The notes under the pieces were generated by a model. The model did no database searches. It had not been told where the DNA came from and was given only the letters and a program-made list of their open reading frames with translations. A stretch of 64,000 nt of DNA. Origin: Candidatus Nanohalarchaeota archaeon (GTDB lineage: Archaea; Nanohalarchaeota; Nanosalinia; Nanosalinales; Nanosalinaceae). This document shows, piece by piece, positions 1 to 64,000 of this stretch; the stretch's first letter is position 1; the number at the start of each line of letters is the position of its first letter. The position numbers and the translations under genes were made by a program. Location of the stretch: NCBI GenBank assembly GCA_022729235.1, contig JALDAJ010000001.1:192001-256000 (forward strand). The letters run 5' to 3'.

Positions 1-489
1 CTCAGGACTGCAAGAGACAACCTTGACCAGCGTAACATCGTCTCACAGGCACTTTTCGACGACCTGCTTGACCGCGCCAGGAAGGTCACGTCGGAAAGTA
101 TAATCCCTAACAAGAAGATAATACAGAAGATAATCGTGGTCGGGATACTAAGCTTTCTCACTGTTTTCTCCGGTATCACCGGCTTCCAGATACAGGAAGA
201 CGGCGTCGAACTCCTACCCAGCGTTGAAAGATTTGAAGAATACATAGGAGGCGGTGAGGACGAGTTCCAGTTCAGGAATACAACACAGATCTACGGAGAC
301 GCAGAAGATGTAGACGCAGCGGATATGGATATAGACTTCAACATAACCGGTGAAGGAGAACGGCTGGAGGACGAAGGGATGGCAAGCCCTGAACCCGAGG
401 ACATGACTCTAGACGTCACGGGAGACTCCATTGACGAAGACCTCGAACTCGCAAAGGAATACAGCCTGGCAATAAGAGAAATGCGATAG
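1..489 (+). CDS. Membrane-anchored acidic hypothetical protein of a MoxR/vWA cluster, 5' end outside the window
   Basis: Frame 1 is open from base 1 (LRTARDNLDQRNIVSQALF...) through one hydrophobic segment to TAG at 487-489; lies directly upstream of MoxR. Confidence 0.7.
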   Translation, partial: LRTARDNLDQRNIVSQALFDDLLDRARKVTSESIIPNKKIIQKIIVVGILSFLTVFSGITGFQIQEDGVELLPSVERFEEYIGGGEDEFQFRNTTQIYGDAEDVDAADMDIDFNITGEGERLEDEGMASPEPEDMTLDVTGDSIDEDLELAKEYSLAIREMR

Positions 490-521
490 GTTAAAATGGG
501 ACTTTCACAAAGTAGATACAT

Positions 522-1499
522 ATGAAAATACAGGGCATGGACAAGGCAACGGACGATGCCGGAAACTACGGGAAGATAAACCAGAAACTGGCCCAAGCCC
601 AGGAAGAAGTCAAGAAGGTTATAGTAGGCCAGGAAGAGGTCTTAGAAAAACTCCTTATATCTATCATGTGCGACGGGAACATCCTGGTAGAATCATACCC
701 CGGGCTCGGAAAGACCAAAATGATACGTACCCTTTCCAGCGTTCTAGGACTGGATTTCTCACGGATACAGAACACGCCCGACCTGATGCCCTCGGACATA
801 ACCGGGACACACATAATCGATGAAACCGGCGGGGAAACCGATTTCGTCTTCCAGAAAGGACCTATATTCGCGAACATGATTCTCGCAGACGAGATTAATA
901 GGGCAACACCGAAGACCCAGGCTGCACTGCTCGAGGCAATGGAGGAGAAACAGGTCACCGCCGGAAACAAAAGCTACCAACTAGAAAAACCGTTCTTCCT
1001 CATGGCAACCCAGAACCCTATCGACCAGGAAGGAACCTACCCGTTACCAGAGGCGCAGAGCGACCGGTTTATAATGAAGATAAAGGTTGACTATCCCTCA
1101 GAGAACGAGGAAAACGAAATCGTTAACAGGTTCACATCAGAACTCAACTACGAACCAGAACTGGAAACAGTGCTATCGAAAGGTTCAGTGGTTAAAATAC
1201 AGGAGTTCGTCCGACAGGTACCTATCGCGGACGACATCAGGGAGAGGGCGGTCAGGATGGTGAAAAGAACACGTAACCACGAAGACCTGGACTGGGGTGC
1301 CTCACCGAGAGCATCGCTAAGCCTCGTAACGACCGCAAAGGCACGGGCGCTGATACAGGGAAGGAACCACGTGTCAGAGGATGATATCGAAAACATGGCT
1401 CTCCCTGTTCTCCGGCACAGGATAGGACTCAACTTCCAGGCAGAGAAGAAAGGAAAAACGGCTGAGGATGTGGTAGAGGAGATAGTGGACCAGACATAG
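522..1499 (+). CDS. moxR: MoxR-family AAA+ ATPase
   Basis: Walker A-like SYPGLGKT, RIQNTPDLMPSDITG, LADEINRATPKTQAALLEAMEE, ATQNP.DQEGTYPLPEAQ.DRF. Confidence 0.95.
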   Translation: MKIQGMDKATDDAGNYGKINQKLAQAQEEVKKVIVGQEEVLEKLLISIMCDGNILVESYPGLGKTKMIRTLSSVLGLDFSRIQNTPDLMPSDITGTHIIDETGGETDFVFQKGPIFANMILADEINRATPKTQAALLEAMEEKQVTAGNKSYQLEKPFFLMATQNPIDQEGTYPLPEAQSDRFIMKIKVDYPSENEENEIVNRFTSELNYEPELETVLSKGSVVKIQEFVRQVPIADDIRERAVRMVKRTRNHEDLDWGASPRASLSLVTTAKARALIQGRNHVSEDDIENMALPVLRHRIGLNFQAEKKGKTAEDVVEEIVDQT

Positions 1500-1503
1500 G
1501 ACG

Positions 1504-2361
1504 ATGATAGAGCTTGACTTTCTCGACGAACTCGACAGATTTCAGCTGGCACTGAAAAAGAACTCCACAGAGCTGCAGCAGGGAGAACAAACATCAGCGT
1601 CGATGGGGCAGGGAATGGTTTTCGAGGACCACAAAAAATACGTCCCAGGAGACGATATCAGGAGGATGGACTGGAACGTCTACGCAAGGACCGAGGAACT
1701 CTTCATCAAGCGCTTCCAGGAAGAGAAAAGTGTTACAGTCCACGTACTAGTAGACCGTTCCTCATCGATGGACTATGGTCGCGTAAACAAGTACGAGTTC
1801 GCCTCAAAGATAGGGCTTGCGATCGCATACATGGTTTCCAATACCAACGACCGGTTCCGGTTCTCAGTATTCTCCGAAACAGTTACAGACATCTCATCCG
1901 CGAGAAGAAACGCTAACATGGGAGAAATCGTCGACACTATGAACGGTTTAAGACACACTCCTGAAAGCTTGATCGGGCGGTGCCTTACAGAATACTCAAA
2001 CCGGATACACAACAAGTCCACGATAGTCGTCCTCAGCGACTTCTTAACTGACATAGAGCAGATAGAAGAAGGAGTAGAACGCTTGAGAGGTGTTGACACG
2101 GTACTCGTTAACACTCTTGACGCCACAGAACTCGACCCGGACTTCGACGGTGACGCAATTTTAAAGGATCCCGAGAGCGATTCCCGGCTAAGAACCTATC
2201 TTTCCCGAAAGACAAAACAGGATTACCAGGACCGGTTAATGCAGCATACCTCACAGATAGAAGAGATAGCAGACAAGAACAACGCGCACTACCTACAGCT
2301 TTCAACAAACGAGGACCTCTTCAACGCATTCCTGAGAGTCTGGCGACAGCTTAACCGGTGA
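1504..2361 (+). CDS. DUF58 (vWA-like) MoxR partner protein
   Basis: FEDHKKYVPGDDIRRMDWNVYAR motif, VDRSSSM, VVLSDF; follows moxR. Confidence 0.9.
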   Translation: MIELDFLDELDRFQLALKKNSTELQQGEQTSASMGQGMVFEDHKKYVPGDDIRRMDWNVYARTEELFIKRFQEEKSVTVHVLVDRSSSMDYGRVNKYEFASKIGLAIAYMVSNTNDRFRFSVFSETVTDISSARRNANMGEIVDTMNGLRHTPESLIGRCLTEYSNRIHNKSTIVVLSDFLTDIEQIEEGVERLRGVDTVLVNTLDATELDPDFDGDAILKDPESDSRLRTYLSRKTKQDYQDRLMQHTSQIEEIADKNNAHYLQLSTNEDLFNAFLRVWRQLNR

Positions 2362-2400
2362 ACCTCTCTTACTAAAGAATTGCCATCAGAGAATCTTGTC

Positions 2401-3135
2401 ATGGAAATCTTAGGCTTTGAAACCATTGACTCACTGCCCCTACTGTACCGCCCGGAGCTGGACATGATAATCATCAGCGACCTGCATCTCGGGCTGGAGG
2501 GCTCAGTGACTTATGAAGGCGGATACGTTCCGCAGTTCCAGCTGGAAGGACTGATAGAAGACCTCGAACTCGCGAAAGAGGAGACCAACGCCTCAAGAAT
2601 CCTTGTCAATGGCGACCTGAAACACGAGTTCTCCACCACTCGGTACAGCGAGCAGAAAGAAATCGAGAAATTCCTGGGCTTCCTCAGCGATAGTTTTGAA
2701 GAAGTTATAGTCATCCAAGGCAACCACGACACTTTTCTCGAAAATCTCGTGGAAGACGTCGGCGAGTTCAAGGATCACCACCTGGAATCAGGCATCCTGT
2801 TCGTCCACGGGCACCAGGAATTTGACGATATAGAGGCAGAAGATTACGAAACCCTGGTTATCGGACACGAGCATCCCGCACTCGTGCTGAAAGACGAAAT
2901 CGGAGTAAAGGAGAAGGTGGACTGCTTCCTCTACGGCAAAATGCGGAACGGGAAAAATATCGTCGTGATGCCTGCATTTTCGAAAATATCCGGCGGCTCC
3001 AAGGTAAACCAGGTGCCTTCCAGCGAACTCCTGTCACCCGTGCTGAGAAACCAGGCCGATACCGGCGGTCTGAAGGCGGTCGCGGTCTCCAGAGAGGCAG
3101 GTCTCTTCGAATTCCCGGAACTTAATCGGATCTAG
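2401..3135 (+). CDS. Calcineurin-like metallophosphoesterase
   Basis: SDLHLG, NGDLKH, GNHD, HGH, GHEHP, MPAFS motifs. Confidence 0.9.
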   Translation: MEILGFETIDSLPLLYRPELDMIIISDLHLGLEGSVTYEGGYVPQFQLEGLIEDLELAKEETNASRILVNGDLKHEFSTTRYSEQKEIEKFLGFLSDSFEEVIVIQGNHDTFLENLVEDVGEFKDHHLESGILFVHGHQEFDDIEAEDYETLVIGHEHPALVLKDEIGVKEKVDCFLYGKMRNGKNIVVMPAFSKISGGSKVNQVPSSELLSPVLRNQADTGGLKAVAVSREAGLFEFPELNRI

Positions 3136-4304
3136 TTCTGCAGGCTGTGGGCAGCCACCAGGAATATAACCGCGGATATCCCTGCGGCAACTATGAAGCT
3201 AGCGTTCAGGCTCCATACCGAGGCGACTGTGCCCGCCATGAAGGGTCCCAGCGCCTGCCCCGAGTGCTTGAAAAGCTCCAGGAAGCCCACCATCTCGCTC
3301 TCAACAGCCTCCGGCACGTTCCTGTCAAAGACTGAGTGGAGTACCGGGGTAAACCCCGAAATCAGTGTCATCGCCACCAGGTAAAACCCGGCGAGGATGT
3401 ACAGCTCTCCGACTATACCCATCACGAAAAGGACTGGTGTCACCAGGAGCGCCAGCACAACCGTTACTTTCAGCTGTCCTACCCTGTCGCCGAGGTCGCC
3501 AAACACGAACTGGAACGTCCTCGGTAACGCAGCGGCTCCAAAGACAAGTCCCATAGTGACGAAGTCCGCACCCATTCTTTCCAGCATCAGCGGTATAGCG
3601 AGCCAGAAGAAGGAGAAAACTATCGAGTGCAGGAATATCAGGGCTATAGGCAGCTTTACGCCGCTCCAGTTCTCTTTCAGGTGCCGGATATCGTTGGAGT
3701 AAGTATTTCTCTCGAACAGGTCGTTCATGGAGTCGAAGAACCCTCTTTTACCTTCAAGACCGATGTAGACGTAGAAAACCAGTAGTGTAAGCATTGAACC
3801 TCCCAGCCAGATAAGTATCGGTAGCTGGAAACCGTGACTCATAATCAGGTAACCGCCTATAACCGGTCCCATAACCGCGGCGAGCTGTAGACCAAGAAGA
3901 AATACCGAGAGCGCCTCGGATTCGTAGTCCTCGTCCGCCGATTTCATAGAGACGCTCCATGATCCGCTCCAGACAAGAGATTTCATAACACCTTCACAAA
4001 CCTTCGCGGCACCTAGAAGCACCGGGACTGCCGTAAGGTAAAGTATAGATGGCAGGACACCGACAACAAAACCTGCAAATATCACTACCCTCTCACCTGA
4101 CCGCTGGACAAGGTTCCCAACAGGGATGTCTATCAGGACGGGTACGAAAGCGAAGAGCGAGGTAAGAACTCCTACCCAGAAAACGCTCATGTGCTGCTCG
4201 AAGTAAATCGGTAGAAAGTTCCAGACTGTATAAGCAGTAATCCAGTAAAGGAAGAACACTACTGACAGGTACTTTGCTATCTCCGGTATCCTGTCAAACT
4301 TCAT
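3132..4304 (-). CDS. MFS transporter
   Basis: About 12 hydrophobic segments, G.L.DR.G motif (GDLGDRVGQ), GPVIGG. Confidence 0.9.
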   Translation of the reverse strand: MKFDRIPEIAKYLSVVFFLYWITAYTVWNFLPIYFEQHMSVFWVGVLTSLFAFVPVLIDIPVGNLVQRSGERVVIFAGFVVGVLPSILYLTAVPVLLGAAKVCEGVMKSLVWSGSWSVSMKSADEDYESEALSVFLLGLQLAAVMGPVIGGYLIMSHGFQLPILIWLGGSMLTLLVFYVYIGLEGKRGFFDSMNDLFERNTYSNDIRHLKENWSGVKLPIALIFLHSIVFSFFWLAIPLMLERMGADFVTMGLVFGAAALPRTFQFVFGDLGDRVGQLKVTVVLALLVTPVLFVMGIVGELYILAGFYLVAMTLISGFTPVLHSVFDRNVPEAVESEMVGFLELFKHSGQALGPFMAGTVASVWSLNASFIVAAGISAVIFLVAAHSLQN

Positions 4305-4353
4305 CGAACTTCTGTAAATCTTTGATAAATCGCCGCGTTAAAAAGGTCTCGAT

Positions 4354-4572
4354 TCAGTGAGTGATGAACGGATCATCTTCCGATTCCTCTTCTTCCTGTT
4401 CTTCTTCCCGCTCTTTCTGACGCTGTATGAACTCCTTTTTCGCCTCTTCCTTCAGCTCCTGGTAGCGCTTCTCCGCCTTGTCCTGGTTCGTCCCTGCTTC
4501 CTCCTTCTTCAACTCCTGGTACCGGGTCTCGGAGTCCTCCTCGCTGTCGTCACTGTTGAACAGGTCAGTCAC
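4354..4572 (-). CDS. Small acidic coiled-coil hypothetical protein (GTG start)
   Basis: GTG overlapping the end of the upstream ORF; internal repeat E.RYQELK.E twice. Confidence 0.6.
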   Translation of the reverse strand: MTDLFNSDDSEEDSETRYQELKKEEAGTNQDKAEKRYQELKEEAKKEFIQRQKEREEEQEEEESEDDPFITH

Positions 4573-4789
4573 GTCTATCCCTCCCGACAAAAGGCAGGTA
4601 TCTTTCAAGCACGAAAAGCTTTCCTATCGTCTTCGACGTTTTCTCGATGGATTCAGCAGATCGCTCAACCGAACGGATGGTTCTATCAAGATTTCTCAGG
4701 ATAAATATCAGATAGACGAATACTCCTAGAAAAACCAGTTTGATGGCAGCGTCCAGCGCCAGATTCAACGTCGCAAGATCTACGGGCAT
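4565..4789 (-). CDS. Small membrane protein with coiled-coil
   Basis: N-terminal TM helix followed by heptads (LDRTIRSVERSAESIE). Confidence 0.65.
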   Translation of the reverse strand: MPVDLATLNLALDAAIKLVFLGVFVYLIFILRNLDRTIRSVERSAESIEKTSKTIGKLFVLERYLPFVGRDRRD

Positions 4790-4879
4790 ATACAGACTTT
4801 ATAGTCCTCGATTATTATATTCTTGGCTACTTCGAGAAAGTCTTAAAAGCCTGTGAACGGAAATTTCAGGTGTGATAAC

Positions 4880-5221
4880 ATGGTAGAAGTCCCAGAAGAC
4901 ACAAACGTTGCAGATCTTCCTTTCACACACGCCAGGATTAAAAGAATGATAAGAGACAAGGCGTCAGACGGCCAATACGTGCGCTCAAACGTATACTATG
5001 GCCTTAACCTTCTCCTAGGCGAAATCGCGGAAGAAATCATCGACAACATGATGGACACAGAAGCCGCATACGTCGAGAAACATCACCTTGATCACGCAGC
5101 CAGGAAATACGAGAAGGTCGAGAACATCATCCAGGAGAAAGAGAGGGTCTCCCGGAAACTTGACGCGCTAGCGTCAGACATCGAGCGGCTTTCACGCGAG
5201 GTCGAACAGGCCGACCACTAG
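4880..5221 (+). CDS. Histone-fold protein with C-terminal coiled coil
   Basis: LPFTHARIKRMIR...VRSNVYYGLNLLLGEIAEEII...YVEKHHL resembles the archaeal histone fold, followed by a heptad tail; GGTG SD-like site upstream. Confidence 0.7.
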   Translation: MVEVPEDTNVADLPFTHARIKRMIRDKASDGQYVRSNVYYGLNLLLGEIAEEIIDNMMDTEAAYVEKHHLDHAARKYEKVENIIQEKERVSRKLDALASDIERLSREVEQADH

Positions 5222-5282
5222 ACCATTTCCTCCATCCCTTTTCTTTCTATCTCTATCTGGGACACCGACCCTTTTTGAATCT

Positions 5283-5297
5283 TATAACATTGTTATA
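5283..5297. promoter_or_regulatory. Perfect palindrome TATAACA-T-TGTTATA, candidate autoregulatory operator
   Basis: 7-bp inverted repeat between a T-rich TATA-like box and the ATG of an HTH gene. Confidence 0.5.
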
Positions 5298-5302
5298 CTC
5301 TG

Positions 5303-5644
5303 ATGCGTTTCGAAGCCGAGGTCATAACCGAGGAAATCCTCCCTGCGATAAGGAGTATCATCGCCACTAGACTTCACCAGGAGTACGGTCTGACACAGGA
5401 GGAAATAGCCAACAGGCTCGAAGTCACACAGCCCGCTGTATCTCAATATTTAAGCCAGTCGCGCGCCGACCAGGACGTGGTAGAGAAATTGAGAGATGAC
5501 CCGCAGGTAGACATCATGCTGGACGATGCCTCGGGTAACGCCGCGAAGGGTAAAGAGTTCTCAGGAAATGTCTCGCAGGTAATCGAAACCGTGCGTGACA
5601 AGGGACTGCTCAAAGAGAAGTTTCAGGACACCAAGAAACTCTAG
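5303..5644 (+). CDS. HTH transcriptional regulator (archaeal XRE-like)
   Basis: ILPAIRSIIA..L...GLTQEEIANRLEVTQPAVSQYL. Confidence 0.85.
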   Translation: MRFEAEVITEEILPAIRSIIATRLHQEYGLTQEEIANRLEVTQPAVSQYLSQSRADQDVVEKLRDDPQVDIMLDDASGNAAKGKEFSGNVSQVIETVRDKGLLKEKFQDTKKL

Positions 5645-7698
5645 TTCTCGAAGCCGTCCCACTCGAATTCTTCTGCCTCTTCTTCAGCCCTATCCACTAG
5701 ACCTTTCAGCCTATCCTCGATATCTTCGATAATCCCTGTATCTATGTCATATCCTTCAAGGAGCTCTCCCGTATCATAGTCTTCACTTCTGTAGAGGAAA
5801 CCTCCTACGCCCGCTATAACAAGCAGGGTTAATCCGCCTCCAACCATAAGAAACGTGTTCCTGCGGTCTATCCTGTGCTCTCTTTCAATATCCTCAAGAG
5901 CGTCACTAGCCTTCTGGTAATCCTCTTCTATATTTTCAAGGTAGTCAGAGATTTTATAGTACTCCCCATCTTCCTTTGCATCTCTTGCCCCATCTATCCT
6001 GTTCCTGAAGTCAGAGGTCTCTGATTCCAGTCTCTCCATCCTCTCACCGGATAGCACGCCTTCAAGCCGCGTTATATTTTGCTCTAGAAGTTCGAACCTG
6101 TCCTCGTACCCGGACAGATCAGACTCAAGCCGTTCTTCCTGGTCTCCCGTAGCCCTGACCGCAAGAGTTGTCTCCTCCGATACAAGGTCTCCGGCAGAAA
6201 TCACCAGGTCATAACCCCCGACATCAGCTTCATCAGTCGGTACAGTGAACATGGCTGTTGTCGAGTTGCCAGGTCTGAGTTCATCAATCGTATAAGTATC
6301 GGAGAAAAGTTCGTCAGCAGAGGCAGATATATCAGTTCCGGGAATGAAAACATCACCAGTATTCTCCACCGTTACGCTGAAAGTCGTTGATTCCCCTGCC
6401 TCTACCGAGACGTTTTCAGGGGTTGAAAAGCTGAGGTCAGGATCTGCGTCCGGGTCATAAGTGAACTCACTAGTCTCTGCTTCACTCCACCAGCCTGCAT
6501 TATCCCGGAATCTGACGTAAAGCGTGTGTTCTCCAGCATCGAGACCGGCTACCGAAGCAGTGAACTCGTCCGTGGTATCATTTATTTCAACCGGGGCGCC
6601 ATCACCGGTATCAAGACCATCATCGTTGTAGAAGTATTCCAGCTCATCCAGTCCTGAAGCATCAAATGCATCGAACTCGACAGGGAAGTTATCATTGACC
6701 AGTCCGGAGGGCATCTCAAGAGAAACTACTGTCGGCGGACTCGCGTCAAAGACAAACTCGAAAAATCCTTCCTCCTCACAGTTACCCGCCATGTCACAGA
6801 CCTCAACAGTCAGGTTTACCTCTTGATCAGTGTAGTCGTCATCTATTTCGCAGCTGGTCGTAGTATCAGTTATACCTTCCACGCTATCAATAGTATCTCC
6901 ATCCTCATCCTGGCATTCCAGGTTAACGCCTTCATCCTCACTGTTATCCGCGATTTCTATCGTAAGACTGTCACCATCCTCCCATTTATGGATTCCAGGG
7001 GACGGGGTGAAACTTGGGTCAACCTCGAAGTCAATCGTGGTATCGACCGTGAACTCCCATGTTTCAGAATCACTGTTATAACCTTCATCAAAGGCTGTAG
7101 CTTCGATAGTATACTCTCCGTCATCAAGCCCATCTCCAAGTTCTATAGTACAGGTTTCTGAATCGGAATCCGCGTCGATGCAGTCTTTCTCATCGATTTC
7201 ATCACCGTCACCGTCCTCGATAGATACCGTGATATTCTCTATATTCGACGTCTCATCGGTAGCCTCGACCTCTATTTCGGGTTCATCATCATTGGTGAAT
7301 TCATCCGGTCTCTCGAGAGAAAGCTCCGGGTTATTGTTATCTACCGTGACTTCTATTATCTCCCAGTCCTCCTCACTTTCTGTCTCGTTAGCCCTGAGTT
7401 CGTAAGTCCCTGTACCTGCATCCGACAGATCCCAGTCATAGACCCAGTCGTTATCATCTTCAGACTCGAAATCATACAGTTCGCCCCATTCGTCATCGGA
7501 GTCTTCCCGGTAAGAAAACGCGACAGGACCTGAGTCACTATTCACCGTTAGTGGGTACTCCTCCGCCATCGCATCAGATATAACACCCTCGTCCTCTGGA
7601 TCAACCCATTCAAGCGCTACCGCGGCTCCGACAAGCAGTGCTGTAGCAGAAACCAGTACTGTTAATTTGGAGACCGGGTTTTTGGTGGCGGAGAACAC
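5641..7698 (-). CDS. Large acidic cell-surface protein (signal peptide, Ig-like/CARDB-like repeats, coiled coil, C-terminal TM anchor)
   Basis: Hydrophobic N-terminus, Ig-like motifs (DGEYTIEATAFDEGYN, GEHTLYVRFRDNAG, VTVENTGD), many N-x-S/T sequons, TM near C-terminus. Confidence 0.8.
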   Translation of the reverse strand: MFSATKNPVSKLTVLVSATALLVGAAVALEWVDPEDEGVISDAMAEEYPLTVNSDSGPVAFSYREDSDDEWGELYDFESEDDNDWVYDWDLSDAGTGTYELRANETESEEDWEIIEVTVDNNNPELSLERPDEFTNDDEPEIEVEATDETSNIENITVSIEDGDGDEIDEKDCIDADSDSETCTIELGDGLDDGEYTIEATAFDEGYNSDSETWEFTVDTTIDFEVDPSFTPSPGIHKWEDGDSLTIEIADNSEDEGVNLECQDEDGDTIDSVEGITDTTTSCEIDDDYTDQEVNLTVEVCDMAGNCEEEGFFEFVFDASPPTVVSLEMPSGLVNDNFPVEFDAFDASGLDELEYFYNDDGLDTGDGAPVEINDTTDEFTASVAGLDAGEHTLYVRFRDNAGWWSEAETSEFTYDPDADPDLSFSTPENVSVEAGESTTFSVTVENTGDVFIPGTDISASADELFSDTYTIDELRPGNSTTAMFTVPTDEADVGGYDLVISAGDLVSEETTLAVRATGDQEERLESDLSGYEDRFELLEQNITRLEGVLSGERMERLESETSDFRNRIDGARDAKEDGEYYKISDYLENIEEDYQKASDALEDIEREHRIDRRNTFLMVGGGLTLLVIAGVGGFLYRSEDYDTGELLEGYDIDTGIIEDIEDRLKGLVDRAEEEAEEFEWDGFEN

Positions 7699-7747
7699 TG
7701 TTAGACGTTTCCTCTCATACGTTTAAGTAATATTTGTCGTCAAGGCA

Positions 7748-8407
7748 CTACTGTCCCTGGAAGAAGTTGTCAAGCTCCTGCTTCTGCTCTGCTGAACCAA
7801 CTAGCAGGAGCTGGTCCTCCTCATCTATACGGATGTTGAGATCTCCTGTAAGCACCTTGTCCGGCTGTACAACAGCCACGACCTTGAACCTGTCCGGGAA
7901 GCTCCCGTCCTCCTGTATCTCCGTAACCGTTGAACCTATAAGATTAGAATCCTCCTTTATCAGCGCCTTCAGAACCTCGCGGTCGTTCTCAAGGTTGGCG
8001 AGCTTCACCAAGTAAGGGTGTTCCACGGTAGAAAGGAACTCACTGATAAGCAGGTCGGTGTGACCGATTGTCTCCGCACCGATGACCTGGAACGCGTCGT
8101 AGTATTCCTCATCCTCTACGCGGGAAACTACCTTCGGTACACCGTATTTCTTCCCGAGAGAGCATATAACCATGTTCTCATTGTCGTCCTTCGAGGTAGA
8201 AATCAGGACGTCAGCCTCGGTGATACCCGCGTCCTCCAGCGCTGATAGCGTGGAAGGTGACTTGTTGATAACCGTCGCACCGGATGACGAATACATCCTC
8301 TTGCACCTGTCCTCGTCCTCGTCGATTATAACAACATCATGCCTGTCTTCAAGCCTGCCAACGAGCCTGCGGGAGAGAGTGTTTATACCAGCTATAACGA
8401 CGTACAT
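7748..8407 (-). CDS. trkA: Trk K+ uptake system RCK/NAD-binding subunit
   Basis: YVVIAG, LEDAGITEADVLI, RCK-C domain; coupled to trkH. Confidence 0.9.
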   Translation of the reverse strand: MYVVIAGINTLSRRLVGRLEDRHDVVIIDEDEDRCKRMYSSSGATVINKSPSTLSALEDAGITEADVLISTSKDDNENMVICSLGKKYGVPKVVSRVEDEEYYDAFQVIGAETIGHTDLLISEFLSTVEHPYLVKLANLENDREVLKALIKEDSNLIGSTVTEIQEDGSFPDRFKVVAVVQPDKVLTGDLNIRIDEEDQLLLVGSAEQKQELDNFFQGQ

Positions 8408-9843
8408 TACGAAGTATCTTTGAACAGGTCGCTATTAAAGATTGCCAGAAGCGGTAGCATCTCAAGACGTCCAGCAAGCATACCCGCCATCCAGGCTACT
8501 TTGACGAGAGGCGACATCGAGACCATGTCCACACCGTCCATGTAGACCGGACCCATGTTACCTATGGAGGACACACTACCAGAGAGCGCAGCCAAGAAAG
8601 ATACATCTTCGAACGCAACCGTGACTAGCGCAAGCAGAAAAACCGCAGTGGTCCAGACAAAGAAGAGCACCGAGATAGTCCTGACCGTCGAGTTCTCCAG
8701 TATCTCACCATCAACTTTCACCTCGTTTACCGCCGTATCAGGAAGAGAATACGACCTTATACGCGTCCTCATCAGCTCTATCATCGTCTTCACACGGAAA
8801 ACCTTCACACCACCGGAGGTCGAACCTAGAGAACCCCCGCAAAACATGACACCTATGAATAAAACCTGGAGCGCAACCGAAAGACTAGCTAAAGACATCG
8901 TTGAGTAACCTGTCGATGAAATAACCGCGGCGGACTGGAATGCTGAATCCAGCAACGACGAACCAGCACCATTACCATTCCTGAAAAGCTCAATTGCCAT
9001 CAAAGCCGTAATCAACAGGAATATCTTGAGGTACAGCTTGAACTCCGAGTTCTTCCTGAGAGAAGAGATATCCCCTCGGATAACCTTGTAGAGCAGAACG
9101 AAGTTTACACCACCAATAAGCATGAAAACAACTGTAGCAGCCTCAATCGACGTGGACTCGAAGCCAGCTATACTTGACCCCATGGTAGAGAAACCACCTG
9201 TCGAAATAGCTGAGAACGCGTGAATAACCGCGTTAAACGGCGTCATCCCCAGGATTATGTAGGTAGATATTATCACCGCAGTAAGGAAACCGTAAACCTT
9301 CCACAGCGTGAAAATCGACTTTGTCAGAGAAGGTCTTATAGAGCCCGCGTCAGTCTTGTGCGCCTCCGCAGAGAAAAGACGTCGGGAGACACCTCCTGAT
9401 TCACGAAGTACCGCGATGAAGAACGTTAGAACCCCGAGACCTCCCAGCCACTGCATGAAGGAGCGCCAGAAAAGTATCGAGTTAGGGAGTTCTTCGGGCG
9501 CAAGAAACATCGAGATACCTGTCGTTGTAAGACCGGCAGCTGCCTCGAAGAACGCGTCAACCATCCCTAGATATGTGATCAGAGGTATAGCTCCGAAACC
9601 TACCGCGAGAACCCATCCCAGCACCGTTGCGAACATAGCCTCGCTGGTTGTCGGCTCCATCTTCTCGCCCCCCATCTTCACCGCGTAACCAAGCACCATC
9701 GCCGATATAGCTGCGACGACAAAACCTGAAGAGATATACAGTGGCTCAGCGTAGTAGACCGCGATCAGCAGCGGTAGCGCTATCATCACCGAGAACACCT
9801 GCAGGAAGTTCCCTACAAACCGCAGAATCACCGGTGTGCGCAT
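8407..9843 (-). CDS. trkH: Trk K+ uptake membrane subunit
   Basis: Pore motifs GLTTTG, STGGFS, SSTGYS, GSTSGGVK, GNMGP, GRLE. Confidence 0.95.
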   Translation of the reverse strand: MRTPVILRFVGNFLQVFSVMIALPLLIAVYYAEPLYISSGFVVAAISAMVLGYAVKMGGEKMEPTTSEAMFATVLGWVLAVGFGAIPLITYLGMVDAFFEAAAGLTTTGISMFLAPEELPNSILFWRSFMQWLGGLGVLTFFIAVLRESGGVSRRLFSAEAHKTDAGSIRPSLTKSIFTLWKVYGFLTAVIISTYIILGMTPFNAVIHAFSAISTGGFSTMGSSIAGFESTSIEAATVVFMLIGGVNFVLLYKVIRGDISSLRKNSEFKLYLKIFLLITALMAIELFRNGNGAGSSLLDSAFQSAAVISSTGYSTMSLASLSVALQVLFIGVMFCGGSLGSTSGGVKVFRVKTMIELMRTRIRSYSLPDTAVNEVKVDGEILENSTVRTISVLFFVWTTAVFLLALVTVAFEDVSFLAALSGSVSSIGNMGPVYMDGVDMVSMSPLVKVAWMAGMLAGRLEMLPLLAIFNSDLFKDTS

Positions 9844-9949
9844 AGTACCGAGTTACCCGGAACCGGAATAAATAAGCCAGGCTTAGAAGGGATTGAAAAG
9901 GTTTACTTTCCAATCTCAGGATGCTCGGGCAACTGAGCGGTGATACACT

Positions 9950-10324
9950 ATGCAAGTTACAATCGGAACACAGGACGGCGAAACGTTTCAAACCGAAGTA
10001 GACGACGCTTCTCAACTCACAGGAAACAAGATAGGAGACGAGATAGAAGGCGGAATCGTCGGACTCGACGGCTACACCCTCAGAATTACAGGTGGAAGCG
10101 ACAGCGACGGTTTCCCGATGAGAGAAAGCATCGACGGAACCGGCAGAAGACGCGTTCTAATAGGAGAAGGCTCCGGAATCAACGAGGAAGAAGACGGAGT
10201 CAGGAGAAGAAAATCCGTGAGAGGAAACACCATTTCCGAAGACATCCAACAGCTCAACACGCAGGTAGTAGAAGAAGGAAGCAAAAGCGTCGAAGAACTA
10301 CTCGGTGAAGAAGACGAAGAATGA
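9950..10324 (+). CDS. rps6e: 30S ribosomal protein S6e
   Basis: ITGGSDSDGFPM, RRRKSVRGNTI. Confidence 0.95.
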   Translation: MQVTIGTQDGETFQTEVDDASQLTGNKIGDEIEGGIVGLDGYTLRITGGSDSDGFPMRESIDGTGRRRVLIGEGSGINEEEDGVRRRKSVRGNTISEDIQQLNTQVVEEGSKSVEELLGEEDEE

Positions 10325-10380
10325 TTCGAAAATCGGAGATTTTCTACATCACACAGAAACAACGAGGTAGTTTCGAATGA
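10319..10380. repeat. Junction hairpin insertion, GAATGA duplicated at 56-nt offset
   Basis: GAATGA at 10319 and 10375; contains GAAAATC-GGA-GATTTTC hairpin and GAGGT upstream of the new ATG. Confidence 0.7.
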
Positions 10381-11564
10381 CAGGGACACCCGAAGTAAAC
10401 ATCGGACTGGTAGGTCACGTAGACCACGGGAAGACCACCTTGACGCAGGCTTTATCCGGTAAATGGACGGACGAGCACTCTGAAGAACTGAGAAGAGGTA
10501 TCACTATCAGGATTGGTTACGCCGACATAACATACTACGAAAACAGTGACGGCGAACTGAACGTCGACGGAGACGGAGAAGAAGTAAGAACCGTTTCACT
10601 TGTTGACGCACCAGGGCACGAAACGCTGATGGCAAACGTTCTTTCTGGAGCCGCCATAATGGACGGCGCAGTACTGCTTATCGCGGCGGACGAGGAATGC
10701 CCGCAACCACAGACACGGGAGCACCTAGCCGCGCTCGACATGATAGGTATCGACAACATCGTCATAGCGCAGAACAAGATAGACCTCGCCGATGAGGATC
10801 AGGTAAAGGAGAACTACCAGCAGATACAGGAGTTCGTGGAGGGAACGGTCGCGGAGGACGCGCCAGTTATCCCTATAAGCGCCCAGCACGGCGTCAATAT
10901 CGATGCACTACTGGAAGCTATCGACAGGGAAATCCCTACCCCCGAGAGAGAACCTGGCGCGGAGCCGAAGATGCTTGCCGCGCGCTCGTTCGACATCAAC
11001 AAGCCAGGCACGCCTATAGAAGACATCAGCGGAGGCGTAATCGGCGGAAGCCTTGTCCAGGGAGAACTGGAAGAGGGTGAAGAAATCGAGCTGAGACCTG
11101 GTAAAAGAGATGGTAAAAACTGGGAGCCGGTAACGACAACTATAGAAAGCATCATGCAGGGCTCCGAACAGACCGGTAAAGGTGATCCCGGCGGTCTACT
11201 CGCGATAGAGACCGGTCTGGACCCGTCCATGACTAAATCAGACGGTCTCGCAGGCAATGTCCTCGGACGTGAAGGAGAACTTCCGGAGACTACAAATCAG
11301 CTGGAGCTGGACGTTGACCTCATGGAAGCTCTCGTAGGGGCTGAGGAAGAGCAGGAGATAGAGAACATCAAAGAGAAGGAGACTCTGATGCTTAACGTAG
11401 GTACCCAAAAAAGCGCTGGAGCAGTTACACAGGCCGGAAAAGACGTGAGAATACAACTCAAGGTACCTGTCTGCGCAGACGAAGGAGACAGAGTGGCGAT
11501 TTCCCGGCAGATAGGCTCTCGATGGCGTTTAATCGGTCATGCGCAGATAAAGAGCCTTGAATAA
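10377..11564 (+). CDS. eif2g: Translation initiation factor aIF2 gamma subunit
   Basis: GHVDHGKT, RGITIRIGYA, DAPGHE, QNKID, RSFDINKPG, WRLIG. Confidence 0.97.
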   Translation: MTGTPEVNIGLVGHVDHGKTTLTQALSGKWTDEHSEELRRGITIRIGYADITYYENSDGELNVDGDGEEVRTVSLVDAPGHETLMANVLSGAAIMDGAVLLIAADEECPQPQTREHLAALDMIGIDNIVIAQNKIDLADEDQVKENYQQIQEFVEGTVAEDAPVIPISAQHGVNIDALLEAIDREIPTPEREPGAEPKMLAARSFDINKPGTPIEDISGGVIGGSLVQGELEEGEEIELRPGKRDGKNWEPVTTTIESIMQGSEQTGKGDPGGLLAIETGLDPSMTKSDGLAGNVLGREGELPETTNQLELDVDLMEALVGAEEEQEIENIKEKETLMLNVGTQKSAGAVTQAGKDVRIQLKVPVCADEGDRVAISRQIGSRWRLIGHAQIKSLE

Positions 11565-11606
11565 CCACGCGGTTTTTTATAACCCAAGTATCTAGTTGAT
11601 GGTTAT

Positions 11607-13124
11607 ATGGTCCTCGACACCGCTCTGCTCGCTCCGGCGAGCGGAGAAGACGCCCTGTTAAGGGTGCTTTTTGCCCTTCTGATACTTGTATTTGGACATA
11701 TAGGTGTGAAACTTGTAGGGCTTGCATCGAGAAAGTTATGGATTCAGGGCAGAGACTTGAACAAGAAAGAGGTTAAAGAAAGACATGAAGCCCTGCAGTA
11801 CCTTACGTACCTGTTTGACGGCGCAGTAGTCGTAGTTGCTCTATTGTATCTCAACGCAGGAATTACTACGGATATAACCACGGAATTTGTACAGTTCATG
11901 CCTGAACTCCTATCTGTCATCCTACTTGGTATACTCGGAATCATACTCATCAACCTCGGTGTAAAGCTAGGGGCAGAATTCCTCGAAATCCTCGGTATGA
12001 AAAGCTACCTCCGGGAAGTAGGTCTCTCGGGAAGCGCACTAAATGTTATCGCAGGACTGGTCAAGGCGTTCCTATACCTTATCCTCCTCCAGATAGCTCT
12101 CGAACAGCTCGGTGTAGGAGAGACTTTCATCAGCGAGCTCGTGACTGCCTCATCCTGGGCTGCCGCACTACTGGCTGCAGGGCTACTTTTCTACGGGTTT
12201 AAGGATTTGTTCCAGAACTTTGCTGCAGGGATTTACCTCAAAAACTCAAGGCTAGTGAGACCTGGAGAAGAGATTAACATGGGTGATGAAACCGGAGAGA
12301 TAAAAGAGATCTCGCTCTTCAGCGCCACAGTTAATACTGACACAGGTTATACCCTGCTAACCCCTAACAAGGAGGTCATGAACTCAGATATCCGTTTCAA
12401 GAGGACTAAAAGCGACGTGGAGACCCTGGAGGATATGAAGGACTACTTCGTCGCCGAAAAGGAGTCCTACAGCGGACCTGCATCGATGGAGATGGCGCTT
12501 GATATCTTCGGCTACAGGAAAGATCAGGAAGAGATAGACGAAGCAGCGGAAAGCCTTGATCCGGAAGACCTCATCACTGCGGTAGAGGAACTGACAGAAG
12601 AAGAGGTAAGAGGTGCTTTCGTACCTCAAGAGAAGATAACAGACATAGGCGACGAATTCAAGGCATGGTTCAATGACGGGGCGTTGCTAACAACATACTT
12701 CGACCGCGAGAAACTGTTCTCCGAGTCGGGCGGAGAGTACGCTCTCTCAGTAGGCTTTGAATCCGATGAGACGCTCGTGATAGACCCGAGCTCGAAGACA
12801 GGCGGAGTTTACTACGTCAACAGGCAGAAACTCTATGAGGCGATGGAGAACAGAGGCTATCTGGTGCTCGCACCTGAGGGAACAACCGCTTACTGGCGTA
12901 TAAAGAACGATTTGATATACGGAGACAAGAACTACTACGAGGAACTCTCCAAGACCCTGGAAACACGGCTGACAAAGATTCTGAGACAGGGAAGAATACT
13001 GAAGAATGTTATGCCTTCGTCCGTGAAGAGCTACATGGAGAACTGGAGATCAGAGCGATACGTCACACGCATATGGCAACCAGAAAAACAGGGGGGAGAA
13101 AATGAGGCTTCTAAAAATAACTGA
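11607..13124 (+). CDS. MscS-family mechanosensitive channel fused to a C39-peptidase-like C-terminal domain
   Basis: Multiple TMs, FKDLFQNFAAGIYL...RPGEEI...GEIKEI (MscS beta domain), then YFVAEKESYSGPASMEMAL...LSVGFE..ETLVIDP. Confidence 0.75.
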   Translation: MVLDTALLAPASGEDALLRVLFALLILVFGHIGVKLVGLASRKLWIQGRDLNKKEVKERHEALQYLTYLFDGAVVVVALLYLNAGITTDITTEFVQFMPELLSVILLGILGIILINLGVKLGAEFLEILGMKSYLREVGLSGSALNVIAGLVKAFLYLILLQIALEQLGVGETFISELVTASSWAAALLAAGLLFYGFKDLFQNFAAGIYLKNSRLVRPGEEINMGDETGEIKEISLFSATVNTDTGYTLLTPNKEVMNSDIRFKRTKSDVETLEDMKDYFVAEKESYSGPASMEMALDIFGYRKDQEEIDEAAESLDPEDLITAVEELTEEEVRGAFVPQEKITDIGDEFKAWFNDGALLTTYFDREKLFSESGGEYALSVGFESDETLVIDPSSKTGGVYYVNRQKLYEAMENRGYLVLAPEGTTAYWRIKNDLIYGDKNYYEELSKTLETRLTKILRQGRILKNVMPSSVKSYMENWRSERYVTRIWQPEKQGGENEASKNN

Positions 13125-13905
13125 CCAGGAGCACGGTCAACTCGATAGAGAGTTCGATGAGGTAGAATCGGCCGGAATCGATGATATATCACCCCAGATA
13201 ATAAACGGGGAGAAAAGCGTAGTTGTCAATGGTAGTTCGATATCAGATTACAACTCGGCCTTCCTTGAGATACCCTCGAAAAATGCGATATTCGGGCGTG
13301 TGCTGCTAGAAGCTATAGAGGAGGAGAATGTTACAGTCAACTATCCTTCGATAGCCTTTTTCGTAATGGCCAAGAAAAACTATCTCTACTACGTCCTACA
13401 CCAGAAAGACATTCCTGCCCCGAGGACAGTAGCAGTTGCATCAGAGAAGGCAGCCAGAAATGTAGAGAAAGAGTTGAAAGGACCGCTAGTTGCCAGGCGG
13501 ATAGAAGACATGGAAGAGGTAGAAAGGAAAAAACTGGAGACGGTTGACGGGATACACGATTTCGCGGAAGGATCGGAATACGAGGAAGATATACTCCTCT
13601 TCCACGAGTACAGCAACGGGGATAAATACAAGTGCCTCGTAATCGGGGACAGTATCTTATCTCTCCAGGACACCTCAGACAACTGGAGGTTTGATAATAG
13701 CAGTCTCCAGTACTCCAACCTTTCCAGCGACCGGAAGGAGACTGTTAAAAAGGCGGCAAGAGCTGTCGGAACCAGGTACGCAGAAGTGATACTTAGAGGA
13801 GACGAGATAACCGATATCAACCCCAACCCCGACCTCCAGATGTACTCAGATCTCTCAGGTAAAAACATCTACGGCAGTGTCGCGGAGGTCCTGAAAAATG
13901 AGTGA
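13102..13905 (+). CDS. RimK-like ATP-grasp protein, degenerate active site
   Basis: RimK-like layout (VNYP, KNYLY..L..KDIPAPRT, HEY, TDINPNP) but no K-x-x-x-G-x-x-G-x-G loop. Confidence 0.7.
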   Translation: MRLLKITDQEHGQLDREFDEVESAGIDDISPQIINGEKSVVVNGSSISDYNSAFLEIPSKNAIFGRVLLEAIEEENVTVNYPSIAFFVMAKKNYLYYVLHQKDIPAPRTVAVASEKAARNVEKELKGPLVARRIEDMEEVERKKLETVDGIHDFAEGSEYEEDILLFHEYSNGDKYKCLVIGDSILSLQDTSDNWRFDNSSLQYSNLSSDRKETVKKAARAVGTRYAEVILRGDEITDINPNPDLQMYSDLSGKNIYGSVAEVLKNE

Positions 13906-14788
13906 CACAAGGCTCGCAATAGTATACGGGGAAATCTCGACCAAGCACCAGCTAATTATGGAACGGGCAGAAGACATCTTCGACTCCGTTCTCGCAGCAC
14001 CGGTAGACGGATTAAAATACATCTACGGCAAGGACGAGACAAAAGTGCTTTACAAAGATATCGACCTCACCGAGTTCGACGCGGTCTACATAAGAATAGA
14101 TGACCGAGACGCTATGTTTGCGGAGCACCTTGTAGAAGTACTGAATGAGGAAGAAGTTATCACCCAGGCTGAGAACGACACATTTGCGTATGACTCCAAC
14201 AAGTTCTACAACATGAAAGTGCTTGCAGAAAACGGGGTGAACGTACCCGACTCCGTATACACTCTATCACCTGATGTAGCCGTTGAAGCAGCGGAGAAAC
14301 TTGGATACCCGGTTATAATGAAGACTGTCAAAGGCGCAGGCGGGGAAGGCGTTATGCGCGCAACATCCGAGAACGAACTAAAACCTGTGATGGATACGAT
14401 GAAATCACTGGAGCAAGAGATCTGTCTCCAGGAGTACAAGGAGCACGACGGCAGTGACACCCGGATGGTCGTGATAGGCAATCACGTAACAGGATACGGT
14501 CGTACCTCAGGCGGAGACGACTGGAGGTCAAATATATCTGCAGGAGGAGAACGAACAGAAGCAGAAATAGATGAGGAGAAAAGAGAGATAGCACTGAAAG
14601 CAGCCCGGTCAACCGGTTTCGATATATGCGGATGCGACATGATAGATACGGAAGAAGGCTTCTACGTCCTGGAAGTCAACGGAGCCTTCGCAGTTAACGA
14701 AAAAATGAACGAGATAATAGGCGATGACGTTATACTACGCCTAGTTGAAAGGATGCACGAGAAGGCTATTGAAAAGAATCGTGACTAA
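13898..14788 (+). CDS. RimK/LysX-family alpha-L-glutamate ligase (ATP-grasp)
   Basis: MKTVKGAGGEGV, QEY, DTRMVV, WRSNISAGG, GCDMI, LEVN. Confidence 0.9.
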   Translation: MSDTRLAIVYGEISTKHQLIMERAEDIFDSVLAAPVDGLKYIYGKDETKVLYKDIDLTEFDAVYIRIDDRDAMFAEHLVEVLNEEEVITQAENDTFAYDSNKFYNMKVLAENGVNVPDSVYTLSPDVAVEAAEKLGYPVIMKTVKGAGGEGVMRATSENELKPVMDTMKSLEQEICLQEYKEHDGSDTRMVVIGNHVTGYGRTSGGDDWRSNISAGGERTEAEIDEEKREIALKAARSTGFDICGCDMIDTEEGFYVLEVNGAFAVNEKMNEIIGDDVILRLVERMHEKAIEKNRD

Positions 14789-15717
14789 CCCATAGATACC
14801 AGAGTTTCAACAAGCCCTTCTACAGTCGGAAGCTTCCGCTTCTTAATCTCTTCATCTTCATAGAAAGCGAGACCTGGCTTCGAATTGAATTCCAGAACCC
14901 ACGGCTTACCATCACTATCGATCATCATATCGACCGAGTATAGACAGGGCTCGTATTTACTGAATTTCTCTTTGACACCCTGAACAGTATCCAGAGCTGT
15001 CTCAGGAACTTCCTCAAGATCAACAAAAGTGATTTCACCCCCAAGATGCACATTACTCAGGAGCCCTTCATCCGGCGTCCTTATATAGGCGAGAGTGTTC
15101 TCCCCGTTCAAAACATAGACCCTTAGATCGTGGACTCCCTCGATACCCAGCTCTTCGATACCTTCAGTCTCTATGAAGCGTTGTACGAGCAGATCTTCTT
15201 CAGGTTCGAACTCTGAGATGTCCTCTATGACCTCTATACCTTTCCCTCCAAAATCGTATCTAGGCTTCACGATAACACGGTCATACTTCTCCAGCATATC
15301 TTTGACCGTCTTCCTATCCGCCTTCTTTGTCTCAGGAATAATACCAGGAAACTCTTGATAGGTTAGAAGCTTATCCTTGCATATCTCCTCAAGATCAAAG
15401 CGGTTCAATACCGGGAGAGCTCTGTTCAACTTTTTCTTCAGCGGAACTGTTTCATCATCAAATTTGAACTTATCGAAAACCACGTCTAACTCAACATCTT
15501 CGACCTCTCTCCAGCCCCCGTCTCTATAAGTAAACCCCTTTCTCAGCCCTGTATCTTCTATCCAGTTAAAATTAGCGATAAAGACCTTACCTCCTCTCTC
15601 TTCAGCAATCTCTGAGAAAATAGCGTAAGACGAGTTCATGTGATCTATATCTTCCCGAAACGGTCTACCTTCCTCACCATTAACCTCATCATCCCAGAGA
15701 ACACTGATTTTCTTCAT
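14785..15717 (-). CDS. ATP-grasp amidoligase (YheC/D- or glutathione-synthetase-like)
   Basis: DKLLTY, VKPRYDFGGKGI, VQRFI, DLRVYV, SNVHLGG, LEFNSKPG. Confidence 0.85.
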   Translation of the reverse strand: MKKISVLWDDEVNGEEGRPFREDIDHMNSSYAIFSEIAEERGGKVFIANFNWIEDTGLRKGFTYRDGGWREVEDVELDVVFDKFKFDDETVPLKKKLNRALPVLNRFDLEEICKDKLLTYQEFPGIIPETKKADRKTVKDMLEKYDRVIVKPRYDFGGKGIEVIEDISEFEPEEDLLVQRFIETEGIEELGIEGVHDLRVYVLNGENTLAYIRTPDEGLLSNVHLGGEITFVDLEEVPETALDTVQGVKEKFSKYEPCLYSVDMMIDSDGKPWVLEFNSKPGLAFYEDEEIKKRKLPTVEGLVETLVSMG

Positions 15718-15778
15718 AGAACAATCCGGTACTTCACCGCTTAAGTCACTTTTTAACAAGCGATAGGCAAGATATATT

Positions 15779-16999
15779 ATGGAAATCGATTTCTCCAGTG
15801 CGGGCGAAGAAACACTGGAAGAGGCGCTCTCAAACAACTCAGACCCGAGTGTGCACGTGTCAAGCGATAGACCCTTAGAAGACCTTTACAACGCCACGCT
15901 ACTCCTGAAGGACAAGGTAAGCGTCGTCAAGAACGCCGGCATCTCCAACCGCGTAGAAGAAAGAGAGCGGTTCATGGATGCATGGGACAACGGAAAAGGC
16001 TTTGAGCCTGACTTCGAGTTCCAGAACTTTCCCTATAACGCAGAAACCACGCTAATGGTGCTTGAGAAACTAAAACAGGAACTGGAAAAAATAGATCAGG
16101 AAACAATGAAGAAGTACGGCGCCAGAGAACTCGGAGCCCAAGACGTCAGAGATCTGTTTAAAGGACTCTTCCAGGAGTACAGGCTGTACGTCCAGCTGGT
16201 CGACTCTATAGACGACCGCGAAAGGTGGAAGAAGAACTCGCTGGAGATCTGGCCGATGATAGATCAGGGTCACGTAGATAAATGCCGGAAAAAGCTGGAG
16301 AAAGGCTTCAAAGTCGAAGAAAAAGACAAAGACTTGGACTCTCACGACCTCAAGTCGATGTGGAAGGAGGAATTAGAGTGTTTGGGCGTGGAATGGAACA
16401 TTGAAGTACGTGAAGTAGGAGGATGCTTCAACATACCAGAGGAGAGAACAGTTGTAGTCGCTGACGGAAGCAACGAGAAACGATATTATTCACGAGAAGA
16501 AGCTCGCATGTTGACTATGCACGAGCTCTTCCACGTGACAAGAGCTTACAACGGAATCAAAGCCGGTGAGAGCGCAGGACTACCTCCCATCCTCGGACTT
16601 CACACCCCTTTTTATGACATGACAGAGGAGGGCGGCGCCATCTACCGCGAAAAGCAGACTAACGTAGACTACCCGGAGAAAGGAAAAGACTACTACCTGA
16701 GGGCATTGGCAGCATACTACCAGCATCAAGATATCGAGTTCCAGGAGATAGTAGAGAAACTGGTCGACCTAGGAGGTAGCGTCGAAAGAAGCTTCTACTT
16801 AGCCGCGAGAAACCGCGAGATGCTCCGGCACCACATCTACCTCGGCGGCTACTGGAAACAGTGGAAGCAGAGGGAAAACGTGGAACCATTACTTCTAGGA
16901 AAAGTCAACCCGGAATGGGCGGAGAGGTTATGGAGTGAAGTAGAAGCAGAAGGTATGCTGGAGAAACCACCGGTTACTTCCAACGACCTTTTCGACTAG
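15779..16999 (+). CDS. DUF1704-like zinc carboxypeptidase (MATCAP-related family)
   Basis: HELFHVTRAYNG zinc motif with downstream TEEGGA (QEGLA-type motif), YLGG, LLLGKV. Confidence 0.75.
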   Translation: MEIDFSSAGEETLEEALSNNSDPSVHVSSDRPLEDLYNATLLLKDKVSVVKNAGISNRVEERERFMDAWDNGKGFEPDFEFQNFPYNAETTLMVLEKLKQELEKIDQETMKKYGARELGAQDVRDLFKGLFQEYRLYVQLVDSIDDRERWKKNSLEIWPMIDQGHVDKCRKKLEKGFKVEEKDKDLDSHDLKSMWKEELECLGVEWNIEVREVGGCFNIPEERTVVVADGSNEKRYYSREEARMLTMHELFHVTRAYNGIKAGESAGLPPILGLHTPFYDMTEEGGAIYREKQTNVDYPEKGKDYYLRALAAYYQHQDIEFQEIVEKLVDLGGSVERSFYLAARNREMLRHHIYLGGYWKQWKQRENVEPLLLGKVNPEWAERLWSEVEAEGMLEKPPVTSNDLFD

Positions 17000-17085
17000 A
17001 CGCTTTTTCTTCGGTTTCAAGAAGATTCTGGAGATACGTCCACAAGACTAATTTAATTTCAGCCCGTTAATTCGTTCTAGATAGA

Positions 17086-17577
17086 ATGGACTTCGTTGTA
17101 AGAGTCGATTATTCAACTGGTTTGGAGGATAAAATCGGATCAAAAGCTGACAGTAGACAAGAACTTTCTGAAATACGAGACCAGTTCTATAAGCCCAACG
17201 GAACGAAGTTGTCAGATTTCAGTCCGCGAGATGTAATCGTTAGAAAACGTACATTTCCAGAGAAAAAGACGCTGGTCAAAATAAACATTATCCAAAAGCC
17301 CCTGGGATACACAGACACAAAAGAGGATGTTGAGAACATTGAAGACTATGAAAAATGGGGAGAATTTACCTCTTACGCCGTCGAATACAGGCTGACCGTA
17401 GAGAACAAGAAAATTCCGATCCTGATAGAAACATTTGACTTCGGCAAATTTATCAAGATAGAATCTCCGTCACCAGAGATACTAGACAGTATTCTCCAAG
17501 AACTTAACCTAGATAGAAGCGAGATAATTGAAAAGAACTCGGCCGAACTACTCGCAGAAGAGAGGGATATGATTTAG
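17086..17577 (+). CDS. Degenerate CYTH-like protein
   Basis: CYTH-like layout (RDQFY, VIVRKR, FGKFIKIES, LQELNL) but no ExExK motif. Confidence 0.5.
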   Translation: MDFVVRVDYSTGLEDKIGSKADSRQELSEIRDQFYKPNGTKLSDFSPRDVIVRKRTFPEKKTLVKINIIQKPLGYTDTKEDVENIEDYEKWGEFTSYAVEYRLTVENKKIPILIETFDFGKFIKIESPSPEILDSILQELNLDRSEIIEKNSAELLAEERDMI

Positions 17578-17627
17578 TATTTCTCAACCAAGAGGCTCCT
17601 TTAAATCTCCCTCTCCAAGAAAAGTTT

Positions 17628-18008
17628 ATGGAAAAGAAAATCCTGCTTGACACAAATTTCCTTGTAGCACCTTTCCAGCTCTCGCTCGACGTTTTCGATG
17701 AACTGGAGCGCATCTATCCGCACGCCGACATCTACACGCTGGACGATGTTATCCAGGAGGCGAAGAGCATTGAATCCGGCCGCTACATATCTCTGGTGGA
17801 GAAACTCATTGAGACACAGGACGTAGAAGTACTTGAAACAGAGGGCGAGGGAGACGTCGACGACCTGCTAGTACAGCTCTGCGATGAGTACGTGGTCGCG
17901 ACCAACGACCGCGAACTAAAGGAGCGTTTACTGGACAGAGACGCCGAAGTCATCATTATCAGAGGCAAGAACCATCTGGAAGTCAAGAACCAGCAGGACT
18001 ACCTGTAG
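17628..18008 (+). CDS. PIN-domain protein (Fcf1/Utp24-like)
   Basis: LLDTNFL, DVDD, VATNDRELK; usual position upstream of rpo7. Confidence 0.9.
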   Translation: MEKKILLDTNFLVAPFQLSLDVFDELERIYPHADIYTLDDVIQEAKSIESGRYISLVEKLIETQDVEVLETEGEGDVDDLLVQLCDEYVVATNDRELKERLLDRDAEVIIIRGKNHLEVKNQQDYL

Positions 18009-18067
18009 TAGGAAACACCATTTAAAAGTTGCGTCAAATCCTCTACTTGTTCTGAGGTATAAAACAG

Positions 18068-18640
18068 ATGTACAAGAGGCTGACAGTGGAAGATTCCGTT
18101 AGGGTACCTCCCGAGCACCTGGGAGATGACCTCGAAGAAAGCGTCCAGGCAGGACTAAAAGAAGAAGTAGAAGGAGAGATCCAGGAAGGACTCGGTGTCG
18201 TGATCGGCGTTGAAGAAGTGAACTCTATCGAAGGCGGCGATATCAAACCGGAGGACGCGGGAGTACACTACGATGTCGAGTACCAGGCGATAGTTTACGA
18301 GCCTGAACTGCATGAGGTAGTGCACGGCGAGGTTGTTGACGTAACAGGATTCGGAGCATTCGTAAGGATAGGTCCTTTCGACGGACTGTGCCACGTAAGC
18401 CAGGTCATGGATGAGTACGTCAACTACGATGAAGAGAACGAGATGCTGGTCGCCGAGGAAGAAAACTTCTCTGTAAGCGTAGGAGATGTATTGATTTCAA
18501 GAATAATCGCAGTTTCACTCGAGAACCAGGAATCCAACAAGATCAACCTGACTATGAGACAGCCCGGACTCGGGAAGGACGAGTGGATCGAAAAATACGA
18601 AGAAGAACAGATAAGTGAAGAGGAAGAAGCCGAGGCATAG
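18068..18640 (+). CDS. rpoE1: RNA polymerase subunit Rpo7 (E')
   Basis: VRVPP, FGAFVRIGPFDGLCHVSQVMD, LTMRQPGLGK. Confidence 0.96.
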   Translation: MYKRLTVEDSVRVPPEHLGDDLEESVQAGLKEEVEGEIQEGLGVVIGVEEVNSIEGGDIKPEDAGVHYDVEYQAIVYEPELHEVVHGEVVDVTGFGAFVRIGPFDGLCHVSQVMDEYVNYDEENEMLVAEEENFSVSVGDVLISRIIAVSLENQESNKINLTMRQPGLGKDEWIEKYEEEQISEEEEAEA

Positions 18641-18650
18641 GTGATCATCG

Positions 18651-18836
18651 ATGGCAGAGAAAGCGTGCAAAAACTGCAATAGAATAGTAGATGGCGCCGA
18701 TGAGTGCCCAGTGTGCAAGAACAACGATCTCTCCAACTCGTGGAGCGGACTTGTTGTCATATACGACCCTGAATCTGAAATCGCGGAAAAACTCGGAATC
18801 CAGACCCCTGGTCGGTACGCCATTCGTGTTAAATAA
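18651..18836 (+). CDS. spt4: Transcription elongation factor Spt4 (RpoE'')
   Basis: ACKNC...CPVC...WSGLVVI.DPE.SEIA..LGI..PGRYA. Confidence 0.95.
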   Translation: MAEKACKNCNRIVDGADECPVCKNNDLSNSWSGLVVIYDPESEIAEKLGIQTPGRYAIRVK

Positions 18837-18868
18837 AAAGCTTTCTCCAACTGTTGAGGATACAAACC

Positions 18869-19369
18869 ATGGAAGCAAGAATTGAATCAGTACGTGAAAA
18901 CCCTCTGCTCGACAGGTTCGAGGTAGAGGTAACACTTGAACACGAAGGAGAATCGACACCGAGCGAAGAAGATGTAGTTTCAAGAATCGCAGCGGAAAAC
19001 AACCTCGACGAAGGCAACATCGAAGTAAACGGCATCTACACAGGCTTCGGTTCACAGACCTCAAGAGCAGAACTGAAAATCCGTGAAGAGTTCGACTATG
19101 ATGAAAACCTCGAGGAAGAAGCCGAGGATCGTGAAGAAGTCGGTGGTGTCGAAGAAACTAGTGAACCAGAAACCGAGGATGAAGAGGAAACAGAAGACGA
19201 AGATGCTTCCGAAGCCGACTACGAGGAACTCGTCGACAACACAATCAGCGACGCCAAAGACGCGCTCGAAGAACTCGAAGAACCAGACTACCAGGCAGCA
19301 CTCGAAGCAGAAAAAGACAACAAAAACCGCACAACATTCACAGACTGGCTGGAAAACCAGACTGAATAA
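18869..19369 (+). CDS. rps24e: 30S ribosomal protein S24e with acidic linker and extra C-terminal helical domain
   Basis: RENPLLDR.EV...HEGESTPS...I.TGFG; follows spt4. Confidence 0.9.
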   Translation: MEARIESVRENPLLDRFEVEVTLEHEGESTPSEEDVVSRIAAENNLDEGNIEVNGIYTGFGSQTSRAELKIREEFDYDENLEEEAEDREEVGGVEETSEPETEDEEETEDEDASEADYEELVDNTISDAKDALEELEEPDYQAALEAEKDNKNRTTFTDWLENQTE

Positions 19370-19407
19370 AAGCTTAAAAGCACAGAGCGGAACAGGTGAA
19401 TTATCAG

Positions 19408-19605
19408 ATGGCGATTCTACGTAACGATGAAATACGAGACATGGACACCGGTGAACTCGAGGAGAAAATGAATGATTTACAGAAAGAGCTTGTCGAGGAA
19501 CGCGGTCAAATCGAAGTCGGAGGTTTTGCAGATAACCCTGGACGTATCAAAGAGATGAAGAAAACCGTTGCAAGGATTAAAACAGTTCTCAACGAACGCG
19601 AGTAA
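19408..19605 (+). CDS. rpl29: 50S ribosomal protein L29
   Basis: MAILRNDEIRDM...NPGRIKEMKKTVARIKT; GGTGA SD. Confidence 0.95.
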   Translation: MAILRNDEIRDMDTGELEEKMNDLQKELVEERGQIEVGGFADNPGRIKEMKKTVARIKTVLNERE

Positions 19606-19614
19606 AAAATACTG

Positions 19615-19926
19615 ATGTCAGAGACTTGTCCTAAATGTGGAATGCCTGAGGATCTTTGTGTATGTGATTCTATAGCCAAAGGCGAACAGACTATAACCGT
19701 TAAACTCGATACCAGAAGTTTCGGCAAGGAGATGACCGTTGTCGAAGGGCTTGACGATGGAGAAGTAGACCTGGGAGATCTCGCATCGACGCTCAAGTCG
19801 AAACTCGCCTGCGGAGGAACCGCCAAGAACGGTCAAATCCAGTTACAGGGCGACCACACCAGGAGAATCACGGAAGTACTAGTCGAGGAAGGCTTCGACG
19901 AAAGCCAGATAGAAGTGAACGCGTAG
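19615..19926 (+). CDS. sui1: Translation initiation factor SUI1/aIF1
   Basis: CPKCGMPEDLCVC, LKSKLACGGT, IQLQGDH. Confidence 0.95.
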   Translation: MSETCPKCGMPEDLCVCDSIAKGEQTITVKLDTRSFGKEMTVVEGLDDGEVDLGDLASTLKSKLACGGTAKNGQIQLQGDHTRRITEVLVEEGFDESQIEVNA

Positions 19927-19937
19927 CCGCATCAGCT

Positions 19938-20279
19938 CTATAACATACCTATCTCGGCATCACTGTAGTCAGTATCAAGAACCCTGACAACAGCTTCAAC
20001 CTCTGCCAAGTCGTTGAATTTATAGGACTTCTTTTCCCACGCCCTGTATACCTCATCGTCTTTCCAGCTTGAGGCGTATAGAAAGATGTCTGCAGACACA
20101 CCGTCTTCCTCCAGTTCAGTAACTACCTCTATCTCCAGTTCGGATCCCTCATACACATCGTTCTCCTCCATAAATCCTCTTACAGCCATTTCTACTTCCT
20201 CATCCTGAAATCCATATTCAGGCAGGTTACCCTGCGAGAAGTCTTCCTGTCCCCCCGGGCTCTCTTTATCGGTACTCAT
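19938..20279 (-). CDS. Acidic hypothetical protein
   Basis: 113-aa acidic ORF with own TATA-like box; no recognisable motif. Confidence 0.6.
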   Translation of the reverse strand: MSTDKESPGGQEDFSQGNLPEYGFQDEEVEMAVRGFMEENDVYEGSELEIEVVTELEEDGVSADIFLYASSWKDDEVYRAWEKKSYKFNDLAEVEAVVRVLDTDYSDAEIGML

Positions 20280-20370
20280 AATGTCTTCATAAAGTAAGCT
20301 CGCCTTATAAACAAGAGTTCACAGCGCCGTAAACAATATTATAATAGGTCTCAAATCCCTGCCCGAGAAC

Positions 20371-20682
20371 ATGCCCGGCGCAGTATTTCTTGAAGGCGAC
20401 AGCATCAACCTACGGACAGTCGAAGAAGGAGACCTTGAGAGGATAAGAGACATCTACAACCATCCTGAAGTAAGGAGATTCATTACTAACGACCGACCTG
20501 CAAACCTCGAACAGGAACGCGACTTAGTCGCCCGTGTAATAGAATCCAACGAAGCGTCACAGCAGGTCTGGGAGAAACTCGGGTTCACGCAAGAAGGAGA
20601 GCTCCGGGAAGAAATCTTCAGGAACGGAGAATACGAGAACGCATATATCTACGGACTTCTAAAGGAAGAGTGGGGCGGATGA
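20371..20682 (+). pseudogene. RimJ/RimL-type GNAT acetyltransferase with large in-frame internal deletion
   Basis: N-terminus MPGAVFLEGDSINLRTVE joined directly to C-terminal LVARVIESNEAS..VWEKLGF..EG.LRE; central acetyl-CoA-binding segment absent. Confidence 0.6.
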
Positions 20683-21401
20683 GCGAGAATCTTTACGAAA
20701 ATCGGGCGAAGTACTACGACATCCTCTACCGTGACAAAAACTATGAAGGAGAAGTCGAGTTCATAGTCGAGAAGTTCGAGGAACACGCTGAAACGGATAG
20801 TAGAAGACTACTGGTGCTCGGGTGCGGAACAGGAAACCACTCGAAACACATCCAGGACCACGGTTTCGAGGTAACCGGTCTCGACCTTTACGAAGACATG
20901 CTTGAACACGCCAGAGAGAAATGTGATGGAGATTTCAGGCAGACCAATCTACCTGAGATAAACGCGGCGGGCGAATACGACCTGATCCTGATGCCGTTCA
21001 CTATTATCAACCATCTACCGGAAGAAAAAGCCAGGGAAACGTTGGAAAACGTGAAAGATATGCTTGCAGACGGCGGAGCCCTGATATTTGACAACGGAGG
21101 TTTCTCGCTTGATGAGGACGAGACCGTTTCAAAACCCTTTATAGAAACAGTATCTAAAGAAGAAGATGTCGGCAGGATTGGACAGGTACGGGATTCTGGA
21201 GAAAACCAGGTTACATTCAACTCCATGATTTTCACCCGCGAAGGTTTCTTCGTTGACGAACATGAACTCTGGAACTACGACGACACGGAGATAGAGAATA
21301 TCCTTGAGGAACAAGGATACAGGTACGAGAAAAACAAGGACGGCTACGGGACAGATTCACCGAAAGACCACGGAACAGCCTTCATAGCATGGAGGAGCTA
21401 G
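20679..21401 (+). CDS. Class I SAM-dependent methyltransferase
   Basis: AKYYDILY, LLVLGCGTGNH, GLDL..DML; ATGA overlap with upstream ORF. Confidence 0.9.
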   Translation: MSENLYENRAKYYDILYRDKNYEGEVEFIVEKFEEHAETDSRRLLVLGCGTGNHSKHIQDHGFEVTGLDLYEDMLEHAREKCDGDFRQTNLPEINAAGEYDLILMPFTIINHLPEEKARETLENVKDMLADGGALIFDNGGFSLDEDETVSKPFIETVSKEEDVGRIGQVRDSGENQVTFNSMIFTREGFFVDEHELWNYDDTEIENILEEQGYRYEKNKDGYGTDSPKDHGTAFIAWRS

Positions 21402-21402
21402 A

Positions 21403-21687
21403 ATGCCTATAACACCTGAAAACCTGCCGCGCCACGAACTTATCGGACTCAAAGCAGAGGTCGTGGAGAGCGAGGACGAGAACCAGACAGGTATCAAGGG
21501 AGAAGTGCTCGACGAGACACAGAACACGCTGAGAATCAGGGACAAACAGGTCGAGAAGAAGATCTCCGTGTTCCGTTTTACGCTTCCATCAGGAGAAAAA
21601 GTAAAGGTCGATGGCGAACTCATCGCGAAACGACCAGAGGAACGCGTAGACATGAAACTGCCCGGTAAATGGGAGCATCCAGACTGA
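21403..21687 (+). CDS. rnp1: RNase P protein component 1 (Rpp29/Pop4)
   Basis: ITPENLPRHELIGL...GEVLDETQNTL...DG..I.KRPEER. Confidence 0.93.
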   Translation: MPITPENLPRHELIGLKAEVVESEDENQTGIKGEVLDETQNTLRIRDKQVEKKISVFRFTLPSGEKVKVDGELIAKRPEERVDMKLPGKWEHPD

Positions 21688-21703
21688 AAAAAGGATATAC
21701 TAC

Positions 21704-22012
21704 CTACAGACCTATATTTCCGCCTGAATTATCCTCTATCGAATATACAAAACCGTTCTCTTCGACCTGTTTACCTATACTTGGACTTGAGATACCAGCT
21801 CTCTTACAAAACCTCTTCACATCTCTTCGAATCCCGGGCTTGACAGAACCCTCATCCCAGCATATAGAAACCCACATACGGTCATCTGTAGTGCCTACAG
21901 AAACGCCGTATCGTCCATCAAAATTATCGTCTAGGAAATCTCGGAGTTCTTCCTCATACTCTTCACAAGAACCTATTTCCTCATAGACGGAGTTGGATGA
22001 ATCGCCAAACAC
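21704..22012 (-). CDS. Small hypothetical protein (paralog-like to 44122..44376)
   Basis: Shares YGVS[VI]GT motif with ORF at 44122; start uncertain. Confidence 0.55.
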   Translation of the reverse strand: MFGDSSNSVYEEIGSCEEYEEELRDFLDDNFDGRYGVSVGTTDDRMWVSICWDEGSVKPGIRRDVKRFCKRAGISSPSIGKQVEENGFVYSIEDNSGGNIGL

Positions 22013-22040
22013 TAACGAAAGGTTGAACTAGAACAGTTTT

Positions 22041-22583
22041 ATGGCTGATCGAGAAACACAGTATATGAACCTGGAGATAGACAACGAGAACTACAGCGCG
22101 ATGCAGATTGAAGGCAGGATAAGAGAGCTTGTGGAAGAAAACGAGCTCTGCTCACTCGCCACCGTACAAGAAAACAATAATCGCGATCCTTCAGCACATA
22201 TCGCCACCGCATGGTACGCATATGATGACGAACTCCGGCTCTACGTTCTGACGCCGCCCGACACCGATCACGCGAAGAACCTGGAAGAGAACGACTCCAT
22301 CGCACTCACCATTTTCGACAGTCACCAGGACTGGAGCGCCAAGAAGAAAGGGCTACAGGTGTTCGGGACCGCGGAAAAGATACCGGACGAAGACGCGGAA
22401 GAAGCGCTCGAACTCTACAACCAGCGTTTCCCGGGACTGGAGGAGCACGCGTCCACGACGGAAGAACTACAGGACCTCGACTCCAGCTTCTACGTGATAA
22501 CACCGGAGCGTATCAAACTTTTCGACGAGCCTGCCTTTGGAAATGAGACATGGATAACCGCCGAGCTCTACTACAGGGACTAG
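22041..22583 (+). CDS. Pyridoxamine 5'-phosphate oxidase-like (split-barrel) protein
   Basis: CSLAT, T.H.KNL..N..IALTI, GLQVFGTA. Confidence 0.8.
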   Translation: MADRETQYMNLEIDNENYSAMQIEGRIRELVEENELCSLATVQENNNRDPSAHIATAWYAYDDELRLYVLTPPDTDHAKNLEENDSIALTIFDSHQDWSAKKKGLQVFGTAEKIPDEDAEEALELYNQRFPGLEEHASTTEELQDLDSSFYVITPERIKLFDEPAFGNETWITAELYYRD

Positions 22584-22927
22584 ACTGATTCGTACCGGAA
22601 ATGTACTTCTAACTCGTCTTCATGAACAGCATCGACATACCAGTACGAACCCGAAGAAAGGAAAGTCGGCTCATATTTCTGACCGTATATCTCTCCTTCC
22701 TCTGCCATAACCTCCAACACACCTATCCACTCCTCTAGCTCTCTATCCCTATACGTTACAGGCTCTCCATACCTAAAATCATCGATTTCTCCACCAACAG
22801 ATTCTTCTCTAGCCGGGTAATCTAGTACGTCGAAATCATCCAGGTAGCCGTTATAACCCAATCTGTGAAAAGGATGGTTCAGCTGCCTCCACAACCTCTC
22901 TCTAAAAACAGGTCGAGCACCAGCCAT
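22580..22927 (-). CDS. Hypothetical protein
   Basis: 115-aa ORF co-oriented with the upstream hydrolase. Confidence 0.55.
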   Translation of the reverse strand: MAGARPVFRERLWRQLNHPFHRLGYNGYLDDFDVLDYPAREESVGGEIDDFRYGEPVTYRDRELEEWIGVLEVMAEEGEIYGQKYEPTFLSSGSYWYVDAVHEDELEVHFRYESV

Positions 22928-22949
22928 ATTGTATTAAGACCGTGAGCGA

Positions 22950-23516
22950 TTAAATGCTGACATTCAGAACAGTATCTAAAAGCTCCGGGAACTCCTCATA
23001 GCCCGCGTCCTGGTTCAGGTGCTTCCCGCCCTCGATAACCTCCAGTTCCGCGTCAAGCTTCTCTTCAAGCTCTTCTGCTTTCTCCAGCGACACGTACGGA
23101 TCGTTGTCGGAATGGAAAATATAGAACTCGCCACAGCTCTCTCGGATATTTTCCCAGTTGAAATCGCGCTCTGCGAACGACTCGTTCAGTGGGTCGAACT
23201 TCTCTAGCCCTAGCGGACCGACGAAACCCGCGACCAGAAACGCCGCTTCGATTTCGAAATCCTTGATATCCAGTAAATCCAGTACGAACACTGCGCCCGT
23301 GCTGTGACCAATCATGATAGAATCTTCATTGATCTCATCCTCGTACTCTTCGAAAACTTCCAGCCAGTTCTCCAAGCTCTGACCGTCCATCGTCGGAAAC
23401 TCCGGCACAAACACCTCGAACCCGCGCTCCTCCAGCTCCTCCTTCAGCCATCGGAACCAGTGCTGACCCGGATTACTACCGGTGCCGTGGAAGATGAATG
23501 CTGTTCGGTTGGGCAT
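22950..23516 (-). CDS. YdeN/RBBP9-family alpha/beta serine hydrolase
   Basis: IFHG...HWFRWL, GHSTG, SDNDPYV, GGKHLN. Confidence 0.9.
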   Translation of the reverse strand: MPNRTAFIFHGTGSNPGQHWFRWLKEELEERGFEVFVPEFPTMDGQSLENWLEVFEEYEDEINEDSIMIGHSTGAVFVLDLLDIKDFEIEAAFLVAGFVGPLGLEKFDPLNESFAERDFNWENIRESCGEFYIFHSDNDPYVSLEKAEELEEKLDAELEVIEGGKHLNQDAGYEEFPELLDTVLNVSI

Positions 23517-23602
23517 AAGACGAAATAGCTAAATACACAAAAAAATCTAACGGAACTGAGTTGTAACTATATAATAAATATTTTTCTGAGAAACTTCTCT
23601 CT

Positions 23603-24811
23603 ATGACCGACGTTGATTACGATGTAATAGTTGCTGGCTCTGGACCATCAGGAGGGCAGTTCGCTAGATACTTTACAAGAGAATCTGACTACTCTCTTGC
23701 TCTTCTGGAAAGAGATGAAAACCTAGGAGATAACGATAAATCAACGGCAGGGAGTTTTCCCGAGGTCGTAGACGAAAGAAATATCCCTGACTGGGTCGTT
23801 ATGGATGAAAACGAAGAAGTTATTTTGGAGAGTCCAAACGAGCAAGCTACTCTACCTATACATAACTACGTGCTAGACTTCCCTGCTCTGCAGGAATTCC
23901 TAGGACAAGAAACGGAAGAATACGGGGGAGATATCTACACTGATGCGAGAGTTGTCGGCCCTATAAGAGAAAATAACAGAGTTAAAGGAGTAGAATACGC
24001 GAACGGCTCTGGCGAGACGAAAGAAATGACAGCTCAAATAGTAGTAGATGCTACAGGACCTGCCTCAGTTATTGCATCGGAACTAGGATTATTCGATAAA
24101 GAACGGGCTCAGAATGCAGTGGGTCTAGAGTATGAGGCAAGAGGAAACTATGAGCCGGAAGACGCGATGGTTTTCAGCTTTGACCATGAAGACGCTCCTG
24201 GCGGATATGCATGGACATTTCCCTCCGGTGATGATGTCTTTAAAGCAGGAGTGTGCTATGTAGACGACTTTAGAGAAAAACACGGAGACGGACGTAACCT
24301 ACGGGAACTTGTCGATGACTGGGTCGAAGATGACAGATGGGAAATAGATGAAGTACGAGCAGAACATGGAGGAAGAGCTCTTTCTGACAACTCAATTAAT
24401 CAAAGAGCTACAGATGGCTTCATGGCGATAGGCGACTCCGTCTCCAGCATAAACCCTCTATTCGGTGAAGGTATTAGACCCGGAATGGAGTCTGCAGACA
24501 TGGCAGCCCAAGTAGCAATAGAGTCTCTTAAAGAAGATGACATCAGTGAGGAGAGCTTGAGAAGATATGACCAAAGATGGAATCAAGAAAAAGGTCGAGG
24601 CTGGAGAATCCAGAAGATTTTTGGTGAGCTGATATACGACTTCAATGAAAATCAACAAGATGAGTTTGTTAGAAGATCAGACCAGCTTTCAGAAGAAGAA
24701 ATAGAAGATTTCATGAGCTATGAAATCCCTCTAAGAACCTTAGCAAGGCTCTATCCCTTTGAGATCAAGGATCTAAAGAAAGCACCAGAACTTGGAAGAC
24801 ATCTGATTTGA
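23603..24811 (+). CDS. Geranylgeranyl reductase-family FAD oxidoreductase
   Basis: YDVIVAGSGPSG, VDATG, APGGYAWTFP, IGDSVSSINPLFGEGI. Confidence 0.88.
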   Translation: MTDVDYDVIVAGSGPSGGQFARYFTRESDYSLALLERDENLGDNDKSTAGSFPEVVDERNIPDWVVMDENEEVILESPNEQATLPIHNYVLDFPALQEFLGQETEEYGGDIYTDARVVGPIRENNRVKGVEYANGSGETKEMTAQIVVDATGPASVIASELGLFDKERAQNAVGLEYEARGNYEPEDAMVFSFDHEDAPGGYAWTFPSGDDVFKAGVCYVDDFREKHGDGRNLRELVDDWVEDDRWEIDEVRAEHGGRALSDNSINQRATDGFMAIGDSVSSINPLFGEGIRPGMESADMAAQVAIESLKEDDISEESLRRYDQRWNQEKGRGWRIQKIFGELIYDFNENQQDEFVRRSDQLSEEEIEDFMSYEIPLRTLARLYPFEIKDLKKAPELGRHLI

Positions 24812-24830
24812 GCAAGACAGACAAAACCCC

Positions 24831-24838
24831 TTTTAAAG
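24831..24838 (+). promoter_or_regulatory. TATA box for the non-coding RNA
   Basis: TTTTAAAG about 30 nt upstream of the closing helix of the structured RNA. Confidence 0.5.
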
Positions 24839-24869
24839 TTTACTTTCTCTTGCGTAGTTACGAGCTTTG

Positions 24870-24994
24870 TCCGCTTGGAGTCGGTTGATGACCGGATGCC
24901 TGTTGTCTGGGCGTCGGGTCTGAGGACGATACTCTGGGCGACCCAGTAGGAAAAACCTACCTGTCAGGTCGCTTTCTAGAAGACTTCAAGCGGA
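24870..24994 (+). ncRNA. Unidentified structured RNA with K-turn (box C/D motif)
   Basis: 13-bp closing helix 24870-24882/24982-24994; arm 1 flanked by UGAUGA (24886) and CUGA (24920); arm 2 GGGCGACC/GGTCGCTT; G-U pairs indicate + strand. Confidence 0.65.
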
Positions 24995-25081
24995 GTATAA
25001 ACCCTCGCGGGTTTAATGGCCGAGAAACCGTTAACGGTTTCGTTCGGTTTAAAAGAGTTCGTTTCGAGGATTGAACACACG

Positions 25082-25378
25082 ATGTCAGACGGAAACAAGT
25101 CACAGAAAGCGGAAGAATTCCCGAAGAGAGGGAACTCCTTCGAGGGAGAGGTAGAGTCCACGAAGATGGACAAGTCCGCGACAGTAAGATGGGCGTATTC
25201 TGAAGAAGTCCCGAAGTATGAGCGTTACGAGAGAAGAAATACCAAGATAACCGTTCACGTCCCGGAAGATATCGAAGTAAGCGAGGGCGACCATGTAAAA
25301 GTTGTCGAGACCCGCCCGATTTCCAAGACCAAAAGCGCCGTGATAACAGAAATAATTCAAAACGGTGACGAGCAATGA
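25082..25378 (+). CDS. rps17: 30S ribosomal protein S17
   Basis: RGNSFEG.V.S.KMDK, PKYERYERR, ETRPISKTK; TATA TTTAAAAG at 25048. Confidence 0.95.
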   Translation: MSDGNKSQKAEEFPKRGNSFEGEVESTKMDKSATVRWAYSEEVPKYERYERRNTKITVHVPEDIEVSEGDHVKVVETRPISKTKSAVITEIIQNGDEQ

Positions 25379-25435
25379 AGCTTTCCGCAGGAAAGACTTC
25401 TCGCAGAAATCACCCGAAAGGTGATTTCGAGTGAA
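25364..25435. repeat. Junction hairpin insertion, SD+start duplicated at 56-nt offset
   Basis: GGTGA-N6-ATGAA at 25364 and GGTGA-N6-GTGAA at 25420; TCGCAG-AAATCACC-CGAAA-GGTGATTT-CGA hairpin. Confidence 0.8.
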
Positions 25436-25829
25436 ACCGGTAGGAGCAAATATTACAAGGACTCTGGACAAGGAAGCTGTTCTCACATGCGCTGACAACT
25501 CTGGCGCCCAGAAACTGCAAATAATCGGTGTCAAGCACACACAGGGCAGGCGTTCAAGAAGAGAGTCAGCTGGTGTAGGCGACATCGTAAAGGTCAAGGT
25601 TCTGAAGGGAGACCAGGAAGTCATGCACCAGGTCTTCGACGCAGTTATCGTGAGACAGGCAAAAGAATACCAGAGAGCCAACGGCATGAGGATTTCGTTT
25701 GAAGATAACGCAGCTGTACTTGTAGAGGAAAACATGCTACCAAAAGGATCTGAAACCCGTGGACCGATCGCGAAAGAAGTAGTTCAACGCTTCAGCCCGA
25801 TCGGAAAAATTGCTTCACAGGTGGTGTAA
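25431..25829 (+). CDS. rpl14: 50S ribosomal protein L14 (GTG start)
   Basis: CADNSGA, AVIVRQ, FEDNAAV, GPIAKEV. Confidence 0.97.
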   Translation: MKPVGANITRTLDKEAVLTCADNSGAQKLQIIGVKHTQGRRSRRESAGVGDIVKVKVLKGDQEVMHQVFDAVIVRQAKEYQRANGMRISFEDNAAVLVEENMLPKGSETRGPIAKEVVQRFSPIGKIASQVV

Positions 25830-25893
25830 AATCATGACAAATGATTTTACGGCTCGCAGAAAATCTCTGATTTTCGAGTGGTGTAAAAAATGA
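25821..25893. repeat. Junction hairpin insertion, ATG duplicated at 56-nt offset
   Basis: GTGGTGTAAAATCATGA and GTGGTGTAAAAAATGA flank an inverted copy (ATGATTTTAC) and TCGCAGAAAATC-TCT-GATTTTCGA. Confidence 0.85.
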
Positions 25894-26645
25894 GCGAAAC
25901 AGAGAACTGGAGCAGGGAATGGAACTCAAGCACGGATCCTTCCAAACAGCGCAAGTACAGGGATAACGCGCCGCTCCACGTAAAAGACAAGATGATTTCA
26001 GCTAACACCTCCGAAGTTATCAGGGAAGAACTCGGCACACGTTCGATCCAACTGAAAGTGGGTGACCGGGTAAGAGTCATGAGAGGCGATGAGAAAGGTA
26101 AGGAAGGAATCGTCAGCGACATCGACAGGGAGGAAGAAAAAGTATACGTACACGGCATAATTGTTGAACGAACAGATGGTACTGAAAGAGAAATCGCACT
26201 GAGACCGTCAAACCTGCAAGTCCAGGCGATGAATATCGAAGACGACATGAGGATGGAGAAATACGATATCGATGACTTCGAAGCTATCCGCGTTGAGGAA
26301 GAAGAGATGGAAGAAGCCCTCGAAGAAGACGAGGAAGGAGAGATGATGGAGCAGATGCAGACCGGAGAAAGCTCCCTGGAAGCAGGCGAAGACGAGGAAG
26401 AAGACACCGAGGATGAAGAGGAAACAGAAGACGAAGTAGACGAGGAGACATCCGAGGAAGAAACAGCAGAAGACGAAGATGCTTCCGGAACCGACTACGA
26501 TGACATCGTTGACAACACGATCAGCGACGCCAAAGAACAACTACAGGAACTCGAAGAACCAGACTACCAGGCAGCACTCGAAGCGGAAGAAAATAATAAA
26601 GATCGTAAAACCTTCAAAGAATGGCTTGAGAACAAAGCAGAGTGA
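25890..26645 (+). CDS. rpl24: 50S ribosomal protein L24 with long acidic linker and extra C-terminal domain
   Basis: PSKQRKY...APLH, GDRVRVMRG, PSNL; long C-terminal extension. Confidence 0.95.
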   Translation: MSETENWSREWNSSTDPSKQRKYRDNAPLHVKDKMISANTSEVIREELGTRSIQLKVGDRVRVMRGDEKGKEGIVSDIDREEEKVYVHGIIVERTDGTEREIALRPSNLQVQAMNIEDDMRMEKYDIDDFEAIRVEEEEMEEALEEDEEGEMMEQMQTGESSLEAGEDEEEDTEDEEETEDEVDEETSEEETAEDEDASGTDYDDIVDNTISDAKEQLQELEEPDYQAALEAEENNKDRKTFKEWLENKAE

Positions 26646-26651
26646 TAATAT

Positions 26652-27314
26652 ATGGCACACGATAAACGACTCCCGGCACCAAAGCATTACCCTATCAAGA
26701 GGAAGGAGACTAAGTACATCTCCACTATAGAGGGTTCAAGAAGCCGTGAAAACGCTGTTCCCGCGGTAGTAGTGCTGAGAGAGATTCTGGGATACGCAGA
26801 GAACGAAACAGACGCGAAAAAGATAGTACAGGACCGCGAACTACTTAGAAACGGAGAACCGGTAACCGACATCAGGCAGGGTATCGGAATCCTTGATACC
26901 GTGGAGCTTCCAAAAACGGAGGAGGCTTACCGCGTACTGAGAAGCGGTCAAGACCTGAGATTTGTACCTGTAACAGATGAAGAGAAAGTCGTCACAAAAA
27001 TAGTAGGTAAAGATTCTGAAGGCGACGGTTACGTCTACCGGCTTCATAACGGAGAGAATTACAGGACGGATGACGAATACGCGACAGGTAACACGCTCAT
27101 CTTCAACTCCTCGGTAACCGAAGTAGAACTGGAAGAAGGAGCGCAGGTAGTAGTTATAGACGGTAAACACGCCGGTCAGATAGCAGAGCTTAAAGAGATA
27201 AGCGAACACCGCATGAACCCGGACATCGGCGTTATAGAAGCTGATACAGAGTTTGAGACACAGCTTAAAAACCTTGTAGCAGTGGAAAAGGTCCAGCTAG
27301 GTGAAGAACAGTGA
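26652..27314 (+). CDS. rps4e: 30S ribosomal protein S4e
   Basis: KRLPAPKHYPIKRK, LHNGEN, GKHAG. Confidence 0.95.
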   Translation: MAHDKRLPAPKHYPIKRKETKYISTIEGSRSRENAVPAVVVLREILGYAENETDAKKIVQDRELLRNGEPVTDIRQGIGILDTVELPKTEEAYRVLRSGQDLRFVPVTDEEKVVTKIVGKDSEGDGYVYRLHNGENYRTDDEYATGNTLIFNSSVTEVELEEGAQVVVIDGKHAGQIAELKEISEHRMNPDIGVIEADTEFETQLKNLVAVEKVQLGEEQ

Positions 27315-27364
27315 ATGCTGAAAGCGTTCACTTCGCAGAGAATCACAGGGTGATTTTCGAATGC
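27310..27364. repeat. Junction hairpin insertion, GAATGC duplicated at 46-nt offset
   Basis: AGTGAATGCT/AGCGTTCACT hairpin then TCGCAG-AGAATCAC-AGG-GTGATTTT-CGA and new ATG. Confidence 0.8.
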
Positions 27365-27870
27365 AGGAGATGAAGGAAATCCAGATCGAAAAAATAGTAG
27401 TTAACGCAGGGGCAGGAGAAGTAGGAGATGAGGTCGAGAAATCAGTAAGGCTCCTGGAAAAGCTTACCGGCAAACAGCCAGTAAAGACAGAGTCCCGTCG
27501 GGAAGCCAAGACTTTCGGTCTTAGAGGCGGACTCGAGATAGGTGTTAAGATAACTCTTAGAGGAGAAGAGGCAAGAGAATTCCTGGAAAAAGTACTTCCA
27601 GCTGCTGACAACGAAATCGATGCCTCAAGCTTTGACGGCAACGGCAACTTCGCGTTCGGTATCTCAGAGTACATCGACGTACCAGGAGTAGACTATGACG
27701 GAGATATCGGTATGAGAGGGTTCGAAGTAGTTGTAAACCTTGAAAGACCAGGATACCGTGTAAAGCGGCGCGACTACAAGCCTTCAGAAGTCGGAAAAGA
27801 CCACGAGGTCTCCGATGAAGAAGCAAAGGAGTTCGTTGAAGAGGAACTTGGTGCAGAGGTGACAAACTAG
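27361..27870 (+). CDS. rpl5: 50S ribosomal protein L5
   Basis: [29 protein letters not shown]. Confidence 0.97.
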
Positions 27871-27872
27871 AT

Positions 27873-28097
27873 ATGGGATACGAAGACGTACTAGACCAGA
27901 TCAAGCATAAGGAAGGTGACCGGAAAGCCTTCGAGAAACATAATACTCCAAAGGAGAGAGATTACGGAAAATCCAAGAAAGAATGCCGGCGCTGTGGAAG
28001 GACAGGAAGAGGAGTCATCTCAAAATACGGACTCAACTACTGTCGACAGTGCTTCCGCGAGATTGCGGAAGAGCTCGGCTTTAAACAGCTCAAGTAA
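27873..28097 (+). CDS. rps14: 30S ribosomal protein S14 (zinc-binding, N-terminal extension)
   Basis: CRRCG...[13 protein letters not shown]. Confidence 0.95.
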
Positions 28098-28108
28098 GGT
28101 AGATAACA

Positions 28109-28498
28109 ATGCAGCAAGACACACTCAGCGACGCACTGTCCTCAATCAACAACGCAGCGAGGACGGGTAACGAATACGCAACGGTCGCACCCACAAGCAA
28201 CCTGGTAAAGAACGTACTTGTCAAGCTACAGGAAGAGAATTACATAGGAGTATTCGAACTTGTAGAAGACGGTAAGGGCGGAAAATTCAAGGTAGAGGTC
28301 AAGCCAGAGATCAACGAATGCAAGCCTGTAAAGCCAAACTTCTACGTAGGGAACGATGAATACACGAAGTGGTCCAAGAGATACTTACCGGCAAGAAACT
28401 TCGGAAAACTACTCGTAACAACACCTGAAGGCGTACTAACCCATGAAGAGGCTCACGAGAAAGGAGTGGGTGGAAAACTACTCGGATACGTCTACTAA
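28109..28498 (+). CDS. rps8: 30S ribosomal protein S8
   Basis: D.LSDAL, YLPARNFG.L.VTT..G, GGKLLGYVY. Confidence 0.96.
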   Translation: MQQDTLSDALSSINNAARTGNEYATVAPTSNLVKNVLVKLQEENYIGVFELVEDGKGGKFKVEVKPEINECKPVKPNFYVGNDEYTKWSKRYLPARNFGKLLVTTPEGVLTHEEAHEKGVGGKLLGYVY

Positions 28499-28507
28499 GT
28501 GATACAG

Positions 28508-29041
28508 ATGGAACTCAAAACCGAACTCGGAGACGCGGAAGCAGAATACGAAGACGGAGTGCTTAGAGTCAGCGATAACGATGGAGAAGTCGAAAAGAAG
28601 CTGGAGCACGCACAGATCGATGTAGAAGTGACAGACGAGGAAGTAGTTTTCTCCACCGAGAGCGATAGAAAGGACATGGAGAGTATAGTCAAGACTTTCC
28701 AGAGACACCTGGAGAACATGCTCAAAGGACTGGAAAGCGACCACGTATACCGGATGAAAGGTGTCTACGCACACTTCCCGATGACTATCAAACAACAGGG
28801 AGAAGAGATCCATCTCGAGAACTTCATGGGAGAAAGAGCACCCAGAGTCATAGAGATAATGGACGGTGTAGACGTCTCCATCAACGGCGAAGATCTTGAA
28901 CTAAGAGGTCCAGACAAGGACAAAGTTTCACAGACTGCAGCCCGTATAGAACAGGTATGCAAGAAAGGAAACCGCGATCCCAGGACATTCCAGGACGGAG
29001 TATACATAACAGAAGCCGAAGAAGGTGGTTCAGATGAGTAA
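28508..29041 (+). CDS. rpl6: 50S ribosomal protein L6
   Basis: [26 protein letters not shown]. Confidence 0.96.
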
Positions 29042-29381
29042 AGACAAAGATTTCAAGAAAGAGGATAGCCACAAGAAGAAGGGATATCCTGGCAAATGGA
29101 GGAGACCGAGAGGGCGACACTCCCGCATCCGGCTGGAGAAGAAAGGCGCTCCTGCAAAGCCAAAAGCAGGATACAGGACAGAAAAAAATGCTAGAGGGAA
29201 ACATCCTTCCGGGTACGAGGAAGTACTCGTACACAATACTGGCGACCTTGAAGAGATCGATACCGAGACAGAGGCAGCAAGAATCGCCTCAAAGGTCGGC
29301 GCAAGAAAAAGAGAGACTATACTTGAAAAAGCTGACGAACTCGAAATAGAAGTACTGAACCCAGGTGATAATGATGAGTGA
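29034..29381 (+). CDS. rpl32e: 50S ribosomal protein L32e
   Basis: [24 protein letters not shown]. Confidence 0.96.
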
Positions 29382-29820
29382 TTTGAAGAGCCAGAGACGG
29401 ATGGCTGCAGAAGTAATGGACATAGGAGAGAACCGTGTATGGATCGATCCTGAACAGACAGAAAGAGTCGAAGAAGCTATCACACGACAGGATATCAGGA
29501 ACCTGATTGAAGGCGGTGCAATCCAGAAGAAAAAGGTGAAAGGAACCTCCCGGGGTCGCACAAGAGAGAACAGGAAGCAGAAAACAAAAGGACGTAGAAA
29601 AGGACATGGGTCTCGGAAAGGAAAGAAGACAGCGAGAAAAGAGAATAAGAAACGATGGATGGAAAAAATCCGTGCGATCCGATCCAGGCTTAAAGAGATG
29701 AGAGACGAAGGAGAAATCTCACAGGAACAGTACAGGACGCTCTATGACAAATCAAAAGGCGGATTCTTCCGGGACATAAAACACCTTGAAAACCACATAG
29801 AAGAAGAAATGGAGGTATAA
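29374..29820 (+). CDS. rpl19e: 50S ribosomal protein L19e
   Basis: [24 protein letters not shown]. Confidence 0.96.
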
Positions 29821-29828
29821 CGATAAAC

Positions 29829-30341
29829 ATGGCAGATTCATCAAACTACCACGTACCGTTCAGGCGGAGAAGAGACCAGAAGACAGACTACGACCAGAGA
29901 CTGGACCTGTTAAAGTCAGGTAAACCGAGAGCAGTTGTAAGACTCTCAAACAACCATACTAGAGTCCATATAGCTGAATACAGTCAGAAAGGAGATGAAA
30001 ACAGAGTTCAGACAGTTTCCGGAGATCTAGAAGAGTACGGATGGGATGGGCACTCAGGCAACATCCCTGCAGCATACCTAACCGGATACCTAGCAGGTAT
30101 GAAAGCAGACATCAGTGAAGCAGTACTCGATGTAGGACTTAAAAATGTCAAGAAAGGAGGAAGAATATTCGCCGCAGTACAGGGACTTAGAGATGCAGGC
30201 GTAGAAGTACCTGTAGGAGAAGACATGGTACCGGAAGAAAGCCGGTTAAGAGGAGAGCACATCGAAGAGATGCGGGAAACAGATACTACTGAAAACTTTG
30301 AAAAAGTCAAAGAAAACATCAACGAGGAAAACGACGGCTGA
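29829..30341 (+). CDS. rpl18: 50S ribosomal protein L18
   Basis: RRRRDQKTDY..R, N.PAAYLTG, G..DAG. Confidence 0.96.
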   Translation: MADSSNYHVPFRRRRDQKTDYDQRLDLLKSGKPRAVVRLSNNHTRVHIAEYSQKGDENRVQTVSGDLEEYGWDGHSGNIPAAYLTGYLAGMKADISEAVLDVGLKNVKKGGRIFAAVQGLRDAGVEVPVGEDMVPEESRLRGEHIEEMRETDTTENFEKVKENINEENDG

Positions 30342-30347
30342 TACACG

Positions 30348-31016
30348 ATGGCGCAGGAAGAAGTAGAAGAGGAAATATGGAACCCGAAGACCGAACTCGG
30401 TAGAAAAGTCGCAAACGGGGAAATCACACGGATAGATGAAGCACTGCACGCAGACGAGAAAATAATGGAGCCTGAGATAGTTGACCACCTCGTCAACCTG
30501 GACGAAGAAGTAATGCTTATCGGAGGAACACCAGGCAAGGGAGGTGGTAAAAGACGTACTGTATCCAAGAGAACCGCAAGGATGCACAAGTCAGGCGCAC
30601 GTTACAGGACAAAAGCTATGTCCGTACTTGGAGACAGGAACGGCACCATAGGACTCGGAAACGGGGAAGCAAACGATACTAGAGCAGCGATTGAGAACGC
30701 AGCAAGGGAGGCAAAACTTAACCTGGTATCTGTGGACAGAGGATGTGGTTCATGGGAATGCGCCTGCGGAACTGAACACAGCGTGCCTTTCGAAGTGGAA
30801 GGTAAGTCAGGGAGCGTAACGGTAACCCTGAAACCTGCACCGAAAGGTATCGGTCTTGCAGCAAGCGATGACATGGCAAAGATGCTCGAACTTGCGGGAT
30901 ACCAGGATGTATGGGTACAGTCCCGCGGAAAGACAAGGACACGTGAAAACCTTATCCGCGCAGGATTTAACGCGCTGAAGAAAATCAACGAGATGAAGAG
31001 AACAGAGGATAAATAA
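30348..31016 (+). CDS. rps5: 30S ribosomal protein S5
   Basis: W.PKT.LG, RGCGSWEC.CG..HS, PAPKGIGL. Confidence 0.96.
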   Translation: MAQEEVEEEIWNPKTELGRKVANGEITRIDEALHADEKIMEPEIVDHLVNLDEEVMLIGGTPGKGGGKRRTVSKRTARMHKSGARYRTKAMSVLGDRNGTIGLGNGEANDTRAAIENAAREAKLNLVSVDRGCGSWECACGTEHSVPFEVEGKSGSVTVTLKPAPKGIGLAASDDMAKMLELAGYQDVWVQSRGKTRTRENLIRAGFNALKKINEMKRTEDK

Positions 31017-31017
31017 G

Positions 31018-31077
31018 ATGACGAAAATCAGAGATTTTCTAAATCACCAGGAACTCAAAGGTGAGTTTCGGTAATGA
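31018..31077. repeat. Junction hairpin insertion, ATGA duplicated at 56-nt offset
   Basis: GAAAATC-AGA-GATTTTC plus GAACTCA-AAGG-TGAGTTT hairpins; new AGGTGA SD. Confidence 0.75.
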
Positions 31078-31421
31078 TAGCAGCTGTAAGAATAAGGAGC
31101 GATACTGACGCGAGACAGAAAGTGGCAAGGACGCTGGACAACCTCGGATTGAGGAGGAATAACCAGTGCGTGGTTCACGAGGACTCGGAATCTATCAGGG
31201 GTATGCTTAACGTTGTAAAAGACTACGTTGCCTACGGAGAGATAGACGAAGAAACAGTAGAGAAACTAGAGGAAAGAAGAGGAGAAATCCTTGAAAACGG
31301 TGATACAGTAAACCTGTCACCTCCTAGCAAGGGATACAGGAGTACAAAGAAAAACCACGGACAGGGCGGCTCCCTAGGTGAGCGGCCGGACATGAACGAA
31401 CTTATCTCCAGGATGGTATAA
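31074..31421 (+). CDS. rpl30: 50S ribosomal protein L30
   Basis: AAVRIR, TL..LGL, VKDYVAYGE, LSPPSKG. Confidence 0.93.
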   Translation: MIAAVRIRSDTDARQKVARTLDNLGLRRNNQCVVHEDSESIRGMLNVVKDYVAYGEIDEETVEKLEERRGEILENGDTVNLSPPSKGYRSTKKNHGQGGSLGERPDMNELISRMV

Positions 31422-31435
31422 GCAGGTGATTGATA

Positions 31436-31861
31436 ATGGTAAAACGTAGAAAGAAGAAAAAGAAATCCGGATCATACGGCAAAGGCTCTTCCAAGAAGGG
31501 TCGCGGAGCAGGAAGTAGAGGTGGTCGCGGAGCTGCAGGACAGGGAAAGAAAGGGATGCAGAAGAAGATGACTAAAGACGGCATCCACGAACTCGGAGAG
31601 AAAGGATTCTCAAGCCAGACAGAGCAGAACGGGATTAACTTGAGAGATATCGACCAGAGAATAGAAAGTTTCGTGGAACAAGGTCTTGCAGAAGAAACAG
31701 ATTCAGGGTACGTTTTCCACGCAGATGAGGCAGGTTACGAAAAGATACTTGGATCAGGAAAGCTGACAAAGGAAATAGAGGTTCATGCTGAAAAGTTTTC
31801 CTCAACCGCGGAGAAAAAGATTGAAGAAGCGGGAGGAGAAGCTGTAAAAGTAGAGGAATAA
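31436..31861 (+). CDS. rpl15: 50S ribosomal protein L15
   Basis: RGAGSRGGRGAAG, KILGSG, A.KKIE.AGG. Confidence 0.95.
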   Translation: MVKRRKKKKKSGSYGKGSSKKGRGAGSRGGRGAAGQGKKGMQKKMTKDGIHELGEKGFSSQTEQNGINLRDIDQRIESFVEQGLAEETDSGYVFHADEAGYEKILGSGKLTKEIEVHAEKFSSTAEKKIEEAGGEAVKVEE

Positions 31862-31865
31862 GGTA

Positions 31866-33254
31866 ATGTCCTACATAGTAAAAGCCGCAGGATATCTTCC
31901 AAGCGTAAAGGAGCCGGAGAAAGAGCAGTCTCTCAAACAGATGCTGACATGGACCGGTATCGTACTTCTACTATACTTCACGCTTGCAGAAATCAGCATT
32001 TACGGAGCCGACCACGCGGCGGTCGAACAGGCACTCCAACAGCTTGAAACATTCCAGACCCTTCTAGGAGCAGAAATTGGTTCTATCGTTACACTGGGAA
32101 TCGGACCTATCGTCACAGCATCGATTGTACTACAGATGATGGTCGGATCCGACCTCCTGCCCTGGGACACCAACACCGACGAAGGCAGGGCGAAGTTCCA
32201 GAGCACGCAAAAAGTACTCGCATACAGCCTCTGTGTAGTCAATGCACTAGGATTCGTTCTGACAGGGACATTCGGAAACGTTATGGGAAGTCCTTTCCTC
32301 ATAGCCCTACTAACAGGACAGATAGCGCTGGGCGGAATGATAATCGTTATACTGGACGACCTCATACAGAAATGGGGCTTCGGATCAGGAGTAGGACTGT
32401 TCATCGCCGCAGGAGTTTCAAAAGCAGTATTCGTCTCCGCGTTCTCACCCTTAACAACCACAGGAGAACTCTACTGGACATCCGGCGGTAACCCTGTAGG
32501 CGCTCTATTCCTGTTCGCCAACACACTCGACCTGACCGCATTGATGCCTATAATCTCGGCAGCAGCAGTTTTCGCGGTCGTCGTGTACATGCAGTCGATG
32601 AGAGTAGAGATACCGCTGACCTTTGGAAATGTAAGAGGATTCGGACAGAAATGGCCTCTCAAGTTCCTGTACACCAGCGTCATGCCAGTCATCCTGCTGG
32701 TAGCTCTCATCGCAAATATACAGATCGCAGGAACCGCACTCGCAGGACAGGACGGATGCTCGGTACTGGGATGCTTCTCAGGCGGGCAGGCAACCTCCGG
32801 ACTGGTGCTATGGCTTAACGCGCCGACAGAGGTATTTGAGAATCTTATCAGCACAGGATTCGCAGCAGTCGGTGCGATCGATATGATCCGTGTGCTCTTC
32901 TACCTATCCATATACTCAATCGGAGGGATAGTCTTCTCTGTATTCTGGGCAAAAACAACCGGACAGGGCTCTGGAGACGTCGCGGAACAGATCTCCCGGA
33001 CAGGAATGAAAGTTCCAGGGTTCAGGAAGGATACAAGAATAATCAAGAAAGTACTCGACCGTTACATCCCCGGGCTCGCAGTACTGTCCGGACTCGTAGT
33101 AGGTCTCCTCGCAGCGCTCGCCGACATGACAAGGGCAGCGGGTGGAGGAATCGGTGTACTTCTTACCGTCATGATCCTCTACCGAATGTACGAACAGCTA
33201 GCGCAAAAGCATATGGAAGAGCTCCACCCTGCGATGAGAGAGTTCTTCGAATAA
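31866..33254 (+). CDS. secY: Preprotein translocase SecY
   Basis: LGIGPIVTASI, KWGFGSGVGLFI, PLKFLYTS.MP, PGFR. Confidence 0.97.
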   Translation: MSYIVKAAGYLPSVKEPEKEQSLKQMLTWTGIVLLLYFTLAEISIYGADHAAVEQALQQLETFQTLLGAEIGSIVTLGIGPIVTASIVLQMMVGSDLLPWDTNTDEGRAKFQSTQKVLAYSLCVVNALGFVLTGTFGNVMGSPFLIALLTGQIALGGMIIVILDDLIQKWGFGSGVGLFIAAGVSKAVFVSAFSPLTTTGELYWTSGGNPVGALFLFANTLDLTALMPIISAAAVFAVVVYMQSMRVEIPLTFGNVRGFGQKWPLKFLYTSVMPVILLVALIANIQIAGTALAGQDGCSVLGCFSGGQATSGLVLWLNAPTEVFENLISTGFAAVGAIDMIRVLFYLSIYSIGGIVFSVFWAKTTGQGSGDVAEQISRTGMKVPGFRKDTRIIKKVLDRYIPGLAVLSGLVVGLLAALADMTRAAGGGIGVLLTVMILYRMYEQLAQKHMEELHPAMREFFE

Positions 33255-33291
33255 CTCACAATTTAAAAGCGTTCCCGCAGAGAGATTTGTT

Positions 33292-34023
33292 ATGGCTGGT
33301 ATCGAAGCACTGCTTACAGCGATGTACGGCTTCTATGACGCTATTTTCCAGCCTGTACTCCTCTTCGGACCCTATATCTCGCTCGCGTTCTTTTCCGCAG
33401 TACTGGCCGCACTTTTTTCCATAATCTACTGGTACCTGCTTGACATCGAGAAGGCAGACGAAATCAAGGATAAGCTGAGCGAACAGCAGGAAAAGATGAA
33501 AGAGGCCAGAAGTGACGATGAGAGCGACAAGGCATCAGAGCACATGCAGAAGACGATGCAGCTCAACCAGGAACTCATGAAGCTTAACCTGAAGCCTATG
33601 ATCGCCACGATGGTCTTCGTTGCACTGATATTTCCCTGGCTCAGCTACACATTCTCCCCAGCAGTAGCGCTAGAACCGGTAAATGACCATGTATTCGAGG
33701 GGGAGCTGGAGTATGCAGGACAGGTGGAACAGATACAGGTTGACAACTCGACAGATCCTGCTACGGTAACCGTTAACGGTAGCGAAGGAGAAATAGGCGG
33801 ACTAGTCGAGGCTCACAACATTGAATGGGAGCTGGTTCGTTTCGGTGAAAACGGAGGGTTCTTTGCCGTACAGGAAGGGCTTATACTCAGCGTAAGCGCA
33901 AAGTTCATCGACCTACCATTCACACTACCCTACATCGGTGGAGCACTTAACTGGCTAGGATTCTACATCCTCATCGCGATGCCCCTAACATACGGATTCC
34001 GAAAGCTTTTAGGCGTAGCATAA
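33292..34023 (+). CDS. DUF106 (EMC3/TMCO1, Oxa1 superfamily) membrane insertase
   Basis: TM-coiled coil-TM, KPM, WLGFYIL...RKLLG; conserved position after secY. Confidence 0.88.
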   Translation: MAGIEALLTAMYGFYDAIFQPVLLFGPYISLAFFSAVLAALFSIIYWYLLDIEKADEIKDKLSEQQEKMKEARSDDESDKASEHMQKTMQLNQELMKLNLKPMIATMVFVALIFPWLSYTFSPAVALEPVNDHVFEGELEYAGQVEQIQVDNSTDPATVTVNGSEGEIGGLVEAHNIEWELVRFGENGGFFAVQEGLILSVSAKFIDLPFTLPYIGGALNWLGFYILIAMPLTYGFRKLLGVA

Positions 34024-34056
34024 ACCGGCTTAAAGCTTCACCCAGCATCCATCACT

Positions 34057-35022
34057 ATGACCGATAAACACTGGTACACCCGGGAAGCATCTGAACCTTC
34101 TGAAGACTACGGGACGAGACCTGAGAAAAGATCTATAGAAGAGCTTCTGGAACAAGGGATTTTGATAGTTGATAAACCGTTCGGACCGACAAGTAACCAG
34201 GTATCAGGCTGGATAAAGGAGGAGCTCGATTTAAAGAAGACAGGTCACTTCGGAACACTTGACCCGAACGCGACAGGAGTCCTACCGATAGGTGTCAACC
34301 GTGGAACCCGGATACAGGAAGCGCTTGCAAAAGCCCGGAAAGAATACGTTTTCGAGGCAGAGCTGGGCGAAGAGAAGCCAGAAGACGATATACGAGAGGC
34401 AGTAAAGAGCTTTGAAGGAGTCAACAAACAGGTACCTCCAGAAAAGAGCGCGGTCAAAAGAGAGGAACGTGAACGCGAAGCATACGAGACCGAACTGCTT
34501 GAAGTCCAGGAGAATCAAGTTCTTGGACGGGTTAGATGTGAATCAGGGTTCTACGTGCGCGTCATGATAGAACAGCTCGGAGAGAAACTTGACACATCGG
34601 CAGAGATGACCGAATTACGGCGGACAAAACAGGGAGAACTCAGCGAGGAAGACACCGCAACACTGCAGGATATAGTCGATGCATACAACTTCTACCGCAA
34701 GGAAGGTAAGGAAGAGGAAATCAGGAAAGTTTTACATCCCATCGAGAGGGCGGTCGCACACATGCCGAAAATCGTTATCAAGGATACCGCAGTCAACGCT
34801 GTCGCAAATGGTTCCGACCTCGGATCAACCGGCATCTCAAAGCTGCAGGACGGCATCCAGGAAGGCGATAGAGCGGCAATCATGACACTGAAAGGCGAAC
34901 TCGTGGCGCTCGCAACCGCGCAGATGACCTCAGAAGAGATGTACGACCAGAAAGGTACAGCAGCCACACTGGAAAGCGTTCACATGAACCCAGAAATCTA
35001 TCCGAAAAAGTGGAAACGGTAG
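34057..35022 (+). CDS. cbf5: H/ACA pseudouridine synthase Cbf5
   Basis: DKPFGPTS, GHFGTLDPNATGVLP, ELRRT, PUA domain, YPKKWK. Confidence 0.96.
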   Translation: MTDKHWYTREASEPSEDYGTRPEKRSIEELLEQGILIVDKPFGPTSNQVSGWIKEELDLKKTGHFGTLDPNATGVLPIGVNRGTRIQEALAKARKEYVFEAELGEEKPEDDIREAVKSFEGVNKQVPPEKSAVKREEREREAYETELLEVQENQVLGRVRCESGFYVRVMIEQLGEKLDTSAEMTELRRTKQGELSEEDTATLQDIVDAYNFYRKEGKEEEIRKVLHPIERAVAHMPKIVIKDTAVNAVANGSDLGSTGISKLQDGIQEGDRAAIMTLKGELVALATAQMTSEEMYDQKGTAATLESVHMNPEIYPKKWKR

Positions 35023-35055
35023 AGGAATTATTAGTATGGAGGATAAAATCTTGAT

Positions 35056-35568
35056 ATGAAACTGATAATAACAGACGAGGAACCTGACCTCGACGGCGCA
35101 GCTTCCTCCTACGCGTATGCTGAATTTCTCAAAAAGAACGATGAAAAAGCAGTAGGAGCCGTATTCGGCGACCTGAACGAACAGACGGAACAGATACTTG
35201 AAGAACTTGACGAGGAGATACAGGACGCCTCTTACTACCTGTACTCCGCGGACGAAATCATCATCGTAAGCGCGAGCAGTATGGACCATATCTCACGGCG
35301 CATATCCCCTGACAAAGTCGTAGAAATCATCGACCACGAAGACGTCAGCAAGGAAGACTTCCCGGAGGCAGATATCGAGATAGAAGGCGTCAGCACCGCA
35401 TCAACCATTATCGCGGAGAAATTCCGGGACAACGACATCGAGGTAAGCAAGGGCGCAGTCACACTACTACACGCGGCGATAACTTCCACCATTGAAGAAC
35501 TGGATGACGAAGAAGTAACCGACCGCGACCGGGAAATAGTCGAGTGGCTGGAAGAACAGAAAGAATAA
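35056..35568 (+). CDS. Truncated, degenerate DHH/PpaC-like phosphoesterase N-domain
   Basis: PDLDG..S, IIDHE (for DHH), STASTIIAE, T.RD; no DHHA2 domain. Confidence 0.65.
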   Translation: MKLIITDEEPDLDGAASSYAYAEFLKKNDEKAVGAVFGDLNEQTEQILEELDEEIQDASYYLYSADEIIIVSASSMDHISRRISPDKVVEIIDHEDVSKEDFPEADIEIEGVSTASTIIAEKFRDNDIEVSKGAVTLLHAAITSTIEELDDEEVTDRDREIVEWLEEQKE

Positions 35569-35633
35569 CTCCTCTCCAGCAGGGTAGCTTATAAGATTCT
35601 TAGTCAAGCTCTTCCTCATAGTGGCTTCCATAA

Positions 35634-35780
35634 GCCGGGGTGACTGAGTCTGGACGAAAGTGCCAGCCTGGAATAGCCGGCTCCTCTTTGAGGTGACGGC
35701 TTGAGAAGAGCTCTTCTCTTCGATCCCAGTCAGCTGGTGACCCATACCGGGTCTCCTGGGTTCAAATCCCAGCCCCGGCG
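35634..35780 (+). tRNA. tRNA-Ser(GGA) with 58-nt intron (35674-35731) at 37/38
   Basis: GCCGGGG/CCCCGGC acceptor, CCAGC/GCTGG anticodon stem, long variable arm, GTTCAAATC; central helix CTGG/CCAG with bulges AA|T and TC|A. Confidence 0.93.
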
Positions 35781-35908
35781 TCTTCGACGCCTTGCTGGAT
35801 TTGATTATCCTCACATCTCTCACGAGAAGTTCAGGGTTCAAATCCGAGAAATCCAGTTCTGGTTTCGAGTTGCAGAAAATCTTTTGATTTTCGAACCCAT
35901 ATCCGGCG
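35758..35908. repeat. Hairpin insertion(s) with partial duplication of tRNA-Ser 3' end
   Basis: GGGTTCAAATCC at 35758 and 35834, inverted copy GCTGGATTTGA at 35794, GCAGAAAATC-TTTT-GATTTTCGA at 35872. Confidence 0.7.
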
Positions 35909-35962
35909 CTTATCTAATATTCAGCCGGTTTTATAACCGAACTTCACCAAATCTTGTCCATC

Positions 35963-36811
35963 ATGAAAAAATCTATCTTACTCGCAACACTTGTACTCGC
36001 TATAGGCGTGGGATTCGCGAGTGCACAGGACGCGGAGACTCAGGAAGAACCTCAACCTGACGAGGAGGTACCTGAAGAAGTAAGTACAGGATGGTTTACA
36101 CCTGACTCAGCGCTCTACGGGCTCGAAACTGCCTGGGATAACACAGGTATGGCTCTAGGAGTCAAGTCTCCTGGCGATGTAGCCCAGAAGAGAGCTGCCG
36201 AAGCTCAAGTAATGGCTGAAGAAGGAAACTACGGGGCAGCACAGAGGGCGGCGGAAGGACTTGAGAACGCCGCATCAAGAGCCGGAGATGACGATATCGA
36301 AGGTATTGAACAGGCAACATCGACACTTGAAAGAGTGATCGAAGATGCGCCTGAAGAAGCCCTTGAAGGCCTCCAGACAGCGATGGAGAACGTGGCGGAA
36401 GCGGGTCCGGAGGATTTAGAAATCGAACCAGGACCACCGGGAGATGAACCAGGTGAAGACGTAGAACCCGGACAGCCGGATGACGAGCCTCAACCAGGTG
36501 ACCAACCGAATGGTGACGCTGAAGCAGGCGGTGAAGAAACTAGAGAGATAGTAGTAGAGAACGACGGGATGTCATTCGAAACAGGAGAAATCGAGGTTGA
36601 AGAAGGAGAAGAAGTAACTATCACATTCGCCAACCAGGGCGGTATCCACGACCTGAGAATCCCTGAACTTGAAGTAGGAACAGAGGAAATCTCAGGCGGA
36701 GAACGAGCGTCCTTCACCCACACCTTTGACGAACCAGGAACTTACGAATTTGAGTGCAGCGTCGGCAACCACGCCGAACAGGGTATGACTGGAGATATAG
36801 TAGTTGAGTAA
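35963..36811 (+). CDS. Secreted protein: helical N-domain, Pro/acidic linker, C-terminal cupredoxin (halocyanin-like)
   Basis: Signal peptide, TPDSALYGL (DUF5667-like), type-1 copper ligands HDL...CSVGNHAEQGM. Confidence 0.8.
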   Translation: MKKSILLATLVLAIGVGFASAQDAETQEEPQPDEEVPEEVSTGWFTPDSALYGLETAWDNTGMALGVKSPGDVAQKRAAEAQVMAEEGNYGAAQRAAEGLENAASRAGDDDIEGIEQATSTLERVIEDAPEEALEGLQTAMENVAEAGPEDLEIEPGPPGDEPGEDVEPGQPDDEPQPGDQPNGDAEAGGEETREIVVENDGMSFETGEIEVEEGEEVTITFANQGGIHDLRIPELEVGTEEISGGERASFTHTFDEPGTYEFECSVGNHAEQGMTGDIVVE

Positions 36812-36869
36812 ACCCTGTTCCTGGGACTCCTTCCTTTATTTTTACTACTTGCGTCTTGAAGCCAGTTCT

Positions 36870-38237
36870 TTAATCTATATAGAGAGTTTTCCTATTCACG
36901 AACTCTTTGATGCCTTCCTCTCCAAGCTCTCGACCGTAGCCAGAGTTCTTCACTCCGCCAAAGGGCAGTCTAGGATCGGATTTTACTAGTTCGTTAACAA
37001 ATACATTCCCTGCTTCTAGCTCTCTACTAAGTCTTTCCGCCCTTTCCAAGTCTTGTGTCCATATTGAGGCGCCTAGACCGTATGGAGTTCTATTTGCAAT
37101 TTCAACTGCTTCTTTTTCGGAAGAAACCGTAAAGACTGAAGCTACAGGTCCGAATAGTTCTTCTTCATAAGCCGGTGTTTCCTCCGGGATATCTCTTAAA
37201 ATCGTGGGTTCGTAGAAGAATCCGTTTCTATCCGGTATGCTGCCGCCGGTAACCACTTCAGCTCCTGCTTTAACTGATTCTTCAACCTGAGCGGCAAGTT
37301 CATCTCTCAGGTCTTTCCTTGCTATAGGGCCTATATCTACATCTTCGTTCGCCGGATTTCCGATTTGCATGGATTCAAACTGATTCTTAAGCATCTCCAG
37401 GCATTCATCAGCGATGTCCTCGTGCACTATTATTCTTTTTGCGGCGATACAGCTCTGTCCGTTGTTAAGAAGCCTTGATGTCGTGGCTACCTCACATGCT
37501 TTCTCTATATCTGCATCTTCAAGAATTATGAATGGGTCGCTGCCGCCAAGTTCTAGAACCGTCTTCTTCAGGTTTTCTCCCGCCTGTCTTGCCACCGCTT
37601 TTCCAGCTCCCGTGCTTCCTGTCAGAGTTACTCCTCTGACCCGGTCATCTGCTATAATTTTGGAGGCTTGATCGTTTGTCACGTATATATTCTGGAACAC
37701 GCCCTCAGAGAACCCTGCGTCTTTAAAGATTTCTTCTATCTTCGCAGCAGTTTTCGGGACATTTGGCGCATGTTTCAATATACCTACATTCCCTGCCATC
37801 AGGTTTGGTGCGGCGAAACGCATTACCTGCCATAGAGGAAAGTTCCAGGGCATTATCGCGAATACCGGTCCTAGAGGCTCATATCTTACCGTGCTTTTCT
37901 GCGCATCTGTAGGTATATTCTTCTCCGATAAGTAAGACTCAGCATATGATGCGTAGTGTTCACATACCCACGCACATTTCTCTACCTCTGATTTTGCAGA
38001 ATTTATGGGTTTGCCCATCTCCTCTGTCATTGTTTCAGAGAGTTCCTTCGAGTTCTCTCTAAGTAAATCAGCTACTTTTCTCATTTTCTGCCTTCTTTCT
38101 TCAAACCCTGTCTTTCTCCATTCTTGGAACGTTTCCCAGCTTTTCTCCAGGACTTGTCTCACTTCTTGATCTGGAGCAGTTTCAAACTCCTCTATATTTT
38201 CCTCCGTAGCCGGGTTAACTATCCTGTATTTTGACAT
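36870..38237 (-). CDS. NAD(P)-dependent succinate-semialdehyde dehydrogenase (Sad/GabD-like)
   Basis: IMPWNFPLWQVMRFAAP, LTGST, LELGGSDP, NNGQSCIAAKR, EELFGP. Confidence 0.9.
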   Translation of the reverse strand: MSKYRIVNPATEENIEEFETAPDQEVRQVLEKSWETFQEWRKTGFEERRQKMRKVADLLRENSKELSETMTEEMGKPINSAKSEVEKCAWVCEHYASYAESYLSEKNIPTDAQKSTVRYEPLGPVFAIMPWNFPLWQVMRFAAPNLMAGNVGILKHAPNVPKTAAKIEEIFKDAGFSEGVFQNIYVTNDQASKIIADDRVRGVTLTGSTGAGKAVARQAGENLKKTVLELGGSDPFIILEDADIEKACEVATTSRLLNNGQSCIAAKRIIVHEDIADECLEMLKNQFESMQIGNPANEDVDIGPIARKDLRDELAAQVEESVKAGAEVVTGGSIPDRNGFFYEPTILRDIPEETPAYEEELFGPVASVFTVSSEKEAVEIANRTPYGLGASIWTQDLERAERLSRELEAGNVFVNELVKSDPRLPFGGVKNSGYGRELGEEGIKEFVNRKTLYID

Positions 38238-38248
38238 ATCTCTCCACT

Positions 38249-39889
38249 TCAAGTTGGACAAATCATTTCTCCAAGTTTTTCAGTCAACCTGTGATTTTCC
38301 TCGGGATCCACGGGAACCTCGATTACATCTACTTCTCCACTGTCCAGCGACTTCTCCAGTATTTCTGTAAGCTGGCAGGGCGATTCAACTCTGTGACCTT
38401 GAGCACCATAGCTCTCCGCCAGCTTCACGAAGTCAGGATTGTCGAACTCTGCGCCGAACTTGTGACCGTATTCATCCACCTGTTTCCATGTTATCGCACC
38501 TAATTCCTGATCATTGAATACCAGAAGCGTCAAATCAAGATTTAGACGTGTGGCTGTTTCAAGCTCTTGGGCGTTCATAACAAAACAGCCATCCCCTATT
38601 GTAGCTACTATATTCCTCTCAGGTTCCGCCAGCTTTGCACCTATAGCTCCAGGAAGCGCTATCCCCATAGTAGCCAGTCCGTTTGAAACAATGAACGTGT
38701 TGGGTTCATAGGTAGGGTATAACCTGCTCATCCAGAGTTTATGGGCTCCCGTATCTGTTATAAGCACGTCATCATCCGCCAGATGTTCTCTAAGATCATG
38801 CACTATTCTCTGGGGCTTCATAGGAAGTGAATCATCATTTGTGTACTTGTTAAACTCGTCTTCTATAAACCTCTTCAGGTCTCTCGAATATTCAGCATCT
38901 TTTCCTTCTATATCCTCCTCTTTCAAAGTCCTCAAGGATTGTCTAATATTCCCTACCATCTGTGCTGAAGGCCTGTAATGTTTGTCGACTTCCGGAATCC
39001 GTGAATCAATATGAATGATTTCCTTATCTCTATCAGGATTCCATTTTTCAGGATAATATTCTATGTAATCCGTACCTACGGCGATAATAAGGTCGGCCTT
39101 TTCTATACCACACATCACATAATCCCGGTTCTGAAGACCGATTGTACCGATAGAAAGGTCTTCTCTAGCCGAAATAGCTCCTTTACCCATGAAAGTAGTC
39201 ACGACAGGAATATTATTCTGTTTTACAAACTGTGTGAGCTCCTCAGACGCGCCGGAACGTATAACGCCGTTACCAGCTATTATATACGGATTTTCAGAAT
39301 CCTCTATTAGTTCAGCTACTTCTCTGACAGTTTCAGCGTCCGGTTTTGTATCGCTGTCAAGTCCGGGTTTCGGCAGCAAAGGTTCGCCAATATCCTTGTT
39401 TTCCAGGACATCCGCGGGAAGCTCTATATGAGTGGCTCCCGGTTTCTCAGACTCAGCAATCTGAAAGGACTTCCTGACTATTTCAGGTATAGCCTCCGGT
39501 TTTTCCACGGACTTATTGAACTGGGTGACTTCACTTAGAATATTTACGACATCAATATACTGGTGTGATTCCTTGTGCGTCTTATCTCTTTCTAGTTGAC
39601 CCGTTAAAGCTACTAGCGCGCCTGCATCCAGGTTTGCGTCAGCGACAGCTGTAATAAGATTCGTGGCTCCCGGTCCAAGAGTTGAAAGACATACCCCTGC
39701 ATCTCCTGTCAGCCTTCCATAAACATCCGCCATGAAAGCCGCTCCTTGCTCATGCCTTGTTAAAACAAGATCGATATCGGAGCGAGAAAGTTCGTCCATT
39801 ATACTCGTGGTCTGTTCACCCGGCAAACCAAAGATGTATTCCACTCCTTCATTTTCTAATGCCTTGATGAGAAGCTCAGAGCCTCTCAT
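38249..39889 (-). CDS. ThDP-dependent acetolactate-synthase-like enzyme (candidate 2-oxoglutarate decarboxylase)
   Basis: FGLPGE, RHEQGAAFMADVYGRLTG, TLGPGATN, SNGLATMG, GDG..N motif; coupled to SSADH, no small subunit. Confidence 0.85.
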   Translation of the reverse strand: MRGSELLIKALENEGVEYIFGLPGEQTTSIMDELSRSDIDLVLTRHEQGAAFMADVYGRLTGDAGVCLSTLGPGATNLITAVADANLDAGALVALTGQLERDKTHKESHQYIDVVNILSEVTQFNKSVEKPEAIPEIVRKSFQIAESEKPGATHIELPADVLENKDIGEPLLPKPGLDSDTKPDAETVREVAELIEDSENPYIIAGNGVIRSGASEELTQFVKQNNIPVVTTFMGKGAISAREDLSIGTIGLQNRDYVMCGIEKADLIIAVGTDYIEYYPEKWNPDRDKEIIHIDSRIPEVDKHYRPSAQMVGNIRQSLRTLKEEDIEGKDAEYSRDLKRFIEDEFNKYTNDDSLPMKPQRIVHDLREHLADDDVLITDTGAHKLWMSRLYPTYEPNTFIVSNGLATMGIALPGAIGAKLAEPERNIVATIGDGCFVMNAQELETATRLNLDLTLLVFNDQELGAITWKQVDEYGHKFGAEFDNPDFVKLAESYGAQGHRVESPCQLTEILEKSLDSGEVDVIEVPVDPEENHRLTEKLGEMICPT

Positions 39890-39936
39890 AATCGAATCTC
39901 TCCTCCCGGAGATTTCTGCCTATCCATACTAATGTG

Positions 39937-39957
39937 TAAAAATGTTGCACATTTTTA
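39937..39957. promoter_or_regulatory. 9-bp inverted repeat TAAAAATGT-TGC-ACATTTTTA, candidate operator
   Basis: Perfect palindrome between the HTH regulator and the decarboxylase/SSADH pair. Confidence 0.55.
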
Positions 39958-39961
39958 AACA

Positions 39962-40270
39962 TTAAAGTCGTTCGATTGCCTCCCTCTTTTCCTCCATCCA
40001 CAAATCCAGTTCTTTACTGGCTTTCTCCCTGAGACTCTCAGAATCCATTGAATAGACATGTTCCCTCCCATTTCTTGAAACCTTAACCAAACCTGCTTTC
40101 TTAAGTCCTGACAGGTATCTCTGAACAGTGCTTCTGTCAAGATTGATACTATCAGATAGCTCTTTAACCGTCATCTCCTCTCCACAAAGCTCCATCAGGA
40201 TATCTACATCCCTACTTTTCAGCTTGAAAACAACACTCAAGAGCTCCTCTAACTCGGGGGAACACTCCAT
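39962..40270 (-). CDS. Winged-HTH transcriptional regulator (TrmB/ArsR-like)
   Basis: MTVKELSDSINLDRSTVQRYLSGLKKAGLV. Confidence 0.85.
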   Translation of the reverse strand: MECSPELEELLSVVFKLKSRDVDILMELCGEEMTVKELSDSINLDRSTVQRYLSGLKKAGLVKVSRNGREHVYSMDSESLREKASKELDLWMEEKREAIERL

Positions 40271-40474
40271 ACATGTAAATAAAGAAACTATACTTTTATT
40301 CTTGAAACGTATCACAGCCAGCCAGAAGCCCGAATCCCTTTAACACGACCTTAATCAGTACCTGATTAATAGCTACTAACACGCGATTTCTGCAGAAGCC
40401 GTAAGAGAAACGAGTGTTCAAGGGACACACACAACATTAATAAACTTTGCGGTAACAACAGTTCTCTTGTAACC

Positions 40475-40681
40475 ATGACAGAATGCGAAATCTGTGGTAG
40501 AACCGAGAAAGAACTCAGCGAAGAGTTCGGACGCGAGATCAAGGTTAGCGAGCATGAAGGCATGAACAAGTGCCAGAAATGCCTCAGCGAGTACCAGAGA
40601 GAGACAGGGGAAGAAAAAGTCGAAGACCTTGATAACGAGCTCGCGGAAAGTAAGGACTGGAAAGACGTCGTAACGGCGTAA
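40475..40681 (+). CDS. Small zinc-finger-like protein
   Basis: CEIC...CQKC, acidic tail. Confidence 0.65.
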   Translation: MTECEICGRTEKELSEEFGREIKVSEHEGMNKCQKCLSEYQRETGEEKVEDLDNELAESKDWKDVVTA

Positions 40682-40712
40682 CATTTCTATTTCTTCCTTC
40701 CAAAACTTAGAC

Positions 40713-41063
40713 ATGCCACAGCCAGAAAACTATCTCAGAACCATCTACGAACTCTCCGAGAAAGGAGAGAGTTCTACAGCCAACTCCGAAGTAGCTGAGG
40801 CTCTAGACGTATCAGACGCAAGCGCCTCGGAAGCCATACAGAAACTGGAGGAGCGAAATCTAGTGTGCAGAGCACCCTACAAAGGCATTACCCTGAGCCC
40901 ACCCGGGAAAAAGCAGGGAGAAAAACTCTCCAGAAAATACAGCGTACTTGTAAAATTCTTCGAATGGTTAGGAGTTGAAAACCCTGAAAAAGAAGCTGTT
41001 GAAATAGAACACGCGATTTCCAGTGATGCCACGGAAAAGATAGAAGAACTCGTCAACAGATAA
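40713..41063 (+). CDS. DtxR/MntR-family metal-dependent regulator
   Basis: ENYLRTIYEL, VAEALDVS.ASASE, PYKGITL, EIEHAIS. Confidence 0.9.
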   Translation: MPQPENYLRTIYELSEKGESSTANSEVAEALDVSDASASEAIQKLEERNLVCRAPYKGITLSPPGKKQGEKLSRKYSVLVKFFEWLGVENPEKEAVEIEHAISSDATEKIEELVNR

Positions 41064-41150
41064 CATGTCAACGATATCAGTCCTCCAGGAACTAGTCCCC
41101 CAAGAATAGACTGTTTTCTTAAGTGTTGCCTTCTTTCAGTAAAATGTACG

Positions 41151-41223
41151 AAACAGCCCCCTGGTGTGAACGCAGATACGAGATCTGCTTGAAGCACACA
41201 GGAAGCAAATAGCCCCCTGGTGT
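41151..41223. repeat. Duplication of tRNA-Gln 5' end at 56-nt offset
   Basis: AGCCCCCTGGTGT at 41155 and 41211 flanking a GCAGAT-ACGAG-ATCTGC hairpin. Confidence 0.8.
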
Positions 41224-41343
41224 AGCGGTCAATCATAGCGGCCTTTGGCACCTCAAGTTCTCGTCAGGGAACGAGGACTTTGAAGAGCTCTGCTCTTCAG
41301 GTGAAGATAGCCGCTGACCCAGGTTCGAATCCTGGGGGGGCTA
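41211..41343 (+). tRNA. tRNA-Gln(TTG) with 60-nt intron (41249-41308) at 37/38
   Basis: AGCCCCC/GGGGGCT acceptor, GCGGC/GCCGC anticodon stem, GTTCGAATC; BHB: CTTT/GAAG helix, bulges GG|C and AT|A, outer ACCT/AGGT. Confidence 0.93.
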
Positions 41344-41346
41344 ACC

Positions 41347-41628
41347 ATGGCATCAGAAGTACGTGCATCCCACATCCTGGTCGACAGCAAGGAAAAAGCA
41401 CAGAACATAAAAGAACAGCTGGACAACGGAAAAAGCTTTGAACAGCTGGCAAAGGAGGCAAGCGAATGTCCCTCATCGGAGAAAGGAGGAGACCTCGGAT
41501 TTTTCGGAAAAGGTGACATGGTCAAGCCGTTCGAGAGGAAGGCGTTCAGCATGGATGTCGGCGACGTTTCCGGACCTGTCAAGACAGAGTTCGGGCATCA
41601 CCTGATCAAGAAGACTGATGAACGCTGA
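41347..41628 (+). CDS. ppiC: Single-domain parvulin peptidyl-prolyl isomerase
   Basis: RASHILV, SECPS..KGGDLGFF.KG.MVKPFE, VKTEFG.HLI. Confidence 0.92.
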   Translation: MASEVRASHILVDSKEKAQNIKEQLDNGKSFEQLAKEASECPSSEKGGDLGFFGKGDMVKPFERKAFSMDVGDVSGPVKTEFGHHLIKKTDER

Positions 41629-41678
41629 ACGCTGTCCACCCTTTATAAAATTTAGAGTGAAGTTGAGTGGTACGGGTT

Positions 41679-42170
41679 ATGTCTGAGACAAAAGAAGTTG
41701 TAAGAATTGCAAGAACAGATATCGACGGCACCAAGCCTGTAGCCAAAGCTATAACCTCACTGCAGGGTGTCGGCGAGACTTACGGTCACGCAGTATCACA
41801 GGTAATAGATGTAGATACAGAGACCAAGATAGGAGACCTTAGCGATGAAGAAATCGATAAAATCGAGGATACTATAAGAAGCCCGGAGGAAGCCGGAATC
41901 CCTGAATGGCTCAGAAACAGAAGAAAAGATAGGGAAGAAGGAGATGACCAGCACCTGATAGGTTCGGATCTTGAACTGAAAGAAGAATTCGATATCAGGC
42001 GCCTGAAAGAAATCGACTCGTACAAGGGCTGGAGACACGAAATCGGACTACCTGTTAGAGGACAGAAGACCAAGTCCTCGTTCAGATCAGGTTCAAAAAT
42101 CGGTGTTTCACGCGCACGCCTAAGAGAAGAAGCTTCCGAAGGCGGCGGAGACGACGAAGGTGAGGAGTAA
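41679..42170 (+). CDS. rps13: 30S ribosomal protein S13
   Basis: RIARTDIDG, WL.NRRKD, SYKGWRH..GLPVRGQKTK. Confidence 0.96.
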   Translation: MSETKEVVRIARTDIDGTKPVAKAITSLQGVGETYGHAVSQVIDVDTETKIGDLSDEEIDKIEDTIRSPEEAGIPEWLRNRRKDREEGDDQHLIGSDLELKEEFDIRRLKEIDSYKGWRHEIGLPVRGQKTKSSFRSGSKIGVSRARLREEASEGGGDDEGEE

Positions 42171-42192
42171 TGCACGGACAAGGTGATTTTGA

Positions 42193-42783
42193 GTGGTAAA
42201 AAAACTGAAGAAGCAGTACGAGACTCCTAACGAAGGATGGAACCAGGAAAGAATTAACAGAGAAATAGAGCTTATGGAGGAATACGGACTGAAGAACAAG
42301 GAAGAAGTCTTCAAAGCCCAGAGCCAGCTAAGAAGCCTGAGACGCGAAGCCCGTAACCTGGTAGCATCGGAAAACGAGAAGGAAAGGAAAGATCTTATTG
42401 AGAAAGCCAACCGGCTAGGGATTGTAAAAAAGGATGCAGAGCTTGAGGATATACTATCCCTAAGTGTTACAGACTTCCTTAACAGGAGACTCCAGACCGC
42501 AGTAAACAGGCGAGGATATACAGACACAGTGCAGGAGGCACGACAGCTTGTTGTTCACGGTCACGTTTACGTCAACGGACAGAGAGTAAACGTCCCGAGC
42601 TACATGCTTACACAGGAGGAAGAAAAAGGTATAGAGGTAATACTGCCTGAACCAGAAGATGAAGAAACAGAGCAGGAAGAAGATGAAGCCGAAGCAGAAA
42701 CAGGTGAAGAAGAGGAAACGGAAGAAAATGAAGAAGCAGAGGAAAAAACTGACGAAGAATCCGAAACGGAGGAAGAAGAATGA
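42193..42783 (+). CDS. rps4: 30S ribosomal protein S4 with acidic tail (GTG start)
   Basis: [27 protein letters not shown]. Confidence 0.96.
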
Positions 42784-43160
42784 CTAAAGGAATAGTTAAC
42801 ATCTACTCAAGCTTCAATAACACGATAATCCACATAACTGATGCTACAGGAGCTGAAACAATTTCCCGTATATCATCAGGCATGGTTACCGACAAAGGTC
42901 GGCTCCAGGGAGAACCGTTCCCTGCTATGAAGGCAGCGAAACAAGCAGTAGAGGAGGCACTGGAGAAAGGCATAGAAGAAGTAGACATCCAGGTAAGAGC
43001 ACCTGGAGGACAGAAACAGAAGATGCCCGGGAAAGGCGCACAGCCAGCTATCCGTGCGATTTCACGAAGCGAAATCGATGTCGGAAACATCGAAGACGTT
43101 ACACCCGAACCACACGACGGCGTAAGAGCCAAAGGCGGTAAGAGAGGTCGAAGAGTATGA
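42780..43160 (+). CDS. rps11: 30S ribosomal protein S11
   Basis: [28 protein letters not shown]. Confidence 0.97.
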
Positions 43161-43729
43161 ATATCGAAGTTGAAACAGAAGAAGACGGCGTCATGGAACT
43201 AAGACTTGAAAACGGGAACGCCGCAGTAGCGAACACTCTAAGACGCACAATGATGGCTAAAGTACCAACCCTCGCGGTACAGCACCTGGATATCGTGAAG
43301 AACGAGTCAGGTATTTTCGATGAAGTCCTGGCTAACAGGGTCGGACAGGTACCATTTACTATACCCGATAACGTTGAAGAAGGCGATACCGTGAACATCG
43401 CCCTGAAACAGGAAGGACCCGGAACAGTACTCGCTGAAGATCTCAAAACAGACAACGACGAGGCAGAACCTGTCAACCCAGAAGCTGTATTAGTCAGCCT
43501 GAAAGAAGATCAGGCACTGGAATTCGAGGCAGAAGCACAGCTAGGACGCGGTAAGGACCACACCAAACACCAGGGAGGAACAATCGGCTACGAGAAAGTC
43601 GATGAAGGAGAATTCCTCTTCAGGATAGAATCAACTTCCGGCTACAGCAACGAAGAACTCGTGGAAGCTGCGATTCAAGAAGTCAAGCAGGAACTTGATG
43701 AGTTCGAAGAAGCAGTTGAAGAGCTGTAG
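43157..43729 (+). CDS. rpoD: RNA polymerase subunit Rpo3 (D), short form
   Basis: [37 protein letters not shown]. Confidence 0.93.
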
Positions 43730-43814
43730 AATTTTTCTCTCATTCTGGATAACCTACCTCCCCCACTTTAAACTCTTCTACATTAATTCTCCTCTAGAGC
43801 CAGCTGTATCCAAC

Positions 43815-43965
43815 GCCGGGGTGGCCGAGTGGCTAAAGGCGCGGGACTTAAGTTCCTCAAGTTCTCCGACAGGGAGAACGAGGACCTAGAAGCGAACGCA
43901 CGTGAGCTTCGTGAGGATATCCCGTCCCCGCAGGGGGTGCGCGAGTTCAAATCTCGCCCCCGGCA
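43815..43965 (+). tRNA. tRNA-Leu(TAA) with 66-nt intron (43853-43918) at 37/38
   Basis: GCCGGGG/CCCCGGC acceptor, CGGGA/TCCCG anticodon stem, long variable arm, GTTCAAATC; relaxed BHB. Confidence 0.9.
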
Positions 43966-44043
43966 AATAATTTTTTCTGGCGAGATTTAATAAGCGGCAG
44001 AAAATCTCCGATTTTCAACCGAGTTCAAATCCCTGCCCCGGCA
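43943..44043. repeat. Duplication of tRNA-Leu 3' end (78-nt offset) with inverted copy and GCAG hairpin
   Basis: GAGTTCAAATC...CCCCGGCA at 43943 and 44021; AAATCTCGCC/GGCGAGATTT; GCAGAAAATC-TCC-GATTTTC. Confidence 0.8.
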
Positions 44044-44085
44044 TTTTCAGTGCTTACAAGCTGTAAGAACAGACCTTCCGAAAAG

Positions 44086-44101
44086 TTTAGGCAAGCCTAA
44101 A
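44086..44101. promoter_or_regulatory. DtxR/MntR-like operator TTTAGGC-AA-GCCTAAA
   Basis: Perfect palindrome resembling the DtxR-family TTAGG..GCCTAA box; similar sequence overlaps the start of the DtxR-family gene at 40696-40720. Confidence 0.5.
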
Positions 44102-44121
44102 AAAGGTTGTACTCTAGTGCA

Positions 44122-44376
44122 ATGTTTGTTATGTCCTATAGTAAAGATTTCTCCCATCTTGAAGACACAGTGAAAACCTGCCTAGGAGACGGTTATGGAG
44201 TCAGTATAGGCACCAATAATGATAATTTTGAGGTCTACGTGACACCAGCAGACGGGCTAAGCAGCGAAGAGTTGGAAAAAATTGAAGAAGACGTACGTCG
44301 AGCTATCAATCCAGGAGCATACTGCGACAGTCACAGACTTGAGGAGTTCTATAGAGTGAGAATCCGCGCCCCATAG
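44122..44376 (+). CDS. Small hypothetical protein (paralog-like to 21704..22012)
   Basis: LGDGYGVSIGTNNDNFEVYV motif. Confidence 0.6.
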   Translation: MFVMSYSKDFSHLEDTVKTCLGDGYGVSIGTNNDNFEVYVTPADGLSSEELEKIEEDVRRAINPGAYCDSHRLEEFYRVRIRAP

Positions 44377-44446
44377 CTCTCAAACCATGACACCAGCGCA
44401 ACCGATTTATAAAGTTTTATCTCAACTGAATGACTACAGCCATCAG

Positions 44447-44510
44447 TGGTCTCGGTCGAACCTCTGGTTCGAGCCGTTGAGAAGATCTCTGATCTTCGAA
44501 CCGCGAGGTG
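44447..44510. repeat. Double-hairpin element in rpl18e leader
   Basis: TCGAACC-TCT-GGTTCGA and GAAGATC-TCT-GATCTTC followed by GAGGTGA SD. Confidence 0.7.
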
Positions 44511-44518
44511 AATACATC

Positions 44519-44869
44519 ATGGATAAAAACGCAGACCCAACCAACCCAGTACTTATCGAAACTCTAGATGTTCTTGAGGAGCAGGAAGCTCCTATATGGA
44601 ACTCAGTTAGAGAAAACCTTGGAAAAGTTAACCGTCAACGACCTGAAGTCAATATATCGGATATCGAAAGGATCGCAGAGGACGGAGAAACAGTTGTTGT
44701 ACCTGGTAAAGTACTTGGAGCCGGAAGACTGACAAAGAACGTTACAGTCTCCGCATTCGACGTTTCAAAAGGTGCAAGACAGAAAATCGAAGAAGACGGC
44801 GAGTTCATGTTTATCCAGGATTTAGTTGAGGAAAATCCCGAAGGAGAAGGGGTGAGAATAGTAAAATGA
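44519..44869 (+). CDS. rpl18e: 50S ribosomal protein L18e
   Basis: TNP.L, EVNIS.I, VVVPGKVLGAG. Confidence 0.95.
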   Translation: MDKNADPTNPVLIETLDVLEEQEAPIWNSVRENLGKVNRQRPEVNISDIERIAEDGETVVVPGKVLGAGRLTKNVTVSAFDVSKGARQKIEEDGEFMFIQDLVEENPEGEGVRIVK

Positions 44870-45303
44870 CTGATACAGAAAATGTGGTAGTGATCAACGC
44901 TGAAGGCAAAGTAATCGGAAGACTGGCGTCAGAAATCGCGAGAAAAGTTAGAGACGGAGAAGAAGTAAGAGTTGTGAACTCTGAAAAAGTAGTTATCTCA
45001 GGCGATGAAGAAGAGATAAAAGCTGATTACAGACAGAGACACGAGAGAGGCGCAAGACACGACGGTCCTTACTTCCCAAAGAGACCTGACAAGATACTGA
45101 AGAGAACAGTCAGAGGCATGCTACCGTACAAGAACCAAGAGGGTCGAGAGGCATTCAAAAGAGTCAAGACCTACCTGGGTGTCCCTGAAGAGTTCGAAGA
45201 CTACGAAGAAGTTGAAGAGGTCAAGGAAGGAGACGAGCTGAAGAACCGGAACTATGTAAAACTTGGCGAAGTATCCAAGCACATCGGGTGGACTCCTAGA
45301 TGA
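44866..45303 (+). CDS. rpl13: 50S ribosomal protein L13
   Basis: IGRLAS, GPYFPKRPD.I.KRTVRGMLPYK. Confidence 0.96.
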   Translation: MTDTENVVVINAEGKVIGRLASEIARKVRDGEEVRVVNSEKVVISGDEEEIKADYRQRHERGARHDGPYFPKRPDKILKRTVRGMLPYKNQEGREAFKRVKTYLGVPEEFEDYEEVEEVKEGDELKNRNYVKLGEVSKHIGWTPR

Positions 45304-45707
45304 GCGATGAAGCATTCGGAACCGGGAAAAGAAAGACAGCGAAGGCTAGAGCAAGCATAGAAGAGGGCGAAGGAACACTTAGGATTAACTCCAAGCCCCT
45401 GCACACGCTGCCCAAGATGTCCCAGCAGAGGATTAAAGAACCGCTTACCATCGCTGGCGAAGAAATAATAGAAGAAATCAGCATAGAGGTCAATAGCAAC
45501 GGGGGCGGAGTACAGGGACAGGCAGAAGCCATCAGGATGGCTATCGCCCGCGCACTAGTAGAATACACAGACAGCGACGAACTCGAAAACAAGTTCCGTG
45601 AATACGACAGGAACATGCTGGTCGAGGACCCACGAAGAACTGAGACCAGAAAACCCTCACAGTCGAGCAAAGGAGCCCGACACAAACAACAGAAGTCCTA
45701 CAGGTGA
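45300..45707 (+). CDS. rps9: 30S ribosomal protein S9
   Basis: GKRKTA.A, GGG..GQAEA, YDR..LV.DPRR, QKSYR. Confidence 0.97.
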   Translation: MSDEAFGTGKRKTAKARASIEEGEGTLRINSKPLHTLPKMSQQRIKEPLTIAGEEIIEEISIEVNSNGGGVQGQAEAIRMAIARALVEYTDSDELENKFREYDRNMLVEDPRRTETRKPSQSSKGARHKQQKSYR

Positions 45708-45769
45708 TCAGCAGTGCATTTCACTGAAATGGACTTCGCAAAAACTCACGGAGGTGAGTTTTGAGTGCA
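45702..45769. repeat. Junction hairpin insertion, AGTGCA duplicated at 51-nt offset
   Basis: AGGTGA...GTGCA twice; hairpins CATTTC-ACT-GAAATG and TCGCA-AAAACTCAC-GGAG-GTGAGTTTT-GA. Confidence 0.8.
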
Positions 45770-45962
45770 GATACCAGTTAGATGTCTTTCATGCGGAAAA
45801 GTTATCGCAGACAAGTGGGAAGAATTCCAGGAACGTACAGAAGAAGGTGAGGACGCTGGAGAAGTACTTGACGACCTCGGAGTCGACAAATACTGCTGCA
45901 GAACAATCTTCCTGACCCATGTCGACACAATCGATGAAATCGGGGAACACAAGATTACTTGA
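45765..45962 (+). CDS. rpoN: RNA polymerase subunit Rpo10 (N) (GTG start)
   Basis: IPVRCLSCGKVI, LDDLGV.KYCCR. Confidence 0.96.
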   Translation: MQIPVRCLSCGKVIADKWEEFQERTEEGEDAGEVLDDLGVDKYCCRTIFLTHVDTIDEIGEHKIT

Positions 45963-46344
45963 GTAACTTCCTCAGCGCTGGAAGAATCATCTCCAGATTA
46001 GGAGCCAGCTCTATATCCTCCAGCTTAGAGGAGTCAATCCACTCCATCTCAGAGAATTTTTCCTCTTTTATCTCCGGCTCTCCGCTCTTTATCTTCGAAA
46101 GATATCCGTGCCAGAGAAAAAGTTCTCCATCATGCTGGAACTCTCCGCTGAAAAACGGTTTCTCAAGCGCCACTTCGACACCGAGTTCCTCCCCTGCCTC
46201 CCTCACAGCGGCTTCGGTCGGCGACTCCTCGTCTTCAACCTTGCCACCAGGCACCTCCCACCAACATTCATCTTCCCTGTAAAGAAGGAGGACCTTGCCG
46301 TTCTCGACTATAACATTACCTGCAAGTTCAGTTACGCCGCTCAT
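45955..46344 (-). CDS. Nudix hydrolase
   Basis: Nudix box PGGKVEDEESPTEAAVREAGEELG. Confidence 0.93.
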   Translation of the reverse strand: MSGVTELAGNVIVENGKVLLLYREDECWWEVPGGKVEDEESPTEAAVREAGEELGVEVALEKPFFSGEFQHDGELFLWHGYLSKIKSGEPEIKEEKFSEMEWIDSSKLEDIELAPNLEMILPALRKLLK

Positions 46345-46498
46345 AACTCCTCTGCACCCTCCCGGAGTTCATTTATTTCTCGATTATTTCCCGAAAACAG
46401 GCATCCTACCACCATAAAATCTCCATATCACTGGAAATTTCTTAATCTTCCGGATATATCAGTCAGGTTTTTATTCCAGCCTCCTTCAAACCTTCCTA

Positions 46499-48742
46499 AT
46501 GGGTATCGATAGTTTCCTGGACAAGCTGAAATCAAGTGATGAGGACTTCGAGGAGCAGATTGAACAGCTCCAGGAGGAGGAAACAACCGAGGTACGGAAC
46601 CAGATCAATAATGCTATCGGCGAATCACTTTCAGAGCTTGAAAATGAGTGGAAGAAGGCGTTCGAGACATACCGGAAACGCGACCAAGAACGCTTCCTTG
46701 AGGCAGTCAAGAACATAAAGAGAAATATAGTTGAGGAAATATCCGAGGAACTGGGGGAAATAACTGAACGAGAGCACGAAGAGATAGAACAGCAGATAAA
46801 AACACAGTTAGGGACTTTTGAACAGCGGCTAGGAAACGTAGAACAGGAATTAAAGCACGATATTGGTACAAAGGCAGACAGAAACTGGGTAGAAGAACTT
46901 GAAGACCGTATCGAACAGTTTCTAGAAGAAGAAAAACAGCTCGAAGAAGAATTTGACGGATTCAGGTCCGAAACCAACTCCCGCCTCAACGAGCTTCGGA
47001 CTGATACGTCAGAGAACCGAGAAATAGTGAAGAGCCTCCAGGAAAACCTGGAGAAGCATGAATCCGGCACTGATAACCGATTCGAGAAGCACCGGGATAG
47101 ACTAAACGCTGAAAGCCAGACCCGGGAAGAGATGGAGGAACGCCTCAAGAACAGGATATCCTCGCTCTCGACCGAGTTCGACTCCATGGAGGAGTCTGTA
47201 CACGAGAAGACACAGAACGTACTTGACTCGAACAAGAAGATGTCCCAGAGACTGGACAACATCCAGAAACGGATGGACGAAGCCGGGGAGGCAAGACTGA
47301 ATCTCCGTGAGGAACTTGAAAAAGAACGGGAGCAACGTCTCGAAGAAGTAAAGAACAAGGTGATAGAAAAGACACCAGATCATGAAGATGTCAACAGACT
47401 CCGGGAGAAGCATGCCTCGCTCCAGAACGAGATGGATGAGAAAGCTGAAACAACCGAGATAAGCCGGCTTGAGGAGAACATCGGATCTTTCGAGAAAAGA
47501 CTTGACAGTTTATCAGAAACATTACCGGAGAAACATGAGATTCAGAACCTTGAAGACCGGGTGGAAGAAGTCAAAGAGGAATTATACGGATCTCTGGATG
47601 AGACACGCGGAGACCTGCACGAACGGATTGAGGAGAAAGTTGCGGAGATACAGGAAGAGATAAACCAGCTCGAGGACGCGGCAGAACACGACCGGAACGA
47701 GCTCTGGGGTAAGACAAGCGAACTCGGCTCCTGGCTGGAATCCATACAGGGACGGGTTGAAGAGGTTGAAGACAACAGGGACGAGTTCTGGGACAACCTT
47801 GAGACCACGAGAGCGGAACAGCGGGAGCTAAGGCAGGATGTTGAAGAAAAAGAAGAGAATCTGTCATCTAGAATAGAGGGTGTCGAGAACTCTCTCAATT
47901 CACGGGCAGATAACCTTGAGGAAAACATGTCACAGAACAAGAGCGAGCTGGAAGCCCGGATAGAAAGGGAGACCGGAGAAGTGAGAGATAAACTATCTTC
48001 AAGAATCCAGGATGTTGAAAGCGGTGCTGAGTCAAGAATGGACTCTATACAACAGAGCATATCCGAGACAAAGAACGACTTCGAGACCCAGCTGGACAGG
48101 AAGACAAAGATGTTGAGACAGGATCTAAACGATAATTTAGAGCAGGAAGTCGAGATACTTGACAACAAAGTTGAATCCAACAGGGATAGTCGTGAATCGA
48201 TGAGAAGCGAAGTGAAAGGAGAGCTCCAGTCTGTAGAGAAGAAAGTTGACAGCCTCAACCAGGAGATGGAAGGACTGCGTTCAAGGCTCGAAGACGAAAA
48301 AGCAAACCTGAAACAGGAGCTGATGAATGTAGAAAACGAGATCGATGATCTCAGATCAGAAATAGGGAAAAAAGCGGACAAATCCCGGTTCTCAAACATC
48401 GATGTCGAAGCTCTACACCGCAATGCACAGCAGTTGCAGGAAAGAGCAGAAACCGCGCCCGGTAGCGGTACCGCACCGCCCGAAAACAACAATCAACAGG
48501 ATTTAAGCGATACTCTGAGACCCTCCGAAGTTACCTGGAACATGGAAGGTAACCGTGCAAAAGTAGAGGGAAGTTTAGAGTTCAGGAGAAATATTGACGG
48601 CAACTACCTGTACACTTTCTCAGACGGACAGGACAGCATCATAGTCAAGAGCAACTTAAGACTTGAAGAAGGACCGGAAACGCTTACAGGAAGAATAAAG
48701 ACAATGGACGACATTCTCTACCTCGAACCTGAACACGCTTAA
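46499..48742 (+). CDS. Long coiled-coil protein with C-terminal beta (OB-fold-like) domain
   Basis: About 650 aa of acidic helical heptads, Pro-rich linker, beta-rich end (AKVEG...YLYTFSDG...LTGRI). Confidence 0.8.
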   Translation: MGIDSFLDKLKSSDEDFEEQIEQLQEEETTEVRNQINNAIGESLSELENEWKKAFETYRKRDQERFLEAVKNIKRNIVEEISEELGEITEREHEEIEQQIKTQLGTFEQRLGNVEQELKHDIGTKADRNWVEELEDRIEQFLEEEKQLEEEFDGFRSETNSRLNELRTDTSENREIVKSLQENLEKHESGTDNRFEKHRDRLNAESQTREEMEERLKNRISSLSTEFDSMEESVHEKTQNVLDSNKKMSQRLDNIQKRMDEAGEARLNLREELEKEREQRLEEVKNKVIEKTPDHEDVNRLREKHASLQNEMDEKAETTEISRLEENIGSFEKRLDSLSETLPEKHEIQNLEDRVEEVKEELYGSLDETRGDLHERIEEKVAEIQEEINQLEDAAEHDRNELWGKTSELGSWLESIQGRVEEVEDNRDEFWDNLETTRAEQRELRQDVEEKEENLSSRIEGVENSLNSRADNLEENMSQNKSELEARIERETGEVRDKLSSRIQDVESGAESRMDSIQQSISETKNDFETQLDRKTKMLRQDLNDNLEQEVEILDNKVESNRDSRESMRSEVKGELQSVEKKVDSLNQEMEGLRSRLEDEKANLKQELMNVENEIDDLRSEIGKKADKSRFSNIDVEALHRNAQQLQERAETAPGSGTAPPENNNQQDLSDTLRPSEVTWNMEGNRAKVEGSLEFRRNIDGNYLYTFSDGQDSIIVKSNLRLEEGPETLTGRIKTMDDILYLEPEHA

Positions 48743-48780
48743 AAGTGTTATACTCGATTTCTTCTATACTCATTTACAAT

Positions 48781-48855
48781 GCGGCCGTGGTGTAGTCCGG
48801 TCAATCATCTCGGCCTTTCGAGCCGATCACCCGGGTTCAAATCCCGGCGGCCGCA
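48781..48855 (+). tRNA. tRNA-Glu(TTC)
   Basis: GCGGCCG/CGGCCGC acceptor, TCGGC-CTTTCGA-GCCGA anticodon arm, GTTCAAATC. Confidence 0.94.
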
Positions 48856-48911
48856 TAACCTTTCAGGTTCTACTTGAGCCGGGTTTTGAAGGAAAAATCC
48901 TGGCGGCCGCA
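48839..48911. repeat. Duplication of tRNA-Glu 3' end at 56-nt offset with inverted copy
   Basis: AAATCCCGGCGGCCGCA (48839) and AAATCCTGGCGGCCGCA (48895); GCCGGGTTTTGAA at 48878 is complementary to the T-arm. Confidence 0.85.
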
Positions 48912-48932
48912 CTTAATTATCTTCTATAAACA

Positions 48933-49250
48933 CTACTCGTTATTCTGCTTATACGTGCTCCACATGTAAACCAGTCTCTTGAAACAGTTCTTCCAGTCGT
49001 CTTCTCTGGTGAAGAACATCTTCTTCCATTCACCATCAATTTTCAGCATTATAGAGGGAAAAACAGGGTCAAGCTCGAAATCCAGGTCTTCTACATCCGA
49101 ATATTTCACGGAGTCAAGTATGATCTCTCTCGAAAACATGTCCGAAATCCGCTCCCAGTCCTCCACATCTTCTCTTTCCCGGGAAATACTTCCAAGACCT
49201 AAAGTGACATCACCCAGTTTTGATTCAAAGGTCTCCTCATCTTCGTTCAT
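48933..49250 (-). CDS. Hypothetical protein
   Basis: 105-aa ORF abutting citryl-CoA lyase. Confidence 0.6.
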   Translation of the reverse strand: MNEDEETFESKLGDVTLGLGSISREREDVEDWERISDMFSREIILDSVKYSDVEDLDFELDPVFPSIMLKIDGEWKKMFFTREDDWKNCFKRLVYMWSTYKQNNE

Positions 49251-49952
49251 CTAATCACCGATGTACTCTCCTTCTTCACGCCGGAAGTCTTCCTCGTCCA
49301 TCTCTTCACGTACGTGCGCGACGAGTCCCGGTGTCCTCGCGATTATGAACAATCCTTTCCCAAGTTCAGGCTCCCAGCCGAGGTCAGACATAACCGAGGC
49401 GATAGCACCGTCCACATTGATAACCAGCCGTGTCTTCCTTTCTGCGAACTCTTCCTGTATCCGTCTTATCTTCTCAACGTGCTCTCCAGCGATGCCAAGT
49501 TCTTCCGCTTTCTCGAATATCTTCTCGGCTCTAGGATCCTCCTCGTCATAGACCTTATGCCCTATACCAGGGAGTTTCTCACCCCTGTCGAGGCATCCTT
49601 CAACTATCTCTTCCGCCCCGTCTTCCTGCTGGAGCATCTCCATCGCGCCCTCGATAGCGCCACCGTGCTTGTCGCCGAGCGCGAGCACGCCAGAGGCTAC
49701 ACTAGCATTCATATCGTTTCCTCCGCTCTGGACGGTGCGGGCGGAAACAGTTGACGGGTTGCCGATGCCGTGGTCGATACAGCTCGAAAGTATCGTGTTG
49801 AAAATTTCCGATTCTCCGTCGCTTGGCTCTTCCCCTCTCAGCACCAGCCAGATAGCGTCCGCGAAATCCATGTCCATCACGTCTTCCAGTAGCTCTCCTC
49901 GGACAACCGCGTCCTCACCGCTTGAAGAGATACTAGTCTCCCACTCCGACAT
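49251..49952 (-). CDS. Citryl-CoA lyase (citrate-synthase-like domain)
   Basis: W.TSIS, DHG...PST..AR, HGGAIE, PGIGH, DPR, INVDGAIA, R.PGLVAH. Confidence 0.88.
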   Translation of the reverse strand: MSEWETSISSSGEDAVVRGELLEDVMDMDFADAIWLVLRGEEPSDGESEIFNTILSSCIDHGIGNPSTVSARTVQSGGNDMNASVASGVLALGDKHGGAIEGAMEMLQQEDGAEEIVEGCLDRGEKLPGIGHKVYDEEDPRAEKIFEKAEELGIAGEHVEKIRRIQEEFAERKTRLVINVDGAIASVMSDLGWEPELGKGLFIIARTPGLVAHVREEMDEEDFRREEGEYIGD

Positions 49953-50355
49953 GTTCTTCACCCGATTTGTTGATCGAGATTTGTCGCATCGTAAGGTCTT
50001 CCAGTATCTCGTTTACCGATACTTCGCCTGGTTCAAGGGCTTTCAAGAGAGATGAGCCGACCCTTTTCCTCCAGACCTCATCTATTTTCTCTCGGGTCCT
50101 ACCCGAACCATCTTCATAGGTAAGCTCGATTACCGCATTTTCCTCACCGCTGGCGTAGACCTCTATAGTATGACTTGAAGAATCTATTTTCAGGTAACGC
50201 GCATCCTCTCCCAGTTGCATCTCTAGAGATTCCTCGTCCTCATATCTGTCACCGTGGTCGCGTAGTTGTGCCAAAAAACGGTTAATATCATACTCCTCAC
50301 CTATACTACTTTTCCGGTAAGCAATACCTCCTTCTCTTCCGTATAACGTCCTCAA
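49933..50355 (-). CDS. Hypothetical protein
   Basis: ORF overlapping both neighbours in the operon. Confidence 0.55.
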   Translation of the reverse strand: MRTLYGREGGIAYRKSSIGEEYDINRFLAQLRDHGDRYEDEESLEMQLGEDARYLKIDSSSHTIEVYASGEENAVIELTYEDGSGRTREKIDEVWRKRVGSSLLKALEPGEVSVNEILEDLTMRQISINKSGEEHVGVGD

Positions 50356-51242
50356 AGTATCTCCTCCAGTTTGTCGCCTATCTCGTGGTGCACGTCTACC
50401 ACGTGTGCACCTGCGTCTTGGAGGGCTTTAACTTTACCTGACGGCGTGCCTCTTTCACCCCTTATGATGGCGCCGGCGTGCCCGTACTTCTTCTCGGGCA
50501 TCTCCTCCGTGAACTTTCCGGCGATGAAAGCAATCAGCGGCTTCGAGAACCCTCCCTTCTCCAGCAGTTCCGCGGCTTTCTCTTCGTAGGTACCGCCTAG
50601 CTCGCCGTACATGACGACCGCTTCCGTCTGAGGGTCTTCCTCGAAAAGCTTTAGCGCGTCCTCGAAGGACGTTCCGGCGATTACGTCTCCGCCGAGACCA
50701 GCTGCTGTCGAGATACCGTAGCCTTTCTGCCTGATGACCCACGCGGTCTCCGTTGTCATCCCTCCGCTCTTCGATATCACTCCTACCTTACCCGGCTCGT
50801 ATACTTTTCCAGGACTGCTTCCGCCGATAGGCCCGAGCTTGCACTCGCCCGGCGTTATTATACCGACCGAGGTCGGTCCGACAACTCTTGCGCCTTTCTC
50901 TCTTGCTTTCTCGTTTATCTTCCACGCATCTTTCGTAGGTATCCGTTCAGTCACGATGTTAAGGAGCGGTATATCGTTCTCCAGCGCCTCGAACGCTGCG
51001 TCTTTAGCCGCGAAGCTGGGTACGTACACGAGCGATGCATTAATTTCTGGGTGCTCGTTAAGCGCCTCCCTGACGGTGTCGTAGACCGGTACGCCCGTGA
51101 CTTCCTGCCCGCCTTTGCCCGGAGTCACGCCCGCGACGACGTCGGTCCCGTACTCTATCATCTCCGGTACTTTTTCGGATGCCTCCCTGCCTGTTATTCC
51201 CTGGACCAGTACCTTTGTATCCTCATCAACCAGTATACTCAT
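50352..51242 (-). CDS. CoA-ligase alpha subunit (citryl-CoA/succinyl-CoA synthetase alpha-like)
   Basis: VQGITG, GVTPGKGG, SKSGG, GELGG, phospho-His motif GHAGA. Confidence 0.9.
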   Translation of the reverse strand: MSILVDEDTKVLVQGITGREASEKVPEMIEYGTDVVAGVTPGKGGQEVTGVPVYDTVREALNEHPEINASLVYVPSFAAKDAAFEALENDIPLLNIVTERIPTKDAWKINEKAREKGARVVGPTSVGIITPGECKLGPIGGSSPGKVYEPGKVGVISKSGGMTTETAWVIRQKGYGISTAAGLGGDVIAGTSFEDALKLFEEDPQTEAVVMYGELGGTYEEKAAELLEKGGFSKPLIAFIAGKFTEEMPEKKYGHAGAIIRGERGTPSGKVKALQDAGAHVVDVHHEIGDKLEEIL

Positions 51243-51895
51243 TCTTGCGTCATCTCTTCTCGAACCGCGTCTTCGATGTTTTCAAAGCTGAGTTCTTCTA
51301 TCTGTTTCCCGTTCCAGTCGGAGCCAAATGTGTTGAACTGTTTCACCCAGACGAACTCCATGCCGACTTTCCGGCATCCTTGATCCACTCTCGCATTGTT
51401 TCCAAAATAGGTGAACTCCTCCGCGCGTTCGTCCCGGATATTGAGAAAAGCCTGGAAAATATCTCTCGATGGTTTCTCCGCGCCGACTTCTTCTGAGACA
51501 ACGTAGCCCTCGTAGTTGATGTAGTGGTTCCTGAAAACATCAATCATGAACTCTTTCTCCTCCACAGAATTGTCGCTGATGAAGCCTATAGTTCCCAGCT
51601 GAGAGTTGCACCTCATAAGGGTTTCGGGTATCTCGCTTCCCGCGATGAACCTCCGCGCCTTTCTCCTGTACGCCTCCACTATATCTTCCGGGTCTGCCTT
51701 GAGATTGTTCGACATCAGGAAATCGTGGACCTCCTGTAGCTTGAAGATGTTGTACTCGTAAATCGGGAACCTCGGTATATCCTTCTCAGGGTATCCCTGC
51801 TCCACCAAGACATCCTTCACCGCCTCGTTCATCAAACGGTCGTCCGGCAGTAAAGTGTCGCCGATGTCGAATACAGGTGTTTTAATCCTAGCCAT
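51239..51895 (-). CDS. HAD-superfamily hydrolase
   Basis: VFDIGDTL, ISD, SEEVGAEKP, GNN...D. Confidence 0.8.
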   Translation of the reverse strand: MARIKTPVFDIGDTLLPDDRLMNEAVKDVLVEQGYPEKDIPRFPIYEYNIFKLQEVHDFLMSNNLKADPEDIVEAYRRKARRFIAGSEIPETLMRCNSQLGTIGFISDNSVEEKEFMIDVFRNHYINYEGYVVSEEVGAEKPSRDIFQAFLNIRDERAEEFTYFGNNARVDQGCRKVGMEFVWVKQFNTFGSDWNGKQIEELSFENIEDAVREEMTQE

Positions 51896-53057
51896 CAGTC
51901 GAAACCTCCGGTTTCTCATCCTCCGAACTCTCCGAGTTTCGTCCGTCCACCATCTCCATCAAGACCTCCGCGGTCTCAGTCATCGGAGTGTCATTCCTGA
52001 AAAGCTCCATTTCGAGCCCGAGTTTGTCGCGGGTCTCCCTCAGCAGCTCGAACGCTTTATCGGCGTTCGGTCCGTCTCGCCTCACAACTATCGGGTAGTC
52101 CGGCTCGATTTCTTCCAGCGCCTGGCAGAAGCCTTTCATGGTGCGATAGATGTCGGTGTTGTTTGCTGTTCCTCCTGCATGCCAGCAACCCTCAAGACCG
52201 GGCTTTGAAAGCACTATTTTCGATAACCGGTAGACCTTCTCCGTGGGCGGATTGCCCCCGTATTCAGTGTAGTTCGCCGGGCTTCCGCCGTACGATATCA
52301 GCGCGTCCATATTTGTCAGTGACGCGCCACCCCCGGCAAGCATCATCGCGATGTCGCCGTCCAGCTCGGTGTATTTGCCCGCGATTCCATGGTGGTCGTC
52401 CTCATCGATTCTCTCCGCTTTAATCTCTCTATCTGTTTTCTCCCTGCCGAACTCTGACCGCTCCGAATAGTCGCGGTCGTGCCTGTAGGACGCGTCATCC
52501 TCTAAATCTATCACCGCATCCAGAACCACATATCCCTCTCCCGTCTTGACGAGCGGGTTGACCTCCAGCATCCGGGCGTCCTCCTCGAAGAAGCAATGCG
52601 CCAGCTTCTCCAGCGCGGAACCCAGTTTAACGATGTCGTCGCTTTCTACACTGTTCTCCTTCAGAAACTGCCGTATCCTCCACTGCAGGACATCTTCAAG
52701 CACCAGTTTCTCGACTTCTCTATCCTCGATTCCTGTTCCACCGTCTCTAGAAAACATGAGCACAGGTTTTCTCAAATCGGTATCGTAGATTATAGCGGCG
52801 TAGTATTCCGCCGAGTAATCAACTTTCTCCTCGACCAGGACTTCCTCCACACGGCGACCATTGACCTCGCTACCTCTCATCTCCGAGGCAATTTCCTCTG
52901 CTTCCTTCCTGCTGGATGCGAACTTGACACCGCCGTGCTCCTTCCTGTTCTTCGCCAGCACCTGTGCCTTGACCACGTACTCTTCTCCGTTATCGCGGGG
53001 CGTCTCCAGACCGTAGTTTTCGAGAAGTTCCTTGGCTTCGTGTTCGAAAAGCTTCAC
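51888..53057 (-). CDS. ATP-grasp beta subunit with ATP-citrate-lyase-type citrate-binding domain (GTG start)
   Basis: KLFEHEAKELL, VKAQV, LEVNPL, AGGGAS, ANYTEYGGNP, GGTANNT, VRRDGPN. Confidence 0.85.
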   Translation of the reverse strand: MKLFEHEAKELLENYGLETPRDNGEEYVVKAQVLAKNRKEHGGVKFASSRKEAEEIASEMRGSEVNGRRVEEVLVEEKVDYSAEYYAAIIYDTDLRKPVLMFSRDGGTGIEDREVEKLVLEDVLQWRIRQFLKENSVESDDIVKLGSALEKLAHCFFEEDARMLEVNPLVKTGEGYVVLDAVIDLEDDASYRHDRDYSERSEFGREKTDREIKAERIDEDDHHGIAGKYTELDGDIAMMLAGGGASLTNMDALISYGGSPANYTEYGGNPPTEKVYRLSKIVLSKPGLEGCWHAGGTANNTDIYRTMKGFCQALEEIEPDYPIVVRRDGPNADKAFELLRETRDKLGLEMELFRNDTPMTETAEVLMEMVDGRNSESSEDEKPEVSTDG

Positions 53058-53108
53058 GTTAACCGTGTTGTATCCAAAACTTAAAGCATTCACTGAGAAT
53101 CGGATACC

Positions 53109-53627
53109 ATGGTATACACCGGTCGCGGCGATAAGGGAGAAACTGATCTCGGCTCAGGCGAGAGCGTGGGAAAGGACTCGGAGAGACTTGAAGCGTACGG
53201 AACCGTCGACGAATTAAATTCTCTTCTCGGCGTGGTAGCTTCGAAGTCAGAGAGAAAAAGAGAGGATATCGAGGCGATACAGAACGAGCTGCATATTTTA
53301 CAGGCGGAGCTAGCAGACATGAACTCGGAGCACAGGATTACTGAAGAAGACATCGATAGGCTTGAAAACGAGTGTGATTCTTACCAAGAAGAACTGCCTC
53401 ATCCAGGAGGTTTCGTAATATCCGGGGGTACGGAAACTGCAAGCTATCTACATCTTGCACGTTCAGTAGCGAGGAGAGCAGAGAGAAAAATTGCGGCGCT
53501 GAGAAACGAGAAATATATCCAGCCAGAAGTATTGACGTATATTAACCGGTTGAGCGACCTGTTCTTCCTGATGGCGCGGCACGAGAACCATGTTGAAGGT
53601 GTCGAGGAGAAGAATCCGGACTACTGA
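53109..53627 (+). CDS. pduO: PduO-type cob(I)alamin adenosyltransferase
   Basis: YTGRGDKGET, AYGTVDELNS, ARSVARRAER, YINRLSDLFF. Confidence 0.93.
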   Translation: MVYTGRGDKGETDLGSGESVGKDSERLEAYGTVDELNSLLGVVASKSERKREDIEAIQNELHILQAELADMNSEHRITEEDIDRLENECDSYQEELPHPGGFVISGGTETASYLHLARSVARRAERKIAALRNEKYIQPEVLTYINRLSDLFFLMARHENHVEGVEEKNPDY

Positions 53628-54374
53628 TTACATCTTCCGCGTCCATTCGTTGCTGGAGAACTTTTCATCAGCCAGTTCGCACGCCTCTTCAAGCTCTTCC
53701 TCGGTCAGCGAACCTTCTTTCCCACCGTATTCTTCCTTGAACTTTTGCTTCATCTCGTCGATGACTTCTTCCCGTGAATGTTCGATATAGTCCTTCATTA
53801 CCGCAACCCGTTTCTCCGCAGATTCTATCGCCTTGTCCGACACTTTCTCCTTACCGATGCGCAGAGCTTTCAGCATCTTTCTAGTATCGAGGTCGTAGCT
53901 CAGCATGGTGTGGTGCAGTACCGCGTCCTGTTTCCTCAACTGTGCGGCACCACCGATTTTCCCGTCCGGGTGCTCTATGTCGTTTAGAGGTCTCCACTCC
54001 ACGTCAAGCCCAAGAGAGTTCAGCGCCTGGATAGCCCATCTGTCAAGCTCACGGTAGCTTTTTTCGACGTCCGCCGGCACCTCCTTCTTCGGTATGTAGA
54101 GCGAGTAAGTTATCACGTTTCCAGGTTCGGCGTACATCGCACCACCGCCCGTTATACGCCGTACGACCTCTATCTCGTTCTCCGTCACATAGCCATGCTG
54201 TACCTCATCTTGGTATGCCTGGAATCTTCCAAAAGGAATCGAGGAATTCTCGCGGTGCCAGAAGCGCAGTGTCGGACGCATCTCTCCACTATCCAGCTTC
54301 TCGGTCAAAACTTCGTCGAGGGCGTGGTGCACCGCCTCCGAGTATCTTCCTTCATCTATTATACGCCACTTCAT
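53628..54374 (-). CDS. lplA: Lipoate-protein ligase catalytic subunit
   Basis: VVRRITGGGAMY, NDI...GKIGGAAQ, LHHTM. Confidence 0.9.
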   Translation of the reverse strand: MKWRIIDEGRYSEAVHHALDEVLTEKLDSGEMRPTLRFWHRENSSIPFGRFQAYQDEVQHGYVTENEIEVVRRITGGGAMYAEPGNVITYSLYIPKKEVPADVEKSYRELDRWAIQALNSLGLDVEWRPLNDIEHPDGKIGGAAQLRKQDAVLHHTMLSYDLDTRKMLKALRIGKEKVSDKAIESAEKRVAVMKDYIEHSREEVIDEMKQKFKEEYGGKEGSLTEEELEEACELADEKFSSNEWTRKM

Positions 54375-54643
54375 CCAGACACCACCTTTTCCAGTGCTTC
54401 CACGACATGCTCCGGGGAGAAACCTATGAGTTCCGCGTCTACATCCTCGATAGCATCTATGACTTCTTCTTCGGAGAAGTCTGTTGGAACTCCTGTTATA
54501 GCCTCTTCTATATCTTCAAGGGCTTCAGGCGGCTGGATGAAGAAATCACCGGTTATAGAGATCTGGTTAAAGACATCGTCAAAATCAGCCTCCACTTGAA
54601 CGAGCTTACCGTCCGGTACTTTAACCGAGGCTTTCTCTGCCAT
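54371..54643 (-). CDS. lplB: Lipoate-protein ligase accessory subunit
   Basis: KVPDGKLV, ITGDFF..P.EAL..IE. Confidence 0.85.
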   Translation of the reverse strand: MAEKASVKVPDGKLVQVEADFDDVFNQISITGDFFIQPPEALEDIEEAITGVPTDFSEEEVIDAIEDVDAELIGFSPEHVVEALEKVVSG

Positions 54644-54699
54644 ACGTAGAACGGTTAAATCCCAATTTATATAGGTTGTCAAGACTAACTTCCGGTTAA

Positions 54700-55446
54700 A
54701 TGGGTCAGGTAGAGGGAATATCTTACCGTACAGAGAAAGGGGAAGGAACTCCTCTAGTCTTCATACACGGGTGGCTATGCTCGAAGGAGACCTGGGAACC
54801 TATAGATGACGAGCTTGAAATCGATAATCCGAAGGTGTTCTACGATTTGCGCTGTCACGGCGAATCCTCCTGTTCAAAATTCGACTTTGATATCCTGGCA
54901 GAGGATCTCAAAACCGTTATAGAAGAGCTCGGACTGGAGAATCCGGTACTGGTCGGGGACTCGATGGGAGGTATGGTTGCATTGACCTATGCCGTCCAGT
55001 ACGACGGTTTTTCAGGACTCTTTCTAACCGGGACCTGTGCCTCAACACCTGAACCCGAGAACTACTCGCCGCGTTTCTTCCTCGAAAAATTCGGTTCTAT
55101 GGACCGGCGTGCGTGGGCGATAGAGATAATCGAGAACTATGCCTCTGACACAGATAACGTGGAGGCGAAGGATGCAGCCCGTAAGACCCTTATAGAGGCG
55201 GGAGACACCGAAGTGATCTATGGTTTAGGTTCGATGATAAGCTACGATTTGAGAGACAGGTTAGAAGAGTTAGACACGTCTGCCGCGGTCGTGGCAGGAA
55301 AGAAAGACGGAGCGATAACTATGGAAAAATCAAAAGAACTAGCAGAGATTCTTGACGCAGAGTTACATAAAATCGATGCCACACACCTGATGTTCTCAGA
55401 GAAACCGGGAAAGATAGCCAGTTTACTTGAAAACTTCCTCTCCTGA
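54700..55446 (+). CDS. Alpha/beta hydrolase
   Basis: VFIHGW, DLRCHG, GDSMGG, G.KD, catalytic His. Confidence 0.9.
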   Translation: MGQVEGISYRTEKGEGTPLVFIHGWLCSKETWEPIDDELEIDNPKVFYDLRCHGESSCSKFDFDILAEDLKTVIEELGLENPVLVGDSMGGMVALTYAVQYDGFSGLFLTGTCASTPEPENYSPRFFLEKFGSMDRRAWAIEIIENYASDTDNVEAKDAARKTLIEAGDTEVIYGLGSMISYDLRDRLEELDTSAAVVAGKKDGAITMEKSKELAEILDAELHKIDATHLMFSEKPGKIASLLENFLS

Positions 55447-56322
55447 TTCTAAATCTTCAAATCCGTCATATCTACCCTGTAGAGAGAACCTGTTCCTGCT
55501 GTCTCCTGTCAGGAGGCAGAAGCCACGGTAATCCCTGCCTTCACCATCCACAGGATTTTCCAGCCACTCGTCTGTCGAGTAACGTTCCCTTCTCCAGTAA
55601 TCCATACCATCATCTGTAAGACTCTCCTCCCTATACTCAAAGGGAAACTTGTCGGCGATATGGTCCAGGAAGTGCTCCTGGTAAGACTCCTTCAATCCCG
55701 TCCTGTTTAACGCCGGATCCTCCGAAAGCGCTGGTAGGCGCTCTATATACTTTTTCTCTTCTACTTGGTGCTCCTCGCCGTCCCTGAGCCTTATCCACCT
55801 TTCCAGGTCCTCCGCAGGCCACTCCTCGAGAGAGACCATGCCAACGAAAAGGATTGAACCTGAATCATAGTCTACGTAAGTGCTGTTGCCTGACAGGGGC
55901 TTACCATCCAGCAGAACACATAGCTCGTCACTGTCTTCCGCGAGACCCAACCTCTCCTGTTCAACGCCAACATCCACGCAACTATCGATAATCGAAGGTC
56001 CTATGTAGCGTTCGAACAAGTCCTCTTTACGTCCCGGATACTCTCCTGACTCCGGGAGCGCTATCGCGTAGTGGAAGTCTCCCGGCTTTATCATTATCGC
56101 GGAGCCACCGGTCAGCCTCCTGTTAAGCGGCAGACCGTCACCCTTTATCTCCCCCTGATTCACGTGATTCAGGGGTTCCGATCTTGCAAGAGAGATTCCT
56201 TCTTTACTGAACTCCGAGACATCGACGACAGGCATACCTTCTCTCGCCCGGCTGAGATGGCGATTGTAAGCCGAGAAGACCTTCTCTATATCGCCTTCTA
56301 TACTCTGTAGTTCCGCGTCCAT
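55423..56322 (-). CDS. Divergent lipoate/biotin ligase-fold protein
   Basis: RRLTGGSAI and DGKPLSGNS motifs. Confidence 0.7.
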   Translation of the reverse strand: MDAELQSIEGDIEKVFSAYNRHLSRAREGMPVVDVSEFSKEGISLARSEPLNHVNQGEIKGDGLPLNRRLTGGSAIMIKPGDFHYAIALPESGEYPGRKEDLFERYIGPSIIDSCVDVGVEQERLGLAEDSDELCVLLDGKPLSGNSTYVDYDSGSILFVGMVSLEEWPAEDLERWIRLRDGEEHQVEEKKYIERLPALSEDPALNRTGLKESYQEHFLDHIADKFPFEYREESLTDDGMDYWRRERYSTDEWLENPVDGEGRDYRGFCLLTGDSRNRFSLQGRYDGFEDLESGEEVFK

Positions 56323-56400
56323 CTTTAACCGTAGATGAAAATAGGCGACACTACCTGTTAAAAAACTAGTCACCAACTCAGTTTACAGTATTCTCCATAC

Positions 56401-56481
56401 GCGGGGGTAGCCAAGAATAGCTTGCCAACCCCCTCCTCAAAAACAATAGGCAAGCCTTTACCCCATGCGGGGGTAGCCAAG
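56401..56481. repeat. Duplication of tRNA-Leu 5' end at 66-nt offset with inverted copy
   Basis: GCGGGGGTAGCCAAG at 56401 and 56467; CTTGCCAACCCCC at 56421. Confidence 0.85.
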
Positions 56482-56549
56482 TGGCCAAAGGCGCAGGATT
56501 TAGGCTCCTGTCCTGCAGAGGTTCGCAGGTTCGAATCCTGTCCCCCGCA
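56467..56549 (+). tRNA. tRNA-Leu(TAG)
   Basis: GCGGGGG/CCCCCGC acceptor, CAGGA-TTTAGGC-TCCTG, long variable arm, GTTCGAATC. Confidence 0.94.
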
Positions 56550-56615
56550 CTATTACATCTCGCTCAAGACAGCGACCTGCAAACATTCCATGTTTGCTCT
56601 ATCTCAAAAGATGTC

Positions 56616-57266
56616 TCAGGAAGCCTCCGGCAACAGTTCTGGGAGAACATCTTGAGCGGTATAGGGTGATACTGCAAAGCCTGTGTCCGGTCCCTGTCTG
56701 GCACTGATTATACCTGCTACTTCTCCTTCTTGAGTTATCATAGGTCCGCCTGAATTACCTGGTCGTATAGATGCCTCTATCCTCACCGCGTCCTCTATTG
56801 TAACACCTTCCTGGGTCATGACGGAATGGTTTAAGCCACTTACTTCTCCTATAGTAGTCTTCTTCCCCTGTCCGTGCGGATTACCTATTATAAGCAGTTC
56901 CTGGTTCTTTTCCGGAAGCTCTTCAGCTATCTCAAGTTCATCGGCTTCAGACGGTATTTCCTCCATTTCCAGCACTGCTAGGTCGCTGTCGTAGTCCCTG
57001 CCTACAATCTCCGCATTTTTCCATTCTCCCTCACCGAAGCTTACGTGTATTGTTCCCAGAGGATTGTTTCTAGGGGCTACAACATGGTTATTTGTAACGA
57101 TGTAGTTTGACTCGTAAACAAAACCTGATCCCATATTCAGCTCCTCCCCTCCCCACCCCTTGATTTCGACCACAGATTCGCTATAACTCTCGTCAAAGCC
57201 CTCAATCTCTGCTGCTGCAGGATACACCAGAAAAGCCACGATAACTAGGAGATAGACCGGTTTCAT
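56616..57266 (-). CDS. Secreted HtrA-like trypsin serine protease without PDZ domain
   Basis: Signal peptide, GSGF, TNNHVV, DLAVL, GNSGGP. Confidence 0.92.
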   Translation of the reverse strand: MKPVYLLVIVAFLVYPAAAEIEGFDESYSESVVEIKGWGGEELNMGSGFVYESNYIVTNNHVVAPRNNPLGTIHVSFGEGEWKNAEIVGRDYDSDLAVLEMEEIPSEADELEIAEELPEKNQELLIIGNPHGQGKKTTIGEVSGLNHSVMTQEGVTIEDAVRIEASIRPGNSGGPMITQEGEVAGIISARQGPDTGFAVSPYTAQDVLPELLPEAS

Positions 57267-57360
57267 TGTCTTATCTATCTATATTTCTCAGTTTTGAAGA
57301 ACTCCTGTAGCGTATGTAATATTTGACGCTATATCAATTCCAGAAGAATCATATAAACCC

Positions 57361-57687
57361 TTAATAGTCATCTTCATCCTCTCTTACCTCATCCCAGAGT
57401 TCATCGAGACCGTTCTCACGGTATACCTCTCCTACCCTGTCATGCATTCCATCCATTAAACCTTCAAGCCCTTTGGCACCTACCACTGCACCGAGCATGA
57501 ACGCGCTGACAGAGTTATAATCAGAATAACTGTATAGCAATCCTGTAGCGGCTACCGGCTGGTACGTTTCTTGTCCAGCATTCCCAGGAAGTTTCCCTGC
57601 ATCATCAAGCAACCGCAGGGAACCGGCTATGCTAGCTGAAATCGTGGCTCCGGCTAGAAAGCTCCCTGCATACACAGAATCCTCCAT
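57361..57687 (-). CDS. Small membrane hypothetical protein
   Basis: Gly/Ala-rich hydrophobic helices, acidic tail. Confidence 0.55.
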   Translation of the reverse strand: MEDSVYAGSFLAGATISASIAGSLRLLDDAGKLPGNAGQETYQPVAATGLLYSYSDYNSVSAFMLGAVVGAKGLEGLMDGMHDRVGEVYRENGLDELWDEVREDEDDY

Positions 57688-57693
57688 CGGAAA

Positions 57694-58383
57694 TCACGGG
57701 TCGATGTGCCTCCCTTTTCCAGTCACCTGTTTCTGTTCAAACCCGGCGCCGAAACCGGCGCTCAGGACGCGGGTTATAGCCTCAGTTTTCGTCTCATCGG
57801 TTCTCGTCACCCATTGCTCATCTATCTCAACGAGGAAACCGGAGGTTATATTCGGGGAGGTCGGTATAAATACAAGGTTTTGTCCTCTTTTGCACCCGTT
57901 ACCAGTCTCAAACCCGGTGATTTTCATCCCTCCTAGGTCAACTTTAACCGGGTGCCCGAAGTCAGAGCTTCCGAGGACTGTGTCAGCAGTTGTCTTTGTT
58001 GCACTGTAAACCGTGCCCAAAATAGGCGTCTTACCGATTGTCCTGTCAACACCATCCTCTAAACGTGTACCATAACCAGTACTTGCAAACTTTCCTATAC
58101 CTGCGACCGCGATACCTCCAAGTACAGAGATAACTATCAGCTTTATAGCCTGGTTAACATAGTAATAAGAGGTAATTTCCAGGAAACCTGTCGCCGGTAC
58201 ACCGCTCATAAGTCCGAGAATCCAGAAAACGATAGCCAGCGTGATTATTATCGGCGATAAGAAAATTAGACCTGCTGCCATCGAGCTACTGCTTCTCCCT
58301 AGAAACCCTGGTTCCTTTCCAGACACCGTCTTTAATTCCCTGTTCTCATCCATTTCTACCCCCTCCTCTCCAAGCGTATTCAT
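57694..58383 (-). CDS. DUF502 membrane protein
   Basis: AGL..L.P...T, P....VYS, VFIPTSPNITSGFL, LSAG. Confidence 0.88.
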   Translation of the reverse strand: MNTLGEEGVEMDENRELKTVSGKEPGFLGRSSSSMAAGLIFLSPIIITLAIVFWILGLMSGVPATGFLEITSYYYVNQAIKLIVISVLGGIAVAGIGKFASTGYGTRLEDGVDRTIGKTPILGTVYSATKTTADTVLGSSDFGHPVKVDLGGMKITGFETGNGCKRGQNLVFIPTSPNITSGFLVEIDEQWVTRTDETKTEAITRVLSAGFGAGFEQKQVTGKGRHIDP

Positions 58384-58737
58384 TCTTACATGAAGACAAG
58401 GCTGGGTATCTCTGGATTAAAATAATAGTTACACCAGGAAATCCTCACTTTCAATATAGCCCTCTGAAAACCCTTGTATCCCTCCGCTTACCTCTCTATC
58501 CTCCGTCCCTCTAAAAGCTTTATACAGGCTCAGATATAGAAACAAAGAAGTAATAACAGGTTTAAAAGAATATAGCTGTAGTAAAATAGTTTTTATCATT
58601 AAATAGTTCAGTAAATAGCCTATATTAGGATTTAACTTTCTTTAAAAACTTCTTTGAAAGATAAAAGCTTTATACGTTCGGCAAAAGAGTCGAACAACCC
58701 AAAAACCACAGAAATAACTTTCATGAGGTGATACTAT

Positions 58738-59499
58738 ATGACAGACGATACAGACAGTAGTGACACGATAGATGTAGGAGAAGATGTTGACACAGATGTA
58801 AAAGGCGTAGGAGAAGACGTTGATACAACTAAAACCGAGGACAGAAATCTACGGCAACGTACCCGGGACTACTTTACAGCAGATGAAGATACAGAAGAAG
58901 GCTGGGGAGCACCCGCAGCAGGCACCCGATTCAGCAGAAGAGGATTTGTTACAGGTGCCGGAGCAGCAGTAATCGGTGCAGGAGTTCTAGGATACGGAGC
59001 CACGGAAGCAGATCTTCTAAACGAGGATCCGGCAGCACCAGCCCCTCCAGCAGTAGATGAAACACCGACACCCACCCCTGAGCCAGGAGTAGCTATAGAA
59101 AGGGAGAACGAATACCGGTTCGACTCCGAGCAAGAGTTAAAGGAAGCGACCCCGGAGGACTGGGTATGCAACCCTTCACCGGGGAACTACCTCGCCACAT
59201 TCAACTCTGACGAAGTAGAAGACTTGCTTACTGAGGGCGACCTCCACGGTACAGACCCAACTGGAACTCTAAACTCTGAAGAACGGGCAATGGACCTCGG
59301 CGACATAACGCCGCACCAAGGCCTTTACGCCCTAGACGTCGACCGGAGAAGTACCGACGATGGAGAAGAATACGGATTCTTTGTCCAGATTGTAGGTCAG
59401 GAAGAGGGAGGAGTCTACGCGACCAGGGGCGCAGCAGTCGAGATGATAGACGAACTTGAAAGACAGGACGATCTCGAAGGTTTCTACGAATGCACATGA
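58738..59499 (+). CDS. Acidic protein with twin-arginine-like signal and Pro/Thr linker
   Basis: SRRGFV + hydrophobic segment after an acidic N-terminal extension; PTPTPEP; GAGGTGA SD. Confidence 0.75.
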   Translation: MTDDTDSSDTIDVGEDVDTDVKGVGEDVDTTKTEDRNLRQRTRDYFTADEDTEEGWGAPAAGTRFSRRGFVTGAGAAVIGAGVLGYGATEADLLNEDPAAPAPPAVDETPTPTPEPGVAIERENEYRFDSEQELKEATPEDWVCNPSPGNYLATFNSDEVEDLLTEGDLHGTDPTGTLNSEERAMDLGDITPHQGLYALDVDRRSTDDGEEYGFFVQIVGQEEGGVYATRGAAVEMIDELERQDDLEGFYECT

Positions 59500-59516
59500 A
59501 GACGAGGTGAGAAGTA

Positions 59517-60824
59517 ATGAAATCTAGAAACCTCAGAGCCCCTCTTATTTTATTCTTAACCTTATTCCTGGCAGCAGGAGCTCTGGCTCTTGGAGAGGCA
59601 AGTACCTCCAGTTTCGGGAGCGACATGGAAGACAGAGACGTAGATGACGATCTCAGGTCAGGATTCGGAGATGACATCTACGATGAAGGACAGTCTGAAG
59701 AGTCAACCACGTCCAGCTCTGAGTCCACAGATTCGTCTACCCAAAGCACAGATTCAGAAAATGAAGAGACCACAGGAATCTCCTCTGAAGACTTTGGTGG
59801 AGACATAGATGACGAAGGAACATCAAGAGACGGATTCGGAGATGATATAGACGACGAGACAGGTGAGGAAGAAACCGAAGAAACAGAGGATACAGAAGTT
59901 ACGTCTGAAGACTTTGGTGAAGATATAGATGACGAAGGAACATCAAGAGACGGATTCGGAGACGACACAGATGATGAAGGATCACCAAGAGACGGATTCG
60001 GAGACGACACAGATGATGAAGGATCACCAAGAGACGGATTCGGAGACGACGTAGATGACGAATCGCCTGGCGATGGACCGGAAGATGAACCAGCTGACGA
60101 AGAGCAGGATGAAACAGAAGAAAACGAGGAAGAATCCGAGTCAGCTGCTGACGCTATAGACCCAGAACTCTCCTCTTCAGTCTGGCCCGGAACAGTGAAC
60201 ATAGGAGAGACTGTAACCGTTACAGGCAACGTCGTGGGAGTGGAAGATGAAGAGCTGACCGTCATGACCAACACAGGGATAGTCTCAACAGAACAAGTAG
60301 ATGGACAGCAGACCTTCCAGACCACGTTCACTCCTGAAGAGACAGGTACACACGAAGTAGAAGTTGTGGTAGGAGAACTCAGCGAGACCCACGATATCGA
60401 AGTACAGTCTACAGTAGATATCGAATCAATCACCTGGCCGAGTTCAGTTGAAGAAGGAGAGAGCTTCCAGGTATGCGCCGAAGTCTCTTCCGAGGAAGAC
60501 CCCGAGGTCAGACTGCTAAAGGATGGAGCACAGGTCGAGGTTAAGACAGGAGACGGCACGAAATGCTTCACGACACAGCTCCACCAGGTAGGCGACCACC
60601 AGTTAACGGTCGAAGCAGAAGTTGACGGGGACAGCGACACGGAGACAACAACAGTAAATGCCTACACAGTAGCGACCGGTACAGAACCTCAGAACAACCA
60701 GGGTATGATAGGAAGCTTCATGGACTCCATGTCCGCGAACCTCGGACTTGTGATTGCCGCTATACTGGCAGTCGCACTCGCAGGGTATGTCTACAGCAGT
60801 AGCAGAAGCCGGAGCAAAACCTGA
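59517..60824 (+). CDS. Cell-surface protein with acidic GFGDD repeats, Ig-like domains and C-terminal TM
   Basis: Signal peptide, repeated DGFGDD.DDE, beta-rich domains, TM plus basic tail. Confidence 0.8.
   Translation: MKSRNLRAPLILFLTLFLAAGALALGEASTSSFGSDMEDRDVDDDLRSGFGDDIYDEGQSEESTTSSSESTDSSTQSTDSENEETTGISSEDFGGDIDDEGTSRDGFGDDIDDETGEEETEETEDTEVTSEDFGEDIDDEGTSRDGFGDDTDDEGSPRDGFGDDTDDEGSPRDGFGDDVDDESPGDGPEDEPADEEQDETEENEEESESAADAIDPELSSSVWPGTVNIGETVTVTGNVVGVEDEELTVMTNTGIVSTEQVDGQQTFQTTFTPEETGTHEVEVVVGELSETHDIEVQSTVDIESITWPSSVEEGESFQVCAEVSSEEDPEVRLLKDGAQVEVKTGDGTKCFTTQLHQVGDHQLTVEAEVDGDSDTETTTVNAYTVATGTEPQNNQGMIGSFMDSMSANLGLVIAAILAVALAGYVYSSSRSRSKT
59784..60062 (+). repeat. In-frame 42-bp tandem repeats plus a 120-nt-offset duplication
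   Basis: CAAGAGACGGATTCGGAGACGACACAGATGATGAAGGATCAC at 59944 and 59986, partial at 60028; 59784/59904 duplication. Confidence 0.9.
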
Positions 60825-60889
60825 CAACCCCCCATTTCCTTTTCATTTTCTCCAGACAGGTACAAAGAAGGTGAAACAGGTGACCGAAG

Positions 60890-61561
60890 ATGAGAGAATA
60901 CCCAGAAAACGACAGTCAAATCCAGGAAGAAAACCCGGAGATAAACCGGAGAGACTACCTGAACGACTACGTAAAGCCTGCAGGAAAGGCTGCTCTGACA
61001 GGGAGTCTTGCAGGATGTTTCCACAGACCGACCGCTCCCAGACTGGAGGAGCGTGTCGAAGAAGTCGAAACCAGTATACGCCGGAACTTCCCCATAGGAG
61101 ACTACAACTTCAACTTTGAATGGAATACCACCGAACTAGATCTTTACCACATAGAGGAGACCAACGTACAGGACGCCAGTAACTTCGGGCTTTACGCAGA
61201 AGTAGACCTTGCCGATGACTCAGATGACCTATTTGGATGGCTGGAAGGAGCCTCCAGGGAAAGACAGGAACAGTTTTTCGAAATCCTCTCAGAACCTATG
61301 TACGACCTGAAGAACGAGATATACAGCGAGCTAAGAGACGCTACAGACCCCCAGAGACCGTTACACCGCAACCGTATAACCGAATACGGCGTACGGATAA
61401 ACGGAAGAAAATGCTCATATATCGAAGACTTCGTGCAGGGAGAAGACATGGACGAAACACTCAGGAGCGCAAGCCACTACAGAGACTACATAGGTACAGG
61501 AGAGGAAGTCCATGTAGAACTTGACAGAGGATGGCCATTCGGACTAGGATGGGTCTGCTAG
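60890..61561 (+). CDS. Putative Tat lipoprotein
   Basis: NRRDYL...SLAGC lipobox. Confidence 0.65.
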   Translation: MREYPENDSQIQEENPEINRRDYLNDYVKPAGKAALTGSLAGCFHRPTAPRLEERVEEVETSIRRNFPIGDYNFNFEWNTTELDLYHIEETNVQDASNFGLYAEVDLADDSDDLFGWLEGASRERQEQFFEILSEPMYDLKNEIYSELRDATDPQRPLHRNRITEYGVRINGRKCSYIEDFVQGEDMDETLRSASHYRDYIGTGEEVHVELDRGWPFGLGWVC

Positions 61562-61639
61562 AAATCCATCCCATAAACTTCTTGACATAATTAAAAAGAT
61601 TCACAACCTCACCCCTTATTGACGACCACGATACAACGT

Positions 61640-61714
61640 GGTGGGGGTAGGTTAGCTGGTCTATACTCCGACCTTGTGGCGGTCGGGACGCGGGTTCGAA
61701 TCCCGCCCCCCGCC
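61640..61714 (+). tRNA. tRNA-His(GTG) with genomically encoded G-1
   Basis: G + GTGGGGG/CCCCCGC + C73, CGACC-TTGTGGC-GGTCG, GTTCGAATC. Confidence 0.92.
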
Positions 61715-62869
61715 CTACCTTTCAACACCTGTTTCTCTCGCCGCCTCCTCTACTTTCTCCGCGACATCCATCGCCAGCTCACGATCAAGCGTTTCAGGAA
61801 CTATCTTATCTCTTTCAGACTCTACAAAATTCTTTATCGCCTCAGAGGCAGCCAGCTTCATCTCCTCGTTGATATCTGTTGCTCGGGCATCAAGCGCACC
61901 CCTGAAGACGCCCGGAAATGCAAGCGAGTTGTTCACCTGGTTGTCGAAGTCGGAGCGACCGGTCGCGGTGATGAAAGCTCCCGCGTCCCTCGCATCTTCT
62001 GGCATGATTTCGGGTTCAGGATTGGCGAGCGCGAAAACAACCGGGTCTTCTGCCATGCTCTCGATCATCTCCTCCGAGATGACACCTGCCGTAGAAAGAC
62101 CGATCACGGCGTCAGCACCCTCCATCGCGTCCTCCAGGGAACCCGACTCCTCCCTCGCAAGAGTCTTCTCCGCGAGTTCTGCCTTGTACCCATTTCCGCT
62201 CTCTGGATCCAGTACCCCCGAGGAGTCAACCGGAACAACTTTCTCCGCACCCGCGTTCACGAGAAAGTTCGCGACCGCGATTCCAGATGCTCCCGCACCT
62301 ATTATCACAATCCTCGAATCCTCCAGCGACTTCTCGGCGAGTTCGAGAGCGTTCTCCAGCGCCGCCTTAACTACTATAGCAGTGCCGTGCTGGTCGTCGT
62401 GGAAGACCGGTATATCCAGCTTCTCCTTCAAATCTTCTTCTATCTCGAAGCATTTAGGCGCGGATATATCCTCCAGGTTGATACCTCCAAACGTCGGAGC
62501 CATCCTTTCCACTGATTCGATTATTTTGTCCGTATCCTGAACATCCAGAACAACCGGGAAGCCATCGACATCTCCGAACTTTTTCATCAGGTTTGCCTTC
62601 CCTTCCATGACCGGCATCGATGCCTCCGGACCTATATCACCCAGCCCGAGTACAGCGCTTCCATCACTCACAACTGCGACCAGGTTACCCTTGCTGGTGT
62701 ACTGGTAAGCGTTCTCCCTGTCCCTATCGATCTCGTGACAGGGTTCTGCGACGCCCGGAGTGTAGACCAGTCCGAGGTCTTCCGCGTCATCTATCTCCAC
62801 GGATGGTTCGACACTGATTTTCCCAGGGTTCTTTGAGTGAAGTTCGAGAGCTTCTTCTCTATCTACCAT
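61715..62869 (-). CDS. NAD(P)-dependent malic enzyme (short type)
   Basis: [57 protein letters not shown]. Confidence 0.95.
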
Positions 62870-62946
62870 AGACAAACCTGATTATCCCAGGAATTTAATC
62901 ATACCTACTTTACCTTGAGGTCACCAAAACAGCTAAAAGATAATTT

Positions 62947-62963
62947 ATATTACCATGTAATAT
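62947..62963. promoter_or_regulatory. Palindrome ATATTAC-CAT-GTAATAT overlapping the gdh start
   Basis: Perfect 7-bp inverted repeat in the divergent malic enzyme/GDH spacer. Confidence 0.4.
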
Positions 62964-64000
62964 GTCCGAACTGGAAGACGCGCGTCAGAACCTGGAAGAA
63001 GCATTAAACGCCATAGGTAAGGAAGAATACTACGATCACCTGAAGCACCCTGAACGTTTCGTTGAAGTGAATTTTCCTGTATCAATGGACGACGGCTCGA
63101 AAAAAGTTTTTACCGGCTACCGTTCACAGCACTCGACCGTCCGAGGTCCTGGAAAAGGAGGTATCCGTTTCTCACCCAATGTCAACGAGGAGGAAGTAAA
63201 GGCGCTGTCTATCTGGATGAGCCTGAAGTGCGCAGTAGCAGATATCCCCTACGGCGGTGCGAAAGGAGGAGTGATTGTAGACACAGAAGAGATCTCACAT
63301 GCAGAAGAAGAGCGCCTATCCCGCAGGTACATCGATGCAATAGCAGAAGTGATAGGCGTGAACCACGATGTCCCGGCGCCGGACATGAACACTACAAGCA
63401 AGCACATGGCGTGGATGATGGACGAATACAGCAGCGACAACCGGGAACACCGTCCAGGAGTAATAACCGGGAAACCCGTAGAAGCTTTCGGAAGCGAAGG
63501 CAGAGATGTCGCAACCGGATACGGTGCTGCATATGTTATAGAGAGGATAATAGAAGACGAGAATTTAAACCCTGATGAACTTACCGCTGCGATCCAGGGA
63601 TTCGGTAATGCGGCATCACCTGCGGTCAAGAAACTTATCGATATGGGTGTGAACGTCGTCGCGGTCTCCGACCACATCGGCGCCACCTACAACGAGAACG
63701 GGTTCACCCGGGAAGAGTTGACCAGCTGCGACAATGATCCGGGAATAGTATGTAAAGCCGGAGAAGACCTGGAAAACGGCGAACTCCTGGAGCTTGAAGT
63801 CGACTTCCTGGTACCCGCAGCTATCGAGAACGTGATAACGGAAGAAAACGCGGACAACGTCTCCGCGGACTACGTAGTGGAAATCGCGAACGGACCTACC
63901 ACTAGAGAGGCGGACGAGATACTGGAAGAAAAAGACATCACAATGGTCCCGGGTATCCTCGCGAACTCGGGCGGAGTAACTGTCTCCTACTACGAATGGG
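62962..64000 (+). CDS. gdhA: Glutamate dehydrogenase (Glu/Leu/Phe/Val family), runs off the window; absent from the ORF track
   Basis: GPGKGGIRF, MSLKCAV..IPYGGAKGG, DVPAPD, TGKP, IQGFGN, PAAIEN, EIANGP, LANSGGVTVSYYEW. Confidence 0.96.
   Translation, partial: MSELEDARQNLEEALNAIGKEEYYDHLKHPERFVEVNFPVSMDDGSKKVFTGYRSQHSTVRGPGKGGIRFSPNVNEEEVKALSIWMSLKCAVADIPYGGAKGGVIVDTEEISHAEEERLSRRYIDAIAEVIGVNHDVPAPDMNTTSKHMAWMMDEYSSDNREHRPGVITGKPVEAFGSEGRDVATGYGAAYVIERIIEDENLNPDELTAAIQGFGNAASPAVKKLIDMGVNVVAVSDHIGATYNENGFTREELTSCDNDPGIVCKAGEDLENGELLELEVDFLVPAAIENVITEENADNVSADYVVEIANGPTTREADEILEEKDITMVPGILANSGGVTVSYYEW

Follow-up and report, generated by a model that had tools for sequence, protein, structure and literature searches.

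Small palindromic repeats can be tolerated in translated RNA by keeping the reading frame open, as in the Rickettsia palindromic elements, whose translation product forms part of the host protein. The family described here likewise consists of small palindromic repeats that keep a frame open, but each insert has its own start and stop between the upstream stop and the downstream start, so that it forms not a part of a host protein but a separate mini-cistron between genes, with stop/start overlaps at both ends. Like MITEs, its members are small and non-autonomous, have inverted ends and show insertion polymorphism between relatives; they differ from MITEs in that the repeats beside them are not of one set length (2-23 nt) and the internal hairpins are conserved, not the termini alone. 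With REP/BIME sequences, whose super-families are defined by GTAG and CGTC tags (PMC3733652), they share short hairpins with conserved flanks, many copies, alternating arrays and a position between genes inside operons. Here, however, the flanks are AG...CG instead of GTAG or CGTC, the stems are A/T-clamped and covary widely, and the copies are located at start codons and bring with them a Shine-Dalgarno sequence (SD), a start codon and an open reading frame.

Hairpin and double-hairpin elements of mitochondria (sponges, Allomyces, the yeast GC clusters) have been described as scattered, lineage-specific invasions with unequal loads in close relatives; they have no transposase of their own, some copies remain in transcripts and genes, and in Neurospora mitochondria palindromes flank tRNA genes (PMC2800124). 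Our elements resemble them in having one to three hairpins, a lineage-specific spread and no own transposase. The mitochondrial elements are nevertheless organellar and unrelated in sequence, and a relay frame or the regeneration of start codons and tRNA 3' ends is not described in the part of PMC2800124 drawn on here. In the archaeon Caldiarchaeum, tRNA fragments and introns have been proposed to originate from the integration of mobile elements (PMC3293823). Similarly, our module is common to tRNA introns of the genome studied here, and tRNA 3' ends are duplicated beside inserted DNA, as at attachment sites, albeit with only 40-115 nt between the tRNA and the 3'-end copy and no recombinase encoded in between. 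Finally, gene overlaps are enriched between genes for subunits of complexes (PMC10666635, PMC6728339), and the ATGA/TGATG overlaps of termination-reinitiation coupling recur at both ends of our inserts, again between complex-subunit genes. The difference is that two consecutive overlaps are joined by a mini-ORF, an arrangement of which we found no description in the literature searched. New here are the relay mini-ORFs, the use of complex-subunit junctions in general and the presence of the module in tRNA introns and trailers.

The hairpin module at gene junctions and tRNA genes

The genome of Candidatus Nanohalarchaeota archaeon (GCA_022729235.1; 1.03 Mb, 95% complete) is a single contig, JALDAJ010000001.1. 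The window is the 64,000-nt stretch at contig positions 192,001-256,000 of the forward strand, and the coordinates below are window positions. The original prediction, made from the window alone, placed hairpin-bearing spacers at six junctions and a remnant at a seventh, and all seven were found there. Pfam confirmed the gene names at S6e/aIF2-gamma, S17/L14, L14/L24, S5/L30, S9/RpoN, S13/S4 and S4e/L5, the S4e matches being weak. The upstream start codon of the prediction opens a mini-ORF that crosses the entire insert. The inserts, the remnant and a related leader are as follows.

10321..10380 (+), S6e/aIF2-gamma insert: spacer 10325-10376; relay mini-ORF of 19 codons, its ATG (10321) overlapping the S6e TGA (10322-10324) and its TGA (10378-10380) the aIF2-gamma ATG (10377); hairpin 1 is an antisense module (core 10329-10343)
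25375..25434 (+), S17/L14 insert: spacer 25379-25430; relay mini-ORF of 19 codons, its ATG (25375) overlapping the S17 TGA and its TGA (25432-25434) the L14 GTG (25431); hairpin 2 is a sense module (25405-25429) whose 3' arm contains GGTGA
25834..25893 (+), L14/L24 insert: spacer 25830-25889; relay mini-ORF of 19 codons, its ATG (25834) 4 nt past the L14 TAA and its TGA (25891-25893) overlapping the L24 ATG (25890); in hairpin 1 (25826-25850) the L14 end pairs with its own inverted copy; module 25858-25876; an 11-nt repeat of the L14 end at 25878-25888 (original 25822-25832)
27311..27373 (+), S4e/L5 insert: spacer 27315-27360; module 27337-27359; a mini-ORF of 20 codons in the GTG frame (27311-27373) overlaps both the S4e TGA and an L5 ATG that lies in frame at 27370, while an ATG-frame ORF (27315-27353) stops 8 nt short of the L5 ATG at 27361
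31018..31074 (+), S5/L30 insert: spacer 31017-31073; relay mini-ORF of 18 codons, its ATG (31018) 1 nt past the S5 TAA and the last base of its TAA (31072-31074) being the first of the L30 ATG (31074); hairpin 1 is an antisense module (core 31024-31038) and hairpin 2 (31041-31070) contains GGTGA
42170..42199 (+), S13/S4 remnant: spacer 42171-42192
44440..44520 (+), leader of the gene 44387/44520-44869 (putative L18e, by operon position): two hairpins including a sense module (core 44482-44496), then GAGGTGA and ATG
45714..45764 (+), S9/RpoN insert: spacer 45708-45764; relay mini-ORF of 16 codons, its GTG (45714) 6 nt past the S9 TGA and its TGA (45762-45764) abutting the RpoN GTG (45765); hairpin 2 (45740-45762) contains GGAGGTGA

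Every full insert in the window folds as two hairpins; across Nanohaloarchaea, inserts measure 45-100 nt and have one to three hairpins each. The GGTGA SD had been expected to be buried usually in the last hairpin and indeed lies in its 3' arm in four of the six full inserts (S17/L14, S4e/L5, S5/L30 and S9/RpoN). Composite inserts start with CGAAAAYC and end with GRTTTTCG, terminal inverted repeats that were read by eye and carry no statistical score.

The core of the module as first quoted, AAAATC-N3-GATTTT, is real, with four exact copies in the window against 0.00 expected (100 dinucleotide shuffles) and 12 in the whole genome. Since the stems covary, however, the true module is broader than that consensus and generalises to AG-AA(stem)-loop-(stem)TT-CG; in an alignment of 36 sequences the 5' AG and 3' CG flanks are invariant, whereas GCAG is common but not invariant. 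A strict descriptor (AG, a stem of at least 6 starting with AA, a loop of 3-6, CG) matches 63 times genome-wide, compared with totals of 4, 4, 1, 3 and 2 in five whole-genome shuffles. Although intergenic DNA makes up 12.3% of the genome, it holds 50 of these 63 modules, where 0.52 ± 0.73 are expected (maximum 3; 100 Markov-1 simulations of intergenic DNA), an excess of about 100-fold. The genome-wide motif search thus places the module far above shuffled or simulated DNA. As also predicted, it is found in both orientations, and neighbouring modules may be opposed, e.g. at genome positions 158748/158775 and 288501/288527/288553.

The module also sits in tRNA introns (5 of 20) and in tRNA trailers whose last part copies the 3' end of the same tRNA. 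Three such features lie in the window.

35781..35909 (+), trailer of tRNA-Ser(gga) (tRNA 35634-35780): inverted T-arm piece, hairpins, sense module (core 35876-35891), partial copy of the tRNA 3' end
43853..43918 (+), intron of tRNA-Leu(taa): member of an intron family with a conserved first hairpin followed by a hairpin of the AG-AA...TT-CG type
43966..44043 (+), trailer of tRNA-Leu(taa) (tRNA 43815-43965): T run, inverted T-arm piece, module (core 44001-44015), copy of the tRNA 3' end (44019-44043)

The copy in the tRNA-Leu(taa) trailer matches the tRNA's own 3' end at 13 of 16 positions, and tRNA-Ser(tga), elsewhere in the genome, has a trailer nearly identical to that of tRNA-Ser(gga). Where a single module is present, it is in the sense orientation in all five introns and in 11 of 12 trailers, a bias that hints at selection at the RNA level.

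Empty sites and turnover among relatives

Comparison with other nanohaloarchaea allowed us to assess whether the junctions are occupied in common. A genome of the same genus lacks five of the six inserts and carries others that are missing here. The S6e/aIF2-gamma insert was seen only in this genome: it is missing at the same-genus locus (L074), and no module-bearing spacer occurs among the 31 nanohaloarchaeal loci listed. At S17/L14, 3 of 28 loci are occupied, and the junction is tight in G001, the genome of the same genus, and in G009; at L14/L24, 6 of 27 are occupied. Occupancy of S4e/L5 is limited to this genome and G007 (13 genomes compared) and that of S5/L30 to this genome and G005 (12 genomes with both genes located), where a 100-nt version ends in a hairpin nearly identical to ours. 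At S9/RpoN, module-type inserts occur in 3 of 29 loci (this genome, G010 and G015); our copy matches the covariance model weakly (E = 0.19), and 44 of its 51 aligned bases are identical to the G015 copy. All that is left in the S13/S4 spacer is the 3' arm with the SD, the GTG start and a nine-codon frame from a TAATG overlap into S4. Its reading as a remnant is supported by a full 55-nt two-hairpin element at the same junction in G001; G004, G005 and G015 are occupied too, so that 5 of the 26 loci with both genes found are occupied, the spacer measuring at most 19 nt in the other 21.

In the spc operon, compared between this genome and 12 relatives (13 genomes), inserts of 45-100 nt occupy differing junctions in the relatives: L24/S4e in G001, L5/S14 in G014, S17/L14 in G011, L30/L15 in G015, S14/S8, S8/L6, L32e/L19e and S5/L30 in G005, and L14/L24, S4e/L5, L5/S14 and L6/L32e in G007. 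Furthermore, copies at non-orthologous junctions in different genera are 86-93% identical (46/51, 53/59 and 41/44 bases), the first figure being that of our S4e/L5 insert with the G005 L32e/L19e insert and the last that of our S9/RpoN insert with the G005 S8/L6 insert. The number of copies detected with the covariance model R1 ranges from 0 to 37 among 31 genomes, 26 having at least one and five no match; with the threshold tightened, one or more copies are found in 48 of 70 genomes of the phylum, and numbers differ greatly within genera.

Empty sites at orthologous junctions, differing junctions and similar copies in different genera together support gain and loss at the DNA level. The original prediction held that deleting an insert restores a tight junction, and relatives display exactly that, e.g. 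S17/L14 in G009; whereas occupancy shared among relatives would speak against a family of miniature inserted elements, these empty sites and the roughly 100-fold intergenic excess support it. A history of losses only, from ancestral occupancy, is contradicted by the differing spc junctions and by the similar copies at non-orthologous sites. Between orthologous copies of this genome and G001 there are compensatory stem changes at L2/S19 and in the L3 leader, which selected RNA structure explains as well as a selfish element does.

Open mini-ORFs as probable relays between coupled genes

In 15 of the 16 same-strand junctions that bear a module in this genome, an open mini-ORF bridges the spacer, overlapping or adjoining the stop of the upstream gene at one end and the start of the downstream gene at the other; 300 shuffles of the interiors give 6.48 ± 1.78 bridged junctions (maximum 11) under generous limits. 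The two inserts of the window that the strict descriptor misses are bridged as well. Over all same-strand spacers of 30-130 nt (n = 319), 32 are bridged against 18.0 ± 3.3, a modest excess. Among the relatives' spc-operon spacers of 35-160 nt (n = 16), 12 are bridged by the scripted rule and two further ones, by eye, under slightly wider limits; the remaining two are hairpin-free. The overlap motifs at both insert ends are ATGA, GTGA and TAATG. The occupied junctions link subunits of the ribosome, RNA polymerase, Topo VI, PheRS and ATPase (among them L2/S19, Top6B/Top6A, PheRS alpha/beta, AtpF/AtpA and L11/L1/L10), and translation operons, the setting originally named, are therefore too narrow a description.

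In Haloferax volcanii and E. coli, an intergenic distance of about 20 nt almost abolishes termination-reinitiation coupling (PMC10666635), and an insert of this size would therefore need a relay to keep its neighbours coupled. The earlier proposal that the elements were co-opted to break translational coupling is at odds with this layout, which, judged from the arrangement of the frames, should probably preserve coupling. We consider it rather likely that small non-autonomous hairpin repeats were inserted at stop/start overlaps and that the survivors are relay cistrons that keep coupling. Copies are gained and lost as DNA and have landed on the stop/start overlaps of translationally coupled genes, and those that persist would be the ones whose insert itself makes a short relay cistron, selection filtering insertions for this property. 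The ancestral start, overlapping or adjoining the upstream stop, opens a frame of 9-35 codons through the hairpins, and the stop of this frame overlaps or abuts the new start codon, often GTG. An element-borne SD (GGAGGTG or GGTGA) precedes the new start within the last hairpin, where it takes up the loop and the 3' arm. A ribosome translating the mini-ORF could then pass from gene to mini-ORF to gene in two termination-reinitiation steps and in transit melt the hairpin that otherwise hides the SD, so that coupling would be retained despite about 50 nt of additional RNA.

The hairpins could instead be cis-acting RNA elements selected by the host, which spread for their usefulness and not selfishly, as SD-hiding devices coupling a downstream subunit to its upstream partner, as mRNA stabilisers or as processing or termination signals. 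The sequestered SD, the compensatory changes relative to G001, paired changes between the S4e/L5 and the G005 L32e/L19e hairpins, the sense bias at tRNA genes and the location between complex-subunit genes would all fit. Occupancy is sporadic, however: most relatives have tight overlaps where this genome has inserts, the genome of the same genus differs at most of these junctions and five of 31 genomes are without any match. It is also not evident what an extra step would add where a direct ATGA overlap already couples. We regard this possibility as unlikely. It partly overlaps with our preferred explanation, which permits later domestication.

Excision of the inserts from the RNA, through BHB-type introns and the tRNA splicing endonuclease or otherwise, would return the mature mRNA to an ordinary tight junction, as deletion of the insert does on paper. 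The modules inside tRNA introns and, by eye, a 4-bp helix with a 3-nt CAG bulge beside the module in several copies agree with it. A scan for BHB motifs by a strict rule nevertheless found none in 13 junction inserts, a blunt test given that only 3 of 20 tRNA introns were recovered, and under a relaxed rule that recovered 17 of 20, matches in the inserts stayed at the level of shuffled sequence. Moreover, cuts at the CAG bulge and the symmetric site would, by eye, take away the SD together with the start codon and put the downstream gene out of frame, and frames maintained open would serve no purpose. These points make excision, named from the outset as a weaker alternative, appear very improbable.

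Still less credible are the mini-ORFs as genuine small-peptide genes between ribosomal protein genes. The frames are open, their starts lie beside SD-like ends of upstream genes and C-terminal residues recur, but these residues merely read the SD-spacer-start string, and beyond it there is no conserved peptide and there are no regulatory codons of the kind expected of a leader peptide or regulatory uORF. The mini-ORFs are 9-35 codons long and only sporadically present among close relatives, and hairpin 1 is crossed in three different reading frames among copies; thus, what is conserved is the nucleotides and the openness, not the peptide. Least plausible of all are ordinary spacers with chance SD/anti-SD hairpins or internal promoters, since, although relatives do have hairpin-free, promoter-like spacers of 35-65 nt (e.g. 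G011 L15/SecY, G018 L30/L15 and several S9/RpoN), this reading is already contradicted by the module excess and the near-identical copies at differing junctions, and the module also occurs in the untranslated settings of tRNA introns and trailers.

Proposed copying without a transposase

The original prediction drew a parallel with the REP/RAYT system and suggested a search for its transposases or for reverse transcriptases. The Y1 HUH/RAYT transposase family (Y1_Tnp, PF01797) is absent from all 31 genomes, this one included, which rules that system out; as a control, the same search gives matches in 6 of 14 named genomes. The searches covered six Pfam families in this genome and PF01797 and PF07282 in the relatives. 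This genome has no RVT_1 and no Cas1, its sole DDE_Tnp_1 match is a fragment and no related autonomous IS was found among the six families; it has two tyrosine recombinases. Across genomes, the presence of TnpB does not track module counts. Flanking direct repeats measure 2-23 nt (2-7 at most junctions, 11 at L14/L24, 22-23 at G001 tRNAs) and cannot be read as target-site duplications, because they overlap functional stop/start motifs.

That the repeats vary and that no transposase was found suggests copying that depends on homology or microhomology rather than on a fixed staggered cut. Tentatively, we propose transposase-free, homology-guided copying, hairpin-primed or by template switching, that rebuilds the functional end it interrupts. 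At coupled genes, the old start would be left in front and a new SD and start supplied behind; at tRNA genes, the tRNA would stay intact and the insert would end with a fresh copy of the same tRNA from T-loop to discriminator, giving the order target, inverted target, module, target. Co-option may perhaps have turned the element into a portable device by which the downstream subunit is translated strictly in dependence on the upstream one.

The stop/start overlaps of ribosomal protein genes and the 3' ends of tRNAs are among the least tolerant sites of a streamlined genome, yet they are the preferred homes of this repeat. If true, self-healing insertion would explain how a repeat could spread into the most tightly constrained positions of a symbiont genome of 1 Mb. 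Should the relay reading hold, it provides a simple natural route to placing a structured RNA segment of about 50 nt between two coupled genes while keeping them coupled, which would be useful for operon design, and it can be tested directly in the existing Haloferax dual-reporter system. The Nanohaloarchaea, almost without transposases, gain a dynamic repeat family that is a possible strain marker and that could be used to study mobility without a transposase and how tRNA introns and the repeats flanking tRNAs arose.

Hairpin inserts and their module

The hairpin inserts predicted at stop/start junctions of the window are borne out, with all seven spacers in their stated places: six measure 46-60 nt and the one at S13/S4 measures 22 nt. 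Minimum-free-energy folding gave two hairpins in every full insert of the window, and the suggestion that the new SD is usually buried in the last hairpin holds for S17/L14, S4e/L5, S5/L30 and S9/RpoN, where GGTGA is part of the 3' arm of that hairpin. Pfam searches confirmed S6e, aIF2-gamma, S17, L14, L24, L5, S5, L30, S9, RpoN, S13 and S4 around the inserts, while the protein between L24 and L5 (26652-27314), with weak matches to KOW and RS4NT only, is called S4e by position. L24 (25890-26645) is unusually long at 251 aa, and the spacer preceding S17 measures 204 nt. The genome is a single contig of 1,027,595 bp with a G+C content of 48.5%, and in the aIF2-gamma comparison its nearest named relatives were metagenome-assembled genomes that carry the label Candidatus Nanohaloarchaea.

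In the window the exact core AAAATC-N3-GATTTT is present in four copies, versus 0.00 in 100 dinucleotide shuffles, and the whole genome has 12. Among near-matches to this core the stems covary (AAGATC/GATCTT, AAAACC/GGTTTT, AAACTC/GAGTTT and others), and what stays invariant is AG and CG with, between them, a stem that opens with AA and closes with TT. Searching with a strict descriptor for this module (AG, a stem of at least 6 starting with AA, a loop of 3-6, and CG) recovered 63 copies in the genome, versus 4, 4, 1, 3 and 2 in five shuffled genomes. The possibility, raised with the original prediction, that the module is no commoner than chance does not describe this genome: 50 of the 63 copies are intergenic, in 12.3% of the sequence (a fraction derived from gene calls by crude in-house ORF scoring), versus 0.52 ± 0.73 copies, with a maximum of 3, when this intergenic DNA was simulated by a Markov-1 model. 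Covariation counts from our module alignment would be circular, because pairing was itself the criterion by which the descriptor picked its sequences, and are not used as evidence. Readings of the module as a K-turn, C/D box or promoter were dropped by eye, since it lacks the GA pairs, boxes and spacing that they call for. A module-like hairpin also lies in codons 3-9 of the S17 frame (25025-25040), where the covariance-model match is weak (E = 0.04).

Turnover of inserts among relatives

Empty sites, which the original prediction expected in related genomes, were found: when the L14 neighbourhood was compared among 28 genomes belonging to the order, inserts were seen at S17/L14 in 3 of 28 and at L14/L24 in 6 of 27, and the remaining junctions were overlaps or spacers of at most 15 nt, although the relatives compared are not independent samples. 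The spc operon, compared across 12 relatives, has inserts 45-100 nt long at junctions that differ from genome to genome. A genome of the same genus, G001, is without our inserts at S6e/aIF2g, S17/L14, L14/L24 and S4e/L5 and has no such insert at its S9/RpoN locus; its contig stops short of S5/L30. Conversely, its inserts at L24/S4e and L3/L4 are absent from our genome. The reading of S13/S4 as a remnant is upheld by G001, which has a full 55-nt element there, where our genome keeps 22 nt and an element-type GTG start. Both genomes carry the element at L2/S19 and in the leader of L3, and there the two versions differ only by compensatory stem changes or loop changes. Thus, the occupancy of junctions turns over quickly between relatives.

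Similar copies are found at non-orthologous junctions in different genera, as seen against another relative, G005: our S4e/L5 insert matches its L32e/L19e insert at 46 of 51 positions and our S9/RpoN insert its S8/L6 insert at 41 of 44, and the G001 L24/S4e insert is identical to the G005 S14/S8 insert at 53 of 59. A covariance model built from 36 module copies, partly those of the window, and scored within the phylum, with specificity judged by E-values alone, gave 0-37 matches per genome over 31 genomes, with one or more in at least 26; at a stricter threshold at least 48 of 70 genomes of the phylum had a match, with large differences within genera, all these counts being lower bounds. Three clustered matches in G001 that had been taken for the L11 operon lie in the S10 operon. 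Empty sites, shifting occupancy and similar copies elsewhere are what an inserted element family that is gained and lost predicts.

Some inserts in relatives are longer (about 100-141 nt, with three or more hairpins), as at S5/L30 and S13/S4 in G005 (loci L030 and L190) and at L14/L24 in a further relative, G006 (L010). Their relay frames (open frames joining the two flanking genes) are still open where checked, and their last hairpin matches that of the shorter versions; from this match, hairpins seem to be gained or dropped as units.

Of three DNA metagenome runs belonging to one study, the one that is probably the source of our genome spans the inserts of 25300-45299 without differences. 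Contigs of these runs aligned to this region show no joint at any insert, and such contigs drop rare variants and are uninformative on polymorphism. Source contigs break at the tRNA-Ser trailer (35815-35870, duplicated elsewhere in the genome) and within the L24 gene (26435-26555), and it would appear that repeats fragment short-read assemblies.

tRNA loci and the conjectured spread of the family

ARAGORN identified 35 tRNAs in the genome, and introns, 30-203 nt long, interrupt 20 of them. The descriptor places the module in five of these introns, always in sense orientation, and a shared first hairpin followed by an AG-AA...TT-CG hairpin is seen in several (three Arg, Leu-taa at 43853-43918, Thr-cgt, Gln and Lys), so that by sequence these introns appear to form a family akin to the repeats between genes. 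At 41248-41309, contigs of two metagenome runs with depths of 122 and 601, versus about 15 for our organism, skip exactly the 60-nt tRNA-Gln intron; the probable origin of these contigs is other organisms, more abundant in the sample, whose tRNA-Gln genes lack the intron.

Nine tRNAs have modules in the 150 nt that follow them, twelve modules in all, 11 of which are in sense orientation. A copy of the tRNA's own 3' end (at least 13 of its last 16 nt) is present 40-115 nt downstream of 11 of the 35 tRNAs here and 7 of 25 in G001, versus 12 of 1190 and 5 of 600 mismatched tRNA/trailer pairs, and no tRNA has such a copy upstream. Between tRNA and copy lie a T-rich stretch, the inverted T loop and 3' half of the T stem of that tRNA, and one to three hairpins. 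Starting inside the T loop, the direct copy merges there with the 3' flank of the module. Several copies in G001 are perfect over 22-23 nt where our orthologues are empty (Ala-ggc, Met).

tRNA trailers and leader in the window
35781-35909: tRNA-Ser trailer (tRNA plus trailer, 35634-35909)
43966-44043: tRNA-Leu trailer (tRNA plus trailer, 43815-44043)
44440-44520: module-bearing leader

Our L14/L24 insert is a small-scale version of this layout, in which the L14 end is followed by an inverted copy of itself, then by the module and finally by 11 nt that repeat the L14 end. The family thus fairly deserves the term target-regenerating, applied to it in the original prediction, and what is regenerated is not limited to start codons.

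The proposed link to Y1 or RAYT enzymes fared less well, as Y1 transposases were found in none of 31 genomes. In our own genome we found no Y1 transposase, reverse transcriptase, Cas1, or TnpB above the cut-off, but one DDE fragment and two tyrosine recombinases. TnpB is present in 5 of the 31 genomes, two of which lack any module. The repeats flanking the inserts vary from 2 to 23 nt, and at gene junctions they are ATGA-type motifs that are needed there anyway. From these observations we conjecture that the inserts spread by a copy process that depends on homology or microhomology. The DDE_Tnp_1 fragment, a degraded piece and the only transposase-like remnant found in the genome, sits outside the window in an AT-rich, 1.4-kb non-coding island (genome 31000-32400) with a module copy at its edge; fragment and island were set aside, having no module-like ends.

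Proposed relay mini-ORFs and translational coupling

A feature that the original prediction missed is that every insert in the window is an open reading frame joining its two genes.

Mini-ORFs of the inserts in the window
10321-10380: S6e/aIF2g mini-ORF, ATGA overlap at both ends
25375-25434: S17/L14 mini-ORF, 5' ATGA and 3' GTGA
25834-25893: L14/L24 mini-ORF, ATGA overlap at the 3' end
27311-27373: S4e/L5 mini-ORF, 5' GTGA, and 3' ATGA leading onto an in-frame ATG of L5
31018-31074: S5/L30 mini-ORF, TAATG overlap at the 3' end
42170-42199: frame of the S13/S4 remnant
45714-45764: S9/RpoN mini-ORF, TGA abutting the RpoN GTG start

Over the whole genome, 15 of 16 same-strand junctions with a strict module are bridged in this way, versus 6.48 ± 1.78 (maximum 11) in 300 shuffles of the spacer interiors, with identical generous limits for real and shuffled spacers. 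The sole exception, AtpF/AtpA, has an open 29-codon frame ending in a TGATG overlap, with its start outside the set limit. The S4e/L5 and S9/RpoN inserts fail the strict descriptor, yet both are bridged. Two extra bridged inserts among the relatives, like module orientations and inverted ends, were tallied by eye. A weak excess over all 319 same-strand spacers (32 versus 18.0 ± 3.3) is superseded by the test on module-bearing junctions. We saw no peptide conservation across the mini-ORFs, hairpin 1 being read in three different frames among copies, and their recurring C-terminal residues are the mere translation of SD, spacer and start.

Outside the window, the occupied junctions of our genome are NusG/L11, L11/L1, L1/L10, RpoH/RpoB, S28e/L24e and L2/S19 (NusG, RpoH, RpoB, S28e and L24e named by eye from sequence), as well as Top6B/Top6A, KH-protein/Top6B, PheRS alpha/beta, AtpF/AtpA and two pairs without clear function. 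The sites therefore join subunits of complexes in general, a class described in PMC10666635 as enriched in stop/start overlaps and in termination-reinitiation coupling. In the Haloferax volcanii and E. coli experiments summarised there, a spacer of about 20 nt nearly abolishes this coupling, so that a 50-nt insert should uncouple its genes unless it is itself translated. The element supplies what a relay would need, i.e. an uninterrupted frame, an SD, and a start codon overlapped by the stop: a ribosome would reinitiate at the old start, translate the mini-ORF and terminate on the new start. The suggestion that the inserts serve to break coupling is, in our view, the less likely reading, given that they bring these very parts with them.

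The weaker alternative, that inserts are cut out of the RNA as bulge-helix-bulge (BHB) introns, is unsupported: none of 13 junction inserts passed a strict scan and relaxed matches were no commoner than in shuffles, in scans that recover 17 of 20 tRNA introns under the relaxed rule and only 3 of 20 under the strict one and that do not place the family among BHB introns. Moreover, the cuts implied by the helix-CAG bulge-helix beside the module would take out the SD and the start.

Transcription, translation and movement of the family are predicted here from comparison of sequences. It is no member of REP/RAYT, since no RAYT was found in 31 genomes and the GTAG tag is absent, nor a classical MITE, since the flanking duplication has no fixed length and the six Pfam families searched in our genome gave no partner IS. 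Literature searches on repeats and tRNA introns of nanohaloarchaea, on MITEs at coupled junctions and on MITEs of DPANN archaea turned up no account of it, nor did we find relay mini-ORFs made by repeats described in main texts; supplements may include annotated repeats. Rickettsia palindromic elements are tolerated inside translated RNA, and the family would likewise be. In its workings it would resemble bacterial REP/BIME repeats and, as far as they are described in PMC2800124, the repetitive or double-hairpin elements of mitochondria. With a relay mini-ORF in place, the surviving copies would be ‘translationally transparent’.

Follow-up and report, generated by a model that had tools for sequence, protein, structure and literature searches.

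Short sequences recur at similar distances at twelve places in a 64,000-nucleotide stretch of DNA (the window) from a Candidatus Nanohalarchaeota archaeon, a nanohaloarchaeal genome of about 1.03 Mb, and the question raised by this region is what lies between the copies and what sets the lengths of the intervening sequences. All twelve coordinate pairs of the first-pass annotation were found where it had placed them and with the offsets that it gave. They fall into two classes, namely seven spacers between co-directional ribosomal-protein or translation genes and five partial copies of tRNA ends (12–17 nt). The description of the pairs as duplicated copies held for the tRNA class, which consists of five true repeats, and failed for the seven junction pairs, in which ATGA or GTG surroundings and a GGTGA Shine-Dalgarno sequence are shared; six of these share 4–6 nt and the exception is 25834/25890, where the duplication extends over 16–17 nt with a 1-nt indel. 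Judged as repeats, the seven junction pairs are indistinguishable from chance in their sequence, and it is solely the comparison with relatives that identifies them as insertions.

Table 1. Elements at gene junctions and tRNA ends in the window. Genes were called with our own crude caller; for junction pairs the position of the first member is given.
Feature	Position	Strand	Content	Pair	Mini-ORF or tRNA gene
Spacer S6e>aIF2-gamma, 52 nt	10325..10376	+	Two-hairpin insertion	10321	ATG 10321 to TGA 10378-10380, 19 codons
Spacer S17>L14, 52 nt	25379..25430	+	Two hairpins	25375	25375 to TGA 25432-25434, 19 codons
Spacer L14>L24, 60 nt	25830..25889	+	Hairpin, then GAAAATC-TCT-GATTTTCGA, then junction duplicate	25834	ATG 25834 to TGA 25891-25893, 19 codons
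Spacer S4e>L5, 46 nt	27315..27360	+	Two hairpins	27315	
Spacer S5>L30, 57 nt	31017..31073	+	Two hairpins	31018	ATG 31018 to TAA 31072-31074, 18 codons
tRNA-Ser(gga) trailer	35781..35900	+	Inverted T-loop copy, distal T-loop copy 35834-35845; two hairpin-B modules, 35848-35868 and 35875-35894	35758/35834, 12 nt exact	tRNA 35634-35780
tRNA-Gln(ttg) 5'-end copy, 13 nt, and 43-nt hairpin spacer	41155..41210	+	Directly upstream of tRNA	41155/41211, 13 nt exact	tRNA 41210-41347, intron 60 nt
Spacer S13>S4, 22 nt	42171..42192	+	Element remnant, 3' half alone (GGTGATTTTGA)	42170	
tRNA-Leu(taa) trailer	43966..44045	+	Inverted copy, hairpin B 44000-44018, decayed distal 3'-end copy 44021-44045	43943/44021, 12 + 8 nt	tRNA 43815-43965
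Spacer S9>RpoN, 57 nt	45708..45764	+	Two hairpins	45714	GTG 45714 to TGA 45762-45764, 16 codons
tRNA-Glu(ttc) trailer	48857..48911	+	Terminal decayed 3'-part copy 48895-48911, 1 mismatch	48839/48895, 17 nt, 1 mismatch	tRNA 48780-48856
tRNA-Leu(tag) 5'-end copy, 15 nt, and spacer	56401..56466	+	Spacer has imperfect inverted copy	56401/56467, 15 nt exact	tRNA 56467-56550, downstream of own 5'-end copy

In a genome of the same genus (G001) the spacer is missing at five of the seven gene junctions (S6e>aIF2-gamma, S17>L14, L14>L24, S4e>L5 and S5>L30), and these empty sites confirmed the earlier suggestion that the sequences had been inserted. The gap in G001 is 4 nt at L14>L24 and 2 nt at S5>L30, a junction that carries a 100-nt four-hairpin version in another relative (G005). 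For S6e>aIF2-gamma, 13 loci with both genes were found in relatives; the gap is −4 to 6 nt in eight of them, including G001 (5 nt), and 201–363 nt with the element absent in the other five. At S17>L14, 29 of 34 relatives' loci have a short gap (−4 to 15 nt), as do 23 of 33 at L14>L24 (−25 to 14 nt), counts in which one genome may figure twice, and the remaining loci of both junctions hold elements of 49–58 or 103 nt or unrelated spacers (33, 61, 70 and 364 nt). The empty S17>L14 site of a further relative (G009) reads ggtgacgaagtATGAAACC. At S9>RpoN, five relatives have 9–15 nt and others have their own spacers of 47–94 nt, G001 being left out of this comparison as its junction reads N. The reverse situation was also observed: L24>S4e has an element with a 19-codon mini-ORF in G001 and none in this genome, and S13>S4 has a full element of 55 nt in G001 and of 52 nt in G004 with only a 22-nt remnant here. 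These sequence comparisons show the gene spacers to be real insertions at former stop/start overlaps, with turnover of presence and absence among relatives. The element at L14>L24 has similar counterparts in five or more genomes from several genera, and since such orthologous copies are not independent the statistics on elements given below are inflated; a linker, CTGGACTCGCAGAAAA, recurs at different junctions across different genera. Contigs from three DNA runs of one study were also examined; the probable source sample matched the window with zero differences, and no contig in these runs skipped any of the window's insertions. The one relevant joint, 41248>41309 (60 nt skipped), came from high-depth contigs of other organisms, in which tRNA-Gln is intronless.

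Most of the inserted sequences have an open frame that starts at or over the upstream stop and whose own stop lies over the downstream start, as in a translationally coupled small ORF. Such a mini-ORF, which has 16–23 codons, opens at the old start codon and has a stop that overlaps or abuts the new start, is present in 25/28 elements, where shuffling of the interiors leads one to expect 8.2 (P about 1e-14), and three long versions (33–36 codons) also stay open. The other 3/28 elements are without a coupled mini-ORF, one of them being S4e>L5, where the stop of the small ORF is located 10 nt upstream of the L5 start. The numbers of stops per frame over the elements are 39, 4 and 30, and the gap lengths modulo 3 are distributed as 12, 16 and 0 (n = 28), i.e. 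a remainder of 2 was never seen (period of 3, P = 0.002). The spacers are similar in length (46–72 nt, or 100–103 nt with four hairpins) because of the two-hairpin build and the frame requirement, and the offset of 56 nt arises because a 19-codon mini-ORF lies between two ATGA overlaps. There are 17 junction elements in this genome in all, and 7 of the 14 coupled mini-ORFs in the genome have exactly 19 codons and thereby an offset of 56, three of the seven being counted from their own ATG and not from the longer start chosen by the script.

The inserts are structured. Each gene spacer holds about two hairpins, and the Shine-Dalgarno sequence of the next gene is paired by the second; in the minimum free energy (MFE) fold, at least two of the four nucleotides of the Shine-Dalgarno-like tetramer nearest the start are paired in 24/27 elements. 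The mean MFE z-score of the elements is −2.3, with values below −2 in 18/28. At S17>L14 (z = −4.7) the first hairpin is CTTTCC/GGAAAG and the second, GAAATCACC/GGTGATTTC, pairs the Shine-Dalgarno sequence; at S5>L30, GAAAATC-AGA-GATTTTC is followed by AACTCA/TGAGTT with the Shine-Dalgarno sequence; and at L14>L24 the old junction is duplicated over 16–17 nt (GTGGTGTAAAA..ATGA). The ends of the S6e>aIF2-gamma element are themselves palindromic hairpins (TTCGAAA...TTTCGAA), and matching termini are absent in other copies.

The archetype of this hairpin family is GAAAATC-NNN-GATTTTC and its general form (GCA)GAA-stem-loop-stem-TTCGA, with covarying stems. The family is spread across the phylum: the exact palindrome GAAAATC-NNN-GATTTTC occurs 11 times in this genome and is present in 36/52 genomes of the phylum, and the reversed-palindrome control gave 0 in every genome. 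Hairpins were counted with regular expressions and exact-pattern searches. The strict census gave 56 matches in 112.8 kb of non-coding DNA compared to 3.8 in shuffles, with 9 in tRNA introns, 20 flanking tRNAs, 5 immediately upstream of a start codon and further ones in the 16S leader, the 23S trailer and a candidate RNase P RNA. A loose criterion (any 6-bp hairpin near a start) was uninformative, with 88/388 spacers, and curated lists were used instead. With the Rfam 15 covariance models only tRNAs were above threshold, and at E<=1 there was nothing in 25000–31500 and in 35500–45900 only tRNAs and two chance-level matches. The hairpin family looks undescribed; in the literature searched there was no description of such elements in Nanohaloarchaeota and no report of relay mini-ORFs for archaeal operons.

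Given these observations, we consider it reasonably probable (about 60%) that a hairpin family located between coupled genes, where it forms relay mini-ORFs, and at tRNA genes explains the inserts. Two hairpins (sometimes three or four) were inserted precisely where a stop and a start had overlapped, mostly in ribosomal-protein operons. The old Shine-Dalgarno sequence and start codon, left at the end of the upstream gene, now open a mini-ORF of 16–23 codons (33–36 in four-hairpin versions) that spans both hairpins and has a stop overlapping or abutting the next start (ATGA, TAATG, GAGTGA). Having terminated on the upstream gene, ribosomes may start again on the mini-ORF, open the hairpin over the Shine-Dalgarno sequence, terminate on the start of the next gene and re-initiate there, so that coupling would outlive the insertion; such a translation relay through mini-ORFs is what we infer from the arrangement of starts, stops and hairpins. 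At tRNA genes the same modules occupy canonical introns, leaders and trailers, and in leaders and trailers they part the tRNA from an incomplete and usually decaying copy of its own 5' or 3' end. The spread of the family probably occurred by copy-paste with target duplication of variable length, either through template switching during replication or by some enzyme. The target duplications are about 4 to 21 nt (4–6 nt at 10321 and 25375, 16–17 nt at 25834 and 13–21 nt at tRNAs). A search of this genome for reverse transcriptase and Y1 transposase (PF01797) gave no match, the transposase matches were both sub-threshold (PF01609, DDE, 21 bits; PF07282, TnpB-like, 20 bits), and two tyrosine recombinases are encoded. 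As the copies are diverged and the stems covary, nothing points to a recent burst, and the same divergence and covariation would equally be expected under selection on a function.

Such selection is the core of another explanation, according to which the elements are domesticated regulators and not tolerated selfish insertions, the masking hairpin and mini-ORF tuning ribosomal-protein output or sensing salt or temperature. The recurrence of the L14>L24 element across genera, the covarying stems and the frame kept open are compatible with this, as is the confinement of the window's junction elements to translation-related operons. However, close relatives differ at nearly every junction examined, which is unexpected for a needed regulator, one of the window's copies has decayed to a remnant, and the module also occurs in the introns and flanks of tRNAs and in the flanks of rRNAs, where control of translation is irrelevant. 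We regard regulation as a possibility that deserves some weight and is still improbable.

A wider and rather doubtful proposal is that the hairpin modules are a mobile RNA/DNA family that spreads with no need of the bulge-helix-bulge motif and from which new archaeal tRNA introns are made. A module would land with a variable target duplication in the bodies or at the ends of tRNAs, in precursors of rRNA and RNase P RNA and at junctions of coupled genes. Within a tRNA body it would become an intron once a spliceable motif arises, the tRNA could be rescued by duplication at its ends, and between coupled genes only those inserts that form a relay mini-ORF would survive.

Copies of tRNA ends are present at 20/35 tRNAs genome-wide, with offsets of 47–145 nt that are not quantised. 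The copies on the 3' side extend from the T-loop to the discriminator base and the decayed one is usually distal; at tRNA-Lys and tRNA-Pro(ggg) copies have accreted in tandem. These features, together with a tyrosine recombinase gene that adjoins tRNA-Thr(ggt) and a published model that ties integration to disruption of tRNA genes (PMC3293823), are what would be expected if the end copies of this class were attL/attR-like scars of integrase-mediated integration, the integrated element having mostly been deleted later. Such an origin appears quite unlikely here, since it would need 20 different tRNAs, each with a matching att element trimmed to 50–130 nt, and since the DNA between the copies is the genome's own hairpin family and not foreign. 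Furthermore, a strict hairpin B between the copies directly abuts the distal copy at seven tRNAs on the 3' side and in 2/3 cases on the 5' side, which indicates one common insertion process. The copy at tRNA-Glu(ttc) is lacking in G001, and two other relatives (G002 and G018) have their own versions; the trailer of tRNA-Ser(gga) is also found after tRNA-Ser(tga) and tRNA-Ser(cga). In tRNA-Leu(gag), which has an arrangement paralogous to that of tRNA-Leu(tag), full bulge-helix-bulge forms.

The same hairpin module is held by 9/20 canonical tRNA introns, and it could be imagined that the gene spacers are likewise bulge-helix-bulge introns, cut from the mRNA by the tRNA splicing endonuclease with the duplicated ends restoring the ATGA overlap. 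One EndA is encoded in the genome, and good motifs are formed at two end-duplicated tRNAs, tRNA-Leu(gag) at position 3/4 (central helix 4/4, flanking helices 6 and 6) and tRNA-Gly(gcc) in a D-loop intron (4/4, flanks 2 and 5); both are located outside the window and are the only two convincing cases with offsets fixed to the tRNA duplications. However, a junction-restoring motif (4-bp central helix, flanking helices of at least 2 bp) was found at 0/7 gene junctions, and an open, frame-locked mini-ORF would not persist in sequence that is spliced out, which makes mRNA splicing very improbable.

The first-pass annotation had noted that length is conserved better than sequence, which is supported, and had proposed that a ladder of 46, 56, 66 and 76 nt, about one helical turn per step, reflects a ruler-like mechanism or helical/chromatin phasing. 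The ladder is a mixture of the junction and tRNA classes, and the 56-nt mode is real among the coupled mini-ORFs as 19 codons, with no molecular ruler. In the window, four junction elements and two tRNA offsets are exactly 56. When exact direct repeats of at least 9 nt were counted genome-wide there was no peak at 56: this offset has 12 cases compared to about 4–5 at other offsets not divisible by 3, but offsets 19, 41, 106 and 145 have 11–12 each, so that 56 is not above other random offsets, and only two of its 12 cases, both tRNA cases of the window, are noteworthy. A period of 10 nt is absent from the gene-junction gaps (Rayleigh R = 0.02, P = 0.99, n = 24), which do have the clear period of 3 given above. 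The tRNA offsets genome-wide have a weak period-10 signal (R = 0.42, P = 0.038, n = 18, of which five are the values that had prompted the ladder idea), but this is not significant at a period of 10.5. Gaps between co-directional genes have a broad mode at 24–75 nt, mostly promoters of leaderless genes. It is correct that tRNA introns fall in the size range of the inserts, and this follows from the hairpin module that 9/20 of them share and not from phasing. With junction gaps that lack a 10-nt period and widely spread tRNA offsets, a ruler or phasing that fixes insert lengths at intervals of about 10 nt around 56 is largely refuted here and extremely unlikely.

Palindromic elements inserted in frame into genes are found in Rickettsia, and double-hairpin elements in the mitochondrial DNA of Allomyces. 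The family described here resembles palindromic repeat elements in that it is short (about 20–100 nt), hairpin-forming and has many diverged copies, in its location between operon genes and inside RNA genes and in its variable presence among close relatives; as with the in-frame Rickettsia elements, the survivors sit where function is kept. In contrast to palindromic repeat elements, the copies here are exactly on stop/start overlaps with a relay mini-ORF in 25/28, the same module occurs in tRNA introns, and the host belongs to an archaeal DPANN lineage. Small hairpin repeats of compact genomes also include REP/BIME, bacterial MITEs and hairpin-forming mitochondrial repeats (PMC3184786, PMC10969869, PMC2800124, PMC4478555). 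In contrast to REP/BIME and MITEs, this genome yielded neither a RAYT/Y1 nor a DDE transposase; the target-site duplication is not of fixed length as for MITEs and classical transposons, and the flanks are GCA...TTCGA and not the GTAG or CGTC of REP/BIME.

The likeness to archaeal bulge-helix-bulge tRNA introns lies in the module shared with the canonical introns and in the two end duplications that build real motifs. A preprint (bioRxiv 10.64898/2026.10.13.758758) describes the arrival of such introns as an open question, and direct repeats at intron borders are mentioned in another report (PMC11782384). In contrast to those introns, the motif is absent at the junction elements and at most tRNA-flank duplications, and the inserts are placed between ORFs or beyond the mature RNA and are apparently translated and not spliced. 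Translational coupling by termination-reinitiation has been reviewed as general background (PMC12548453), and the present junctions share with it the stop/start overlaps (ATGA, TAATG) and a hairpin-buried Shine-Dalgarno sequence that an upstream ribosome could open. They differ from known coupling in having a separate relay mini-ORF with no conserved peptide, made by insertion of a repeat element, and in that two or more frames relative to hairpin 1 are used.

Annotation of Nanohaloarchaeota would need attention to about 17 unannotated ORFs of 16–23 codons per genome and to several mis-called tRNAs. If the main reading is true, a dispersed family of hairpins is tolerated within the operons of highest expression in a lineage whose genome is about 1 Mb in size, since each insert becomes a relay mini-ORF, and this would be a natural example of coupling that constrains, and survives, insertion. 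The same module in tRNA introns, in the flanks of tRNAs with duplicated ends, in rRNA flanks and in RNase P RNA gives a lead on how archaeal tRNA introns arrive, and if the doubtful proposal of a mobile family were also true, the Nanohaloarchaeota would display intron arrival in progress.

The junction elements are hairpin insertions at coupled, mostly ribosomal-protein gene junctions; they typically carry two hairpins, mask the Shine-Dalgarno of the next gene and keep a relay reading frame open. The first-pass annotation had treated 12 duplicated-copy pairs as a single class with offsets quantised at 56 nt, together with 46, 66 and 76 nt, and had inferred a ruler-like mechanism or selection for helical or chromatin phasing. 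All 12 pairs lie where it placed them, but they form two classes. One consists of five exact or near-exact 12-17-nt repeats, each copying a tRNA end. The seven pairs of the other lie between co-directional genes, and their copies agree only in the stop/start motif (ATGA, GTG) and in a GGTGA Shine-Dalgarno, except at 25834/25890, where 16-17 nt of the old junction occur twice.

The genes bordering the reported sites were S6e/aIF2-gamma, S17/L14, L14/L24, S4e/L5, S5/L30 and S9 by Pfam; the other neighbours, RpoN, S13 and S4, were named by reading translations, without a family search. When the same junctions were compared across related genomes, the spacers appeared as real insertions (see table). 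In G009, a related nanohaloarchaeal genome, the S17>L14 site is empty and its sequence (ggtgacgaagtATGAAACC) matches the upstream copy in the source genome G000, and therefore the insertion point was the old ATGA overlap. Elements in other genera measure 49, 52, 52, 54, 55 and 103 nt at L14>L24, 54, 58 and 103 nt at S17>L14, and in one version 100 nt at S5>L30.

Coordinates and spacer lengths of the features (window, position in the window; C1, position on the contig of G000; A>B, upstream gene>downstream gene)
Feature	Coordinates	Spacer in G000	Spacer in same-genus relative G001	Remark
tRNA-Gln 5' end copy	window 41155/41211
tRNA-Glu 3' end copy	window 48839/48895
tRNA-Leu(tag) 5' end copy	window 56401/56467
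tRNA-Ser(gga) T-loop copy	window 35758/35834
tRNA-Leu(taa) 3' part copy	window 43943/44021
S6e>aIF2-gamma		52 nt	5 nt
S17>L14		52 nt	4-nt overlap
L14>L24		60 nt	4 nt
S4e>L5		46 nt	overlap
S5>L30		57 nt	2 nt
L24>S4e		6 nt	61-nt element	19-codon mini-ORF in G001
S13>S4		22-nt remnant	full 55-nt element	first annotated as offset 23
S9>RpoN		57 nt	reads N	not comparable
TTTAAA/TTTATA-box spacers	window 40713, 33292, 34057			examples; seen whole-genome
L24, tailed	window 25890-26645
S4, tailed	window 42193-42783
S13, tailed	window 41667-42170
L24-tail DNA repeats	C1 211178-211357, 581156-581385			75-82% identity
tRNA-Leu(tag)	window 56401-56550
tRNA-Leu(gag)	C1 931200-931440			outside window
tRNA-Gly(gcc)	C1 41424-41620			outside window
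tRNA-Gln intron	window 41248-41309 (contig joint)			60 nt
tRNA-Thr(ggt) and tyrosine recombinase	C1 862694-864053
tRNA-Pro(tgg) 3'-end copy with modules	C1 158745-158794
Box C/D-like loci	C1 91880-92330, 700690-700740
RNase P RNA candidate	C1 267694-268099
Hairpin-B module in this candidate	C1 268061-268079
rRNA operon	C1 256554-263213
tRNA-Cys	C1 259729-259878

A typical element consists of hairpin 1, directly 3' of the old junction and often exactly GAAAATC-NNN-GATTTTC, a short linker (often CTGGACTCGCA) and hairpin 2, GAAAAYCAC(C)-loop-(G)GTGRTTTTC, which is followed by GA and the start codon and holds the Shine-Dalgarno of the next gene in its 3' arm; the 100-103-nt versions have four hairpins. 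Compared to dinucleotide shuffles the spacers fold more stably (mean z -2.3; z < -2 in 18/28), and at least two of the four nucleotides of the Shine-Dalgarno-like tetramer nearest the start were predicted to be paired in the minimum free energy fold of 24 out of 27 elements.

A mini-ORF was called coupled if an ATG or GTG start overlapped or closely followed the upstream stop, the frame ran through both hairpins, and its stop overlapped or abutted the next start codon. Of the 28 elements (17 from G000 and 11 from relatives, the latter draft genomes, with lists partly curated by eye), 25 have such a frame, compared to 8.2 expected from shuffled spacer interiors (P ~1e-14). Over all elements the three frames contain 39, 4 and 30 stops, the junction gaps modulo 3 (0, 1, 2) number 12, 16 and 0, and three long mini-ORFs of 33, 34 and 36 codons remain open. 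These tests overstate independence because some elements are orthologous between genera. At least two frames relative to hairpin 1 are in use (MKIxDF... and MRKSxIF...), so that what is conserved is the hairpin together with an open frame, and not one peptide. Seven of the 14 coupled mini-ORFs in G000 have exactly 19 codons, three of these being counted from ATG and not from the longer listed start; the modal length in relatives is 18 codons.

The annotated offset of 56 nt corresponds to this 19-codon mini-ORF. In a whole-genome histogram of exact direct repeats of at least 9 nt there was no peak at 56 (12 cases, against 11-12 at offsets 19, 41, 106 and 145), and 10 of these 12 repeats were ordinary coincidences in coding sequence. 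The 24 junction gaps shorter than 80 nt showed no 10-nt periodicity (R = 0.02, P = 0.99) and did show a 3-nt periodicity (P = 0.002), so that a ruler setting the insertion length was not supported. The tRNA offsets gave a weak signal at period 10 (P = 0.038, n = 18, including the five values that had prompted the ladder idea), while period 10.5 was not significant.

Among the 35 tRNAs of G000 (20 with introns; ARAGORN, introns allowed), 20 are accompanied by a copy of at least 9 nt of the tRNA's own end, 5' copies lying upstream and 3' copies downstream, with offsets from 47 to 145 nt. The 3' end copies span the T-loop to the discriminator base, and decay usually affects the distal copy, as at Phe, Glu, Leu-taa and Ser-gga and in the third copy at Lys. 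Some spacers contain the T-loop region in inverted form; this was seen in the trailers of tRNA-Ser, Lys, Trp, Leu-taa, Gly-gcc and Cys. At seven tRNAs a hairpin of the module family directly abuts the distal copy; the 5'-side hairpin is reversed at tRNA-Ser(tga) and tRNA-Tyr and is therefore oriented there by the tRNA end and not by transcription. The tRNA-Glu copy is absent in G001, and two other related genomes, G002 and G018, carry versions of their own, which indicates, from comparison of orthologues, turnover of these end copies. Good bulge-helix-bulge motifs were seen in two end-copy cases and in none of the remaining ones. At tRNA-Leu(gag), direct repetition of a palindromic leader/5'-end unit gives a near-perfect motif (helices of 6, 4 and 6 bp, position 3/4); the window has a decayed paralogue of the same arrangement at tRNA-Leu(tag). 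The ARAGORN call of tRNA-Gly(gcc) is wrong: the true 5' exon, which matches the acceptor, is found 59 nt upstream, beyond a D-loop intron that has a 9-nt repeat on either side and a bulge-helix-bulge motif (4/4, 2 and 5).

High-depth metagenome contigs join exactly across the tRNA-Gln intron; their source is other organisms of the sample, in which the tRNA-Gln exons are nearly the same and the intron is absent. A tyrosine recombinase gene (66 bits, PF00589) adjoins tRNA-Thr(ggt), with end copies on both sides, and this locus may be a real integrated element. About 900 nt from tRNA-Pro(tgg), two adjacent hairpin modules are followed by a copy of its 3' end, possibly a displaced end copy.

The strict hairpin pattern (GAA, a stem of at least 6 bp, a loop of 3-10 nt, then TTC and GA or AA) had 56 matches in 112.8 kb of non-coding DNA, compared to 3.8 in shuffles (maximum 8). 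These were found in tRNA introns (9), tRNA 3' flanks (14), tRNA 5' flanks (6), directly before start codons (5) and in other non-coding DNA (22, including the 16S leader, the 23S trailer and an RNase P RNA candidate). Hairpin 2 of one junction element has 9-bp arms identical to those of the tRNA-Arg(tcg) intron hairpin. Across the phylum, 36 of 52 genomes contain the exact archetype and none contains its reversed control; no Rfam family matched the modules.

With 50 bits, the RNase P RNA candidate stays under the Rfam cut-off of 84; it spans 406 nt against a model of 288 positions. In the rRNA operon, modules lie ~30 nt 5' of the 16S gene and ~70 nt 3' of the 23S gene; between the two genes, on the opposite strand, is a tRNA-Cys whose intron measures 73 nt and whose 3' end is duplicated. 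Box C/D-like motifs (TGATGA ... CTGA) accompany the shared hairpin just 5' of tRNA-Val(gac) and tRNA-Ser(cga) and within the 203-nt tRNA-Met intron, and may be intron- or leader-encoded guide RNAs.

The source genome is a single contig of 1,027,595 bp (48.5% G+C), of which the window covers C1 192001-256000; for the L14 protein, the closest public records belong to genomes of Candidatus Nanohaloarchaea and Nanohalobium. DNA of the window is present in sequencing runs labelled soda lake metagenome, and its assembly was confirmed by contigs from the probable source sample that are not independent of the assembly. Genes in G000 were called with our own crude caller, with which co-directional gaps were bimodal genome-wide, with an overlap peak and a broad 24-75-nt mode mostly having a TATA-like box ~27 nt before ATG, as in leaderless genes. 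Pre-gene spacers of 25-60 nt mostly have a TTTAAA/TTTATA box ~27 nt 5' of ATG and no Shine-Dalgarno, which suggests that first genes are mostly leaderless; Shine-Dalgarno motifs are chiefly operon-internal. Long acidic C-terminal tails were seen on L24, S4 and S13; L24 has 251 aa, its Pfam match is limited to residues 14-123, and the tail DNA is repeated elsewhere in the genome.

The closest known kinds are small palindromic repeats (REP/MITE, Rickettsia palindromic elements and mitochondrial double-hairpin elements) and archaeal bulge-helix-bulge introns; the junction elements did not show the defining features of either for which a clear result was obtained. A 2026 preprint calls the arrival of archaeal tRNA introns an open question (bioRxiv 10.64898/2026.10.13.758758), an integration model has been published (PMC3293823), and direct repeats are reported at the borders of introns (PMC11782384). 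No description was found in the literature of such hairpin elements in Nanohaloarchaeota or of such relay mini-ORFs in archaea, and searches of G000 found no transposase, reverse transcriptase or Y1 enzyme. Speculatively, the variable duplications and the inverted target copies would fit a spread by replication template switching.

In the mechanism that we propose, a ribosome ending the upstream gene would re-initiate on the mini-ORF through the old Shine-Dalgarno and start, open hairpin 2, stop on the next start codon and re-initiate there. The elements may be merely tolerated, with only those inserts surviving that keep the coupling, or may serve to tune expression; tolerance is favoured by the junction-by-junction differences between congeners and by the decayed copy at S13>S4.

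Follow-up and report, generated by a model that had tools for sequence, protein, structure and literature searches.

Duplicated tRNA gene ends enclosing short hairpin inserts in a nanohaloarchaeal genome

Duplicated tRNA gene ends enclosing short hairpin-bearing inserts were confirmed as a real feature of the Candidatus Nanohalarchaeota genome studied here (G000; 1.03 Mb, 95% complete), in which 16 of 35 tRNA genes have a terminus repeated in the matching flank. We tentatively read them as scars left where small non-coding modules with hairpins have inserted time and again into gene ends and duplicated them. The analysis covered a window of 64,000 nt, from which the pattern was originally predicted, the flanks of all tRNA genes of this genome and of a relative's complete genome (G007), and orthologous loci in further genomes of the lineage.

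Anatomy of the duplicated ends

Standard programs for tRNA detection overlooked or wrongly delimited several of these genes: ARAGORN returned three of the six tRNAs of the window in default mode and all six with introns allowed (Table 1). The original prediction of five duplicated tRNA termini in the window was borne out, as all five coordinate pairs hold and imperfect inverted copies lie between the repeats. In each of the five cases the proximal copy completes the tRNA gene, and the intervening sequence is not required.

Table 1. tRNA genes of the window and the elements at their ends (window coordinates; repeat copies in order of position).
Feature	Position	Strand	Repeat copies	Details
tRNA-Ser(GGA)	35634..35780	+	35758-35769 / 35834-35845 (12 nt)	58-nt anticodon-loop intron; 3' end 35758-35780 is the proximal copy
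Ser trailer element	35781..35908	+		Trails tRNA-Ser(GGA); native flank, inverted copy 35797-35804, distal copy part one 35834-35845, two hairpins (second 35875-35892), decayed remainder of distal copy 35896-35908
Gln 5' element	41155..41210	+	41155-41167 / 41211-41223 (13 nt)	Leads tRNA-Gln(TTG); distal copy 41155-41167 (tRNA positions 1-13), hairpin 41172-41188, inverted copy 41195-41202, spacer; fold z = -4.55
tRNA-Gln(TTG)	about 41210..41347	+		60-nt canonical intron; splice motif obeys the rule (A 7 bp, H 4 bp, B 4 bp)
tRNA-Leu(TAA)	43815..43965	+	43942-43965 / 44020-44043 (score 15; three mismatches in T-stem part)	66-nt intron; 3' proximal copy 43942-43965
Leu-TAA trailer element	43966..44043	+		T-run, inverted copy 43979-43988 (10/10 match to the unusual T-stem of the same tRNA), hairpin 44000-44016, distal copy 44020-44043
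tRNA-Glu(TTC)	48780..48856	+	48839-48855 / 48895-48911 (one mismatch)	3' proximal copy 48839-48855
Glu trailer element	48857..48911	+		Mini-hairpin flank, inverted copy 48878-48890 (12/13), distal copy 48895-48911
Leu-TAG 5' element	56401..56466	+	56401-56415 / 56467-56481 (15 nt)	Distal copy 56401-56415 (positions 1-15), inverted copy 56421-56433, hairpin-arm-containing spacer; near-identical counterpart at tRNA-Leu(GAG), genome 931204-931275
tRNA-Leu(TAG)	56467..56550	+		5' end is the proximal copy
tRNA-His(GTG)	61641..61715	+		Only tRNA of the window with no duplicated end; scores of 5-6 throughout

Inserts were measured at 29 duplications, which upheld the further claims that the repeats are short-range and affect 5' as well as 3' ends. 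The stretch between the copies spans 24–116 nt in all 29, with 22 located at the 3' end of the tRNA and seven at the 5' end. Repeat length is variable, ranging from 12 to 25 nt (scores 12 to 25). The outer repeat edge coincides with the mature tRNA end, within 0–3 nt, in 25 cases, and in four the flank is duplicated too (Phe, Tyr and Leu-GAG in G000, Ala-CGC in G007). The parts always follow each other in one order, with the gene end first, then native flank, an inexact inverted copy of that end, the hairpin and lastly the direct copy. This order is mirror-symmetric between 5' and 3' tRNA ends. The inverted segment occurs once per element and matches the T-stem or D-stem of the target tRNA itself. 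Terminal inverted repeats belonging to the insert itself are missing, and the elements do not show the footprint of a MITE or classical transposon.

The hairpin had been predicted to be often of a GCAG type. The hairpin itself stood, with GCAG reduced to one variant of a hairpin with GA or CA on its 5' side and GA on its 3' side; such flanked hairpins number 64 genome-wide, where a Markov control gives 21. The flanked motif lies on the antisense strand at 5' ends. These hairpins were considered as candidate K-turn sites for L7Ae, an RNA-kink-binding protein. Of 22 distal copies, 14 are followed by a run of at least four T, against 6 of the 22 proximal ends and 17 of 53 unduplicated tRNAs; the position of the runs mostly behind the distal copy suggests that this copy keeps the original trailer. 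The antisense copy, for which competition with T-arm folding had been proposed, may act in that way, and according to predicted structures it could instead pair with the distal copy (fold z-scores of the elements, -0.7 to -4.6).

Several distal copies have decayed (Ser-GGA, Ser-CGA and Leu-TAA in G000; Lys in G001 and G004), and arrays of copies decaying outward are present at Lys (three copies), Ser-TGA and Gly-TCC in G000 and at Leu-TAA in G007. The layout also extends to some protein-gene ends, with an exact 17-nt start-codon repeat plus inverted copy at genome position 721240 and looser versions at 166058, 217859 and 583058.

Frequency and turnover among genomes

A terminus was counted as duplicated when it scored at least 12 in the matching flank within 160 nt, and 3' ends compared with upstream flanks and 5' ends with downstream flanks served as controls. 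In G000, the 16 positive genes faced 0 of 70 controls, with a control maximum of 9, which excludes chance as the origin of the repeats. G007 yielded 11 of 40 genes and 0 of 80 controls, so that none of the 150 pooled control comparisons was positive. Inverted copies with a score of at least 8 were found in 11 of 35 3' flanks of G000 versus 3 of 35 and 4 of 35 in two control flanks. The tRNA flanks represent about 2% of the genome yet hold 20 of its 171 local exact repeats of at least 11 nt. An exact inverted stretch lies between the copies in 9 of these 20, compared with 8 of 118 repeats in coding DNA. The layout was further seen at orthologous tRNAs of seven genomes (G001, G004, G005, G012, G014, G015 and G024). 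As it recurs there and in the complete genome G007, an assembly artefact is unlikely.

The comparison of G000 with G007 revealed an empty site at tRNA-Lys, the end of which is single in G007 and is followed in G000 by an extra 55-nt insert and a 21-nt repeat. The flank behind the second G000 copy aligns with the flank behind the G007 gene, as expected for insertion with long target duplication, and this was found at that one locus. Only the elements at Leu-TAA, Pro-GGG, Lys-TTT, Ser-GGA (3') and Tyr (5') are common to both genomes, the others being lineage-specific, and G001, of the same genus, is devoid of the Ser-GGA and Gln elements. The Lys trailer element is kept in at least six genomes, with compensating changes in the mini-hairpin behind the tRNA. 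Distal copies carry species-specific substitutions, including acceptor and D-stem changes, and often match perfectly (Lys, Tyr, Ser-GGA), which calls for very recent origin, gene conversion or selection.

Modules are also shared between loci. The Lys and Trp inserts have spacer and hairpin in common and differ in the tRNA-specific inverted part, and the Ser-GGA and Ser-TGA trailers are near-identical over about 110 nt despite differing tRNA bodies. One hairpin stem recurs at Ser-CGA in G000, Tyr and Met in G007, Ser-TGA in G015 and Leu-TAG in G001. A 17-mer scan of genome contigs returned mostly chance matches in bacteria.

Candidate origins and links to tRNA introns

The claim that cargo and integrase are lacking was corroborated, as no cargo lies between the copies and no integrase was found there; searches found no reverse transcriptase, transposase or element-borne nuclease either. 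Tyrosine recombinases (PF00589) are encoded by only two genes of G000, at 841 kb and 862.7 kb, away from the duplications. Reverse transcriptase (PF00078) had no match in this 95% complete genome, which argues against retro-insertion. For the GIY-YIG domain (PF01541), nothing above cut-off was detected in G000 or G007, nor any nuclease gene in or near their inserts; the best match in G000, of 17 bits, is below cut-off and away from the elements. The domain passed the cut-off in 4 of 26 family genomes, in three frames of 564–578 aa and others of 181 and 274 aa. A borderline GIY-YIG-like reading frame of 106 aa (21.6 bits versus a cut-off of 22.6) is situated behind tRNA-Lys in G011, the only one of 41 genomes with such a frame there. 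A GIY-YIG nuclease as driver was discarded, being unsupported in G000 and G007 and the G011 frame being unique to that genome.

Similarity to true tRNA introns above the 99th percentile of 600 random segments was obtained for 5 of the 29 inserts, with no sequence similarity in the other 24. Splicing was assessed with a bulge-helix-bulge rule that required a 4-bp central helix, two 3-nt bulges and a correct tRNA after removal, and was validated on the Gln intron (A 7, B 4). Among the duplications, only Leu-GAG has a strict symmetric motif (6 + 4 + 6 bp, 63-nt intron), and a scan of all tRNA loci found no motif that fits the T-loop duplications. A whole-genome scan for loose motifs returned 553 versus 543 in a random control and was too permissive. 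The splicing endonuclease of G000 is encoded at genome 616804-617085. In G000, tRNA-Gly(GCC) needs its distal 5' piece, and the intervening stretch holds a decayed look-alike of that piece. As judged by reading the sequences, Leu-TAA has a 5' duplication in G015 and a D-loop intron at the corresponding place in G005. Missing tRNAs (Asn and others) were sought in G000 by T-arm, acceptor-pairing and D-arm signatures, which revealed nothing new and no obligate T-loop intron. A reading of the introns as box C/D RNAs was dropped, as the box motifs were absent by eye.

The preferred reading starts from the observed anatomy, frequency, between-genome turnover, sharing of hairpin families and lack of cargo. 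According to it, a recurrent duplicative insertion would be active in this nanohaloarchaeal lineage, in which a non-coding, hairpin-rich module of 24–116 nt would land within the last 12–25 nt of a gene, at the T-loop for 3' ends and the D-loop for 5' ends. The stretch from the landing point to the mature gene end would become doubled, and a short inverted copy would adjoin the module. As one full gene copy would be retained, the insertion would be harmless and survive, and the dispensable outer partial copy would decay. New events would displace older copies outward to form arrays, and occasionally the inner copy would decay instead, which would turn the insert into an obligate non-canonical intron. 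That such insertion took place is suggested by the empty site at tRNA-Lys; the succession of steps and the connection with introns are inferred. Against this reading count the variable 12–25-nt repeat and the missing terminal inverted repeats, unlike classical transposition, and the failure to find a transposase, reverse transcriptase or element-borne nuclease. Moreover, the inverted copy matches the T- or D-stem of each tRNA, so it must have been copied on site or selected, and a ready-made element would lack it. Blind DNA duplication does not predict a stop at the mature tRNA end (25 of 29), intron similarity is absent in 24 of 29 inserts, and the empty-site comparison concerns one locus.

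Much of the anatomy might also arise from an element-free copying error at structured, heavily transcribed gene borders, where replication or repair would stall, the strand would fold back to give the inverted copy, and a switch back upstream would give the direct copy, resulting in a duplication-inversion-duplication. Two template switches of this kind fit the order of the parts and the mirror symmetry at both gene ends, as well as the tRNA-specific inverted copy, the duplicated flank in 4 of 29 cases and the lack of a mobility enzyme. However, the switch back should recopy the flank, which is not duplicated in 25 of 29, and hairpin families common to unrelated loci, genomes and introns would demand pre-existing hairpins at every site. 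Nick-primed fold-back synthesis, a cause of this type, had been originally proposed; the shared hairpin families, the five intron-like inserts of 29 and the 25 of 29 repeats that end with the mature tRNA are three results against a purely local copying error, which we consider doubtful.

The same sharp boundary at the mature end would be expected if the elements were a working part of the precursor RNA, with selection against any divergence of the copy from the tRNA as far as that end. The distal copy would then replace the proximal one as 3' or 5' portion, or else form a switch or processing signal with the inverted copy. Consistent with this are the distal copies that track species-specific acceptor and D-stem changes, the persistence of the Lys trailer in at least six genomes with compensating changes in its mini-hairpin, and the strict Leu-GAG splice motif formed by the two copies; the distal copy is probably transcribed, to judge from the T-runs behind 14 of 22. 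A precursor-RNA role is nevertheless rather improbable, given T-loop cases without a fitting splice motif, loose motifs equally common in the random control, decayed distal copies, patchy presence even within a genus, T-runs directly behind the tRNA in 6 of 22, the antisense orientation of the flanked hairpin motif at 5' ends and modest fold z-scores. A further candidate origin is as attachment-site remnants of larger integrative elements, brought into tRNA genes by a tyrosine recombinase and since reduced to a stump by deletion. In line with this, integration classically targets the 3' end of tRNA genes, tRNA-Pro(TGG) is followed at 0.9–3.8 kb by partial copies of itself, and an integrase gene adjoins tRNA-Thr(GGT). 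Such an origin is highly improbable, since all 29 inserts span 24–116 nt, seven are at 5' ends, the elements share one uniform layout that includes an inverted copy, and a given hairpin is found at many different tRNAs; that 27 loci of two genomes were each deleted independently to equal size is implausible.

A broader view, to which we assign a low probability, sees in the duplications the step by which non-canonical archaeal tRNA introns arrive. The module with its hairpin would enter the D-loop or T-loop along with a duplicate of the gene end and be neutral at birth; decay of the outer copy would leave a flank fossil, and decay of the inner copy an obligate intron, of which tRNA-Gly(GCC) in G000 and, in relatives, the D-loop introns of Gln and Leu-TAA are putative examples. 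On this view, the sharp stop at mature ends would imply that processed tRNA, or fragments cut in its D- or T-loop, guide or template the event.

Significance and comparison with known systems

The origin of archaeal tRNA introns and split tRNA genes is an open question, on which these elements may bear. Dozens of fresh, half-decayed and fully resolved events coexist in the roughly 1-Mb genomes of the lineage, so the steps can be ordered by comparison and tested in cultivable nanohaloarchaeon-host pairs. In genomes of DPANN, the ultra-small archaea, duplicated ends can mislead the annotation of tRNA ends, attachment sites and introns. If the trailers act in RNA, they would represent a new kind of tRNA-making signal.

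A literature search did not find the pattern described in nanohaloarchaea, and tRNA tables in supplements could bear on this. MITEs and REP-type repeats are small, non-coding, hairpin-forming and multi-copy, and have no enzyme of their own. The inserts share these traits and differ from MITEs in having no terminal inverted repeats of their own, a variable duplication of 12–25 nt and an inverted segment that copies the target. Insertion with long target duplication, as outlined by Furuta, Abe and Kobayashi (2010; PMC2853133) for kilobase-size restriction-modification genes, is similar in its direct target duplication, longer and more variable than a transposase footprint, and in an insert without transposase. 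In contrast, the inserts here are non-coding hairpins of 24–116 nt, placed at gene ends with an inverted target copy added. The model of tRNA gene disruption in Caldiarchaeum (PMC3293823) places a 1.8-kb element with a recombinase gene between the copies and proposes that such insertions are linked to the gain of tRNA introns. The attL/attR partial duplications resemble ours in the partial tRNA copy beside an intact gene, whereas ours enclose no cargo, affect 5' ends as well and include an inverted copy. A 2026 preprint on Asgard archaea (10.64898/2026.10.13.758758) treats the route of tRNA intron arrival as still open. Unlike archaeal bulge-helix-bulge introns, for which transposition has been proposed, most inserts lie outside an intact gene and have no splice motif, so splicing is not required. 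They approach such introns in hairpin modules partly common with the true introns of the genome, in the D-loop introns found at matching places in relatives, and in the strict splice motif of Leu-GAG.

Duplicated tRNA ends in the window and across the genome

The genome under study (G000), probably that of a nanohaloarchaeon in the ultra-small DPANN archaea, is a single contig of 1,027,595 bp, of which the window covers bases 192001–256000; it contains tRNA genes with long introns and also encodes a splicing endonuclease. ARAGORN found three tRNA genes in the window at default settings and six with introns allowed. The five duplicated tRNA ends of the original prediction were checked by reading the sequence and with an ungapped local-match script, which bore out all five coordinate pairs, and the inverted copy claimed to lie between the repeats was found in each as an imperfect reverse complement of the repeated terminus. 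At tRNA-His in the window, the script detected neither a repeated end nor an inverted copy.

Positions of the repeated tRNA ends in the window, verified by reading and the local-match script
Repeated end	Copy	Copy
Ser, 3' end	35758	35834
Gln, 5' end	41155	41211
Leu-TAA, 3' end	43942	44020
Glu, 3' end	48839	48895
Leu-TAG, 5' end	56401	56467

The flanks of all tRNA genes were then surveyed, as had been proposed with the prediction, calling a repeat at a score of at least 12 within 160 nt of a tRNA terminus. Duplications were found in 16 of 35 genes, with the 3' end repeated downstream in 12 and the 5' end repeated upstream in four; none of 70 mismatched controls, in which the 3' end was sought upstream and the 5' end downstream, reached the threshold (top score 9). 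Inverted copies scoring at least 8 were present in 11 of 35 3' flanks, against 3/35 and 4/35 in controls. Exact local direct repeats of at least 11 nt, spaced by 25–140 nt, numbered 171, compared with 18–36 in Markov controls, and 20 of them fell in tRNA flanks, which make up about 2% of the genome. An exact inverted stretch separated the copies in nine of these 20, versus 8 of 118 repeats in coding DNA. The complete genome of a relative, G007, was fetched and surveyed identically, and 11 of 40 tRNAs were affected, against 0 of 80 controls, with the same layout. An assembly artefact is unlikely to have caused the duplications. As a separate observation, only 35 tRNA genes were found in the whole of G000, and ARAGORN, Rfam and pattern scans of it yielded no gene for Asn and several other anticodons, so that interruptions of a kind not recognised by these searches probably hide some tRNA genes.

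Layout of the elements

Outward from the gene, the order of parts was constant: terminus, native flank, inverted copy, loop or hairpin, and direct copy. The native flank often forms a mini-hairpin that takes in the last tRNA bases, and sometimes holds a T-run. The imperfect inverted copy corresponds to the T-loop plus the 3' T-stem strand, or to the acceptor plus a D-stem strand; next comes the short loop or hairpin segment, whose hairpin often has GA or CA as its 5' flank and GA as its 3' flank; and the direct copy extends from the T-loop up to the discriminator base, or from position 1 as far as the D-loop. In 5'-end elements it is the antisense strand that carries the flanked hairpin motif, hence polarity is relative to the gene end, not to the transcript. 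In predicted RNA folds, the inverted and distal copies pair with each other and enclose the inner hairpin; for the five elements of the window, the z-scores were −2.2, −4.6, −1.0, −0.7 and −2.2. The outer edge of the repeat coincides with the mature tRNA end: over the next 15 nt, similarity was within the control range (at most 7 of 15) in 25 of 29 cases and above it in four. T-runs of at least four followed 14 of 22 distal copies, 6 of 22 proximal ends and 17 of 53 unduplicated tRNAs.

Hairpins and spacers form families across unrelated targets. The Lys and Trp inserts have a common hairpin and spacer, each combined with an inverted part specific to its own tRNA; the trailers of Ser-GGA and Ser-TGA match almost perfectly across about 110 nt; and a single hairpin stem was found in four genomes, each time at a different tRNA or tRNAs. 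Arrays whose copies shorten or decay outward occur at Lys, Ser-TGA and Gly-TCC in G000 and at Leu-TAA in G007. Distal copies bear the species' own substitutions (Lys acceptor stem, Tyr position 7, Ser-GGA T-stem and acceptor), and decayed ones were seen at Ser-GGA, Ser-CGA and Leu-TAA in G000 and at Lys in G001 and G004.

Occurrence in relatives and at other genes

Forty relatives from the same order served as the search set. Only Leu-TAA, Pro-GGG, Lys-TTT, Ser-GGA (3') and Tyr (5') were affected in both G000 and G007, and element presence at orthologous loci of G001, G005, G006, G007 and G015 was patchy; G001, from the same genus as G000, is without the Ser-GGA and Gln elements. One tRNA-Lys trailer element is common to G000, G001, G004, G007, G012, G014 and G024. 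At this gene, G000 has an additional 55-nt insert and 21-nt repeat where the G007 copy is single, and the flank after the second G000 copy aligns with that after the G007 gene, providing an empty-site comparison. BLAST also gave candidate matches, running from the T-arm through the second copy, in two further families of this order.

Flanked hairpins numbered 64 in G000 versus 21 in the control. Two-hairpin modules of this kind were seen immediately 5' of the 16S rRNA and near an rRNA end (genome 256440–256560 and 263220–263320), and another at the 3' end of a weak RNase P RNA match (genome 268000–268100; 50 bits, under the gathering score of 84). In a chaperonin-like gene with a Gly/Met-rich tail (genome 166000–166100), the last codons and stop are repeated behind such a module, and the layout at the gene end (genome 166058) equals that at tRNA 3' ends. 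The suggestion that the same process acts at start codons found partial support in the layout: at genome 721240 a 17-nt stretch with the start codon is repeated exactly and accompanied by an inverted copy, and several protein genes have a flanked hairpin in front and a loosely repeated start region, but long exact repeats are otherwise rare at protein-gene ends, which makes tRNA ends the main site.

GA-flanked hairpins also stand directly before protein start codons (window 25406–25440, 25859–25890 and 44481–44500 on the plus strand and 51915 on the minus strand; genome 487334, 487883, 583058 and 605427). A Shine-Dalgarno-like stretch in their 3' arm pairs with the 5' arm, which resembles an anti-Shine-Dalgarno sequence, and an upstream ATG opens a short frame whose end overlaps the start codon (GTG or ATG) of the main gene. 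Behind tRNA-Pro(TGG), at 0.9, 3.1 and 3.8 kb, the 3' part of this gene recurs in three partial copies (genome 155800–158850) that look like stacked classical integration sites; in the nearest, the T-loop is split by hairpins. In-frame coding tandem repeats of 108 nt (genome 823280–823800) and 42 nt (genome 251780–252010, window 59780–60010) are unrelated to the tRNA elements. Throughout the window, A strongly exceeds T on the plus strand (AT skew up to 0.4), in keeping with an acidic proteome and with the majority of genes lying on one strand.

Origin of the elements and relation to tRNA introns

We tentatively favour an origin by duplicative insertion, in which small hairpin modules would have entered gene ends repeatedly. 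A module would insert and duplicate the gene end, recurring at many such ends, and the insertion would survive because one gene copy remains whole. Template switching free of any element, the fold-back mechanism originally put forward, accounts for the element order and the target-specific inverted copy; it leaves unexplained the hairpins common to different loci and the absence of flank duplication, and appears unlikely. A role of the elements in precursor RNA would explain the sharp boundary at the mature end and the matching substitutions in distal copies, but not the decay of those copies, their patchy presence or the missing splice motif, and we consider it quite improbable. That deleted integrative elements left the copies is very improbable; as originally claimed, no integrase accompanies the duplications, both G000 integrases being far from the elements, one of them adjoining tRNA-Thr. 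No DNA-only model explains the sharp stop at mature ends, and mainly for this reason RNA-guided and intron-birth readings are kept alive.

No reverse transcriptase was found in G000. A GIY-YIG nuclease as a candidate driver of the elements found no support, no match scoring above cut-off in G000 or G007. Separately, a 106-aa reading frame 59 nt behind tRNA-Lys in the relative G011 (record L146, 999–1316) gave a borderline GIY-YIG match (21.6 bits, cut-off 22.6), seen in one of 41 genomes searched. A literature search did not find the pattern of duplicated tRNA ends described.

For splicing, the bulge-helix-bulge rule was verified with the Gln intron. Of the duplications, Leu-GAG alone has the strict symmetric motif (6 + 4 + 6 bp, 63 nt), which it owes to a repeat unit that itself folds into a hairpin (7-nt loop). 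This motif has been lost from the related element at Leu-TAG in the window, and none of the T-loop duplications fits the rule. Loose motifs numbered 553 in the genome versus 543 in random sequence. The endonuclease reading frame comprises 198 aa, a usual length for homotetrameric enzymes, which are demanding about their substrates; the G000 enzyme may be of this type. Most inserts thus need no splicing and probably are not spliced. Similarity to true tRNA introns exceeded the 99th percentile of 600 random segments (22.3 bits) for five of 29 inserts but not for the other 24; by eye, the canonical introns of G000 follow the same two-hairpin plan as the inserts. Outside the window, tRNA-Gly(GCC) (genome 41423–41553, minus strand) was mis-set by ARAGORN and scored 27 bits, under the Rfam cut-off. 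To be complete it requires the distal 5' piece, which lies about 60 nt upstream and is the one partner with which its acceptor pairs, implying that the D-loop is interrupted by an intron of about 59 nt; the 59-nt intervening stretch ends in a decayed look-alike of the same piece. D-loop introns were read in tRNA-Gln of G006 and G007 and in tRNA-Leu-TAA of G005, where G000 or G015 have a 5' duplication, and this series, judged from sequence, would link the elements to tRNA introns.
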